A stretch of 64,000 nucleotides of DNA, from the NCBI RefSeq assembly GCF_030684315.1, contig NC_081358.1:98476756-98540755 (forward strand). Reading direction: 5' to 3'. Below the pieces are notes generated by a model. The model had not been told where the DNA came from. It saw nothing but the letters and a program-made list of their open reading frames with translations, and did no database searches. The DNA comes from Stegostoma tigrinum (lineage: Eukaryota). The position numbers and the translations under genes were made by a program. Positions 1-64,000 of the stretch are shown one piece after another; within the stretch, counting starts at the first letter, position 1; the number at the start of each line of letters is the position of its first letter.

Positions 1-859
1 CAAATATATAACTATATCGCTGTGAAAGTTCATTTAGAGTGACAGTGGCTTGTGTCTAGAAGTGACAGTTTTTCTTAAGGAGGAGGACATCTGTTTTGTT
101 ATTAAGTAACAGCATCACCTAACGAAAGTTAGTGAGAATGAAAAAGTAGCCCTGTAAACCAAAATATAGCGGTCAAAATCTCCCAGCAAACACTCATAAG
201 CAGCAAAACAAAATTCCCGACATACATGTTGCACTCAAATTGAAGGCCTATAACTTGGCCAGTTGGCAAGACCCTTGTGAAAACACCTTATCATATGGGT
301 TTCCTGCTCCCACAAGGAGGATGAATGAATCCTTACTCAAATTCTTTTACTGCTAGAGCAGACATCGTTTAAGAGTTTTAAACTTAATTAGAAGAATACA
401 GCAACTCCCACAATAATTCTACTAAGCCACATTGATCATTTAGATTCTAAATTGGATTCATTTTTGTGCTATTTTAACAGATCCCCAAAAGAGCAATACT
501 GTGTCAAATGTACATCAGTCAAAATTAAATCAAGGAGGACTCCTTTTCTGAAGGTTATAAATGGGGCTAAGCAACCTCACAAACAATAGTTCAGAGTAAA
601 ATTCTGTTGTCTTTCCAGATCGAATCATGAAGGGTTTGAGCAGGTCAAATAACGAGGAGATATCCAAGAATACTCTATCCACGATGTTGCTGGGGTTTTG
701 CACTTCAGCGCTAAAGATGAGGCTGGAGTGTTTTTAAAAAAATATCTGCAACCAGAAATGGTCCAGGGAAAACCTACCTCAGCCTCCGGTGATGTCACAG
801 CTTTCAGCCAATTCAATTCATTGAGTGAGATATCAAGGAAGGACTAGGGTCCTTAGCAC

Positions 860-2410
860 ATGGATAAACAAAGGCTGTAAGCATTGACAATATCCCAGCT
901 GTAGAATTAAAGATATGCTAACAATTATGTGTGTTTTACCAAGCTGTTCCAACAGCAATGACAACACTGGTATCTGCGAGATGAAATGGAAAATTACACA
1001 AACAGAGCCTGACTACAAAGCAAAAAATCCAATCAGGCCAATAATCAATCTTCTCTCTCAATGATCCGCAAAGGTGTTGCTGATGAAACCAGCAAGCAGC
1101 ACAAATTCATCAATAACCAGTTCATCAATGCTTAGCTCACATTCTTCTAGGACTATGTAATTCAGAAACGGACAAAGGAGAAGAATTCTAGAGATACAAT
1201 AGGTCAGACTGCTCCTGACACCAAGGTAGCATTTGACCAAGTGTGGTAGCAAGGAGTGCTAGCAAAAATGGTATTGATGGGAATAAGCCGTGAACTAACC
1301 ACTGGTTAGAGTCATGTGTAGCAAAGAAGAAAATGGATTTGGATTTTGGAGACCAAACCCATTTACGCCAAGACACCACTACAGGATTTCCTCAGATGTA
1401 GTTGTTTTTGTCAAACTGTCCAGACATGTTACTACATATCTCCGAAGCAGGTTGGGCTTAAACCCAGGCCTCTTAGCTCAAAGGTAGGGACACTATCACT
1501 GCATCACAACAGCCAAATTTCTCAATGTAGATATTTCTACTCAACCTGTTCAAAAATGATATCACACAACTCTGGAGCAGCTGGGACTCAAACCTGGGCC
1601 TCCTGGCTCAGTGTTATAGGTTCAACTGCCTTCTGTTGGATCAATGATCTTCCCTACAATCTAAGTTCAGAAATATGGATGGTGGCTCACAATCTCAGTA
1701 TTCAGCTGCATTTGTAACCCCTCAGACAATGAAGCCATTCATGCCGAAAAGTAACCAAATCTTGGGCAACAGTCAGACTTGGGGTAAGGGTCAAGGGATG
1801 ACCACATTCAAAATAATAAGAAATCCATCTACCTTTAACATTCAACAGATTACCATTTCAAATTCCCCAGCATCTTAAGGTTACCACTGATCAGAAACTC
1901 ACATTGGCCAGCCATACAAATATAACAGCTACAAGAGCAGACCAGAGGTTGGAAACTCTATGTAGTTCAACTCCCAACTTCCCAAGACTTATCTAGCAGC
2001 TAAAAGGCATATGTCAGGAGTATAATGGAATATTCCCCACTTTTCTGAATGACGGAGCTCCAAACCAGTCAAGCAGTTTGAGGACAGAATCTTTCACATG
2101 ACTGGAATTTCACTCACCGTCTTAAACATTAGCTTCATACATCATCAACCAGTGAAAGCAGTGTGCACCATTTACGAGATGCACCACAGTAATTCTATAA
2201 AGCAGCATTTTCCAAAGCAGTGAGCTCATCATTCACAAGAACATGGGCAGCAAGTACCTGGGACGACTACTGCCTGCATTCTTCCCTCCAAGTCGCACAA
2301 CATGTTTACACAGAAATATATCACCATTCTTTCACTATTGAGTAAAAATCCTGGAACTCCTTCCCTAATGCAACTATGGATTTAATAATACAATACAGAC
2401 TGCAAGATTC
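860..2410 (+). mobile_element. Highly decayed non-LTR retrotransposon (CR1/L2-clade RT region), interrupted by tRNA-derived SINE heads at ~1440-1620
   Basis: Degenerate RT-type sequence (aaggctg..cattgacaatatccc, acaacactggtatct..tggaaaatt); related fragments at ~2450-3420 and ~19225-19990; no intact ORF. Confidence 0.5.
1440..1620 (-). mobile_element. Two tandem tRNA-derived SINE head remnants
   Basis: Reverse-strand B-box-like GGGTTTAAGCCC / GGTTTGAGTCCC in two similar units (aaacccaggcctc..gctca and aaacctgggcctcctggctca). Confidence 0.45.
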
Positions 2411-4102
2411 AATTTAGAGTCTGCTCTTGATATCAAGGTAGCATTCTACTGAGTATAGCATCAAGGAGCCCTGGCTAAATTGAAGACAATGGTAACTAGG
2501 AAGGGAAACTCTCCACTGGTTGGAATAATTTCTAACATAAAGGACTAAAGTGGTGATTATTGAAGGCTAATCATTTCAGCGCCAGCATATAGCTGTTTTA
2601 TACTGTTTTAATTACCTTTCCAGCATACAGGGCAGAAGTGGGAATGTTTACTGATGATTGCAGTGTTCAGAGCCATTTGTAATTCCCCAGGTAGTAGCAA
2701 GAAGTAAGTTTGAATTGATAAGTGGTAAGTAAAGTTCACGTTACTTAAGAACTAGCAATGACAGCCTGAACAAGAAAGAATATAACCATCTCAGTCTGTG
2801 CTCCATAGCATTATCATTGCTGAATCTTTCACCATTGGCACCCTATGGGCTACCACTATCCACAGACCTAACTGGACCAGATGTATTAATATTTGGGCTA
2901 AAAGGCTGCCCTGAAGTCAAGAATTCAGCTGTTCGTAATTTCTCCCCTAACAGCATAAAGCCTGTTCATCATCTAGAAGGTGCAAATTATGAACATGATA
3001 AAATAATCTACGTTTCCTGGCATTGCCTTGCACTAACATCACAAGAAGCTCAACACCATTTAGGACAAACCAGGCTATCAGCATCCCATTCAGTCCCTCA
3101 ACCACTAGCTCAAAACAACTGAAGTGAGCATCACTTTCAAGCTGGATTGCAGCAAGTCAACAAGTCTCTGCTGACAGCAACCTCAAAAACAATTATCTCT
3201 GCCAACTAGACAGCAAAGAGACATTCATGGAATACCAAACTCTTTTAAATTCTACTTCCAAACACACAGCCTCTTGATTTGGGAACTCCATCAATGTGCC
3301 TTCACTGCTGCCAGATAAAAATAAAATCTGGAACTCAAACCTAATCAGTACTGCATATGCAGCTACTCTAAATATACAACAATCGTTCAAGAATGCAGCT
3401 CATTACCATCTTCTTTGGAGCAATTAACAATAGAACATGAGTGGTGAACAAAAACAGAAGTTACTGGAAAATCTCAGCAGGTCTGGCAGCATCTGTGAAG
3501 AAAAATCAGAGTTAACATTTCTGGTCCAGTGACCCTTCTGCAGAACTGGTTTGTTTTGTTCCTGATTTACAGCTTCCACTGTTCTTCTGGTTTTTATTTA
3601 GGACATCAGCGCTGGCCTTGTTGGATTCTCCACAACTAACACCACACACAAAAAAAATGTGCTGACAGCAAACCTAAGAGCAGAGCAGAAGAGATGCCAA
3701 AATTAGCTACAGCATTTAAGAAGTGAGCCAGATATCACTTCCAAAACCTATCCAGTCACCCTTACTTTAAAATGTAACTGACTCTAAAGCTGGACATCAT
3801 CATATTAAACTGGAAAAGGTGCAGAACAGATTTACAAGGATGTTATCAGGACTGGAGGGTTTGAATTATAAGGGGAAGCTGGAAAGGTTGTGACTTTTTC
3901 CCATGGAGTGTAGGAGGCCAAGGGGTGGCCTTTAAGAGGTTTATAAAATCATGAGATGCATAGATAAGTGAAAAGCAAAGGTATTTTCCAAAAGGTAGAG
4001 GAATTCAAAACTAGCGAATACATGTTTAAGGTGAGAGGGGAAAGATTTAAGAGAGACCCGAGGGGCAACTATTTCACACAGACAACATTGCGTACATGGA
4101 AT

Positions 4103-4720
4103 CAATCATCATCATAGTCAGCAGTCCCTCACAGACAAGGATGGCTCTCCTCCGCTCTCAGAATGGATCTGTAAATGGCTGTAGAGTCAGATGTGACATT
4201 CACAGGCTGTGCCACACTTGGGACATAACATAGTGATAGGAAGAGGTGGGTGGGCTGTTGGTGCAACAGTACATTCCTTATGCTATTTTCACCTGGCTTC
4301 TGCTTTTTCAGACTGCATGTCTCAAGGTACTCAACGACTTCCCAGATGCTCCTCTTCCATTTGGGATAGTCTTAAGCCAGTGATTCCCAGGTGTCAATGG
4401 GAATGTCGCACTTTGCCAATAAGGCCTTGAGGGTATCCCTGAAACATTTCCACTGTCCACCTGAGGGTCACCTGCTGCTTTGTAGCCAAGAGTTGAGTGC
4501 TTGTTTGGGAGGTCTTGTGTCAATCACATGAACAATGTGCCTGGCCCATTGCAGCTGACGAAGAGAGGTCAGTGCTTCAATGCTGGCGATGTCCGCTTGG
4601 GCGAGGTCGCTGATGTCAGTGTGTCTAATTTCCCAGTAGATTTTGCGCAGGAAGCATTGACAGTCCTGCTTCAGTGCCTTAAGGCCCACGTCTCAGGAGG
4701 GCGGGAACCACCACAGCTCT
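4103..4720 (-). mobile_element. RTE (BovB-like) LINE 3' fragment
   Basis: ORF 4468-4689 (LRKIYWEIRHTDISDLAQADIASIEAL..QLQWARHIVHVIDTRPPKQ) matches the RTE ORF C-terminus; (atc)n tail at ~4105-4115. Confidence 0.7.
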
Positions 4721-6439
4721 ATGTATCGTGACATAACCAACGTGCTCCATTTTTTCAAAATTTTCAATTCCCTGGCAGCCAAACACCTCATCTTCACCAT
4801 GAATGTACAGTCCCTTTACACCTCCCTCATACAGATGGCCTAAAAGCCGTCCGCTTTTTCTTTTCCTGTAGGTCGAACCAGTCCCCCCTCCATTGACACT
4901 CTCGTTCGCTTGGCAGAACTGGTCCTCACCCTCAACAAATTTTCCTTTGATTCTTTCCATTTCCTACAAACCAAAAGGGGAGGGGGGAAATTATGGGCAC
5001 TCTATTGGGCCCAAGGTATACCTACCCCTTTTGAGGATTCATAGAACAGTCCCTCTTCCACAACCACACTGGCATCATCCCTCACCTATTTCTCCACTAT
5101 ATTGATGACTACATCAGTGCTACCTCATGCACCCCAAGAAGCTCGAGCAGTTTAATCAACTTTGCCAACATCTTTCACCCTGCCCTCAAATTCACCTGGA
5201 CCATTTCTGATACCTCCCTCCCCTTCCTGGGCCTCTCCATCTCCATCTCGGTTAACTGACTCATCACTGATATTTGAAACCACTGCCTCTCGCAACTAGC
5301 TCGACTATACTTCCTCTCAACCACCCTCCTGTAAAAATGCTATTCCATACTCTCATTTCCTCCATTGCATCTGTTTCCAGGATGAGGCGTTTTGCTCCAG
5401 GACAACCCAGATGTCCTCCTCCGTTAGGGACTGGTATCTTCCCTCCTCTTTAATTAAGGATGCCATCAACTTCATCTCCTCTGTATTCCACAGTTCAAAA
5501 CCCCTCCAACCCGCACCAATAAGGATAGAATCCCCCTATTCCTCACGTACCATCCCACCACCACCAAATCCATCGCATCATCCTCTGACATTTCCACCAC
5601 CTACAATCAGACCCAAACCCAAAAACATGGATATGTGCCTCCCCATCCCTGTCCATTTTCTGCAGGAACTGTTCATTCCATGAACTCATCACCTCTACAC
5701 TGCCCACCAACATCTCCACCACACCCGATACCTTTCCCTGCAACAGCAAATGCAACACCTGCCAGTACACTTCCTCTCTCACTTTAGCCCAAAGCTCCAA
5801 ATAATCCTTCCAGATCCAGAGATTCACCTGCACTTTATTCAACTGAATCTAACGGATCAGTTGCTCCTGATGTGGTCTACCCTAACGCAGGCTCAGGGAT
5901 GGTGTGCAGAGCATCTGCACTCTACATGCACCGACCAACCCGACCTCCTGGCTGCCATCCATTTTAATTCCTCATCCCACTCACTTGGTGGCATATCAAT
6001 CCTTGGCCTCCTCCACTGTCAGTGTGAGGCCAAACATGAACTGGGGGTATACACCACCTGATATTTTGCGTTGGGGGCTTTCAGCCCACTGGTCTCAATA
6101 CTGATTTCCCCAACTTCAAAATCCCTCCTACCCCCAGCCATATCCATGTCCAGCTTTCCCCTTCCTCCTCACCTCCATCATCTAATCTAACCTGAGCATC
6201 TTCCTACTCACCTACGCCCAGCACCCTTCCCACTGACCAATCACAATAATGTCTACCTGCATCCACCTATCACCATCCCACCTACCCTTCCCCTGTGCCC
6301 ACCCCCACCCCAAACCTGACAAAGGATTTCAGCCTGAAACGTTGACTTTCCTGCTCCTCAGATGCTGTTTGATCTGTTGTGCTTTTCAGGCTTCACACCT
6401 ATTGACTCTGGCTTCTAGCATCTGCAGTCCTTCCTGTCT
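4721..6439 (+). mobile_element. Penelope-like element (RT + GIY-YIG remnants) with 10-bp target-site duplication
   Basis: RT remnants (FTMNVQSLYTS, LAELVLTLNKF, YIDDY), GIY-YIG remnant (AEHLHS..HFNSSSHS..GLLHCQCEA), decayed hammerhead at ~6316-6345; ccacagctct at 4711-4720 and 6440-6449. Confidence 0.8.
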
Positions 6440-6850
6440 CCACAGCTCTGGTTTGGAGGCAGCGAAGAATGAATAATTTCCTGCTGGCTCTGTAGGTTAG
6501 TCTCACTCCAGTGGAATGAACTGCCAGAGGAAATGTTAGAAGCAGTTCAAGTTACAACCTTGTAAAGATATCTGGACAGGTACATGAATAGGATAGGTTT
6601 AAAGGGATTTGGGCCAAATGCAGGTAAATGGTACTAGTTTAGTTTGGCAAACCTGACTGGTATGAACAAGTTGGACTGAAGGATCTGTTTCTCTAATGTA
6701 TGACTATGATACAATCTAAAGATCTTTTGCTACCTCTAAGGTAAAAATATTAGTGGTCAACTGTATCTTACCAGAAGCCAAGGCCTTCAGGATGAAAGAA
6801 AGTAGCAACTGAAAATAAAACAAATACTGGGAGGAAAATGCTATTCTTAC

Positions 6851-6978
6851 CACGTGACTGGCACAGCCGCCTCTTCTCCTAAGCCCATGGGAATGCGACT
6901 CTGCAGATAGTGAAGCTGGCCAAAATATTTCCTTAACGTACTACATCCTTCAAAGTCTCTTGTAACATTCACGGCACT
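6851..6978 (-). CDS. PTPN23: PTPN23 coding exon 3 (Bro1 domain), 128 nt: SAVNVTRDFEGCSTLRKYFGQLHYLQSRIPMGLGEEAAVPVT(W)
   Basis: ttgcAG acceptor and GTaag donor; phase 0 start fits exon 2; close match to human HD-PTP NAVRVPRDFEGCSVLRKYLGQLHYLQSRVPMGSGQEAAVPVTW; later exons were not found and presumably lie left of the window. Confidence 0.96.
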
Positions 6979-7699
6979 CTGCAACAGGACAAATGTTTTT
7001 GATTACCACTTGACAACTATAACCAATCTAAAACTGTTTTTTGTTTCCTACATCATTTGCTCTTCATTTAAATCAAGCAGCAAAAATATGAGATCTGATA
7101 AGAAATGTTAAAATTACAAATTAGCTTTCATTATGAAGATCAACAGAGAACCAAAGGTCTGACTTTAAATCTTTAAGTTAGCATTTCCAGTGAATTAAAA
7201 TCAAGCCAAAAGAATGCCTGGTTGCAGTTTCACTTCCCTTCTTTTTAAAAAGATTGTCACTTACATGACACATGTTGCTCTACACCATCACCTGTTCCTT
7301 TTAGTGCTATTACAATGGTCCCAGTTACTAATAGACAAGTCAGATCACAGTACAACGCCTGGTTTGATTCATCAAACTTTGATATTTCTTTTAATGTTTT
7401 CTTTCATTGAAGCACAAGCAGAGAAAGCTGCAGATTTAGTTTAAAAAATAAAACAGCTGTTTATTACAGAAATTTAATAAAAACAAAATACAATAGTTTG
7501 TAAAATGATGGTGCTGGGGTGTAGATGTGTTGTGTTTTGCATATGTTTTGAAGTCTTTCAGTTAATCAAAATCCACAGATCATTTCTTTCTATATCAAAT
7601 TTAATGGATTATCTTAACTGCTTCTTCTCAGTTACTGACCTGTGAACTGTCATTTGGTTTGATTTATTGTCGTCATATGTACCTAAGTATCTTGAAAAG

Positions 7700-8975
7700 C
7701 CTTGTTTAGTGAAAAGTACAGGCAGATCATGTTAGAGAGTCCATTCATCAGTCTAATAACATCTGGGAAGAAGCTGTTCTTGAGCCTGTTGGTGCATGCT
7801 CAACCTTCTGCATCTTTTGCCTGACAGAAGAGGTTAGAACATAAAACATAAAACAATACAGTGCAGAACACGCCCTTCGGCCCTCAATGGTGGGAGGAAT
7901 CTGTGATGATGTTAGCAGCCTTTCCGTAGCAAGTTTAAATGGAGTCCTTGGATGGGAGGTTGGAGTCTATGTTGGCCCGGCCTGTGCACACATCCTTCTG
8001 TAGTTTCTCAACAGTCGCCATGCCAGGCTGTTATGTGGTACGGTTAAGTTGGTGAAGTTCCTTATGGACATGCTGAATTTCCTAAGCCGCCTGAGGAAAA
8101 GAGGCATTGTTGTGCCTTCTTGACCACTGCATCTGTGTGGAAGGTCCAGGACAGAGTGTCAGTTATCATCAATCCTAGGAACCTGACACTCTCGACTCTC
8201 TTCACCTCAGCACCGTTGATGTAGATGTGGGTGTTTCCTCCTCAAGTCAATGGTCAGTTCTTTTATTTTTCTGATATTGAGAGAGGTTGTTGTCATTACA
8301 CCATGACACCAAGCCCTCTATTTCCTTTCTGTACTCTGACTCATTGTTGCTTGATATCCATCCTACAATGTAGATTGTGTTCATTTGGAATTTGGCTATA
8401 CAGTCGTGGGTGTATAGAATATAGGGGGCTGACAAAGCAGCCTTGGGGGGCTCTAGTATTGAGGGTCATTGTGGAGAAGGTGCAATTGTCTATCTTCACT
8501 GATTGCAGTCTGTAGGTCAGGAAGCTGAGGATCCAGCTGCAGAGGGTGCAGCTGAGACACAAAGTCTTAGAGTTCTGAGATTAGTCTAGAGAGGATTATG
8601 GTGTTGAAGTCGGTAGGTAGGAATATGAAGTAGGTATCCTTGTTATCCAGATGTCCCAGGGATGAGTGTAGGGCTAGGGTAATGGTATCCACTGTGGGCC
8701 TGTTTCGTTGGTAGACAAATTACAGGGGACCAAGGCAAGGCTACAACTGATGAAAGCTCTGATTAATCTCTCAAAGCACTTCATGATTATGGAGGGCAGA
8801 GTTGCTCGGCAGTAGTCATTAAGGCATGTTACATGTACTTTCTTTGGTCGTGGGACGATGGTCGTCTTCTTGAAGCAGGTGGGGATTTTGGCTTATAGGA
8901 GGGAGAGATTGAAGATGTCAGCGAATACCTCCACCAGCTGGTCCACATAGAATCTAAGTGCGTGGCCAGGCACAT
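7700..8975 (-). mobile_element. REX1/Babar-type LINE RT fragment
   Basis: ORF pieces [48 protein letters not shown]. Confidence 0.75.
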
Positions 8976-10190
8976 CACTTTCAAATTTCATTCTACTAAA
9001 CTCCAATGAGTATGGGCCCAACCACCTCAACTTTATCTGACAGTCCCGCCATACCCAGGATCAGCAATAGTGGATGTTCACAAAACCGCCCTCAGGGCCA
9101 GTACATCTATCTTTAAATAAGATTTAGCATTACTGTTCACTGCTCCACCTGTGGCCTCTCTAGCAGTTTCTACAATTTTAAGCAAGACTTCCCTATTTAA
9201 CTACTCCATTCAATTTGAAATAAAGACAGAATGATATTTTCTTTCACGACTAAACTTGTATGTTATCTTTTTGTGATTTATGTACAAGAACTCTTCTGCA
9301 CTATCACTTTCTGCAGTCATATTCCATGTAAATAATACTCAACCCCTCTATTCTTTCTGCCAAATTGTATAACCTTACATTTTCCTATTTTACATGCCAA
9401 GTTTTTGCCCATTCATTTTATTTATTTCCCTGTCTGTAAACCTGACTGTAGTACGTTTGTGTTTCTCAAATAAGTCATTAATATATACTGTAAATAACTG
9501 TAGCTCCAGCAATGATCCCTGTGGCACTTCAATATTAATGATGACCCCCTTATGCCAACTCTGTCTTCTATTTGTCAGCCAACTTTCAATCCATACTAGT
9601 ATACCACCTCCAAAAACATGCATTTTTATCTTATTAAGAAACATAATACCAAGATACCTTATCAAACACCTTCTGGGAATCCACATGTTATATCCTCTGC
9701 TTCTCCTTTATCTGTCTTGTCTGTTGCTTCAAAGAATTTTAATAAATTTGTCAGAAATGATTTGCCCATCATGAAGCTGTGCGGACACCGCTTGATAACA
9801 TTACGTATTTCTAAATGCTCTGATATTACATGCTTCATAACAGACTCCAACATTTTCCCAATACAGATGTTAAGCCAACTGGCCTACAGTTACCTGTTAT
9901 TATCTCCTTTTCTTTGTAAATAAAGGGGTTGCATAGTCAGTTTGCCAATTTTCTGGAATATAATGATTTTTCGAAGATTTCGACCAGTGCATCTATCCTC
10001 TTTAGCTACTTCCTTTAATATCCTAGAATGCATCCCAGCAGGGGCCTTATTGGTGTTCCCATTAGTTTACCTAGCAATTTCTCTATAGTGATAGCTAGTC
10101 CATTTATTTCCTTTTCCTCCATTTGCCCTTGATTACATTGTAATTTTGTATTGCTATTAGTGTTTTTTTAGAAATAAGACTGATGGCAGC
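8975..10190 (-). mobile_element. CR1 LINE RT fragment
   Basis: ORF pieces HSFMMGKSFLTNLLKFFE, WIESWLTNRRQ, VPQGSLLELQLFTVYINDL. Confidence 0.8.
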
Positions 10191-10208
10191 CAAAAGAGAA
10201 GGAAAACT

Positions 10209-10900
10209 GCAGAGAAAACTGTGCTAGGGAAGACAAGTGGCTACAAAAAATACAGATTCATGGTTGTACTGTTACATATTTCTAACGCGACAAAGATTAA
10301 ACGAATGGTGATCTTCAAGACAAAAAGCCTCATAAAACAGCAATTCCCAAAAGAAAGAGTTATCCACATTCACAATAAAAGATAAATGGATGAATGAAGG
10401 TGGTTTGAAAAATGGCCAAGGGAAGTTTAGAGTTTTTAAACCAGGGGGTTATGAAAAAAAAATCATCTTATCAGAGACAATTTCAGGTCACAGGTCATCA
10501 ATATAGTTATTGCTAAAAAGTTACTGCAAAACTGATTTCACAGTGATTCCCAGTCATCCAACCAGACTTCAACAATTAAATGGTCTCTGAAAAAGTCTTT
10601 CAAGGACAACTTGAGGAAAAAGTGGAATAACTGAATGACGGGAAGAAAGAAGTCATTCACAAAAGGAGGCATCAAACATTGTCTGATATCAGCAATCCAG
10701 TGTTAATGGACTGCTGAGGCCTGGACAAAATTAGAACAGAGACTGTCACCAAATCTGGGATACCACAGCACCTTGGGGAATGATACGTCTGAAAGCGGGC
10801 ATGATTACTAATGAAAATGATGTCAATGATCTACACAAAAATGATGATGATTAGGGTACATTATCTGGTTGAAGACAAGCACAATTTTTATGGATTTTGT
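10209..10900 (+). mobile_element. Fossil pogo-type (DDE_1, POGK/Tigger-like) DNA transposase fragment
   Basis: Hand translation: AEKTVLGKTSGYKKYRFMVVLL..TKIKRMVIFKTKSL..FPKERVIHIHNKR*MDE, DNFRSQ, TDFTVIP..RLQQLN, KSFKDNLRKKWNN*M..KSFTKGG; stops and frameshifts present. Confidence 0.7.
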
Positions 10901-12508
10901 GTCATATTCAGTAATTACTTGCTACTAAGTAGTATTATTTTATTCAATATGAAAAAGAAATGAAATTGTATACAATTTACATTGTTGACGATGGCATTGA
11001 TGGATTCAGTCTACAAAAATTACTGTTTCCCTCTATGGAGGTTACTTTGTGTAAGTAAAATTGTAATAATAAATGTACAGTAGCTCCTTTCATGTACTTT
11101 TGGGGGCAGCAATGGCAGGAACTCTCATAACTGGCAACACGAATAAGGAAATGAGAGAAGGTGAATTTCAACCTCTCCAAAATATCACTTCAATAAAAAA
11201 GAAAAATCGACACCAATTTTTAATTAAAGACTTAGTCTTAGAAATTCAACTTTTATATGGTAACTCCTGGCTGACATTTACTGTCATAACATGCTAGAAA
11301 AGAAACATTACGTGAACAAAAGAAGATCTCGGAAACAGATAACTGTTAAATTGGAAGTAATGGCCAAATTATCTGATTGATCTTAGTTGCTGAAAAAAGT
11401 GTAAAACAAGAAATTTCAGGGTCATTCTGCCCAACAGCTGAAACCCAGCTCAGGCATAGGACAAGCTCAGATACATTATTCATTTCATAGGTAAATGAAT
11501 AGGCAAGGTTATGACCCGAAGGTGAGCACAAGGCACATAAAGAGAGATGAAAAACAATGTTTTCAATGTAATTTTTGGAATGCCAAGAAAATGCCATAAA
11601 GTGGCTAAATTGACTGCAACATTTGAAATAGCACTGGATAGAATTAAAAGTAAAAATGAAAGCAAGAAGATAATATAACTGGACAAGACATACAAAAACA
11701 AAAGTATGAAAATCAGACTACAGCAGTTCTAAATTGAGTACAATTAAAAATGCCATAAGCCTTGATCTGTACTAGAATGTTTTATTTTCCAGATCAGTCA
11801 TTAATTTTCTCAAGTGCTTCCAAGCGAATTGCATCATGCAAGTTCAAAAACAAAAAACTTGAGCTCATGTTAAAATTCATTCAAACATGCCAACATCAAG
11901 GAGTAGGACTCCAACGATGCTATCTTGCTGATCTGAGACACAATTTATTTCTATTACAGAATGCATTCAATAACTCTAATTTTAAAAAGTTGTTTCTACA
12001 CTGTCATTCATCTTTGTATCTCATTGCTTCACTTTCCAAACTGATTGATCAAGTACATATGCAGCCACTGGGTACAATGTCCACTTCACCTGACTTTTGA
12101 CAGATGAGTTACCAATGCTACAGATTCTTCTTCCATCAGAACGGCCTTTCAAAGCACACTGGAAAAACTACAGGCAGCAATGCCTTGCACTAGAAGACTG
12201 ACAGCATAAGTGAATCAATAAACTGCATCAGATACACAACAGGATTATTACAATCTAATTTAGCATTGTTTAACTCTCAAATTTTAAGTATGTCTACATC
12301 ATTTCTATTTTGTTTTGGCAAGGGGCCTTGGGCATTTGAGGTTCTACTGTACCAGCAATGACGTGGGGTTAAAACTAAAGGTACAGTCACATGGGCAGGA
12401 ACACATTACACAGAAAATTTCCTGAATAAACAAACATGGGGCTTAGAGCTCCAACAGTTAAAGGCAGCAGTCTAATGTTTCAGTAGCAATCTGTTATTCG
12501 ATGCTTAC

Positions 12509-12583
12509 CTGTCTGAGCTGATCAAGTTTCTTCAGTTCCTCACTGTAGTTGTCAGGATTTTCACCATAATGCTTCAAAATATA
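12509..12583 (-). CDS. PTPN23: PTPN23 coding exon 2, 75 nt: YILKHYGENPDNYSEELKKLDQLRQ
   Basis: ctttcAG acceptor, GTaagc donor, phase 0/0; matches human FVLKNYGENPEAYNEELKKLELLRQ. Confidence 0.96.
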
Positions 12584-13569
12584 CTGAAAGATAATTGATA
12601 AAATGTTTAGAGGACAATGTAATCTTTGTTCTACTTTTTCATTACTTAATTATGACACATTGTTAGCTGTGGCACACAAGTAAAATGCAGACTACTCCTT
12701 CCCCAAAGCTTGTCATTGCTCTCATATCCTAATTTTCAGAACCTCTGTCATCATATCTAATAATACAACTTATGTGCACACAGTAGATTAAAAGCAGAGG
12801 TAAAGGGTAAATACATAAGATCATGAAAGATTACGCACTAGTTTATCAGTTTCAAATTGGTTCATTTCCTGTTTGAGTGCAAACATACCTGCATGAAATG
12901 TGACAACTAAACTTTTAACTGTATTCATCCAAGTAGATGTGACAATAAAGCTAATTCAATTCAATTGCAATCATGACTTCTGTTTCCTTCTGCATTGCAA
13001 CAGCTCCATAGTCACTCAAGACTAACTCTGGCCATACCTCAAGTGAGGTGAAGCCAATAAAGTGCATCAGTCTGAAGGTCTCATTACATTTTTTTCTGAA
13101 TTCTAAATAACAATGACTAGTGTAATCATAGCCTCCAAAAGATTATATGGAGCTTCTGTCAAGCATCAGCTCTGACTCAATGCTAGCTTGTAATTTTGTC
13201 TCAATGCTAAATTGACAGATAAACATCGAGAGGCTGACATGCCTAGTACTCAATGGGCAACTGCTTCAGATTCTACAATGATTGACATTCTCTACTCTAA
13301 ATACCTCTTTCAATGTCGGTGGAACGTGGGAAGGCGTACTTGAAAGAAACCCAAGCCTGTATATTTCATAGCTTTGCACCAAGTGCGGAAAAATCAGAAA
13401 TATGGAAAGATGTGCAATACCAGCAAAGCAGCCAGAATCTATAAGTTAGACTTGCAATACCTTTTATCTTTTCATCTAAAAAGAAGTGACCACTACTGTA
13501 CTTCTGGAATGTTATATACGAATACAGTTCAAACAAGTAGCTTGACACCAGCCTAGATAATCAGCCCCA

Positions 13570-14712
13570 GAAAACAAAGTGTGGAGCTGGAGGAACACAG
13601 CAGGCCAAGCAGCATCTTAGGAGCACAAAAGCTGATGTTTTGGGCCAGGAGCCTTCATGAGAAAAGGGGCAGGGGGAAGAGGGTTCTGAAATAAATAGGG
13701 AGAGAGGGGGAGGCGGATTGAAGATGGATAGAGGAGAACACAGGTGGGAAGGAGACAGACAAGTTAAAGGGGCGAGGATGGAGCCAGTAGAGGTGAGTGG
13801 AGGTGGGGAGGTTTGGGGGGGGGGGGGGGGGGGATAGATCAGTCCGGGGAGGACGGACAAGTGGGCAGGATGAGGTTAGAAGGCAGGAAATGGAGGTGCG
13901 GCTTGAGGTGGGAGGAGGGGATAGTTGAGAGGAAGAACATGTTAGGGAGGTGGGGACAAGCTGGGCTGGTTTTGGGATGCAGTGGAGGGAGGGGAGATTT
14001 TGAAGCTTGTGAAATCCACACTGATACCATTGGGCTGCAGGTTTCCCAAGCAGTATATGAGTTGCTTTTCCTGCAACCTTCGGGTGGCATTGTTGTGGCA
14101 CTGCAGGAGGCCCAGGACCGACCTGTCGTCTAAGGAATGGGAAGGGGAGTTGAAATAGTTCGCGACTGGGAGGTGCAGTTGTTTACTGCAAACCGAGTGA
14201 AGGTGTTCTGCAAAGCAGTCCCCAAGCCTTCGCTTGGTTTCCCCGATGTAGAGGAGGCCACAATGGTACAGCAGATGCAGTATACTGCATTGGCAGACAT
14301 ATAGGTGAACATCTGCTTGATGTGGAATGTCTTCTTGGGGCCTGGGATGGGGGTGAGGGAGAGGGAGGAGGTATGGGGGCAAGTGGAGCACTTCCTGCAG
14401 TTGCAGGGGAAAGTGCCAGGTGTGCTGGGGTTGGAGGGGAGCGTGGAGCGGACAAGGGAGTCACGGAGAGAATGGTCCCTCCGGAAAGCAGATAAGGGTG
14501 GGGATGGAAAAATGTCTTTGGTGGTGGGGTCGGATTGCAGATGGTGGAAGTCTCGGAGGATGGTGTGTTGGATCCGGAGGTTGGTGGGGTGGTATATGAG
14601 GACGAAGGGGATTCACTCATCCCTCACACCCCGTCCCCGTAATAACCACCAAAAGAGAATCCCCCTCATCCTCACATACCACCCCATCAGCCTCCGGATT
14701 CAACGCATCATC
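13570..14712 (-). mobile_element. Penelope-like element 3' portion (GIY-YIG + 3' repeat) with short 5' inversion
   Basis: ORF 13942-14391: CGLLYIGETKRRLGDCFAEHLHSV..HLPVANYFNSPSHS..EKQLIYCLGNLQPNGISVDF; closely related to 56690-58295. Confidence 0.9.
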
Positions 14713-15453
14713 AGCTACTCAAATAAAGGTGTGATCCTTAAAATAACCCAAATCAACCATCAAGTTTAATGTTACCCACCACTCCCTTATCAAGTATTAG
14801 TAGCCTCACGTGCACTGCAGACCAGAACAATGACAGGTAACATTTTTTATCCACCAAAAGAAGTCACGGAAAGCAGAAAATTCTACCAAATAATCAATTC
14901 CACAACCAACACCACCATACATATACTTGCAACATAAATACTGCAATATGATCAGAGATAAGACTCCTTCCCAGTTCTTTTCCAACCAAAAACTTGCACT
15001 GATATAATATTTCTAGCACAGTTAAAGTTCTACACAGTTCACAAGAGAGTGATCAACAAATGTGAGGTGGAGATACAAAAAAGATGTTATGACAACTAAC
15101 CAGAAGTCCTGGTCAGGTATATTGGTTTTAAGTAGTTTCTTCTAAAGGAAGAGATGAAAATTAAAAGTATCATAGAAAGCATTTCAGAGCTTAGGCCTTG
15201 GCAGCTGAAAAAACAGAGCAATTAAAATGATGCAGATATACGGGAGGCCAGGAATGGAAGACTCGGGGGTCTCAATCTCCCATTTTTGGAGTTTGGGTGG
15301 TGGTGGTGCTGGGGAGCAGAAGGATCATAGCCAGTTGGAAAACAGTTTAATGTAATTAGGGAGACATATAAAATTTAGAAAGAATACATTTTCATAAAAT
15401 GTTTTCAGTAATAAGGAGCCTTTAACATAGCAAAACACCCTATGTTTTACAAG

Positions 15454-15685
15454 GATAGCAGGAACTGCAGATGCTGGAGAATCTGAGATGACGAAGTGTA
15501 GAGCTGGATGAACGCAGCAGGCCAAGCAGCAGAGGAGCAGGAAGCCTGGCATTTCAGGCCTAGAACCTTCTTCAGAAAAATCTGAAGACCTGAAAATCTG
15601 AAAAATCTAGGCCCGAAACACCAGCCTTCCTTCTCCTCTGATGCTGCTTCGCCTGCTGTGTTCATCCAGCTCTACACCTTATTAT
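15454..15685. mobile_element. Fold-back mini-element made of Penelope-like 3' ends
   Basis: Inverted arms (gtgtagagctggatgaac.. / ..gttcatccagctctacac); TSD cctatgttttacaag at 15439-15453 and 15686-15700. Confidence 0.8.
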
Positions 15686-16431
15686 CCTATGTTTTACAAG
15701 AGTCTTTTCAAATAAAATTCAACAAGCCACATACGGAGATATCAGAACAAATAACCAAAAGATTGATCAAAGAGAAATGATCTTGAGAAGCATTTCAAAG
15801 GAGGAAGCCAGTGAACCAGGGATATATAAAGATGGAATTTTTGAGCTTAAAGCCTTGACAGATGAAAGCATGGTCCCGAACGATGATGCAAAATTAGCAA
15901 TACTCAAGGGCCAAAACTGCAGTGACAGCGTATGTCACAATCACAGATGCCTAAATGTACTTTATAGTCGGTTAAGTATTTTAAAAGTATAGTCATTGTT
16001 GTAGAAAACAGCAACCAATTTGCACACAGCATGTTCCTACAACAGCAATGGGATGACTATATAATCTGCTTGCATGATGCTGACCAAGATTAAAAAAATT
16101 GCTAGGCCATAAGGGAAAATTTCCCTGTTCATTTTTGAAATATTGTCATGCACAAAATTAAAAAAATTCTTCCAGACAAAGCGTTCATCTTTGCATTTAC
16201 TTGTGGCTCGGCCCCAACTCCTTTCAGACATAACCAAATTTCAGCAGGTTTTAAGGCACTCTGATTGCACAAAAGCATCCTGATTCAAGTTTTAGAAAAT
16301 AAGATCCATAAAACAATGTACAAGTTACAGCTATACTCAGAACCAGTGTGATCAAATGCACTCAAGCTGCCCAGACAGCCATGTGCACCACGTGATTTCG
16401 TGTTCACATAAGAAACGGTGAGACAATTTTA

Positions 16432-16557
16432 ATAGAGATTACAAGGTGTAGAGCTGAACGAACACAGCAGGTCAAGCAGCAAAGGATGTGCTGTGTTCAT
16501 CCAGCTCTACACCTGGTTATCTCAGATTCTTCAGCATCTGCAATTCCTACTATGTCA
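16432..16557. mobile_element. Internally deleted fold-back mini-element
   Basis: Short inverted arms plus tail; TSD gagacaatttta at 16420-16431 and 16558-16569. Confidence 0.7.
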
Positions 16558-16694
16558 GAGACAATTTTATTAATCTGGATAAAAAAATTCCCAAAATGGT
16601 TTCAATAAATACTTCTTAAAGAATAAATCATTGTTTCTGTTTGTAAATTCAGTTCAGTTATGTTCTTCCATGGTATAATTGTATGAAGTCAATC

Positions 16695-18090
16695 ATAGGA
16701 ATCTAAGAAGAGCAGGAGTAGGCCATCTGGTCCATCAATGCTCTACCATTCAAAATGATCACGGCTGATCTTTTCGTGGACTCAGCTCCACTTAGCTGTC
16801 TGCTCACCAAAACCCTTAATTCTTTTACTGTACAGGAATCTATCTTTGTCTTAAAAACATTGAACGAGGTAGCTTCAACTGTTTCACTGGGCAAGGAATT
16901 CCACAGATTCAAACCTTTTGGGTGAAGAAGTTTCTCCTCAACTCAGTCCTAAAATTGCTTCCCCTTATTTTTAGGCTATGCCCCAGTTCTAGTTTCACCC
17001 ACCAGTGGAAACAACATCCTATTTCCATCCTATCCTTTCCCTTCCCTTCATAATTTTATTTGTTTATATAAGAACCACCCTCATTCTTCTAAATTCCAAT
17101 GAAGATAGTTCCAGTCTACTCAATTTCTTCTCATAAGCCGATCCTTTCAACTCTGGAATCAACCTAGTGAACCTCACTGCATCCCCCCCACTGCTAGTAT
17201 ATCTGATCTCGCGCAAGGAGACCAAAACTACACAGAACTTCAGATGTGGCACCTCACCAGCAACCTTGCAATTGCAATGTATTTTTAATCTCAATTCCTC
17301 TATCAATGAGGGACAATATTCCATTTGCCTTCTTAAATTACCTACTGCACCTGCAAACCAATTTTTGTGACTCATGCACAAGGTCACCCAGGTCCTCTGC
17401 ACAGCAGCATGCTCCAATTTTTCAACTTTTAAATTATAGTTTATTTTGTTGTTATCCCTACCGAAGTGGATGACCTCACATTTACCATCATTGTACTCCA
17501 ATGCCAGATGCTTGCCTACTCAGTTACCTATCTATATCCCTCTGCAGACTTTCAGTGTCCTCTGCACACGCTGCTCAACCACTTATTTAAGTGTCATCGG
17601 TGAACTATGACACACTACACTAATCTCCACTACACGTAGTCCCCAACTCTAAATCATCTATGCAAATTGTAAACAATTGCGGTCCCAATACTGACCCGAA
17701 ACACACCACCAGCCACGGGTTGCCAACAAGAAAAACACCCATAATATCCCAACTCTTTGTTTTCTGTTAGTTAAGCAATCTTCTATCCATGTTAACACAT
17801 TACACAATACCATGCACCTTTATCTTATGCAGCAGTCTTCTGTACGACACCTTGTTGAATGCCTTCTGGAAATCCAGATACAACACATCCGGTCACCCCT
17901 CATTGTCCATCATGATTGTAATGTCCTCAAAGAATTCTAGTAAATTAGTTAAACATTACCTGCCTTTCTAGAATCCATGCTGCATCTGCCCGATGGGACA
18001 ATTTCTATAAAGTTGTCCCGCAGTTGCTTCTTTCAGTATGTATTCAAGCATTTTCCACACTACAGAAGTTAAGCTAACAAGTCTATAGCT
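16695..18090 (-). mobile_element. CR1 LINE 3' fragment
   Basis: ORFs MEYNDGKCEVIHFG.., RFTRLIPELKG..LSRLELSSLEFRRMR, NLWNSLP..VEATSFNVFK and a CR1 3' UTR. Confidence 0.85.
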
Positions 18091-18599
18091 ACTTGATAAT
18101 GGGCCTATAGTTACATATTGCATTTTACATACAAAGGATTGTTATGGTGCAAGACAGAGCCACTCATCCCATTGTGCCTGAACTAATCTTCTGAACAGTT
18201 TAACATATAGCCAAACATCTATTTTATTTCCCCATAACCTGTACCTGTTTCTAATTAAATAATAATCCAATGCTCGGCTGAATACCTCCATTAAATCTAC
18301 CGATCATACTTCCAAACAGTGCAATCCATACCGTAACTACTCACTGTGAGAAAAAGGTTTTCCTCACCTCAAATTTACTTCTATTGCAAAGTATTTAAAA
18401 ACTAATCCCCTCTGGTTCTTGATCTACTCTGCCAAAGCCCCTCATGATTTTGAAAACATTAGTCAAATCCCCTCTTAGCCTTCTCCTCTCCATGGAAAAT
18501 AGTCCCACCCTAAGAAATCTTTCCTAATAACTGAAGTGGCTCATCCATAGAGCAATTTTTAGAATTGTTTTTAAAAAAGATTACACTTTCCAGATCAGT

Positions 18600-18950
18600 T
18601 TAATCCAGGGAGACTGAGGAAATATCAATAAAGACCCATCTGACCCTGATAATAATCTCCTATAACTTCTTCTGTCAGACAGAAGATACGGGAGCCTGAA
18701 TACATGCACCAACAGGGTCAGGAATAGCTTCTTCCCAGCCATTATTAAACCTGATGAAGGGACTCTCTAGCCTCAAACACTGCTGATCTTGCCTAGCACG
18801 TGCCCTGTGCAATGTAACTTGTATGCCTCTGTCTATATCTTTTTGATCCGTATATCTTTGCTTCCTATGATCTGCCTGTACTGCTCCTAAACAAAGCTTT
18901 TCACCATAATTTGGTACAGGTGACAATAAATCAATCGAAATACAGTAACA
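18600..18950 (+). mobile_element. REX1/Babar-type LINE 3' end
   Basis: agaagatacgggagcctgaa..cagggtcaggaatagcttcttccc and tail gtgacaataaatcaatc. Confidence 0.6.
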
Positions 18951-20619
18951 GAAAGTGGAGGTGAGATTTAGACATCTCCACGTATATGCCGAAGAACACA
19001 TTTTGACATTGAGAAAATGATGCTGCCTTATACTCCATGTCAAATCATGAGACATAATCAAATGGGGCGGTCACAGCTGGGGGACACACATAACACAAGG
19101 AACTGCAAAGTAATGCAATGGCTGGAAATCTGAAATAAAATCAGAGGTGTTGGAGAAACTCAACAGGTCTGGCCATATCAGCAGAGAAACAGTTAATGTT
19201 TTAGTCAATATACAAGAAGGTCAATCATCTCAGGTCAAGAATTCCTCAGGGTAACATCCTAGGTCCAAACAGCTTCAGCTACTTCAATGACCTTCCCAAC
19301 AAGGTCAGAAATGTGATATTTTCTGATTCAGTGACATTTCCAACTCCTCAGACACTGAAGTAGTCCAAACCATATACAACAAGGCCTACTCTTTAGGCTT
19401 GAGCTGTCAAGTGGCAAGTACTATCCCCAACCCATAAGTAGCTGGCATGACAATCTCTACCAAGAGGAAATCTTACCATCTCCTCTTGTCAGACAATGAA
19501 ATTACCATCATTGAATCGATTACCACTGACCAGAAACTCAACTGATCAGTAACCACAAACTGTGAGGTGGTTAACTCACGAGTCAGGAGTGTAATGGAAT
19601 GCTTTGTATTTGCTTGGATGAATGCAGTCCTGGCATCACAGAAGAAACTCATCACAATCTGGAACAAAGCATTTCACTTTATTGGCACCCACTGATCAAC
19701 TAAAACATTCACATTGTCCAGCACCATTTACAAATTACTGCCACGCATTTGACCAACACTTCTTCAACTGTACCATTCAAACATGTAACTTCTGGCACCT
19801 GGAAAAATGAGGGAAGTAAGGCCATGGGAAGATCACCACTTACAAGTCCATTGGTGCAGCATTCCTGACTTGGAACTAGGATGGAGGCAAAATCATGTAA
19901 CTTTTCTTTCCCAGCCGCACCAGACGGGCCATTGAGATTCAAGAAGGTAATTCCAATCACCTTTCAAGGGCACTTAGGGATGGACAACTAATTTTTGATG
20001 TTGACAACAATGTCAACATTTAGTGAAATAGTTAAAAATTTGTATGTTGGGGGAAAGAGGGAGAAAAAAGGCATACAGCAGCTGGTTGTTGGGTCATCCA
20101 ATGACTGTACCTCCCTCAGTACTGACTGCTGCATCCATCTTGATTTGTCTGGTCAAGTTCTGGAGTGGGATTTGAACCCACAGTGTTGGAACTAAAGTAA
20201 TATGAAACTATTTTTAAAAAAAAAACTCAGCTGGTCAGACAGCATCTTTCACAAGGAAGGTCATGATTGTGATGAAAGGATGCCTCAACGTGAAACATTA
20301 ACTTTGTTTCACTCCACGGCCATTGCCTGCCTTGTTGAGCATTCCAGTATTTTGCAGCACCTTTGATCTGCATTATGTTGGGTGTCTGCTGACAGCTGAC
20401 TGTTACACTCATCATGGCGTGATGGCGTTGAATGCCCTTTGTGAAGCTCATCTTAGGTGAAGAATAACATCAAGGAAAAAAATGGTTTGGTTCAGCCTCA
20501 GACGTTTCGCTGTCCGAGTCTGCAAGTTAATAGCGAATGGAATGACGAGCAATCAAAAGGAACAGCAAATCTATTTAAAAACAAGATGCCGAACTCTTAA
20601 TGTTAAAGGTGGTAGGCGC

Positions 20620-21060
20620 AGGGCCCGGATACGGTTCCTGGGATTCATAGGGGCTCAGCAGAAACATTCAGGGGCCTCAGTGACGCCAGCGGAGGCCGTC
20701 TCCTCCTCCTCCTCCTCCCAACCGAACAGCCAGAGTCTGGACGCCTTGGCGTTGTTAGTTCTCAGAATAATCTAACTCAGATGAAGAACACCAAGCCCTG
20801 CTTTCGATCTTCGGCCGATTCTCCGTCATTCTTATTTACCTGTCGGACTGCACTGGCGAAAGGAAACTCCCCGGCTTCCTTCAAATCCAGCCAGATCATC
20901 GGCATCCGCGGCACGGCCTCCATGTTGGAAGGACAACCGAGACCAGCCAGTCGTGGCGTCACCCAGCGGATATGACGTCACGTCGGCACCCTGAGCCTTG
21001 TGGGAATTGTAGTTCACCCCCGCGCTCTCTGGGAGCCTTCACCACACTAAGAAGGGGCGA
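20620..21060 (-). promoter_or_regulatory. CpG-rich PTPN23 promoter / first-exon region
   Basis: CpG density far above the rest of the window; full CRE TGACGTCA at 20973-20980, variant TGGCGTCA at 20954-20961, ZNF143/THAP11 motif ACTACAATTCCCA on minus strand at 21001-21013. Confidence 0.85.
20840..20923 (-). CDS. PTPN23: PTPN23 (HD-PTP) coding exon 1, 84 nt: MEAVPRMPMIWLDLKEAGEFPFASAVRQ
   Basis: ATG at 20923-20921 in aacATGG context; CAG|GTaaat donor; first 18 residues identical to the human HD-PTP N-terminus MEAVPRMPMIWLDLKEAG. Confidence 0.97.
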
Positions 21061-22207
21061 AAACAGAAGTTGCTGGAAAATCTTAGGGGGTCTGGCAGCA
21101 TCTGTGAGGAGAATTAACGTCTCGGGTCCGGTGAGCCTTCAAAACTGATGGTGGCTCAGAAGATATCGGTTTATACGCAGAAGGTATCGCATTTTCTGAC
21201 GTTGCACGCTACCTATTATTAGAATGTGGAGGTGCCGGCTTTGCACTGGGCTGGACGAAGTCGGAAATCACTCGACACCAGGTTACAGTCTGACATAACA
21301 AGGTGTGGAGCTGGATGAACACAGCAGGCCGAGCAGCATCAGAGGAGGAGGAAGGCTGACGTTTCGGGCTTATTCGCTTCTTCAGAAATGGGAGTTCCTA
21401 CTATCTCTGAACCAGGTTATAGTCTAACAAGTTTATTTGAAAACAAACAAGCTTTCGAAGGGTCAAATAATAAGTCGCTGCAGGTCATCCAAACTGTTAG
21501 ATGGTGTGAATATAGTGTCAACAGCTGAATAACGAGCAAAGGGATAACCTATAGTCTGATTAAATGAGGCAGAGAGATAATTACAAAAACTTTAAAAATA
21601 AGGTGGTGTCAGAGACGATCCAAATGACTGGAATAACATGATAGGTATAACAGTTACATCCTGAGTTGTTGTAATCCAAAACTGTGCAAACCAATTACGG
21701 TCGAGAGATCATAATAATTTATCCAGGTGGTGGTGACGAAACAGGACAGTAAGGAAGATTTTCCAGATACAGGACAGTGTGGTGGGGTCACATGTAATGT
21801 GATTATGAACCCAAGATCACGGCTGAGGCTGCCTTCATGGGTACAGAGCTTAGCTATCAGTTTCTGCTCGTGATTCTGTGTTGTGTATCTTGAAGGCTGC
21901 CATTGTTTTAGTGTCTGCATGGTGTCACCAATATACCATGCCTCAGGCCATCCTTGCCTGCTGCGTATGAATTAGATAACATTGGCCAAGTCACATGAGT
22001 ACCTACCATATATATGGTGGGTGGTGTTCCCACGTCTGTTGCCAGTATCCATGTTGATGACCTAGCGTGTCTTGCAGCGTTTTCTGTGTCAGGGTTGTGT
22101 GGTGTTGTAGTTGATGTTCCCCTGATGGCTGGGTAGTTTGCTGCAAACAATGGCCTGTTTAAGGTTTTTCAGTTGTTCGAAAGCGAGAAGTAGATGTATA
22201 GGGATGA

Positions 22208-22427
22208 TGGATGTGAGATTGCTCGCTGAGCTGGAAGGTTAGTTTTCAGATGTTTCGTCACCATTCTAGGTAACATCATCAGTGAGCCTCCGATGAAGCC
22301 TTCGGAGGCTCACTGATGATGTTACCTAGAATGGTGACGAAACGTCTGAAAACTAACCTTCCAGCTCAGCAAGCAATCTCACATCCAGAACCTCAACCTG
22401 AGCTACAAATCTTCTCAAAACTCGCTA
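22208..22427. mobile_element. Near-perfect palindromic mini-element with 12-bp TSD
   Basis: 86-bp arms 22208-22293 and 22302-22387 with 2 mismatches, 8-nt loop, 40-nt tail; gtatagggatga at 22196-22207 and 22428-22439. Confidence 0.9.
22310..22349 (+). ncRNA. Minimal type I hammerhead ribozyme motif (Penelope-associated)
   Basis: tca-CTGATGA-t-gttacc-tagaat-ggtgac-GAAAC-GTC-tga: conserved core, 6-bp stem II, palindromic ACGT stem III, tca/tga stem I; activity untested. Confidence 0.75.
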
Positions 22428-25400
22428 GTATAGGGATGACCTTGATGAGGTACTCATCGTCATCGATGACATGTTGAAGGCTGCGAGGAACATGGCGTAG
22501 CCTGTCCGCTCCAGGGAAGTATTGTGTGATGAAGTGTACTCTATTGGTCGAATCCTGTGTCAGTCTTCTGAGGAGGTTGTTGCGGTTTTTGGCAGTGGCA
22601 CGTCAGAACTTGCGATCGATGAATTGAGTATCATATCCCACTCTTATGGGGATAACCTTCAAAATCTTTGGGTGCCCGTTGTGTTCCTCCTCATCTCAGC
22701 AGATTCTGTATGTGTTTGCAGGGCCTATGCATACAGGATGGCTTCTTCAACATTTTTAGGGTGGAAGGTAGAGAAGTGCAGCATCATGAGTTTATCCGTG
22801 AGGTATTTAGGTGTCCATCCTTGATGCAGATGCATGTGTCCAACCGTGAGACTAATTCTGAAGAGTAGTCCATGGTAAGTCTGATGGTAGGATGAAACTT
22901 GTTGATATCGCTGTGTAATTGTTTCAGTAATTTCTTGCCATGAGTCCAAAGGAAGAAAATGTCATTGATGTTTCTGGCATACAGCGTTGGCTGGAGGTCC
23001 TGCACAGTGAAGAAATCTATCTTGAACCTCTGCATGAAAACGTTGGCATATTTGGGTGTAAATCATGACTGTTCCTTATATTTGGGTAAAGAACTGGTTG
23101 TCGAAGGTGAAGATGTGATCGAGGATGAAGCAGATGAGTTGCACAATGGTGTCTGGAAATTAGCAGTTGTTGATATGGAGTACTATGGCTGTTGCAGCTA
23201 TGCTGTCATCGTAGGGTATGCTGGTATAGGGTGCCGAAATATCCATTATGATGAACAATGTTCCTGGTTCGACTGGTCCGTGGGAGCTGAGTCTCTGTAA
23301 GAAATCTGTAGTGTTGCAATGAAAGCTGATGGTTCCTTATACAATGAGTTTCAAGGTGCCCTAGACATAACTGGAGAGGTTCTCACACAGAGTCCCATTG
23401 CCTGATACAACAGAACACCCAGGTGTGTTGGCTTTGTGTGTCTTTGGAAGGCAGTAGAAAACTCCTATGTGAGAAGTTCAGCGGATGAAAGTTCATATGA
23501 TACTCTGAAGGCTGGATCAAAGGTCTTGATCAGTTGACAGATGCGTTCTTTGATCAGATTGGCAGGTAGCTAACGGTAGTATTCCTAGTTGTTCAGTTGT
23601 CAGTATGCTTCTTTGCGGTAGTACATTCCGTTCCATATGACAATGGCTCTTGCTTTGTTTGCTGGTTTGACAATGTTGCGATTAGTCTTCAGAGCATGGA
23701 TGGCGTTGTGTTGTGCTTAGTTGACGTTTTGTGCTATCTTGTAAGCACAGCTGATTAATCTGGTGTTAATGTACGTCCTGACAGCTTGAACATGCATGTT
23801 GAGCCAAGGGCAGCGGCCTTCTGGAGGAGTCCAGTTCAACACTTTCTTCTTTGGTCGCTGCACCATGGATCTCTCTGTCAACTGTTCTGGCTCGTAGGTT
23901 GTCTCATTGGGCTTGCTGCTGACATCTTGAGTTTGTGGAAGAATTCCCGGAGCCTCATTCACCTGATGAATTTCTCTGTGTCTGCAGCCAGACCACTGTG
24001 GTCCAGTTAGGTAGTGTGGCAGAAATTGGATCCTCGGCTGAGAACTTCAATTTTGACCGATGCGTCAGACAAGTTGATGGACTTCCCTGTGATGGTACTG
24101 GTTTCAATTCTGGTTCCAGGCAAAGCTTGGACTGCTGGTGGTGATGTCAAGTTTCTCCATTTTCTTGTTCTTGGTGTGTATGTTGGCGTAGTTCTGTTAA
24201 CCTCATCTGCTTGGCATTATCTCCTAGCTGGCCCACTGAATCCTGAGCGCAAGCTGAGAATGTAGACTCTACCTCGATTTCAACGTTGCAGCATCTGCTG
24301 TGGAGTTGGTGTACAAGATGATGAGGAGTGTGTAAGAGGTGTGACAGCAGAGTCTGTTGGCATAGTATGTGTTATAATTCGTCTTTGGCCCAAATGACAC
24401 TGCTCAGCAATCGCCAGACAGTGCTGTTCCCTCCAAGTCGGGGAACACTTCAACAGTCAGGGACATTAAGCCTCCGATCTTTGAGTAAGAGTCCTTTGAG
24501 GCGACCTTTGAAAGAGACAAAATGCAGAATCGCAATGCAAAAACTGATAACCAAGATAGCCTCAACCGTGATTTTGGGTTCATGTCACGCTACATATGAC
24601 CCCACCACACTGTCCTATATCTGTAAAATCTTTCTTACTGTCTTGTTTTATCTCCATCACCTGGATAAATTATTACGCTCTCTACCTTAGATTGTACTGT
24701 TTTGGATTACTATGACTATGGTTAAAGACTCGTCATGTGACTCTTATACCTAACATGTTATTCCAGTCATTTGATTTGTCTCCAGCACCACTGTATCTTT
24801 AATTTTTTGTAATTATCTCTCTGCCTTGTTTAATCAGATTATGGGTCATCCCTTTGCTTGTTATTCAACTGTCAATACTTTACTTACACCATCTAATAGT
24901 TCGTATCACCTGCAGGCCTTATTATTCGGCACTCCACTCACACCATTGTATGGTCTTTTGACCTGCCTGCCCTTGATCTCTCTCTGCCCATAAGTTCTGT
25001 GTTCTGTGTGCTTTTCTGTCACTTGACTTGGCGAAGGTGCTACACTTCAGAAGTTTGTGATTTCAAATAAACCTGTTGGACCTTGATGTGCATATTTGCA
25101 GCTCCCTGAAAGTCAGAGGACGGGTAGATAAGGTGGCTTAAAAGGTATAAGGAATAGTTGCCACTCTGAACCAAGACACAGGACAGAAGAGGAGAGGAGT
25201 TCTGCTGGAACTGCATAAAAACACTAGTTAGACTATCATTGGCATACTATATATAGTCTGATCACACTTTAGAAAGGATGTGACTGTACTAGAGAGGGTG
25301 ATTTAGATTCTATAAGGTATAGTTAGTGCAGATAGGAAGGCATTTGTTTTCCATTTGTAGAGGGTTCAATAACCAGGAAAAATAAATATAAAGTAAGAGA

Positions 25401-25459
25401 CTCCGAGGAAAGATGAGAATTTTGTTTCATTCAGAGGATGGTGGGAGTCTGAATCAGAA

Positions 25460-26650
25460 TCCTTTGTTTCATAAGAGCAGTGATAAGGCATTCAGATCTT
25501 GTGCAGACCAGCTGGCGGGAATGCTTGGTGACATCTTTAACCTCTCCTTACTTTGATCTGAATTCCCCTCCTGCATCAAGAAGACTATCATCATCCTCAT
25601 GCCAAAGAAAAATCGTGCAGTGTTCATCAATGACTACCACCCAGTGTTTCTGATCTCCATAATTATGACGTGCTTTGAGAGGTTAGTCTTGGCTGACATT
25701 GACTCCAATCTACCAGATTGCCTTGATCTTTTGCAATTTGCATACGGGTACAACGGGTCCATGGCAGATGCCATTTCCCTGGTCCTGTACTCAAACCTGG
25801 AACATCTAGATAACAAGGACACCTGTATCAGGCTTCTACTTATTGACTACAGCCTTTAACAAAATAATTCCAAAAAAACTCATCTTCCAACTTTGAGACC
25901 TATGTCTCTGGTCCCCTCGCTGTACCTGGATTTTGGACTTTCTGACCCCTGGACTGCAATCAGTAAGATTTCTACCAGAATAATCCTCAAAAATTGTGCC
26001 CCGCAAGGCTGTTTACTCAACACCATACTTGTACCCCTTATACACTCATGATTGTGTGGCCAAATTCAATCTCCATTCCATTTACAGGCTTGCTGATCAC
26101 ACTGCCGTGGTAGGTCAGATCTCAAGCAACAACGTTCAGAAAAGATTTACAAGGATATTGCCAGGGTTGAAGGATTTAAGCTCTCGGGAGAGGCTGACTA
26201 TGCTGGGGCTATTTTCCCTGGAGCACTAGAGGCTGAGGGGTGATCTATTGGAGTTATAAAATCATGAAGGGCATGGATCAGGTGATAGTCAAAGTATTTT
26301 CCCCAGGGTAGGGAAGCCCAAAACTAGAGGGGTTAGGTTTAAGGTGAGAGGGGAAAGATGTAGAAAGGACCTAACGGGCAACTCTTTCTTGTACAGTGTG
26401 GTGCGTGTGTGGAATGAACTGCCAGAGGAACTGGTGGAGGCTGATACAATTACAACATTTAAAAGGCATCTGGATGGATATATGAATAGGAAGGGTTTCG
26501 TGGGATATGGGCTAAATGCTGGCAAATGGGATTCAATTAATTTAATTAATTTAAGATATCTAGTCAGCATGAATGAGTTGGACGAAAGGGTCTGTTTCTG
26601 TGCTGTACATTTCTATCACTCTTTGATGAGACAGAATACAGGAAAGAGTG
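25460..26650 (+). mobile_element. REX1/Babar-type LINE fragment interrupted by a CR1 3' end (~26131-26624)
   Basis: ORF 25599-25859 (NDYHPVFLISIIMTCFERLV..LDLLQFAY..DAISLVL..HLDNKDTCIRLLLIDYS); CR1 motifs VQKRFTRILPGL and VVRVWNELPEELVEA; REX1 resumes at gatgagacagaatacaggaaagag. Confidence 0.8.
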
Positions 26651-29600
26651 TGGATGGAATGATCTTCAGAAGATCTGTGTGGACCCAGTGGGCCAAATGG
26701 CTGCTTCCACACTCTATGGATTCTATGATTCTAAGTCTTATAAACTCTGGTTTTGATTGCATTCAGCCCTTTATAAAACCGTGAACTGCATTTGACCTAG
26801 GTTGGATCGTAACTACAACTTAAATTTTTATGGTACCTTTAAGAAAGAAAATTAGGCCTAAGAAACTTTATCTATTGTTTGGTACTTGCTTTCCAATCAC
26901 AAAGATATAGGTTGGAAATGTTAGCTGAATATTTAGGTTTTGAGAAGATTTGTAAGGTGGGAGGACGATTTAGAGAGAGACAATTCCCAAGAGTTGAGCT
27001 GACTGTTGTGACTGCTGTGAATTAATTTCTCTCATCTCAGCTACCAGATCTTCTCTGGCTTTTCAGCATTGTTACAACATCCTGGCCATTCTTGGTCAAT
27101 GGGATACAGCAGTTACCTAAAAATGAATATGTTTTGAGAAATAAAACAGATTTCTGAACCCTCCTGAAAGATTATGAGAAGGGCCTAATTTTATATAGTA
27201 ATAATATCATTGAGATATCTACTTCTCAATTAAAATCACAATTAACAGATTATCTAGTCATAAATACATTACTGCTGGATGCAGCTTATTGCATGTAGGT
27301 TAGCTTCTCTGTCTTCTATATTAAACAGTATCTACACTTCAAAAAAAGCGTTGCTGTGCTCTGGGGTATTTCGTATGTTTATTTGTGTTACCCCAACATT
27401 TCATTGCATGCTGTAGGGGAAATGTCATAAGGCATTGAAATGACTGTTATTTTTTATTTTTTAGAACTTTAATTCATTTCATATCTCTAATACTTTGATA
27501 ATTATATAGGCTGTTTGTTAGAGCAGCTTCTTATTGTATTCTTTCACATGATATGGACTTTTTGGGCAGAGACAGCATTTATTGCCGATCCCTAATTGCC
27601 CTTGAACAGAAAGTCTTTCTGAGCCTTTTCTGAAGTTAGGTAAGAGTCACATCAATGCCAGACCAGGTATAAAATACACATTTTCATCACTACGGAAGAT
27701 TAGTGAACCACATGAGTTTTTATGATAACTGATAGTATTATGACAACCAATCCTGTGACTAACTTTCAAATTCAGAATTTATGAATTGAATTTTACCTCG
27801 ACCAGCTATTTTGGTGAACCATCAGAGCATTAAACTGGGTCTCTTCATCGATTAACCTAGTTACATTACCAGCAATGTAGTCCAACTGGGAATGCTCCCA
27901 AGCAAGTCTATTAAGAGAATCAGTGATACCACTTAAGCCAAATATACATAAACAACTAGCTGTGCTGAATGGCTGTTTGGCTTCAGTTATAGCAAAAATA
28001 AAATTCAGATCCTATCAAGAGCTTTAAGTGAAGTACTTTAAAGCCAACTGAAGTGCTTCCAGATAATTTGGTGGCAGCCAATGATTATGGCCTAGAGAGA
28101 CATTTTTTTCCATGGGTTGCCATTTTAAACAGTGCGTATGTGTAGTGAGAGCAGTATGAGATGTTTGTCTTAACAGCTTATACTTTCCACTTGCAGATTT
28201 TAGGGCAACAAAGAATCAAACATCCCTTGTTGGCTCCATCTATCTTTTGTCCCTTCGATCATGCCACTGCGCCTGCAGAGTGTCTTCCAGATCCCAACCA
28301 TGCATGCTTCTCTATTCTACCAACGTCTTATGTTTCCCATGTACATATTGCAATACAGAACCATATGAGGCCCATACTTTTTCTCCCATTATTGGCCATT
28401 ATGCCCTCAGCCCTGTTCAGCTGAAATCTTACTGCACACTCTCTTTCTCTTACCACCAACCAGTCTAGTCATCGAGGGCTCTTTACTGCTCTGTGAATTA
28501 CACACAAACAAACCCTGTCAACTACGCCAAGCTATTATGTCGATGGAAGAATAATCCAGTCTAGTCTGACTCCCCGAGGTTTCTTTTTACCAGTCTCCTT
28601 TGTTCAAGAACATAGCAGGATCTCTCTTCTGACTCCCAGAACAACATTGTATTCTATGAAATCAAAGTGCTATAGATTACAGCGTTTGCATGATCAATTG
28701 ATTACATAAGTCATCACATCCGAACGTGACCATCAAATGGATACAATATCTTTTTTCTTTGGACCACATACTTCCTTTATTTGCCTGCTTGTCAAACCTG
28801 TTGGTCAAAGCTTGCGCACTCCTTGTACTTGCCCAGACATGTTTGAGCTATACTAACCCTTTCACCTCCCTACTTTGTGCACTAAAGTTGTCCCAATTGA
28901 CATTGGGGGGGGGGGGTAAAAATCCTCTATTCTTACTGTCATCTTATTCTTTCACTTCCTGAAACTTGATTACATACTTCAGCCTTTATTTCTCCCTTTT
29001 TGTGTGCTTGTAGCTCACAACCAATAGCACATATGTCCCTTTTGTGTCTTTTACTTCTGCCCTTATGTCCTTGCTTGATGACCCTTCCAAGATATCAACC
29101 CTCCTCACAGCTGTAATTGATTCTTTGATCAATATTATAACCTTCCTCTTCTATCCTCCTCTCTATCTTGTCAGAATTTCCTAAATATTGAGCTACCAAT
29201 CCTACCCATTATTTCAACCAAGTCTTGGTCATAGCTATGGTATCATACTCCCATTTGCTTATTAATGCACTCAGCTCGTCTATCTTATTCCTTGCATTAA
29301 ACTACATCCATTTAGCCTTGCTAAACTCACTTCTTTCTTATTTCATCTGCCATCTAGACTCACTTGCTCGTGTTTTAAATTCTAAATCCACATCAGCTTT
29401 GTTTCTTATCGAACTATGTCAGAATCCCATCCCCCTGCTAATCTATTTTAAATTTGCACCAGTGGCATCAGCAAATCTTCCCTTCAGGATGTAGGTATTG
29501 TTTCTGTTGAGGTGTAAGCCATCCACTTACACAGTACCCACCTAACCCTAGAAATGGTCCCAATGCCTCAGAAATCTATAGCTGTCCCTCCTGCTACCAT

Positions 29601-32396
29601 ACTTCAACCACACATTCAGTTGCTTGACCCTTCTGTTCTGAGTTACTGCTGTGTGGCACCGTCGGTCTCCAGGGATGACTACTTTAGAATTCTTGCTTGT
29701 CAATTTTCTATGTTGAATTTATTGCGGCCTAAATTGCTATTTGTGATAAAGTCCTGAAAAGTTGGTATCTACACCCGGTGATACCAATGTTACATCTCAT
29801 TGCCCAATCTGCCCTAATGAAAACCTAGCAGCATGTCAAACAGCAACCAAAATGACCCGTGAAGGCTGCTTTCACTGGTATTAGCCAGGGAATGGTAGTA
29901 GTATTGAAATGGAACGTGAACAACAGTATAAGAATCAAAAATGTTAAGCTTGATTTTTAGACCCTGCTTGAACTCGGCTGCAGTTGGACCAGTGTTTAAA
30001 ACAGCCTTATGGTTGGTTAGCTGATTCCATAGCTGAGCCCAAACGGGCTATCTTTGTGGAGAAGGTAAATGGGTGGTTGACAGGACTACCAGCCTGCATG
30101 CGGCAGGTAGCCAACATAGTTTGTTATTGGCCACTCAAAGCCAACTAAAGGAGGATGACCAGAATTTTCCAGTTCCTGTCCAGGTTCTCACAGTTGGGGA
30201 AACTCGGTTTTACCTCGCCCCTGCTGTTGCCGTGGCTGAGGTGTTATAGCGCTGTCCTGGCTTTTAAACTTGTTATTTCATTTTAAATTTTTATAAATTT
30301 GAGAGAGGGCATTACCATGTCATAGACTCATACAGCATGGAAACAGACCCTTCAGTCCAAGCTGACCATAAACTAGCCCCACCTGCCAGCTCCTGGCCTA
30401 TTATCGCTTCAAACCTTTCTTTCCTATTTGATGAATAAAATGTAGCAGAAATGCTGTCAGACTTAATTGGCTACCGTCATCAACTCTCCTTTCCAAGCTG
30501 GAAGTTCTCTTAATGACCCCAACCATAATTGACTGTCCTGAGGTAAATTACAATGATTGATTGTTTTCCACAAAAAGAGAGCTTCTCCTGACGTTCCAGT
30601 CCAGTGGTACTGCTGTAAAAGTTCACATGGACTACAAAGCTACTTTTTGCCTTTTGGCTGTGACTCCACAGTTGTGACTGAGCTGCTGCATTGCGAAGAT
30701 TTAAGATGAATGTGAGGCAGATGGGTTGGGCAGTGAGTGCTAGCTTTGCTAAAACCCAAGACTGAATTCAAAGTAATATCCTTTAAACAAACCAACTTTT
30801 AGATCAGGATAATGGGTTATTTTTTTAATTTGAGAAATTCCCTTCAATTGTTTGAAGTTGATTTCATTGAGAATTTTGCACTTGCTGCTACTTCTGTCAA
30901 AATCAAGTTTGTTATTGTAGTGTTTGATTAAAACAATACAGAATGCCACCATTATAGAGCTGGGGGGCTTGCTAGCAGCCAGTAGTCAGACTCCCATCAC
31001 AATTGCTCCTTCCCCACCCCCTCCCCAATGTTTAAGATACTGCCCAGTCTGACAGTGAGGCCCAAAGGACCTAAAAGACTTTGGTTTGGTTTGCATTCTG
31101 CACTAGTTTATGCAGTTGGTGTCAGTACAGGCAATTACAGCTTACCGGCATAAGCTATGTCTGCTTGATCCTGGACACAGTGGCCACGTTACCTTTGGTG
31201 AAGTATTTTCTCCCAAAAGTATTACTGGAAGGTTGGAATTTAGAATTGGAAATGATAGAATTTTCTGTTTATTATCACACAAGTTAATCACCTGGTGGCA
31301 AAAGAAAACATGAAACGGGTGCAGGTTAAATCAGGCCCATTTTTATTTAAGACACAGCAGGTGAATGTTTCTGCTTGGCCTCATTCCATTGATGATACTT
31401 TGGAATTATCTTACATTCCACCATTTTGTTGCATGGTCTGAAAGAAAGGAAACAAATGTACAATGATTTATTAGGATAATTTGATTGTACGTCTGGTCTC
31501 GGCTGCTCTCAGGTTAGAAAGTGCCTTTATTGATGTTAAAAGAAGGCATACTGACTCAGCTGTGATTTTAAAAAAAAGACACAATCTGTCATTTTAATTT
31601 AATTACATTTAAGGGCCCCAAGCTATTTGACATGAATCCAGTCAGACAAAAACCGACAAGGAGCAAAACAAGAAGACATTAGGAATTGTGACCAAAAGCG
31701 AGGCCAAAAAGAGGTCAGTGTTGAGGAATTTCTTAATATAGGAAAGGAGTAAAGAGACAATGACATTTAAGCAAGGAAACCCATAACCTAAGACACACAC
31801 CTAAGTTGCAGACATCGGCACCAATGGTGTGAAGAAGACAACACAAAATTAGTCAAACAGAGCTCCTCAAGGCTTTTATTATTGAAGGATGCTGCAGAGA
31901 TAACGGAATGAAGCTGTGGACTTCATTTGAACACACAGATAAAGTTTTTAAAATCCAGGTGTTTGTGGATCAACAGAGGAGGCAAGATAGCAAGTATTGA
32001 CTTGATGGTTAGATAGAAATTAATGTGATTGAGGCAGGGAAGTTCAAGGAGAGCCCTGGCTTTTTTCAAGGTACTAGAGAGGACAGTGAGGTGGTCACAC
32101 TGATGGTTGAGTTGGCCAGTGACACTATCTTTTGACTTAATTATGAAGATTGATGATGGGCAAAATACAGGAGCACTTGACAGGGAAATCCAGGTGCATA
32201 TGTGGTTTGGGGAAGGTAGTTCTCATTGAAGACCTGTGGTTATGTCTTTGAAATGGGTTCTGGAATGCAGCTTCAAAGTTCAGGGGCATAGACTAGGACA
32301 TGAGGATGATTTATTAGACAAGGAATAATCAGCAAAAGTTAGAGCAGATCAGCAAAAGTGAAGAACCGTAATCCCTTGTGAAGTTTCACAAGATTT

Positions 32397-34040
32397 AGAA
32401 CAAAGAACAGTACAGCACAGCACAGGCCTTTCGGCCCATGATGTTGTGCTAACTTATCCTAAGATCAATCTAGTTGCATACCCTATATTTTACTATCCTC
32501 CAAGAATCGCTTAAAAGTCTTTAAAGTATCTGACTCCACTACTACTGCCGGCAGCGCATTCTACATGCCCACCACTCCCTGTGTGAAGAAGCTACCTCTG
32601 ATATCTCCCCTACACCTTCCTCCAATCACACTAAAATAAAGCCCCCTCATAATAGTCATTTCCACCCTGGGAAAAAGTCTCTGGCTATCCACTCTATTTA
32701 TGCCTCACATCATCTTGTTTACCTCTATCAAGTTGCCTCTCATCCTTCTTCACTCCAATGTAAAAAGCCCTAGCTCCCTCAACCTTTCCTCATAAGACCT
32801 GCCCTCCAGTTCAGGCAGCATCTCCTCTGCGCCCTCTCTAAAGCTTTCATATCTTTCCAGTAATGAGGTGACCAGACTTGGAAACAATATTCCAAGTGTG
32901 GCCTAACCACAGTTTTGTAGAGCTGCAGCATAGCCTCACAGCTCTTAAACTCAATTCCCCTGCCAATGAAAGCCAACACAGCATATGCCTTCTTTACAAC
33001 CCTATCGACTTGGATCGCAACTTTCATAGAATACCTACAATGTGGAAACAGGCCCTTCGAATCAACAAGTCAACACTGACCCACAGAGCATCCCACCCAG
33101 ATCCATCCCCCCACCTTTCCCTGTAACCCACCTAATTAACACACCTCTGAACACTATTGATAAATTAGTATGGCCAATCCACCTAGCCTGCCCATTGTTG
33201 GACTGTGGAAGGAAACCAGAGCACCTGGAGGAAACCCACGCAGACACGGGGAGAATGTGCAAACTCCACACAGACAGTTGCCCGAGTTTGGAATCGAACC
33301 CGGGCCTCTGGCACTGGGAGTCAGCAGTGCTAACCACTGAGCCACCATTCCACTTGGGGGATCTATGAACATGGACCCCGAGATCCCTCTGTTCCTCCAC
33401 ACTGCTGAGAATCCTGCCATTAACCCTGTATTCTGCATTCAAATTTCAACCTTCCAAAATGAATGACTTCACACTTTTCTGGGTGGAATTCCATCTGCCA
33501 CTTCTTTGCCCAGCTCTGCATCCTGTCAATGTCCCGTTGCAACCTATAACAGCCTTCCACGCTGTCCACAACTCCACCAACCTTCATATCATCGGCAAAC
33601 TTACTAACCCACCTTTCCACTTCCTCATCCATGTCATCTATAAAGATCACAAAGAGCAGAGGTCTCAGAACAGATTCCTGCTGAACGCCACTGGTCACCG
33701 AGGTCCAGGCTGAATACTTTCGCTGTACTACCACCCTGTCTTCTATTGGGCAGCCAGTTTCGTATCCAGACAGCCAAATTTCTCTAAATCCCATGCCTCC
33801 TTACTTTCTGAATGAGCCTACCATGTGGAACCTTATCGAATACCTTGCTAAAATCCAGATAACACCACATCCACTGCTCTGCCTTCAATGTGTTTTGTCA
33901 CATCTTCAAAGAATTCACTAATGCTTGTGAGGCATGACCTGCCCTCCTCAAAGCCATGCTGACTCTTTCTAATCAAACCATGCTTGTCTAAATATTCAAA
34001 AATACTGTGTCAGAATCCTCTCCAATAGTTTGCCCACCAC
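32397..34040 (-). mobile_element. CR1 (HER1-like) LINE 3' ~1.3 kb, interrupted by a SINE
   Basis: ORFs VTSGVQQESVLRPLLFVIFIDDMD..SKFADDMK..KCEVIHFG and LYKTVVRPHLEYC..WSPHY. Confidence 0.9.
33025..33352 (-). mobile_element. HE1-like tRNA-derived SINE
   Basis: Head GGTGGCTCAGTGGTTAGCACTGCTG..GGGTTCGATTCC (A/B boxes), central GTGTGGAGTTTGCACATTCTCCCCGTGTCTGCGTGGGTTTCCTCC, CR1-derived tail. Confidence 0.85.
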
Positions 34041-34576
34041 AGAAGTAAGATTTGATGACCCCATATGTCATTAATGTTTGAAGGGTAGTTCCCGGGAAAT
34101 CTGTAAAATCTGACTTGATTGCATTTATTATTGATTTATGCTGTGGGTATTTGATAATTGTATTCTGGGTGTTGAAAATAAACTGTAACAAATATAATGT
34201 AGATTATATTACTGTCAAATGTGTATAGGAAGGTAATGTTGCTTGTTCTAAACTGTGGCATCTTTTGGCTTTATTCTCTTAGTAAGTCCCCTGCATCTCA
34301 TCTTTTACCTACTTTAAAAATAAATATTATTGGTTCCAAGGCCAGGTTGCAAACATAATTTTAGTGATCACTTCCAGAACCATAACTTGTTGGCAGCCTG
34401 GTTTGGAGTCATAACATGTATATTTAAATAAAGGAGATTTGTAATATTTTATTTCATTGAGTAGATTCTTCACATACTCATTTCAAATAAACCCATTCCA
34501 AGGTTCCTTCATGGCTTCATTCCTTATCCTTTCTGAGAGATCATCTTCATTCATCAACAGCCTATTCACTCCAGTA

Positions 34577-34837
34577 TCACTTAGTTAATGTTTCCAACAT
34601 TTCTTTCTCAAGACAGATCTTTCCTGGAATGTCCCACCCTCCTTTAGAATGTTTCCCACAATCATATTCCCTTACCAGCTTGTCTCTGCTGAAAGTCAAC
34701 AATTTCTCTATAGTCTTCCCTATAATTTCCCTCCTATCCTTACCCCTGCTATTCTGCTCTATAAAGGGCCCTAAAATATTTTCCTTTAAGTGAAAAGCCA
34801 TGTAGTACTTGAATACAAAGGTATTGTGTATCGTGGT
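34577..34837 (-). CDS. Candidate terminal exon 8 of the elastase gene (TTIHNTFVFKYYMAFHLK...ETLTK*)
   Basis: Pyrimidine-rich acceptor cctgttcctttgtAG in phase 0, 179 bp after exon 7; open for 86 codons; AATAAA (minus) at 34448-34453; other nearby acceptors are possible. Confidence 0.4.
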   Translation of the reverse strand, partial: TTIHNTFVFKYYMAFHLKENILGPFIEQNSRGKDRREIIGKTIEKLLTFSRDKLVREYDCGKHSKGGWDIPGKICLEKEMLETLTK

Positions 34838-35016
34838 CTACAAAGGAACAGGTAATATACTATTGAAGCAAAGTACTACAGAGACTGAAAACTTTAAATT
34901 GAATGCAGGAAATACTGAACAATCAGTGAGTTATTCGTCGTCAGTGGCAAGAGAAAAAGTGTTAACTTTTAGAGCAGTAATCTTAGGTCAGGGAATGAAT
35001 AAATAAGGAGGCCTAC

Positions 35017-35166
35017 CTGGAATATCCAGTTTTGGAATGCTGATACTCGAGTAAAAACTGTAGGATACCTCTCCATAACACAGGAGACTGGTCCAAAGCT
35101 TACGACACCATGGACAATCCAAGCTCCATCACTACCCTGACAGTTCAGAGGGCCACCAGAATCTCC
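35017..35166 (-). CDS. Elastase-like protease exon 7 (catalytic Ser): [50 protein letters not shown]
   Basis: acAG/GTaggc, 150 nt, phase 0/0, GDSGGP motif. Confidence 0.95.
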
Positions 35167-35768
35167 CTGTCACAACAAAATGAATACAAAGTAATGAGAT
35201 GAACTCATTTAGTTTATTACTTTCACTAATTACATAACATAACATTGACTCAAGGGCCTGCTAGGTTGCAACTATTCATGTGATATAAACCCTGGTTTAA
35301 TTAGACTTTTGAATGGACCTCGCAAATTATAAATTTCATGTTGATCTCGCTCTCTGATCATCCTCTCTGCAGCTGTAATATTGTATGCTGTACCATTACA
35401 CTATGCACTTTTTATGGCATATCCTGATTTTTGCTTGCGTGCAGTACACTTTTCATTGTACTTAAGTACATGTGACAATAATAAATCGAATCAAATTAAA
35501 AACAAAAACAAATTTCTGGAAAGGCTCAGCAGGTCTGGCAGCATCTGTGGAGAGAAATCAGAGATAACATTTCAGATTGAGTGATCCATACAACTTGGAG
35601 TTAACTCTGATTTCTCTCCACAGATCCTGCCAGCCCCTGCTAAGTTTTGCCAGCAATTTCTGTGTTTGTTTCTGATTTACAGCTTCCGCAATTCTTGCGG
35701 ATTTTACAGATCAGATCAAATGCAGCATTTGCATCGTAATGACATTATAAATTAATAGAAGTCATTAC

Positions 35769-35914
35769 CTGACATCCAGCAGTCACACCATCACCCCCAG
35801 CACAGATCATATCTTCAGTGACTGTGTTTGACCACCAGTACGGAGACGAGCATGTCTTGTAGTCCACCACGTGGAGCAGAGCTTGCTGCAGTGTGGGAGA
35901 TGGAACACCAAAAG
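35769..35914 (-). CDS. Elastase-like protease exon 6: (P)FGVPSPTLQQALLHVVDYKTCSSPYWWSNTVTEDMICAGGDGVTAGCQ
   Basis: ttttcAG/GTaatg, 146 nt, phase 1/0; CELA-type CS...WW...V...MICAGGDG motif. Confidence 0.95.
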
Positions 35915-37467
35915 CTGAAAAAGTGTATCAATGTAATTTTATTTTTAGTGGCTCTGACAGTCCCATCAAACCTATATTGTCGGCTTTCCGGTCCAGTAAT
36001 AAACTTATGTATTTAATGAGTTGTTATTTATGTCATGATTACCAGATTACTTTGTGCCACTATGTTGTAGAATGGTACTTACAGGTACATCTGAATCAAT
36101 ATCTGCCCTAAAACATCTCAGGCATGCTTTGAAGACATAATGAAAGATATAGTGACATCTAATGGCTAAATGTGCATGCTGCAAATTTAGTTTTAAGGAG
36201 TGAGATTTTCTCTAGCTACCACACATGTCAAAGCATTTGCGTGGTGGACAATGGGGAGTCTGAAGCTGAAACTGCATTAATCTCACACTTAACAGAAGCC
36301 GCTGTCTCCACTAAGGAGATAAACTTTGTGTGCTGAAACAAACTGTAAGGAGGATTGTTAAGAACAGATTGCTCAATACAGTTGCCTTCCAGCTAAGGAA
36401 GCTGTATGGTATTTTCATGTCAGGCAATTGAACAAACACTGCCTCCTAACAATGACTTTGGGGACTAAGTATGTTGTTGCAAAAAAATTCTGACCACTGC
36501 ATCACTTCTACATCATTTTTTACTGCTGAGTTGCTGCTGGAGATTTGAAGACAACTTTTGAAACACATCAAGAAAGCAGAAGGAACACTTTATCAAGATT
36601 TCAACAGCACTCCATCAATAATTGTTCTATTAGAAGACTTCATCAAAACAGCCTAACTGCCGTGCCATTCCATGCTATTGAACAAATAGGAATCATCAAG
36701 GACAAGACTGTGCTGGCCATTAATATCTTGTTTGAGATTGCTAACGATCTCTAATGGGAAAAGCAGGAGTACAAAATATAAGACAGAGCAGCTGTAGGAC
36801 AGTGACAGGAAAACACACTGTTCAATCTCTGCCACTGTCAGTAGAGGACATGCTCTTTCACTGAAACTCCTCCTCCTTTAGGACCTTGCCACATTGTATG
36901 CCCTTTCTCACTCAATCCCTGAACCAATCTGAAACAGGATGTTCTTTATCAGCCTGTACACTCCACACATTCATGGAGGTGGGTTTATGGAGCCAATATA
37001 CCATATTACTAGAAACATTGTGCCCAATTAGTGCTAAAACTAGATTGTCGAACAAGTCTTGGCATAGCATCTATTCAACTGCAGTGTTCACATCATTTTG
37101 ACCAAATATGCACCAAGTTGTCCATCTGCACTATTATGAATCCTTTCCATAATGCATATTTGCACTGTTAATAATTTCAGGCATATCTAAGGGAATTCAA
37201 CAATGGACACTGCAGAAGTCCAAATTGAACTTTTTAAACGGCACCACAAAATCTGCAATACCAAAACAGGCCATTCAGTTCAACTGCTCTATGCTAGATT
37301 TTACACAGTGACTTTATTTTAATTTAGTTACTCTCCTTGCCCTGAGTTCCATATTCATCTATTCCCTTCCACCTCTTCTTAAATGTACTATGTCTTTCTA
37401 CTGCCCTGTAGCAGAGCATTTTGCATTTTTGCAGTTATCCATACAAAGAAATGAATCTTAAAGTTTT

Positions 37468-37679
37468 AGGTAGTGGAAGCTACCAATGCTGGAGAGTCTG
37501 AGATAACAAGGTGTAGAGCTGGATGAACACAGCAGACCAAGCAACATCAGAGGAGCAGGAAAGCTGACGTTTTGGGTCTGGACCAGTCTTCAGAAGAAGG
37601 GTCTAGGCCCAAAACGTCAGCCTTCCTGCTCTTCTGATGCTGCTTGGCCTGCTGTGTTCATCCAGCTCTACACCTTGTT
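37468..37679. mobile_element. Fold-back mini-element made of Penelope-like 3' ends
   Basis: Arms ~37501-37590 and ~37596-37683; imperfect TSD atcttaaa(g/t)tttt at 37455-37467 and 37680-37692. Confidence 0.8.
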
Positions 37680-37746
37680 ATCTTAAATTTTTTGTTTGTT
37701 CTGTTAACTATTGTGTTATAGTTATACCCTCTTGTTGTGAACTTAC

Positions 37747-37883
37747 GTTGAGTTAATCCCCATCCAGTAATGTAACAAGGATATCCATTGGGTAGAATGT
37801 AACCAAAGCTTGGTAAGATTGCTATTTCTACATCAGGAGTACCACTTGCAGGTTGTTTCAAACGCAGTAGGGCAATGTCATTT
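37747..37883 (-). CDS. Elastase-like protease exon 5 (catalytic Asp): [45 protein letters not shown]
   Basis: cttttAG/GTaagt, 137 nt, phase 2/1; DIALL and CYITGWG motifs, also visible in ORF 37658-38029. Confidence 0.96.
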
Positions 37884-39589
37884 CTAAAAGTCAAAGAGTG
37901 AAAGGTGAATGCAAAGATGGTAAGAGATCCCAGTTGTCTTTCGGAGTTAGTTGACCTCAAAAGTACCTCCAAATGTACCCCAGCACCTTTGGCTAAGAAG
38001 AAGGGAACAAAATCAGTCAACATTCTCATGGTTGAAAGCTCTGTTAGTTAGCTCTGGAGGAAAAGTGTAACATTGATTAGTTGCAATAAAATTAAGCTTA
38101 CAATTATACAACACCTTTCAAGACCTCAAGATGTCTCATCGTCCTTTGAGGCCAGTAAATTCTTTTTGCTTTTAGGGATCGATTTGTATTTTGAATATAT
38201 GAAAATTAAAATTGGTCTGTTTTCCAACTTCAAAAGCCCATCATCTCAGCCTAAAACTCAATCAAATTAGTGAGATGTGACTTCCCAAGCACAAAGCTAT
38301 GCTGGCTATCCCTAATCAATCCTTTCCAAATGCATGTAAATCCTGTCCCTCAGAATGTCCTCCAACAACTTATCCACTACTGAGGTAAGGCTTACCACTC
38401 TGCAGTTCCTGGACTGTTCCTTACAGCCTTACTTAAATAATGGCACCACACTAATTAATCTCCAGTCTTCTAGCACCTCACCTGTGGGTATTGATGATAC
38501 AAATATCTCCAAAATGGACCCAGCAATCTCTTCCCTAGCTTCCCACAAAGTTCTGGGAAACACCTGATCAGTTCCCAATGATATATCTGTCTTTGTGCCT
38601 TTTAAGAACCCAGCACCTCATCTTCACCAAGTTCTCCAGCTTCTATGTCCTTTCTACACTAAATACAGGCATGAAATACTCATTTAGTTTTGACGGTATT
38701 AGACAGGAACTTTCAAAAGTTGACTGAGTGTGGCTATTTGCAGGTAAAGGGATGGTTGGCATGTAGGACACCTTTAAGAATGAGATAACAAGAGTTCAAA
38801 GACTGTATGTTCCTGTTGTTCTGAAGGGCAACACTGGTAGGTGTAGGAAATATTGGATGACTAGAGAAATTGAGGCTCTGGTCAAGAAAAAGAACGAGGC
38901 ATTTATTGCGTATATACAGCTGGGATTGAGTGAATCCACTACACGATGATACTGTAAACCTCCCTTATCTCAGGTCTATCATTTTCACTGGATATGGACA
39001 GGGACAGTTAAAACAAAGTTTGCTGTATATTTGAGGCTTGGACAGATTTTTGTAATCAGTAAGTGATTCAAAGCTTACGGGGAAAAGGCAGGAAAGTGGA
39101 ATTGAGGATAATCACTGATTAGTGGAACATACTTGACGGGCCAAATTGTCTACTTTTGCTCCTGTGTCTTATTGTCTTACAGACACAGCACTGAATTCAA
39201 TCACCACAGTAAAAATGCACTTGACATATAATCCAGCATCTGATAATGATGTTTGAAGTGAATACTTTCAACCCATATGTTTCAAAATCTTCCCAACTTC
39301 TCAGCAGGCTTTCCAAGGTCTCCTAACTCTCAAACAATGACAGATTTGCAGAATTCTTCTAAATCCTGCCAACTGATCAACATACTACGGGACAGGAGAA
39401 ACAAACTTCCCTGCGACTACCAATATTGACCTGAATGCCAGAGTATATGTAATTGGGGTCACAATCTAAGCCTAACTCAAAATTCTTCCTGTATTTGGAA
39501 TATCATGTGATGCTTTCTTTAATATAAGAAACCTAAATTTCTAAAGAAAAGATTTTGCTGATTCCAGGAGGAAACAAAAATTTGGGAAA

Positions 39590-39955
39590 CAAGGCCATTA
39601 GTCACTATTGTTTTGAGACAAATGCAGTGGCCAACCTTCACACAGCAAGTTTCCATTAATCCCACTTAATTAAATCGACAGATGATAGGTTTTACTGATG
39701 TTGATCAAGGGAAAAATATTGTATAGAGCAGTGGGAGAAAACTTGCTGCATTGCATTCAATGGGACTTTTTGTATCCACCAGTGACAGAATACAGAGACT
39801 CAGTGTAACATTTGATTCAAGTTACACCACCCACTGATAATTTCACACTCCTCTAATGTTGCAGTAAAGTGTTGATTATTCATTCATAAATCTACAGTGG
39901 GATTGATCTTAATCTTCTAATTTAGAGGCAAAAGTCTACCACAGAGCCGTAGCTG
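39590..39955 (-). mobile_element. Old tRNA-derived SINE, possibly DeuSINE/SacSINE-type
   Basis: Degenerate similarity to other copies at ~15990-16160 and ~43860-44290 (gcagccaatttgcacacagcaag..gatgttga..gggataaatattg); family assignment is from recall. Confidence 0.4.
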
Positions 39956-41024
39956 GTACATGTTGCAAAATAGTCCATTATGTGCAACACGGAAGCGCGA
40001 AAACAGCTTTGCTTCTAAATAATGCCTATGCCAGTCCATTGGAAAAATGTACAGAACTGATTAAGATATGGATTTGCCACCTGGAAGTTAAGAATTCTAA
40101 TTATACCATGACAAATGGTGAGGGTGAACTGAATAAGTCTGATAAATATTGACTGCCACAGTGTTGAATTGTACTGGTCTATGTGTAATTGCAGTCCTGC
40201 AATATGTAATTGACTGATAATGCCTCAGAGCACTACTTTACCAACATCAGTTCACTTCCCAAGAGCAAATGGTAATAAAAAAGCTTAATGATAAACTTGA
40301 AACAGTGAGAAATGCTTGCAATATTCAGTTTTGAATTTCAAGACAAAACGTGAGATTAATTAAAGTGAAACTTGATGTCACCATATATAGCATTTAGAAT
40401 AATGGAGAGATAACATGCATGGAGTATTAATGGCACAAAAGGCCATTTAGCAATAAATATAATATATTTGGAGTTTCAGAATGTCTTTGATATTATGTTC
40501 ACAGCTAAGTCATAATATCCTTTATTCAAGTATATCACCCTTATCTCAGATTGAACCACCTCACTTTTGAAAAAAAATATAAAATTCTATCATATTGTGG
40601 CCAGTCATCCCCAAAGTTTCTTTGACAATGAGATTATTAATTTTTGCATATTACTTGATCCCAAATAGCTTGGCCTCAAGTGAGCTTCTTTTAACATGAT
40701 CACAAAGGCAATCCAGAAACCCATCCGACACAGTTTTAGTGTTTAATATTTTTACCCGGAATGTTGGAGCTTGAAGTTACCCATGATAACAGTGTTGCCC
40801 ATGCTGCATGTTTCTCTCATCTCCTGTTATATACCATGCCCCACAAAAATACCAGTACTGTTCAGTGGAATATGAATAAGTCAACCCTTGCTGCCCCTTA
40901 ACTGCAGACAAACAGACTCAACATATTGTTCTTCCAATCTGAAATTATTCTTTACTAACACAGTGAAACCATCTCTGAATATCAGTGCAATTACAGATAC
41001 TTTGTCTTCTTCTCTGTCCTTCCT

Positions 41025-41775
41025 GTCAAGTACAGGTGGAAAGTATGCAATGAATGGCAGAACCCGGAGGAGCATTGATGTGGGATTTGGGTATGCAGGT
41101 CCACAGATCACTGAAGTTGGCAGTACAGGTCGATAAGGCAATATAAAAGTCGATGGCATGCTTGCCTTCATTGGAAGGGACATCAAGTATAAGGATAGGT
41201 AAGTTATGCTGCAGCTTTATAGACCTTTAGTTAGGCCGTACGTGGGATATTATGTACAGTTCAGATCACCACACGACCATAAGGATGTGGATGCTTTGGA
41301 GAAAGTATAGAAAGGTTTACCAGGATGTTGCCAGGTATGGAGAATTTTAGCTATGAAGAAAGGTTGGATAGACTTGGTTTGTTTTCACTAGAACACAGGA
41401 GGTTAAAGGGTGATCCAGTAGAAGCTTATATGTTTGTGAATGGCATGTATAGAATGGAAAGTATGAGGCTTTTTCCCAGAGAAAATTACTTGGGGACAGG
41501 TTCAAGGTATGGGGGCAGAGGGAGAGTTTAAAAGAGATGGGAGAGGCAAGTTTTTCATACAAAGGGTGGTGAGTGTAACGCACTGCCAGAGCAGGTAGCG
41601 CAAACAGATACAATGGCAGCATTCAAATGCACTTGGATGAACACATGAACAGAAAAGGAATAGAGGGATATGGATCCTGTAAGTGAAGACAGTTTTAATA
41701 TGGAAGAGCAAATTTGTCTCAGCGCAGGCTTGGAGGGTTAAACGGCCTGTTCCTGTGCTGTATTGTTCTTTGTTG
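41025..41775 (+). mobile_element. CR1 LINE 3' end inserted in an older minus-strand CR1 remnant
   Basis: MLPGMENFSYEERLDRLGLFSLEHRRLKGD and tail ggcctgttcctgtgctgtattgttctttgtt. Confidence 0.85.
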
Positions 41776-42427
41776 TTTTCTTTTCTGAGCTAGAAATATT
41801 GTTAAATATTCAGTTCCCAGTTCCCCTCCTCATCATACAACCATATTGCTGTAATGATAATTATGTCATAACTATTTACCTCTATTTGTGTCTTTAGATC
41901 ACAAGGCAAATGTTGTAAGTGCTGTGTGCACTCAGGTAGAGTGCCCTTAATTTTGCCTTGTTGACATTATTCGGATTTGAGGCATGCTCAGTGTTTGGTT
42001 TCATTTCTCCTCCCTTCTAACAAGAAGTAGAAAAGTCTTGAATAACGTTATCAGCCGAAGTCCCCTCCTCTCAGAATCCTTCCCCATACCTCTGTCCCAT
42101 GGAATTGCTGGATTAAACCCACCCCAGAAGCTTACCAAATCAACCTGGAAGCATGTTAGTGCCAGTCCTGTTAAGATTTAGCCCATCCATTTTGTACATG
42201 CTCTGCCTGCTCCAGAATGGCTTATCAGAAATTTCTCATAAATCTGATACCCTCTCCCCTAATCAATCCTCCACCCATTTGTTCAATCTACTCATCCTTC
42301 TGTTCTTATGCTCAGCATATGTTGCACTGGCGGTAGTCCAAAGATTATTGCTTGCTTCCTGCCTACCTCTCTACATTCTGCGTTACCTATGTTATTGGAA
42401 CCAAACTGGACAGTAACTTCTGGCTAA

Positions 42428-42830
42428 GATAACAGTGTGGAGCTGGATGAACACAGCAGGCCAAGCAGATGTTTCAGGCCGCGACCCTTCATCAGAAAAG
42501 GGGGATTGAAGAGGTGGACAGAAGAGGGATTGTTCCACATAACCTACAAAGTGGCAGGCATAACTTGGACCCATGCAGGTACTGGCTCCATCCCTGCCTC
42601 TAACTTGTCTGTCTCCTCTCCACCTATCTTCTCCTCTATCCATCTTCGAACCACCTCCCCCTCTCTCCATATTTATTTCAGAACTTTCTCCCCCTCCCCC
42701 TTTACTGATGAAGGGTCTAGGCCTGAAAAGTCAGCTTTTGTGCTCCTAAGATGCTGCTTGGCCTGCAGTGTTCATCCAGCTCCACGCTTTGTTATCTCGG
42801 ATTCTCCAGCATCTGCAGTTCCCATTATCT
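42428..42830. mobile_element. Fold-back Penelope-like derivative containing an RT remnant
   Basis: Minus-strand MGPSYACHFVGYVEQSLF joined to a plus-strand 3' UTR with hammerhead-like core at ~42706-42732; TSD cag(t/c)aacttctggctaa at 42411-42427 and 42831-42847. Confidence 0.85.
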
Positions 42831-43709
42831 CAGCAACTTCTGGCTAATCCCCCACCCTTAGAAGGATTAACTACAGGCTGCACATTATTGTCAGGGCCTA
42901 TGATCAGATAGCCAACACACCATCCTGGATTCATAGTTCAAGCTGCAATAACAGCTGCCTGATCCTTTGACTATGGAATCCTCTATCATTATTGCCATCT
43001 CCTCTCTTGGTGATATGTTCAGAACAGAGACATTCCCCACTCTATGCACTTTTTTAAAATTTGCTTCCCCCTCTCTCAGTGCTGTAAAAAGAATGAAACC
43101 GCTTCCCGTTCTCTGTGCTCTTTTAAAACTTGTTGTCTCTTGTCCAAAGGCTGTGCTCAGAAAAGACGAAACTGAGGTTTAAAAAAAAGGTTTTCAAAGA
43201 GTTTGATAAGTTAGAATTAGAAAATAATGTTTTCAACCATCGTACAGACCAGAACTGTGGGCTAAACATTCAAATAGATCTGACAGGGAATCCTGGAGAA
43301 AAACTTCTTTGCCAAGAAAATGTGAAATTTGTTTAAATATATCGGATTGTATTGATACATTCAATAATAGGATAATATAATAGAAATTGCATATACAGAA
43401 ATGAATCTCTAAAGCAAATGCCATGAATGTTTTGTAGTAAGGGAAGAGAGTATCTACATTTTTAAGATGTTGGGAAAGAGCAATTTGAACAGATGGAATT
43501 TCAGTTCAACACAAAGGGATGCAGAAGGAGGGAGAGCCAACACAATGGAGCATTTAAAGAATCTTAGAAAGAACATGAAATAAATAATTTACCATTACCT
43601 TCATTGCACTAGAGAAATATGTCTCAAAAGAAGTTGTTCAGTAATTATTTGATTAAGAATAGCTCCATGCAGATGCACTGGTAAATTTTAAAATGTCAAT
43701 CTGAATTAC

Positions 43710-43835
43710 CCATTTGCAAGAGAATTGGGGTTCCATAGAGGATGCATGATGATCAATTGAACATGTCTCAAATATTCATTGCCTTTGTTCTCCAGGTCAT
43801 GCTCTCCAAGAACAACAGCAAATCTTCCTGGTATG
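43710..43835 (-). CDS. Elastase-like protease exon 4: (T)IPGRFAVVLGEHDLENKGNEYLRHVQLIIMHPLWNPNSLAN(G)
   Basis: ctttcAG/GTaatt, 126 nt, phase 2/2; VLGEH and HP.WN motifs. Confidence 0.94.
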
Positions 43836-44952
43836 CTGAAAGAAAAGTAAAGAAAAATTCCTCAGTGCCTTTTGCAATCTAAGGTTACTCCAAAGCATTT
43901 TACAGATAATTAAGGACTTTGGAGGTCTAGTTACTTTTGTAATGTAGAAAATGCAGGAGTCAAAATGTGTAATAGCAACCTGTCAAAACCAGCAGTAAGA
44001 CAAGGACCAGATAACCAGTTTAATGAGATTGGTTGGGGGTAAATATTGAAAAATCACACCAGAGGTAATTACTCTGCTTTGCTTTCAAGTAATAAGATAC
44101 ATTACACCCATCTAAGGAGGCAGACAAAGTCTTTTTATAATGTCTTTCTTGACAAAAGGAAATAAAATCTGCACTTGCAAGAGAATGTGGGGGAAACTCA
44201 TTTCTTTGAAGTGGAAGAGTGAGGTAAATCTTCTGCTTGCCTCTAAGACACTGCCTTAAATCCAACCCAATGTCCTGAGACCAGGTTCATTTTCGAGCAG
44301 AATAGATGCCTAATGGGCATCCAAAATAAAAAATCCTGTCAAGAGAATACTTCCATTGCTGGAAAAGAGAGGCTTGTTGCAGGGGGATTTGTTGTTACAT
44401 GCGCGAAGACAAGGCAGGTTCTTTAAAACACTGAAAAGCCATAAAAACAAAACAAATAACCTGAATTTGTATGTTTTGACCAAAAACCGTGATGAAAGAA
44501 AAGCCAGTTACTTCATAATATGTTTATATTAAGACATATGTCAAGTTATCGTCAATGTTACAATAAATATAGTACCTGACAAGTTCCCTTAATTTGCTAG
44601 AATATTTCAGCTTCTATTTAAATAAGCCAAGTTCAAAACTTTTCAATAAGCTTTTGGTCAAACTATCAAACTGGCAATACTGGTTCAAATGGAAATTAGA
44701 TTTATTTCAGAAAATGACAATTTTACACTGAAGTTAATGAGTAATTTGAAACTCAAAACAATGAGCACAGTGAGCATTGAAAGAATGTGACATTGGACCA
44801 ATGCTTTTCAAAGCTTTCCACCACCAGGTTTTCTTTGTCTCATTTTTGGTCTTTGTAGATTAATTGATTATAAGTGAATGCTTTAATTAGTCAGCAATGT
44901 TTTTATCATATTACATAACTATTAGGATAATAGAATGCAATGTTGATAGTCA

Positions 44953-45309
44953 GAGATAACAAAGTGTGGAGCTGGATGAACACAGCAGGCGAAGCAGCAT
45001 CTTAGGAGCAAAAAAAGCTGACATTTCGGGCTTTTCTAATGAAGGGTCTAGGCCTGAAACATCAGCTTTTGTGCTCCTAAGATGCTGCTTGGCCTGCTGT
45101 GTTCATCCAGCTCCACACTTTGTTATCTCGGATTCTCCAGCATCTGCAGTTCCCATTATCTCAGCAACTTCTGGCTAATCCCCCACCCTTAGAAGGATGT
45201 TTTACAGGCTGCACATTATTGTCAGGGCCTACGATCAGATAGCCAATACACCATCCTGGATTCATAGTTCAAGCTGCAATAACATCTGCAGTTCCCATTA
45301 TCTCTGATA
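44953..45309. mobile_element. Fold-back Penelope-like mini-element carrying 123 bp of captured flank
   Basis: TSD caat(g/t)ttgatagtca at 44938-44952 and 45310-45324; 45162-45284 duplicates 42831-42953. Confidence 0.8.
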
Positions 45310-45462
45310 CAATTTTGATAGTCATTTTGGTTAGAAATTCCTATATATCTCTAATGTATTACATAGGTTATAATTCTAATTTGTATAAGTATAAAGGAAT
45401 GTCTCCAATGTAAAAATGATTGCGCAAACTGCTTGTTGCACATCTTGAAGCAATGTACTTAC

Positions 45463-45572
45463 GTGAGAATACAATGTGCAGCAGTCATGACCCAGTTTGC
45501 AGAAATGAGGGTTCCACCACACAAATGTTGGAAGTAGTTTGGGTCAGATTCATAAGCAAACTGCAGAGAGGC
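45463..45572 (-). CDS. Elastase-like protease exon 3 (catalytic His): [36 protein letters not shown]
   Basis: ttgtAG/GTaagt, 110 nt, phase 0/2; CGGTLI and TAAHC motifs. Confidence 0.96.
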
Positions 45573-46669
45573 CTACAATCAGAAATATATGTTGTTTTAC
45601 TTTTTTCAGGTGTTAAAATTACTCTAAGGATTCAAAACCTAAGGACATCTTGAACATACAAAGGTTCAAAACAATGCATTGAGCATCCTGTATGGAGACA
45701 GAGGTGTGTTTGTTCTCAGTAAGCACCAAAAATGTAACGCTGTAAGTTGATATCAAAGACCGACAAGGACTGCTGATGTGAAGTATAGAAATAACATTCC
45801 AGTGCAGTAGTATTGGTTACTATAATAAATCAAACATTATCACTGAGGTTAGAGGGATGCACTGCTTCCTTTCTAGTTCCATGCTTCCACTAGTCACATA
45901 AAATTGTATATTTAATCAGAATGATGATGATAATGCCAATCATTATAGATCTCAGTCTGTATCTGGTTTGGTATTAAAAATAAATCACCCAGGACTCTTC
46001 AGTCAACAATGATTAATCATTTTATTATAAAATAAAACTTAACCAAACATGCAAAGATTCTTTAGAAAAAAAGATTTTGATGTTGAAAAGATAGACATAT
46101 CTTGTATTCCAGCATCTTAAAATTAACATGAGGCAAGTATGGGTAGCAGACAAACTATGGCAAATGCCCTACAGAACACATCAATTAGCAAACACAACAT
46201 GGCAGATCTCATGGAATTCTCCCCAAATATTATCTACATTTGAGTTACCAAGTCTTACTTAAAGTTCACAAGAAGTTACAATTGTAATCTTTTAATGATG
46301 TGGTATGAAAGCTCCTTCAATGGTTGCTCCATCATAGACTGCCACAGCAACTGTTCATGCACTGGTGATTCTTTTTTCGTTCCTGGGACTGTGGTCCTTG
46401 GAATATGGATTCTGGAAACTGTACTCCAACACTTACTCATAGGCATTGCTGCATATATTCACAAACGATGAACTTCAGTAAGCCAATTCTGCTGCTTGTT
46501 TTTTTATTTTCCTGAGCTCTATTCTTTCTCATTTGCATAAGGCAAATACTGCTTCTGCATTTCCAGCATGCTGGCTCACAACTGCACTGAACTTCATGAC
46601 ACATAACTTCATCCAGAGCCATGTACCGATTCTGATGTAACTTTGCTTTATCATTTTTATTTTCAAATA

Positions 46670-47495
46670 CAATATTGATAGGATGCAGAGCTGGGCTGAG
46701 AAGTGGCAGATGGAGTTTAACCCTGAAAAGTGTGAGGTGATTCATTTTGGAGCAATAAACGTGAAAGCAGAATAAGGGTTAATGGAAAGACTCTTGGCAG
46801 TGTGGAGGAGCAGAAGGATCTTGGGGTTCATGTCCACAGTTCCCTGAAAGCTGCCACCCAGGTGGATAGAGATGTAAGAAGGCGTATGGTGTGTTAGCTT
46901 TCATTAATAGAGGGATTGAGTTCAAGAGTCGTGAAGTTATGCTCCAGCTGTTCAAAACCCTGGTTCGGCCATATCTAAAGTATTGTGTCCAGTTCTGGCC
47001 ACCTCATTATGGGAAAGATGTGGAAGTGTTGGAAAAGGTGCAGAGGAGATTTACCAGGATGTTGCATGGAATGGAGGGAAGGTCTTACAAGGAAAGGTTG
47101 AGAGAGATGGGGCTTTTCTCTTTAGAACAATGAAGGATCAGAGGTGACTTGATCGAGGTGTACAAAATGATCTGAGGTATAGATAGAGTGGACAGCCAGA
47201 GACACTTTTCCTCAGGTGGATGTAGCTATTATGAGGGGGCATAGTTTTAAAGTGAAAGGAGGGAGATATTGGGGACACGTCAGAGGTAGGTTCTTTACCC
47301 AGAGAGTGGTAGGGGCGTGGAATGCATTGCCGGAGAGGGTAGTGGATTCGGCCTCATTAGGGGCATTTAAGTGGCTATTCGATAGGCATATGGATGATGG
47401 TGTAAGGTAGGGATGGAGGTTAGATAGACCTTAGGTTTAGGGGAAATGTTTGGCACAACATCGTGGGCCGAAGGGCCTGTACTGTGCTATGTTCA
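46670..47495 (+). mobile_element. CR1 (HER1-like) LINE 3' fragment, relatively young
   Basis: ORFs 46891-47133 (LFKTLVRPYLKYCVQFWPPH..LEKVQRRFTRML) and 47216-47410 (FFTQRVVGAWNALP). Confidence 0.9.
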
Positions 47496-49175
47496 GCATT
47501 TCGTGCAATGCATCAATCACTTTCTTCAAAGCCACCTGGAGGTTTCTTGTTTACTTCTTCTCATGGGCTTTCAACAATCCTTCAAGTTTATAATTGAAAA
47601 CATGTTATTCTGATTGACATTCAACTTCAAATTATCTTCCTTAATTTTTTTTTCCACAATAGGTTTTGTTGTTTCATTGTTTAATTCACCCCAAATGAAT
47701 AAATCTGCACTGTGAATTTTTGCTCTCTTTAGCTGCTTTTAGAGGTCTTCTAAACTTTAAGTTCTTCCCTTAAATTCCTGAGTAACTTCTCATTCTTATT
47801 CTCCAGTCTACCTCAGGATATAAACCTTTCATTATTCCTTTTTACTGTGAACCTCCAGTAGTTTGTCAGTCTGGTTTTTAATTCTGCACTCAACCAACTT
47901 TTCTGATACATCAACAATTTATTTTACTGCTTTAAGTTTTTCTCATAGTACTTCATAGAGACTTTTGAAACTTATCTTTATCAGGATGATACTGAAGATG
48001 TGCCATTGTTGAATTCATTTCTATAAGTGTTATAACTGCTTTCTGTCCACAGATGCAACTGAGTTTTTCCAGGATTTCCCATTTTTGTTATTGCTAGAGC
48101 TATTTTGTCCACTCCCAGTTCTATTGTTCCCTCTGACTTTCCCAATTCATTGCATGGATTGTTGACTAGTGGTTTTAGAATTTCTTGTTTCTTAACTTTT
48201 GATCTAAATCCTATCTTCAACTTTCCAGTCATCCTTCTTCATTTATCAGTGGGTAATGCCTGAAGAGACTAAAGTTTATCCCACTCTGCTCAAAACTAGA
48301 CATTTCACTTCTTCTTGTTGTCCTCTAGTGCACAAGAAATCTGGCGTTTTTAACTAACTGTCTAACTAACTCTGGACTCCCCTGTTAGCTAAAATTCTAT
48401 TTAATTCGGCCTTGAAGATATTTAATCGCCAAACCTGGACTATTCTCTGGGGAAGAGAATTCCAAAGTCCAATTGACACTCAGAACTAAATCCTCCTTAT
48501 CTCCTTAAGTGGGAGACCTCCTATTTTTAAATTGTGTCCCCTAGTTCTAGACATTCCCACAGGACAAACATCCTCCCAGAATTAATATCCTGTCAGAATC
48601 ATATATGTTTCAAAAAGTTTAATTCACTTTCTTCTAAACTCCAATGAGTGTACGCCAAGTTTCTCATCCTTTCGTCATAAGAAAGAATGGTAGTCAGATG
48701 AGTGAATCTTCTCTTAACTTCTTCCAATGCAGTTTATCCTCCTTTAAGTAATGGGACTGTATACTGTATTCCAGATGTGATTTTACCAAGTCCTTACACA
48801 GCTGTAGCAACAGTTCCCTACCTTTCTGCCCCATTCCTCTAGCAATTAAGATCAACTCACCTTCTCAAATAATTTGCTGTAACTGCATCCTTACTATTTC
48901 TGGTTTGTGTAGTAGGATATCACATCCCTTTGTACCACAGATTTGATACGTATGCTCTTTAGATTCTTCCTGCCAAAGTGACCATGTTCCCACTTTCTCA
49001 GATTATATTCCGTTTACCAAGTATGTGCCCACGCATCTAATCCACCTCTATCTTTAACTTTATCTGTAATTTAAGGAATTGAAATCTGGTAGACTTTAAG
49101 ATCAAACTTGAAAGATGTAACAGTATTCCTACGTTCTGACTGTTTGGTAGTTTGCAGTCAGCGAGTTCTCCTTAC

Positions 49176-49255
49176 CTGCCATGGCCAGCTGTGTGGTCTG
49201 GCTTCCTGTCCAGCAATCACACGGCCGGTTAATGGGCTTGCAGCGCTAGGCCCAA
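49176..49255 (-). CDS. Elastase-like protease exon 2 (activation site): (I)GPSAASPLTGR|VIAGQEARPHSWPWQ
   Basis: atgtAG/GTaagg, 80 nt, phase 1/0; R-VIAG activation site and PHSWPWQ motif. Confidence 0.95.
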
Positions 49256-49396
49256 CTACATGGCAAGACAAGCACATAATAGGAAAGAAACAAAGAAAAG
49301 AATTAGCGTTTGGTAAACAAAATTGACATTTTTCAGCCAATGCATTCTAAGCTAATGAGAAGAAGCAAGCAATTTCAAGTTCTGGCCAATGCTTAC

Positions 49397-49430
49397 TGAA
49401 AAATAGAGTCAACAATATGAACTGCAACAT
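49397..49430 (-). CDS. Elastase-like protease exon 1 (signal peptide): MLQFILLTLFF
   Basis: ATG at 49430, 34 nt, consensus donor A|GTAAGC in phase 1 matching exon 2; gives hydrophobic signal MLQFILLTLFFIGPSAA. Confidence 0.85.
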
Positions 49431-49467
49431 ATTGAAATGGGAAATGAGCTCAATTGTCAAGCAGTTT

Positions 49468-49535
49468 CTTATAAATATATACTTTTTGGCATGTGTCACT
49501 AGATAAACTCTCTTTTGTGTAAACAAGATAATTTT
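49468..49535 (-). promoter_or_regulatory. Elastase gene proximal promoter: TATA-like element and GATA sites
   Basis: Minus-strand TATATATTTATAA at 49469-49481, ~40-50 bp upstream of ATG; AGATAA at 49501-49506 and 49526-49531. Confidence 0.55.
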
Positions 49536-50199
49536 TCAGAGGTAAATATCTTATTTGGAAACTATGCCAAACTGTTTGTGAAACTCTCCAGGTTAATTGA
49601 AAAATCAGCAATTAAATAAATCACTTATCAGTCATGTTTTGCAGTATTGCCAACCTCTTGTCCACACTGCCAAAATCCTCCAGAACATCATATTACATGA
49701 GACAGAAAGGCACTAACATAACCCTCTTCACAAAGGTAGCCAGTGGAAATTCAAAGGGCATCAGCATCACTGCAGAAGAGGCAGGAATGGAAGTAGAACT
49801 CAATGTAAGTAAAAGGAATCAGCCTCATGAGTTGTCCTTTAAATGGCTATTTAAGATTCATCCCTAACATTTGCAATCATTAATATGGATTTACCTGCAT
49901 AAAGGACTAGTGATCTGCCCTGGCAACAGTTTAGGTATTTTGTGTATCTTGGGTGATAGCACAAAACGATTGATAGCAAACTGATAGCCTGCATTATACC
50001 TCAACTAAAGTTTTTCCCATTGAAACCATTTCAATCAACTGTTTGTATCACCAAGTGCAAATTTATTTTCTTTTTCTCTAATGTTCTCCCTTGTGCTAAG
50101 TTTGATCCTATTCGCAAATCTAGCCCTTACATTTCAACATGAAAATATAGCATCCCTAATATTTTATACCCTTTATTAACTTTCATCCTTATTGTCCAT

Positions 50200-50835
50200 A
50201 AGAAATAGGAACAGCAGCAATACCATTCAGCTCCTCAAGCCTGCTCTGAAGTTCAATAGGGTCATGGCTGATCCGATATTTCTCAATCCTCTTTCCTGCA
50301 TTTTCCCAGTAGCCCTTGATTCCCTTACTGATCAAGGAACTATCTATCTTTGTGTTTTGCCCCACAACTGTCTGTGGCAAGGAGTTGCAAATACTCACAA
50401 CCCTCAGAAGAAATTCCTTCAAGTTGGTGCCCCTTTATTCTGAGACCATACACTTGGGTCCTAGACTTTCTCATGAGGAGAAGCATCCTCAGCATTTGCC
50501 CTGTCAAGCCCCTTAAGAATCCTGTAGGTTTTAATGAGATGATCTCTCATCTTTCTAAACATTAGTGAATATAGTCCCAACCTGTTTAGTCTTTGCTCAT
50601 AAGACAATCCCTCCGTACGAGGGATCATCCAAGTGAATCATCTCTGAAGCAGCCTATGTGATGTCACTATTCAAAAAAAGGAGGAAAAAAATGGTTAACT
50701 GTTGGCTGATTAGCCTAACATCTGATTTTGGAAAAAAGTTGAATCAATTAATAAGAAAGTAATAACAGAACATCTGGAAAATCATAATCTAATCAAGGAG
50801 AGTCAACATGGCTTCATGGAAGGGAAATCGTGCCT
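50200..50835. mobile_element. CR1 LINE fragments in opposite orientations (minus ~50200-50650, plus ~50655-50835)
   Basis: RVVSICNSLPQ with a CR1 3' UTR; then cactattcaaaaaaagg..caacatggcttcatggaagggaaatcgtgcc (QHGFMEGKSC). Confidence 0.7.
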
Positions 50836-52039
50836 TTTCTGTGAAAAAAGAACAGTAATTACATATTTGAAGGGATTAATCAGAATGTCATCAGACATAC
50901 ATTTTCCAGTAGTCGATTACTAGGTGATGACGACGAATAACAGCCATGGTCTATTCATTGCATCCTGTAAGCTAAGGCTGATTCTGGTTCTCCTACCTGC
51001 AACCATCTAGAAACAGAAACAGAAATTGCTGGAAAAGCTCAGAGGTCTGACAGCATCGGTGGAGAGAAACCAGAGTCAATGTTTCAAGTCAAGGGACCCT
51101 TCCTCAGAACTGGTGAGATCATGATGAGATCATTTAACTTAGCAAAGGCCTACCATTGGAGCTGATCCCTATTTGGCTTATGTGATACAGTGTGGATGAT
51201 TTCTTTGGATTTGAATACCTGTAGAGTGATTGTGTTGGGGAATAGACTAGATTTTGTTTTGCTGTATTTTAAGATCTTTCAAACGGTGTTTTAAAGTTAG
51301 ATAGCTTGTTTTATTTTTGTCTTTTGTGAAATGAACTTCTGTTTTACTTTTAAACAAAATTTGTAACCTTGTGTGCCTATTTTTCAGGGAATGACCTCCA
51401 TGTTAAATAACAATAAGTCATCTATCAAGCTAAATTTCATTCTGTGATCTGACTTCTCCAATAGTAACATCAGCTGAGATCATAATAATACTGCAGAATT
51501 GTCTAATTGTCTAAAGTCAAAGATATCTCCATTGTGGCAATGTTAAAGTTTAAATTCAGTTAAAAATAATCTAGAAATAAGTAACTGGTATCAGTTAAAG
51601 TGATAGGTGTTCAAATTCTTCTAAATTCTCAATTGGTTCACTAATGTCCTTTAACGACAAAAGCACAACATGCTTACTAATTGTGGCCTGTATGTGACTC
51701 CAAAATTGATTCTTACCTGCCCTTTGAAATGGCCTGAGATATCAGGAACTGCAGATACTGGAGAATTTGAGATAACAAGATGTAGAGCTGGATGTACACA
51801 GCAGGCCAAGCAGCAGAGGAGCAGGAAGGCTGACGTTTCGGGCAGATATGAATTTATAATTAAACGTTACCAATGGTTAAAAAAAAAATCACTCTACCAC
51901 CTTATCAGAAGCAATTGGAAATATGTACTAACTGCCATCCTCATCAACATCAATGTCCTGAGAATAAATTAATTAACAAGCAGATTCTGTCTGGCAATTT
52001 CCCAAGTTGGCAGACCTGACTTGGTTTAAAATAAGTAGG

Positions 52040-53990
52040 GGCAAATTACTGCAGATGCTGGAATCTGTACTGAAAGCAACAGATGCCAGAGAGCACAGTA
52101 AGTCAGGCAGCACCCATGGAATGAGATACAACTAATGTTTCAAATTTGGATGACTCTTCATCAGACCAAAGTGAAGTATGAAGGGGGCACCATTTATGCT
52201 ATAGTTGGGGGGGTGGTGATGGAGTGTAAGGTGCTGGTGGAGAAAAGAGGTTGATAGTTTAGATTAAGTGATTGAAATGTGAGAATAGCAGAACAATGGT
52301 GTGCCTACCTGCCAGACTTGAAAGAGAAAACAGTCCCAGAGGGTTGGGGGATGGCAGAGAGGACATAGTGACAGCTAATGTAACAACTAAAGCTAAAAGA
52401 AAGTGAAGAAATATAAGAGATAATAGGAACTGCAAATGCTGGGGAACCTGAGATAACAAGATGTGGAGCTGGATGAACACAGCAGACCAAGCAACATCTT
52501 AGGAGCAGGAAAGCTTGTGTTTCGGGCCTAGACCCTTCATCAGAAATGTGAGTTGGTTCACAATTTGAAGGTGTCGAACTCAACATTAAGTCTAGAAGGC
52601 TATAAAGCACCTTGTCTGAAGATGAAACATTGTTGTTCCAGTTCATGCTGTGATTCACTGGAGCACTGCAGCATTCTGAGGACAGACAAGTGGGCATGCA
52701 ACCAGGATGCAGTGTTAAGATGACCAGCTATGAGAATGTCAGGGTCAAGCTTGCGTACAGACCGAATGTGTTCGGCAAAGCAGTCACCCAGTTTGCATTT
52801 GGGTTTTTCCAATGGTGCAGTGAATACAATACACAAGATTGGAGGAGGTACAGGTGAAGTGTTGCTTCTCCTAGAAAGATTGTGTAGGCTCTTGGATGGT
52901 AAGCAGGGAGGAAGTGAAGGGGCAGCTTATATGGGATGATGCCGTGGGAACAGGGGAGGTTGGTGGTTGTGGAATGGATGAGGTGTCCTGGAGGGAACAA
53001 TCCCTGTAAAATGCAGGCAGGGGGAGTGAGGAGGGAGATGTATTTGGTGGTAGCATTCTGCTGGTGTTATTTGAAAGGCTGAGAATGGTTCTTTGAGTGT
53101 GGTGGCTGGTGGGATGAAAAGTGAGGGCAAGGGGATCTGTTGTGAGTAATGAGAAGGGGCAAGGGCAGAAGTACGGGTGATAAGTTGGATGTGGTTGGGG
53201 GGGCCTGTCAACCACAGTGGCAGGAAACCACGGTTGTGGAAGAAACAAGCCATGACAGCCGCATTGTTTTCGAAGGTGGCATCATCCGAACAGGTGCAAC
53301 TTAGGAAAAGGAATGGGAAGAATGGGACGGACTCCTTGCAAAACATTGGGTGTGATCTGCTGTACTGAAGGTAGCTATGGGAATCAGTGGCTTTGTAGAG
53401 GATGGCAGTGGACAGTTTATTCCCCGAAATGGAGACAGAAAGGTCAAAGAATGGATGGGAAATGTTAGAATTGGATGATATGAAAGTTATAGAGGGGTAG
53501 AAATTGGGAGGCAAAATAAACAGATTTTTCCAGGTCACAGTGGAAACATGAAGCAGCACTGAGAAAAGAGTTGTGGGAGGGGGCCAGTGTATGACTGGAA
53601 CAAGGATTGTTCCACATACCCCAAAAAGAGGCAGGCATAACTGAGACCCATGTGGGTGCCCATAGCCACTCCTTTGATTTGGCAGAAGTGAGATGAATTA
53701 AAAGGAATAATTGTTCAGTGAGACAATAAGTTCAGGCAGAGGAGAGTGATGGTGAACAGAGATTGTTCAGCCCTCTGGTTGAGGAAAAAGCCGAGACCTC
53801 TCAGACCATCCTGATAGGGATGGAGATATAGTGGGATTGGACTTTCATGATGAAGAGGAGGCAGTTAGGGCCAGGGAACTGGAAATTGTCAATATGTTGG
53901 AGGGCATCAGACGAATTGTGGATGTAGGTGGGCAGGGTCTGGACAAGTGGAGAGAGGAATTAGTCAAGGCAGGAAGAAATGAGCTTGGTG
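52040..53990 (-). mobile_element. Decayed Penelope-like element (separate family) with nested 3'-end fragment at ~52417-52545
   Basis: ORFs KCKLGDCFAEHIRSVRK..GHLNT (GIY-YIG) and ILYKATDSHSYLQYSRSHP..KESVPF (RT thumb); hammerhead-like CTGATGAAGAGTC..GAAAC on minus strand at ~52136-52164. Confidence 0.85.
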
Positions 53991-56689
53991 GGGTAGGAAC
54001 AGGTTGAACTGGCTTGTGGTTTAAACTGATTTTTGTTCCAGAGAGATAGGAATGAAATGCCACCCACCCTGTTGGCACACCAACTTTTGACACATCATAG
54101 TTGACTGTGGAGACTGGCAAGTGATGTGATGTGCCCATTTCTCTAGGGCTTCATTGTAGTTATTTTAGAAGCTGTAGGGCTCTCATCCTTCACACCCCAT
54201 CCACTGCCCCTCATCACTTCATGGCACCTCATGTCCCCACCTCCATGTTACCTCACACCTCCATGCTCTCCATGCCAATGCATGACTCCACCCATTCCCC
54301 ATGCCCCTTCGTATCTTCATGCCACCTACATGATACCTTTTACCCACATCATTCCCACTAACCCGATATTCACAAAGGCAGACCTCAGGATCCCTGTGGA
54401 GATGAAGAAGAAAACCTTCTAACAATTTCAAGGAGCTCTCAATCATACATGCTTCATATAGGCGAAGAAAATCTCATTCCTGAAACCCAATCTAATATTA
54501 TAAATCGTCTCAAGGATACATCTGTTACAAACAAACAAATTTCATTCAGCAACTGCATTAAAGACAGTTGATTGTTTCCAATTATACCTCAACCAGGACA
54601 GGAAAAAGACATGCAGTGGTAACATTATTCAGAACTACACAATAGCCATCTAGCCAAATGAGTTAATTGGTTCTGTAATCTGTTCACAGCCTCTTTAAAT
54701 CATCAATAAAAATGTGATGTTAGCCTAATCTTTCTTTTAACTGTTAAAACTCACCCAAGCATTCATAATGTTGTCAGCTACAATTCAAGCTCTTGGAAAA
54801 TGGCAACAATTGACTCCATTGGAATCGCAAGAACAGATGGTATTTTGTTTTCCAGCCTGCACCCTACAATCTTCTAGAAACCAGTGATTCGTTTTCAAAG
54901 TAACACAGTGTGAAGCTGGATGAACACAGCAGGCCAAGCAGCATCTCAGGAGCACAAAAGATTACTTTTCGGGCCTCCGTGTGATTTATGCCAGACCTCC
55001 TTCACCTGCAGTAAAATTGGAATTACAGAAGTATAGAAGTATAGTATACCTCTTTCCTTTGTTCATCAGGCCTACACTGGATGTCAATAACCCAAAGCAA
55101 TTCTAACAACAGAATGTACCCAATGTTATTTATTAAAGGAAAATATAGTACAAAAATACTGCAAAAAAAACTTTCCTGTATGTTGCTTACAACTACAAAT
55201 GAGCCCTTTTACATGGACAAGTCCAAAAATTAGACCAGATCAGAAGATCAGCCCAGTCCATTTCAACTTCTTGTCATTGATCAATTGACTTCCTTGAGCT
55301 AACTACATTTTTGCTGTGAGCTAAGCTGTCTTATACTATTTCCATACCAAGAAGCTGTAGATCCAGCTATACAGCCTCCAGCAATTGATAAGTTTGGCCA
55401 CTGGCAAATGTCACAAATTTTTGTAATGTTTTCCAAACTGGTTTGATCAATTAACTCAATAAGACTTGCTTGTGGCTCCTTGAAAAGATGCTTATCTCTC
55501 ACCTTCTATGAACTTTGACTGTGGCTTGCGCTGGCTGTTCACCACTTTTACTTCATCCACTGAACTGTATGATATTTACACAGCACAATACCAGGATATT
55601 TGCATATTCAGCTGATGAATAGTTCATGTGATTGCACCTGATTCACTGTATGTGTTTTAAAACTTTAGCTTTACTATGTCAGTTCAGTCCATTACTGCTG
55701 GGTGACACGGCTTGATGTAAATAAACAAACACATGGGTTTGGGGATGCCACCACCAGGCATGATTAGGTTGCCATCTACCTCCAGGTCCACTGCCTCCAT
55801 GACTGGAGCATTCCATCTCAAAGCTGATACTAAACAAAGTCTATAAGACCATGACATGTAGGAGCAAAAGTAGACCATTCAGATCATCAATCCACTCAAT
55901 GTGATCAGATAATCTTCAACTCCCACTATCCTGCCTTTTCCCTAGAACACTTGACTCCCTTACTGATTAAACATCTGACTAACTCAGTTTAGAACCTACT
56001 TAACAACCCAGCCTCAGAAGCTGTCTACAGTAAAGAATTCCATACATTTACCACCCACTGAAAGAAGAAATCCCTCCTCTTTTCTGGCCTCATGAGGCAA
56101 TCAGTTTTTCTGAGATAATGCTCTCAGGTCCAAGACTCTCCCACCAAATTGTCTGCAATTGTCTCTCAAGCCCCCTAAGAATCATAGAATTCTTACATTT
56201 TAGACAAGACCACTTGACCCATCAAATTTGCTCTGATCCTCCAAAGACCATCCCACCCAGACACACCACCCCCACCCCGCACCCTCTCAGACATATTTTA
56301 CATGAAGTTTACATTCCCTCCAACTACACAGGAGTGCCTCAAGTCCTTGAAGTCAGCAGTGACTACATGATCACCTGGCTCAGGTTAAAGCCAAGACTCT
56401 TGTTTGGGTGAAGTTTCAGCTCATACCAGCATGTTTTGTTTAAAATGAATACTGATAATTTGAGCAAATCTACAGCAACATCTTAAACTCGTTGAAAAAC
56501 TCCCACGTTGTTTTCATTCTTTATCGAGTACATGGGTAATAAAATACATCTGATAATTCCGACTGCACAGGTGTAATAGCAATAAAATATTCTCACATTT
56601 ATAATTCTCTATTTTTGTTGAATCAGTACTGTTTGAATCAAACTGTGAGACATGGTGTGTGGTAATTTCATGGAACTACTAATTCAGAA

Positions 56690-58553
56690 TAACAAAGTGT
56701 GGAGCTGGATGAGCAACAGCAGGCCAAGCAGCATCTTAGGAGCACAAAAGCTGACGTTTTGGGCCGAGATCCTTCATCAGAAAAGAGCTGGGGGGGCAGA
56801 GGGTTCTGAACTAAATAGGGAGGGAGGGGGAGGTGGATCGAAGGTGGGTAGACGAGAAGATAGGTGGAGAGGAGACAGACAAGTTAAAGGGGTGGGGATG
56901 GAGCCAGTAGAGGTGAGTGTAGGTAGGGAGGAGATCGGTCAGTCCAGGGAGGACAGACAGGACAAGGGGCCGGGATGAGGTTAGTAGGTAGGAAATGGGG
57001 GTGCGTGGCTTGAGGTGGGAGGAGTGGATAGATAGATGAGAGGAAGAATAGGTTAGGGAGGCGGGGACGAGCTGGGCTGGTTTTGGGACGCAGTGGGTGG
57101 GGGGGTAGATTTTGAAGCTTGTGAAATCCACATTGATACCATTGGTATCAGGGTTTGCAAGCGGAATATGAGTTGTTGTTCCTACAACCTTCAGGTGACA
57201 TCGTCGTGGCACTGCAGGAGGCCCAGGATGGACATATTGTCCAAGGAATGGGAGGGGGTGTTGAAATAGTTCATGACTGGGAAGTGCAGTTGTTTACTGC
57301 GAACTGAGCAAAGGTGTTCTGCAAAGCGGTCCCCAAGCCTCCGCTTGGTTTCCCCAATGTAAAGGAAGCCGCAACGGGAGCAGGGGATGCAGTATACCAC
57401 ACTGGCAGATGTGCAGGTGAACATCTACTTGATGTGGGAAGTCTTCTTGGGGCCTGGGATGGGGGTGAGGGAGAAGGTGTGGGGGCAAGGGTAGCACTTC
57501 CTGCAGTAGCGAGTTTTGAGAAGTTTACAGTTTACAGTTGCAGGGGAAAGTGCCAGGTGTGCTGGGGTTGGAGGGGAGTGTGGAGCGGACAAGGGAGTCC
57601 CGGAGAGAGTGGTCTCTCTGGAAAGCAGACAAAGGTAGGGATGGAGAAATGTCTTTGGTGGTGGGGTCGGATTGCAGATGGCGGAAGTGTTGGAAGATGA
57701 TGCGTTGGATCCGGAGGTTGGTGGGGAGGTACAGGAGGACAAGGGGGTTTCTCTTTTGGCGGTTATTGCGGGGACGGGGTGTGAGACATGAGTTGTGGGA
57801 AATGTGGGAGACATGGTCAAGGGCGTTCTCAACCACTGCAGACGGGGCGTAGTTGCTGTCCTTGAAAAACGAGGACAACTGAGATATACGGGAGTGGAAT
57901 GCCTCATCCTGGGACCAGATGCGGTGGAGGTGAAGGAATTGGGAATAGGGGATGGAATTTTTGCAGGAAGGTGGGTGGGAGGAAGTGTATTCTAGGTAGC
58001 TGTGGGAGTCAGTGGGCTTGAAAGGGATATCGGTTTCTAGGTGGTTGCCTGAGATGGAGACAGAGAGGTCTGGGAAGGTGAGGGATGTGTTGGAGATGGT
58101 CCAGGTGAACTTAAGGTTGGGGTGGAAGGTGTTGGTGAAGTGGATGAACTATTCGAGCTCCTCTTGGGAGCATGAGGTGGCGCCGATACAGTCAATGTTA
58201 TGGAGGAAGAAGTGGGGTTTAGAGTCATTGTAGGTACGGAAGAGGGATTGTTCCATGTAACTTACAAAGAGGCAGACTTGGCTTGGGCCCATGTGGGTAC
58301 TGGCTCCATCCCCGCCTCTTTAACTTGTCTGTCTCATCTCCACCTATCTTCTCCTCTATTCATCTTCTTTCCGCCTTCCCCTCTCTCCCTATTTATTTCA
58401 GAACCCTCTCCCCCTCCCCCTTTTCTGATGAAGGGTCTCAGCCTAAAACATCAGTTTTTGTGCTCCTAAGATGCTGCTTAGCCTGCTGTGTTCATCCAGC
58501 TCCACACTTTGTTATCTCGGATCTCCAGCATCTGCAGTTCCCATTATCTCTGA
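56690..58553 (-). mobile_element. Penelope-like element with inverted 3' repeat at ~58298-58553 and 13-bp TSD
   Basis: VVYCIPCSRCGFLYIGETKRRLGDRFAEHL (GIY-YIG) and RT remnants; tactaattcagaa at 56677-56689 and 58554-58566. Confidence 0.92.
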
Positions 58554-60374
58554 TACTAATTCAGAAGCTTGGTTTAGTGCTATGGGGTAATGGGTTCAAA
58601 TCAGTCACTGTAGTTAGTGGGATTCAGTTGGTTAAAAGGAAAAATATGAAAGTTAATTTCGATAATAATGCCGGTAAATTATAATTGTTGTAAAGAGACA
58701 TTCAGTTTTCTGCTGTCCATTGGAGAAGGAAATCTGCTATCCTTACCTGTTCCAACCTACATTTGACTGTAGGCTCACAGCACTGCAGTTGACTCTCAGC
58801 TGCCTCCTCTCAGTTCAAAGGCAGCTACAGATTGGGGAACAAATGCCAGGCTCGCCAACAATGCCACATCCTGGGAAAGAAAATGAATAAGTTAAAGCTT
58901 AAATATTTACATTTGAGCATTTTTGCAGGAGTGTGATCTCAATTCTGACAATGGCCCACGTGCTGAGCCTGGGTGCAAGTACAGAAATTGGGATTCCGGC
59001 ACTGTTTTTGAATATTGAATATTCTTTTTTGTCATGTACATTAAAAAAATTCAGTGAAAATTGTGTATTGATGCTTCTATATAGGCACCATTCACAGAAC
59101 AAAATAAAGTAAGATAACTTAAAGAGAGTCCAACTTTCTTCTTTGCTGCTGTACCACCACGAGAGTCTTAATGTGGACTGTCCAGCCCATGCTATGTCGC
59201 CAAGAGTGTCCTGCTCCGGGCTACACTTGTCTGTGCTATGCCTGTGTCAGGGGCCTACTCCATTTGGAAAATGGGAGCCCCGCTCCAGGCCGAATGACTG
59301 ACTCAGCCTCTGAAAAATGCCACCGCCGCTACGATGCCCATCCCTGATCCAAACACACCGGCCTAATCCTTGGCCTGAGGACAACAACACCCAGACCAAT
59401 CCCCCAGAGCTCCATTTATTGAGCCCTGACTGCCACCAGTGCATTCCACTGTCCTAGATCTGACTCTCATTAGCTTTCATAGTGATTTTGAAAGATGGTC
59501 TTTATTATTTATTCTTAATATATGAGCATTGCTACCCAGATCAGCATTTGTTGTCCAAGATGCATTTGATATATGGACATCTGTTTCTCAAAAGGTTCTA
59601 ATAATTGTTTATTATTGATAGAGAGCCCTACTGTGTGACTCTTGGTAAACACTGCCTAGATTAGGGTTACATTGGTAACATTATCATACATGAACATGAG
59701 ATAAAGAACAAATCTCACTAACTGACAATTTGCCTGTCAGCTTAAAGGATTTTATTACCTATAATTTAAGCTTTCAAACACTCTATTTTTTCTATAAGGA
59801 TACATGTCCAGACAATTGTATTGCCGTGGCTTTTTCAAGGTCATGATGCATTTCATTTCTTTTAATTTTGTTTCCAGAGATGCTTTTAAGCAGCTCTGAA
59901 TGCGCAGGTGGAGTCTTATAATGGACATAAAATCCCAGTAAGCTTCTTTAATTGTCCTTAAGTTGCTTTTAACAAAAAAAAAATCAGCTGCCAGCATATC
60001 CCAATCACATCTCCGGAAAAATAGCCTGGTGTTAGAATGAAATGACCACCCTGGGGTATGATATTTAGTTCCATTCGTAGCCCTGGTTTTAACAAGATCC
60101 TGCCTCTCTCATCTTTTCGTCTACACTTTCCAATTCTGGGTCTTGCAATTGGCTGTTTGCTTAGTTTCCTGTCTTCACCTGATTGAATCTACACTCTACC
60201 AGGCTTATACATTTCTTCCATTCTGTTTGAATGCTCAATATGACATGGCCAGATAGGAATAGTGTGACAATGACAGCTTAGACCATAAGACATAGGAGCA
60301 GAAATTAGGCCATTTGGCCCATCAAGCCAGCTCCACCATTGGTTAGCCATCCATGTTTACAAGGAATAAAATTA

Positions 60375-60650
60375 GAATTAGAATCCCTAGAGTGTGGAAA
60401 CAGGCCCTTCGACCTGACAAGTCCACACTGAACTCCAGAGCATCCCACCTAGACCCATCCCCCTAATCTACACCTCCCTGAACACTATGGGCAATTCAAC
60501 ACAGCCAATCCACCTAACCTGCTGTGGGAGGAAACCCATGCAAACACAGGGAAAATGTGCAAACTCCACACAAACAAACTGTCACCTGAGGCTGGAATTG
60601 AACCTAGGTCCCTGGTGCTGTGAGGCAGCAGTGCTAACCACTGTGCCACT
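60375..60650 (-). mobile_element. HE1-like SINE
   Basis: Head GGCACAGTGGTTAGCACTGCTGCCTCACAGCACCAGGGACCTAGGTTCAATTCC; similar to 33025-33352. Confidence 0.8.
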
Positions 60651-62069
60651 AGCCAAGAGTATGTTGAAGTAGTAAAATCTGGAGTTAATAAATTGAGATT
60701 TCAGTGCAAAATAAGCTGAGGCAGAGACAGAGTCAGAGTCAGAGTCTTGCCATTTTAGAGAAATGGAAATGAAGAGTTTTCATGATGCTGTGGTTCTGAA
60801 GTTGGAGGGCTATCTTGGGAATAAATATGATGTTCTAAACAGTAAATTCAGCCTTGAATCAATGGTGTTCAATAGACATTGATGAATTAATCAACTTTTA
60901 CACATCAACACGGTTTTTCCTTCCCATTCTGAAATCAATGCAAGGAAAATTGGTAATTATATATAATAAGTGGCGATCTAATTTCACAGTTGCCAATAGT
61001 TAAAATTATCCTTAATAATGATGTTTTGCTCCCTACCAATGGAACAAGGCTCACATCATATGACTGAAATAGTAGGATTTTAAGCTTTATACAGCTAAGC
61101 ACAATTTACAAACAAATATTTTCTCATTATTGTATAGTTACCCTCAATACAGCTCCATCAGTTGTAAAAGGGAGGCAGAAAGAGACATCAGAGGTGAGAG
61201 ATGAAGTCAGTGATTTCCATTGTCTTTAGTACTACTGGATAAGTACTTTCCCAGGTAGTTTGTCGCCATGTGCAAGCATCCATGTGAGTCATCCATTGTG
61301 TAATTGCACTGCAATAGATGCCTTATCATCAAGAGAAAAGAAATTCGAGCTAAATAGGCATTAAGTATTGCAAAAAAACATTTTATTGGAGCTTTCTATC
61401 TTCCGCTCAGCAGAATATTTCACAAGGACAAAACCAACATTGATACTACATTTAGAACTAGCATTGAAAGGCTCTAACAGAAACATTTTGTATGCAAGAA
61501 CTTGCAGGGCATCCATCTGTAAGAGCAAAGTGCTAACTGGTTAGCAAGTGGACTTCAGTTGGTAGAGACATTGACTGCACCTGTTAATGCTGATTGACAG
61601 TTAGGCTTTGTTAAATGTTAAACAGGTTGGCTTTGATTGATTAAGCTATTGCCCTAAGAGATGAACCAGCAAATGACCGTCACCAATTGTAAGTTAAAAC
61701 AGGCACAATGCATATGTTTCTGTAAAGAACAGGCCCTTTCTATTAATGTGTATAGCTTCAAAATTACACGTATTTGGGGTCAACTGACAATCTTAACTTC
61801 ATTGTCAACATAGTTCTTCTGTCTTTTTCCAATAAAACTATCAAACAGAGTTTATCGATGTCTGTGTCAGTAAAATCTTATCTGCTGTCATCCAATTTTC
61901 CTGCTCTTTCAAAATTAAGATCAAAAATTACTGGAAAACCTCAGTAGGTTATGCAGCATCTGAGGAGAAAGAAACTGATCTAACTGGCAGAACCTGGTAA
62001 GGTCTGAGGCTTGTGAGTTGTGGTGAGATTTGTGGCAGAATCAGGTGAGAAGTCCATTTAGGCTATCTC

Positions 62070-62497
62070 CCCCCCGACTCCCCTGGTGATATGTCTATCC
62101 TTGACGTCCTCCACTGCCAGAGTGAGGCCAAATTCAAACTGAAGGAACAACTTGTCATATTTCATCAGGGGAACTTACAGCCAAATGACCTGAATAATGA
62201 CTTCACCAGCTTTAAAATCTCTCCTCCCACAACCTGTCCATCTTCTGACTCACCTATCTGCTCCACACTTCCCACTGACCAGCCACAATAATAACGCCCT
62301 ACCTGCATCCACCTACCCTGCCGCACCCTCCCTGCTATTTATTTCTGAGCTTCCCTCGCCTTCCCTAGTCCTGAAGAAGGGTTCTGACCCGAAATGTTGA
62401 CTTTCCTGCTCCTCGGATGCTGACTGACTTGCTGTGCTTTTCCAGCTCCACGTTTTTTGACGCTAGCTTCCAGCACCTGCAGTCATTTCTATCTCCA
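62070..62497 (+). mobile_element. Penelope-like 3' fragment with hammerhead-like core at ~62371-62398
   Basis: MSILDVLHCQSEAKFKLKEQLVIFHQGNLQPNDLNNDF; CTGAAGAAGGGTTCTGACCCGAAATGTT. Confidence 0.8.
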
Positions 62498-62587
62498 AGG
62501 GCTATAACAATGTCAGGAGCACCTCACATCAACTTTTATACTTTTGCCAAGTATCTCACTAGCCAGCAGTGAATTACAATCATTGTA

Positions 62588-62915
62588 TCACAGAATCTCC
62601 AGAATGTGGAAGCAGGCCATACTGACCCTCTGAAGAGCATTCCATTCAGTCTCACCCTGTCCCTGCAACCCTACATTTCCCATGGCTAATCCACCTAATC
62701 TGCATATCTTGGGTGCTATGGGCAATTTAGCATGATCAGTCCACCTAACCTGCATATTTTTGGACTGTAGAAAGAAACTGGAATATCCGGACAAAACCCA
62801 CGCAGACACAAGGAAAATGTGCAAACTCCTCACACACAGTTACCTGAGGGTGGAATTGAACCTGGGTCCCCAGTGCTGTGACACACCAGTGCTAACCATG
62901 GAGCCACCACACCAC
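62588..62915 (-). mobile_element. HE1-like SINE
   Basis: tRNA-like head and GAGTTTGCACATTTTCCTTGTGTCTGCGTGGG central domain; internal tandem duplication of atccacctaa units. Confidence 0.8.
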
Positions 62916-64000
62916 CCTGAGTTGTCAACTAAGTGAGATTTAAGCTTGATAATTGCTCAACTCACCAATCAATATTCATAGCTTACCAAATATCCAAAAC
63001 AAACTATGTATTGAGAAATCCTGGTTTGGAAAACTAGAGCAGGTAACTGGCAGATTCAGCGAGTTACTTGTTCTGAAGGACTTCCATATTGCATGGAACC
63101 AAACAGCACCTCAGGGCCCAATCCATTGGTTTTAGCTGCATACATCCCTCATCCATGGATATTTGTCAATGCCTCAACATCATAATGGCATCACTTGAAT
63201 TCAGCTTGCAGTCTGCTTAGGAACCACAGATTTATAATGCACGGTGCATAACAACTTGCATTGAAAGGCTGCAGCGAGGACACTTTGTGACAGTGAGAGA
63301 CAAGCTTTCAGCCCATGAATTGGACCAACCTACATCTCAGGGTTTTTTGCTTGATCTGTTAGCGCTCACTTATTTAACATGTACTGACATGCAGACACCA
63401 TCAGTGCCTTGCCTTGTCTGGTCTTGCCTGCTGTGTCTTGGCAGTAGACTCGTTGGCACTTCAGCCAGAGCCAAAGGCTATCAGTAGTGTTGTATTGACG
63501 AGCTCAGTTTGGGAGGAGGAGTGGGTAGGTAGTAGAGAGAGTTGTTGGTGAGGGAAGCATCTTGACATAAAACATAGAAAGGGATCAGTTTAACCACCTA
63601 CAGCATCTGCCAGCTGCTTGTGTGGAACACATGGTGCATGTGCATTCAATCAAGCTACCACGTCAGTCCAGTCAATGGGAACCATTCTCCCCTCCCTGCC
63701 CCCACACCCCCAACTATAGCATGAATGCTGCCGCCTCCACATATAAGCTCTGATGAAGAGTCGGCTAGACTCAAATGTTAGCTTGCCCTCTGTCTATGGA
63801 TGCTGCCTGATTTGCTGTGATCTCCAGCATTTGTTGTTTTCAATGAGGAGCCACTGTTGGTCAGGCTTTTCTCGTATTATCAGACATGAGCACAGTCTGC
63901 ACACTGTCCAGAGTTTGGCCATGCAGTCAACAGGTTGGGATGTTCAGCATCAAGGGCTTTGCCTGATTGCAGTTTGGGGCAAGGGCAAAGATCAGTCCTG

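Follow-up and report, generated by a model that had tools for sequence, protein, structure and literature searches.

Fold-back inserts of Stegostoma tigrinum as the shortest form of a known Penelope-like insertion

A question raised by this locus is whether the fold-back inserts that recur along it form a mobile family of their own or are products of a larger retrotransposon. In the window (the whole stretch of Stegostoma tigrinum DNA that was analysed, 64,000 nucleotides), an initial annotation had described at least eight insertions of one layout or a deleted form of it, with two outward-facing arms, a tail on one side only and TSDs of 12-19 bp. A TSD and a one-sided tail are indeed present in all eight (Table 1), and seven have two outward arms, while E3 consists of an arm and a tail stub. 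Our TSD routine recovered the duplications at the edges of all eight, although their lengths were 12-17 bp and did not reach 19 bp. Not every element is tiny, as had been supposed, since E8 holds 1.6 kb of broken ORF. The further fold-back family proposed for E9 does have inverted arms, but its direct repeat is only 7 bp, which does not establish a TSD. E9 sits between two trypsin-domain exons.

Table 1. Anatomy of the fold-back elements in the window; arm positions are numbered with the C of CUGANGA as +1, and edges are those of the TSD routine.
Element	Feature	Positions	Strand	Details
E1	whole element	15439..15700		15-bp TSD (15439-15453, 15686-15700); edges 15439/15686
E1	left arm, tailed	15454-15578	minus	-3 to +124; then ~18-nt spacer
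E1	right arm, tailless	15597-15686		-1 to +92
E2	whole element	16420..16569		12-bp TSD; edges 16420/16558
E2	left arm, tailless	16434-16481		+48 to +95
E2	right arm, tailed	16489-16557		begins about +59
E3	whole element	21277..21425		15-bp TSD, 1 mismatch; edges 21277/21411
E3	tailless arm	21292-21392	minus	-7 to +94; exact core
E3	partner, tail stub only	21394-21410		~17 nt
E4	whole element	22196..22439		Poseidon-type; 12-bp TSD; edges 22196/22428
E4	arms	22208-22293, 22302-22387		98% complementary
E4	tail	22388-22427		
E4	exact core	22313	plus	
E5	whole element	37455..37692		13-bp TSD, 1 mismatch; edges 37455/37680
E5	left arm, tailed	37468-37595		begins about -2
E5	right arm, tailless	37589-37683		begins about -2
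E6	whole element	42411..42847		17-bp TSD, 1 mismatch; edges 42411/42831
E6	left arm, tailless	42428-42505		without +29 to +50
E6	antisense ORF piece	42518-42579		
E6	right arm, tailed	42580-42830		
E7	whole element	44938..45324		15-bp TSD, 1 mismatch; edges 44938/45310
E7	left arm, tailless	44953-45031		+17 to +93
E7	right arm	45031-45162		about -4 to +128
E7	captured DNA	45163-45283		copy of unique E6 3' flank; E6 lies 2.3 kb upstream
E7	second tail stub	45283-45309		
E8	whole element	56677..58566		13-bp TSD; edges 56677/58554
E8	5'-truncated copy, tailless	56690-58297	minus	broken RT thumb, Cys-rich linker, GIY-YIG (PF01541)
E8	right arm, tailed	58298-58553		-127 to +133
E9	whole element	35498..35705		third family
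E9	inverted arms	35532-35568, 35600-35636		

The window TSDs are not chance matches, since in an evenly spaced genome sample of 1.38 Mb the same routine gave a score of at least 9 for 66 of 86 inverted pairs of the main family and for 1 of 254 swapped-flank controls. Among 115 short solo arms, only 15 reached that score. Across these pairs TSD length has its mode at 14-16 bp and ranges from 9 to 19 bp, and both TSD edges are flanked, 6-8 nt further out and on opposite strands, by the same A-rich patch (59 sites). The tail is on exactly one arm in 79 of the 86 pairs and on both in none. Most pairs have no ORF and measure about 210 bp (72 of 86 are at most 300 bp), and extrapolation from the samples gives ~1.7 x 10^5 pairs per genome.

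Seven of the eight window elements belong to one family group, which is Neptune-type and includes E1 as a member of an older subfamily, and E4 belongs to a second. The main family has the single ORF with RT and C-terminal GIY-YIG of endonuclease-positive Penelope-like elements (EN+ PLEs): an 860-aa open frame at locus L158 matches RVT_1 (E 1.3e-5) and GIY-YIG (E 0.0025), both under the curated cut-offs. The E8 piece matches GIY-YIG at the Pfam cut-off, and a Pfam search of its RT-thumb piece found nothing. Translations of L158-L160 contain a Cys-rich linker in the place of the Zn-finger-like Cys motif between RT and EN, which is a Neptune-clade feature shared with Nematis according to the accessible text of PMC8557442. 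At L177 and further loci among 30 fetched, the tail runs on into the 5' region of the element, as in a pLTR partial tandem. In E4, visual inspection suggests a frame that begins with an ATG at helix II and has no stop up to the end of the tail, as in the Poseidon element PAc of Anolis.

Long ORF-bearing copies have the same layout as the short fold-backs, with an inverted 5'-truncated copy, a one-ended tail of 30-40 bp and a TSD. For sharks, no paper on these elements was found in the literature searched; the layout itself is already published, and the available portions of two papers present complex insertions with an inverted 5'-truncated copy and a 30-40-bp tail as typical of EN+ PLEs (Craig et al. 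2021, PMC8557442; Arkhipova et al. 2013, PMC3846280). As far as those portions go, the likeness extends to the head-to-head arrangement, the one-ended tail, the TSD, palindromic junctions and the capture of host DNA, whereas most pairs here are ORF-less and their TSDs are 14-16 bp rather than 8-10 bp. The inserts are the shortest form of a known Penelope-like insertion.

How do the fold-backs arise? One proposal in the initial annotation was a non-autonomous, MITE-shaped class of ribozyme elements whose fold-back units are transcribed and re-inserted whole. A family of that kind would have fixed ends and an interior common to its copies, and these inserts are not such a family spreading as units because 78 of 79 junction triples differ from one another; in addition, TSD length varies, the long copies share the layout, each of the two hammerhead cores is on a different strand, and folding prediction gives one long hairpin for the whole element, as for the RNA of E5. 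Three observations do fit propagation of units. E6 and E8 have one inversion junction in common, but no other end-to-end match to it was found among 40 scored of 1313 candidates. One junction is also common to L198/L199 and L203, across contigs. Finally, an exact genome-wide count gave 727 palindromes with one centre, the 4 nt that follow the predicted ribozyme cut; however, 20 fetched members fall into four subfamily haplotypes and have different flanks and separate TSDs, with a one-sided tail in 19 and tails on both arms in the other (L228). Re-copying of an existing junction does occur (E6/E8; L198/L199/L203) as a minority route, while the unit-based account is largely refuted and, in our judgement, very improbable. 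The other proposal of the initial annotation, a stereotyped integration mechanism, is supported.

Two window elements were templated on neighbours. For E7, host pre-mRNA was rejected as the template because the trypsin-domain exons are on the minus strand and the captured flank reads plus.

A second possibility is that the second arm is copied from a strand folded back on itself, either a single cDNA or, in a proposal of 2013 (PMC3846280, accessible portions), an antisense RNA. Paired arms are certainly closely related. In 82 pairs, 54 are short-short, 24 long-long and only 4 mixed, against 35.5 mixed expected; subfamily haplotypes are mostly shared within pairs, with 21 rare variants in common, and junction gaps cluster near zero with small overlaps. 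These features fit self-priming, but self-priming also requires the tailed arm always to reach further 5', because the second arm could not extend beyond the one from which it is copied. The tailed arm does so in 23 of 79 pairs and the tailless arm in 52, with 4 equal, which contradicts the snap-back of one cDNA implied by the term fold-back. Moreover, an antisense template gives no reason to end at a sense-strand ribozyme cut, and we regard self-priming as unlikely. The excess of 52 to 23 (p=0.001) is not explained by symmetric priming either.

The best explanation, which we consider probable as a whole, is two-ended priming on one sense RNA, run-off at the ends of that RNA and joining by microhomology. 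After a staggered cut of 14-16 nt, both target ends would prime DNA synthesis on the same sense RNA, entering it at two points ~35 nt apart, and both cDNAs would be extended toward its 5' end. Joining of the two cDNA ends by short microhomology would then yield outward arms, a one-sided tail and a TSD, and the elements would be short where the entry sites lie only 100-135 nt from an RNA 5' end. In this reading, the window elements are 5'-truncated head-to-head insertions of EN+ PLEs whose junctions are mostly unique, and each was likely formed de novo where it now stands. Arm 3' ends are bimodal, at +90-96 and +126-133, and match the two internal RT start sites that define the tail of PAc in vitro, in the accessible sections of Frangieh et al. 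2024 (PMC11167929); there, too, both target strands are cut and extended, and the hammerhead lies just upstream of the tail. PAc is a Poseidon element, in contrast to the Neptune-type main family here. The ends described here argue for sense-RNA two-ended priming over the antisense self-priming of 2013, insofar as the latter is set out in the available text of PMC3846280.

L1 twin priming is a partial parallel to priming from both target ends. In L1 twin priming, the second priming is from the other target end and the pieces are inverted and non-overlapping, whereas both arms here copy the same stretch.

If cDNAs run off at RNA ends, arm 5' ends would mark them. Among 172 pair arms, 111 have 5' ends at -10 to +21, the front edge of the hammerhead, none at +22-27 and 7 at +28-30. 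For 29 of 41 edge arms, the exact upstream match extends to -3 to -5 and no further. The usual RNA 5' end, as predicted from DNA ends, may be a transcription start near -4, immediately before the hammerhead. In one subfamily an extra G stands at -4 in 6 of 8 arms, of which the partner arm explains 3, too thin a sample to prove a cap. For family B, 21 short-arm hits are too few to place an edge, and the counts for family C, contaminated by cross-hits, were left out. In public DNA contigs, loose ends occur at both 3' sites and around -1, in agreement with the genome sample, although contigs X2-X4 come from one study that may be the source sample and are not independent of it; +29 is not among their top loose ends, and 5 of the 12 joints shown land at +28/+29.

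In about 1-2% of arms the RNA 5' end would instead be the ribozyme-cut end at +29. Exact genome-wide counts of arm breaks are 3622 at +29 and 595 at +31, and the gap in the left arm of E6 opens at the predicted cut, +/-1. Of 174 head-to-tail junctions, the first 100 were classified: 79 resume at +29, 7 at +28 and 14 elsewhere. The search pattern used is blind to 5' ends outside about +9 to +34 and is biased toward the youngest subfamily. These junctions often lie within 67-78-nt arrays, and at the +29 end the enzyme may on occasion return to the entry site and copy a 68-nt piece again. It is conceivable, if improbable, that priming is two-ended but the -4 and +29 edges, instead of being RNA 5' ends, mark places where the polymerase stalled on folded RNA or where deletions later arose at the centre of a hairpin. 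In favour of this, the region is structured, with pyrimidine-rich sequence upstream, the self-complementary 4 nt that follow the cut would favour joining or slippage, and some arrays are near-uniform (8 of 9 junctions at C5:1683551), a pattern expected of DNA slippage or of a circle. On the other hand, three other 4-nt palindromes of the arm have only 148, 53 and 24 genome-wide centres, 5-30-fold fewer, and the head-to-tail junctions, which involve no hairpin, resume at the same bond with resume points that vary by 1-2 nt in several arrays. Because thousands of genomic copies begin exactly at the predicted cut bond, they likely record ribozyme cleavage in the germ line.

The hammerhead is intact in young genomic copies, with its conserved core, helix II, the bulged base before it and a palindromic helix III; its core, bulged base and palindromic 15.2-16.2 pair are as in the published minimal PLE hammerhead. 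By inspection, helix I of the main family has 2 bp, as in D. virilis, compared with 4-5 bp in the minimal type I motif. Most window arms had been said to carry cores or decayed versions; of 15 arms, 2 are exact (E3 and E4 right), 5 have one mismatch and 8 are unmatched at up to one mismatch. Both arms of E2, in which the core is absent, and the left arm of E7 begin downstream of CUGAUGA. No hammerhead appeared in MFE predictions for single arms, and no hammerhead family match was found in an Rfam scan of the window. Rfam hits to miRNA precursors, far below the gathering score, were rejected as artefacts of the element hairpins.

The published PLE hammerhead paper describes dual motifs on opposite strands, 100-700 bp apart, and gives no in vivo cleavage evidence. 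For PAc, insertion in vitro did not need ribozyme cleavage and no RNA reads ended at the cut site; the accessible sections of that study (PMC11167929) contain no in vivo sign of cleavage, in contrast to the thousands of copy ends found here. Animal non-LTR retrozymes are likewise non-coding, pLTR-derived and PLE-dependent in the available text of Li, Clavereau, Pollet 2026 (10.64898/2026.07.22.740005), but consist of direct tandem repeats with a complete hammerhead per unit. By contrast, the window elements pair their arms in inverted orientation, with the cores on different strands, and the 68-nt arrays begin at the cut and lack a hammerhead.

In the literature searched, mostly without subscription papers, Repbase and Dfam, we did not find shark copies of these elements, PLE twin priming or genomic copy ends at a PLE hammerhead cut, and the PLE papers found do not report repeat-addition activity. 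New here are the 5' edge at the hammerhead front, the coupling of arm lengths, the palindromes centred just after the predicted cut and the head-to-tail junctions that resume at it. The formation of tandem and inverted PLE ends and in vivo hammerhead cutting are stated as open questions in the accessible parts of PMC8557442, PMC4209133 and PMC11167929.

Fold-back hairpins of this kind can be mistaken for MITEs or miRNA precursors. In telomerase repeat addition, a short template is re-copied up to a fixed 5' boundary; the likeness of the 68-nt re-copying to it is an analogy only. The end statistics yield exact predictions for the existing in vitro system, namely a stagger of 14-16 nt, two entry sites, RNA ends at -4 and +29, and 68-nt re-copying. 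Tentatively, and with rather less assurance than we attach to two-ended priming, the genome may be a fossil record of PLE insertion, in which one enzyme dimer, priming from both target ends, would make two copies of one RNA, the minimal hammerhead would cut in the germ line, and the telomerase-related RT would jump back at the cut end to re-copy a fixed template of ~68 nt up to about ten times.

Individual reading of nine stretches of the window confirmed inverted arms (outward-facing copies of a Penelope-like element [PLE] 3' end), and a mismatch-tolerant search found target-site duplications (TSDs) of 12-17 bp at the edges that the initial annotation gave for the eight insertions E1-E8. Seven of the nine elements share one arm family and E4 represents a second. 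The additional fold-back, E9, indeed has inverted arms of a third family, but the same search gave a direct repeat of only 7 bp at its edges. The hammerhead core is exact in 2 of 15 window arms and has at most one mismatch in 5 more; E2 and the left arm of E7 lack it, both beginning downstream of the core. An Rfam search of the window elements matched no ribozyme family. With the C of CUGAUGA as +1 and the predicted cleavage bond between +28 and +29, the left arm of E6 lacks +29 to +50. Further copies beyond those originally listed comprise one long copy and several solo arms. The inverted repeat flanking E4, with its halves 2.8 kb apart, is probably an older PLE insertion inside which E4 landed. 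Three collinear open frames with Pfam Trypsin matches are the predicted exons of one minus-strand serine-protease gene, and E9 and E5 are located between Trypsin-domain exons.

Features of the window (positions within the 64,000-nt stretch)
Feature	Position	Strand	Remark
Further same-family copy	6316-6428
Further same-family copy	13569-14712		long copy; short inversion at 14559-14712
Further same-family copy	51736-51843
Further same-family copy	52412-52546
Further same-family copy	54901-54976
Further same-family copy	62371-62483
Inverted repeat around E4	21704-21835 / 24553-24683
E9	35498-35705		third arm family
Trypsin match	34972-35169	minus
Trypsin match	35748-35927	minus
Trypsin match	37661-38047	minus

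A sample of 140 evenly spaced 10-kb stretches of the genome (1.38 Mb without N) yielded 379 aligned arms, 339 of which belonged to the main arm family, family A, at a score of at least 40; 172 of these could be resolved within the reference as 86 outward pairs, and 167 were solo or long. Seventy-two pairs spanned at most 300 bp, which for a typical sample would correspond to ~1.7 x 10^5 per genome. Arm 3' ends were bimodal, at +90-96 and +126-133 (n = 322 arms), and a tail was present on one arm in 79/86 pairs, on neither in 7 and on both in none. TSD scores of at least 9 occurred in 66/86 pairs (modal length 14-16 bp) versus 1/254 swapped-flank controls, which excludes chance matches as the explanation of the TSDs; among short solo arms, only 15/115 had a TSD. 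Junction triples were distinct in 78 of 79 sampled pairs. At 59 sites, each TSD edge has an A-rich patch 6-8 nt beyond it, the two patches being on opposite strands. Therefore, family A fold-backs likely arise afresh at each site, with the two target ends handled alike. Of the two possibilities originally raised, MITE-shaped elements that spread as units are not borne out by these mostly distinct junctions; the second, a stereotyped integration mechanism, is supported.

E8 contains a broken 1.6-kb ORF on the minus strand with RT thumb, Cys-rich linker and GIY-YIG, and 20 long relatives from the genome include open frames that reach 863 aa and match RT and GIY-YIG. The Cys-rich linker would place the family with Neptune or Nematis, following PMC8557442. 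Many of the 20 long relatives have the same inverted, one-tailed partner. According to PMC8557442 and PMC3846280, an inverted 5'-truncated copy with a 30-40-bp tail on one end and a TSD is typical of PLEs, and minimal hammerheads paired on opposite strands were described in PMC4209133. Because this layout is already known and spreading as units fails as an explanation, the window elements are not a new element class.

How does the second arm originate? One possibility is a snap-back copy, in which the second arm must fit inside the first and the tailed arm should always reach further 5'. That was the case in only 23 of 79 pairs; the tailless arm extended further 5' in 52 and the two were equal in 4. 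An alternative is that two unrelated RNAs served as templates, but arm lengths are coupled and haplotypes mostly shared, which does not fit this. Of 82 pairs measured against a full-length reference, 54 were short-short and 24 long-long, and 4 were mixed where 35.5 mixed pairs would be expected; partner lengths in long pairs were correlated (rho 0.60), and mixed haplotypes were few (e.g., loci L084 and L091). Most simply, one RNA would be primed twice, once at each of the start sites known in vitro for Anolis PAc, such that the two target ends prime on it from separate sites. If the tailless start leads, the 52:23 excess of tailless arms that extend further 5' would follow. The PLE RT is not known to have RNase H, and its lack would allow one RNA to be copied twice. 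The Anolis PAc protein cuts and extends both target strands in vitro, and two start sites were shown (PMC11167929).

The 5' ends of paired arms fell at -10 to +21 in 111/172, at +22-27 in none and at +28-30 in 7. In 29/41 edge arms the exact upstream match ends at -3 to -5, and tandem (head-to-tail) joins at about -3 to +1 occur in public contigs. We read the upstream edge as run-off at the predicted transcription start, which would be followed by trimming. The +29 edge was tested genome-wide with exact sequence patterns. Perfect palindromes centred at +29-32 numbered 727, versus 148, 53 and 24 at control centres that are likewise 4-nt palindromes (+13-16, +24-27 and +56-59), and arm breaks numbered 3622 at +29 versus 595 at +31. 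Twenty of the 727 palindromes were examined; they differ in their flanks and represent four haplotypes, 19 have a one-sided tail and 17 a TSD score of at least 10. Head-to-tail junctions after a tailless end gave 174 matches with a pattern blind to ends upstream of about +9; by manual count, 79 of the first 100 listed restart at +29, 7 at +28 and 14 elsewhere. These 100 fall at 59 loci, 46 of which have a +28/+29 junction. Fifteen of the loci are arrays, in which units of 67-78 nt are joined at as many as nine junctions; within several arrays the junction position shifts by 1-2 nt. Against cleavage at the predicted bond, helix I is only 2 bp, folding prediction of single arms gives no hammerhead, and for Anolis PAc insertion in vitro did not require cleavage, of which Anolis RNA showed no sign (PMC11167929). 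In public contigs, +29 is likewise absent from the top loose ends, although 5 of 12 joints listed fall at +28/+29.

Existing insertions may also serve as templates. Among 40 scored candidates, the inversion junction of E6 and E8 had no other end-to-end match, and the E6 tailed arm was thus likely templated on E8. Within E7, 45163-45283 matches 128 bp of unique E6 flank (42831-42958) at 95% identity; this sequence has matches in the genome at these two places only, and the piece is bordered by a full arm on one side and a second tail stub on the other. A template jump onto plus-strand read-through of E6 or nearby DNA is the likely source; the protease host gene nearby is on the minus strand. 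Re-copying of existing insertions is therefore a real minority route, in agreement with the host-DNA capture by PLEs described in PMC3846280. Comparable element-plus-flank duplications occur at L058 and L143. Loci L198, L199 and L203, on two contigs, share an inversion junction and also the same internal deletion, indicative of a composite re-inserted as a unit.

Fillers between arms vary. At L020, the filler (9282-9346) is an inverted copy of 8462-8524, ~800 bp upstream, and points to local templating at the junction; at L022 (7604-7632) it consists of telomere-type hexamer repeats. Those at L026 (6995-7032) and L028 (2055-2126) derive from a part of the element that lies downstream of its tail, and thus the template RNA extends past the tail. 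About half of 30 copies of the post-tail region (L190-L219) break within ~15 nt near +250, which coincides with the query end so that ascertainment may contribute, and jump to the 3' UTR, yielding mini-tandems of 300-400 nt (three units at L212).

Relative to the literature that we found, what would be new for PLEs is the evidence from element ends for coupled two-ended priming, ribozyme cleavage in vivo and re-copying of the cut pieces.
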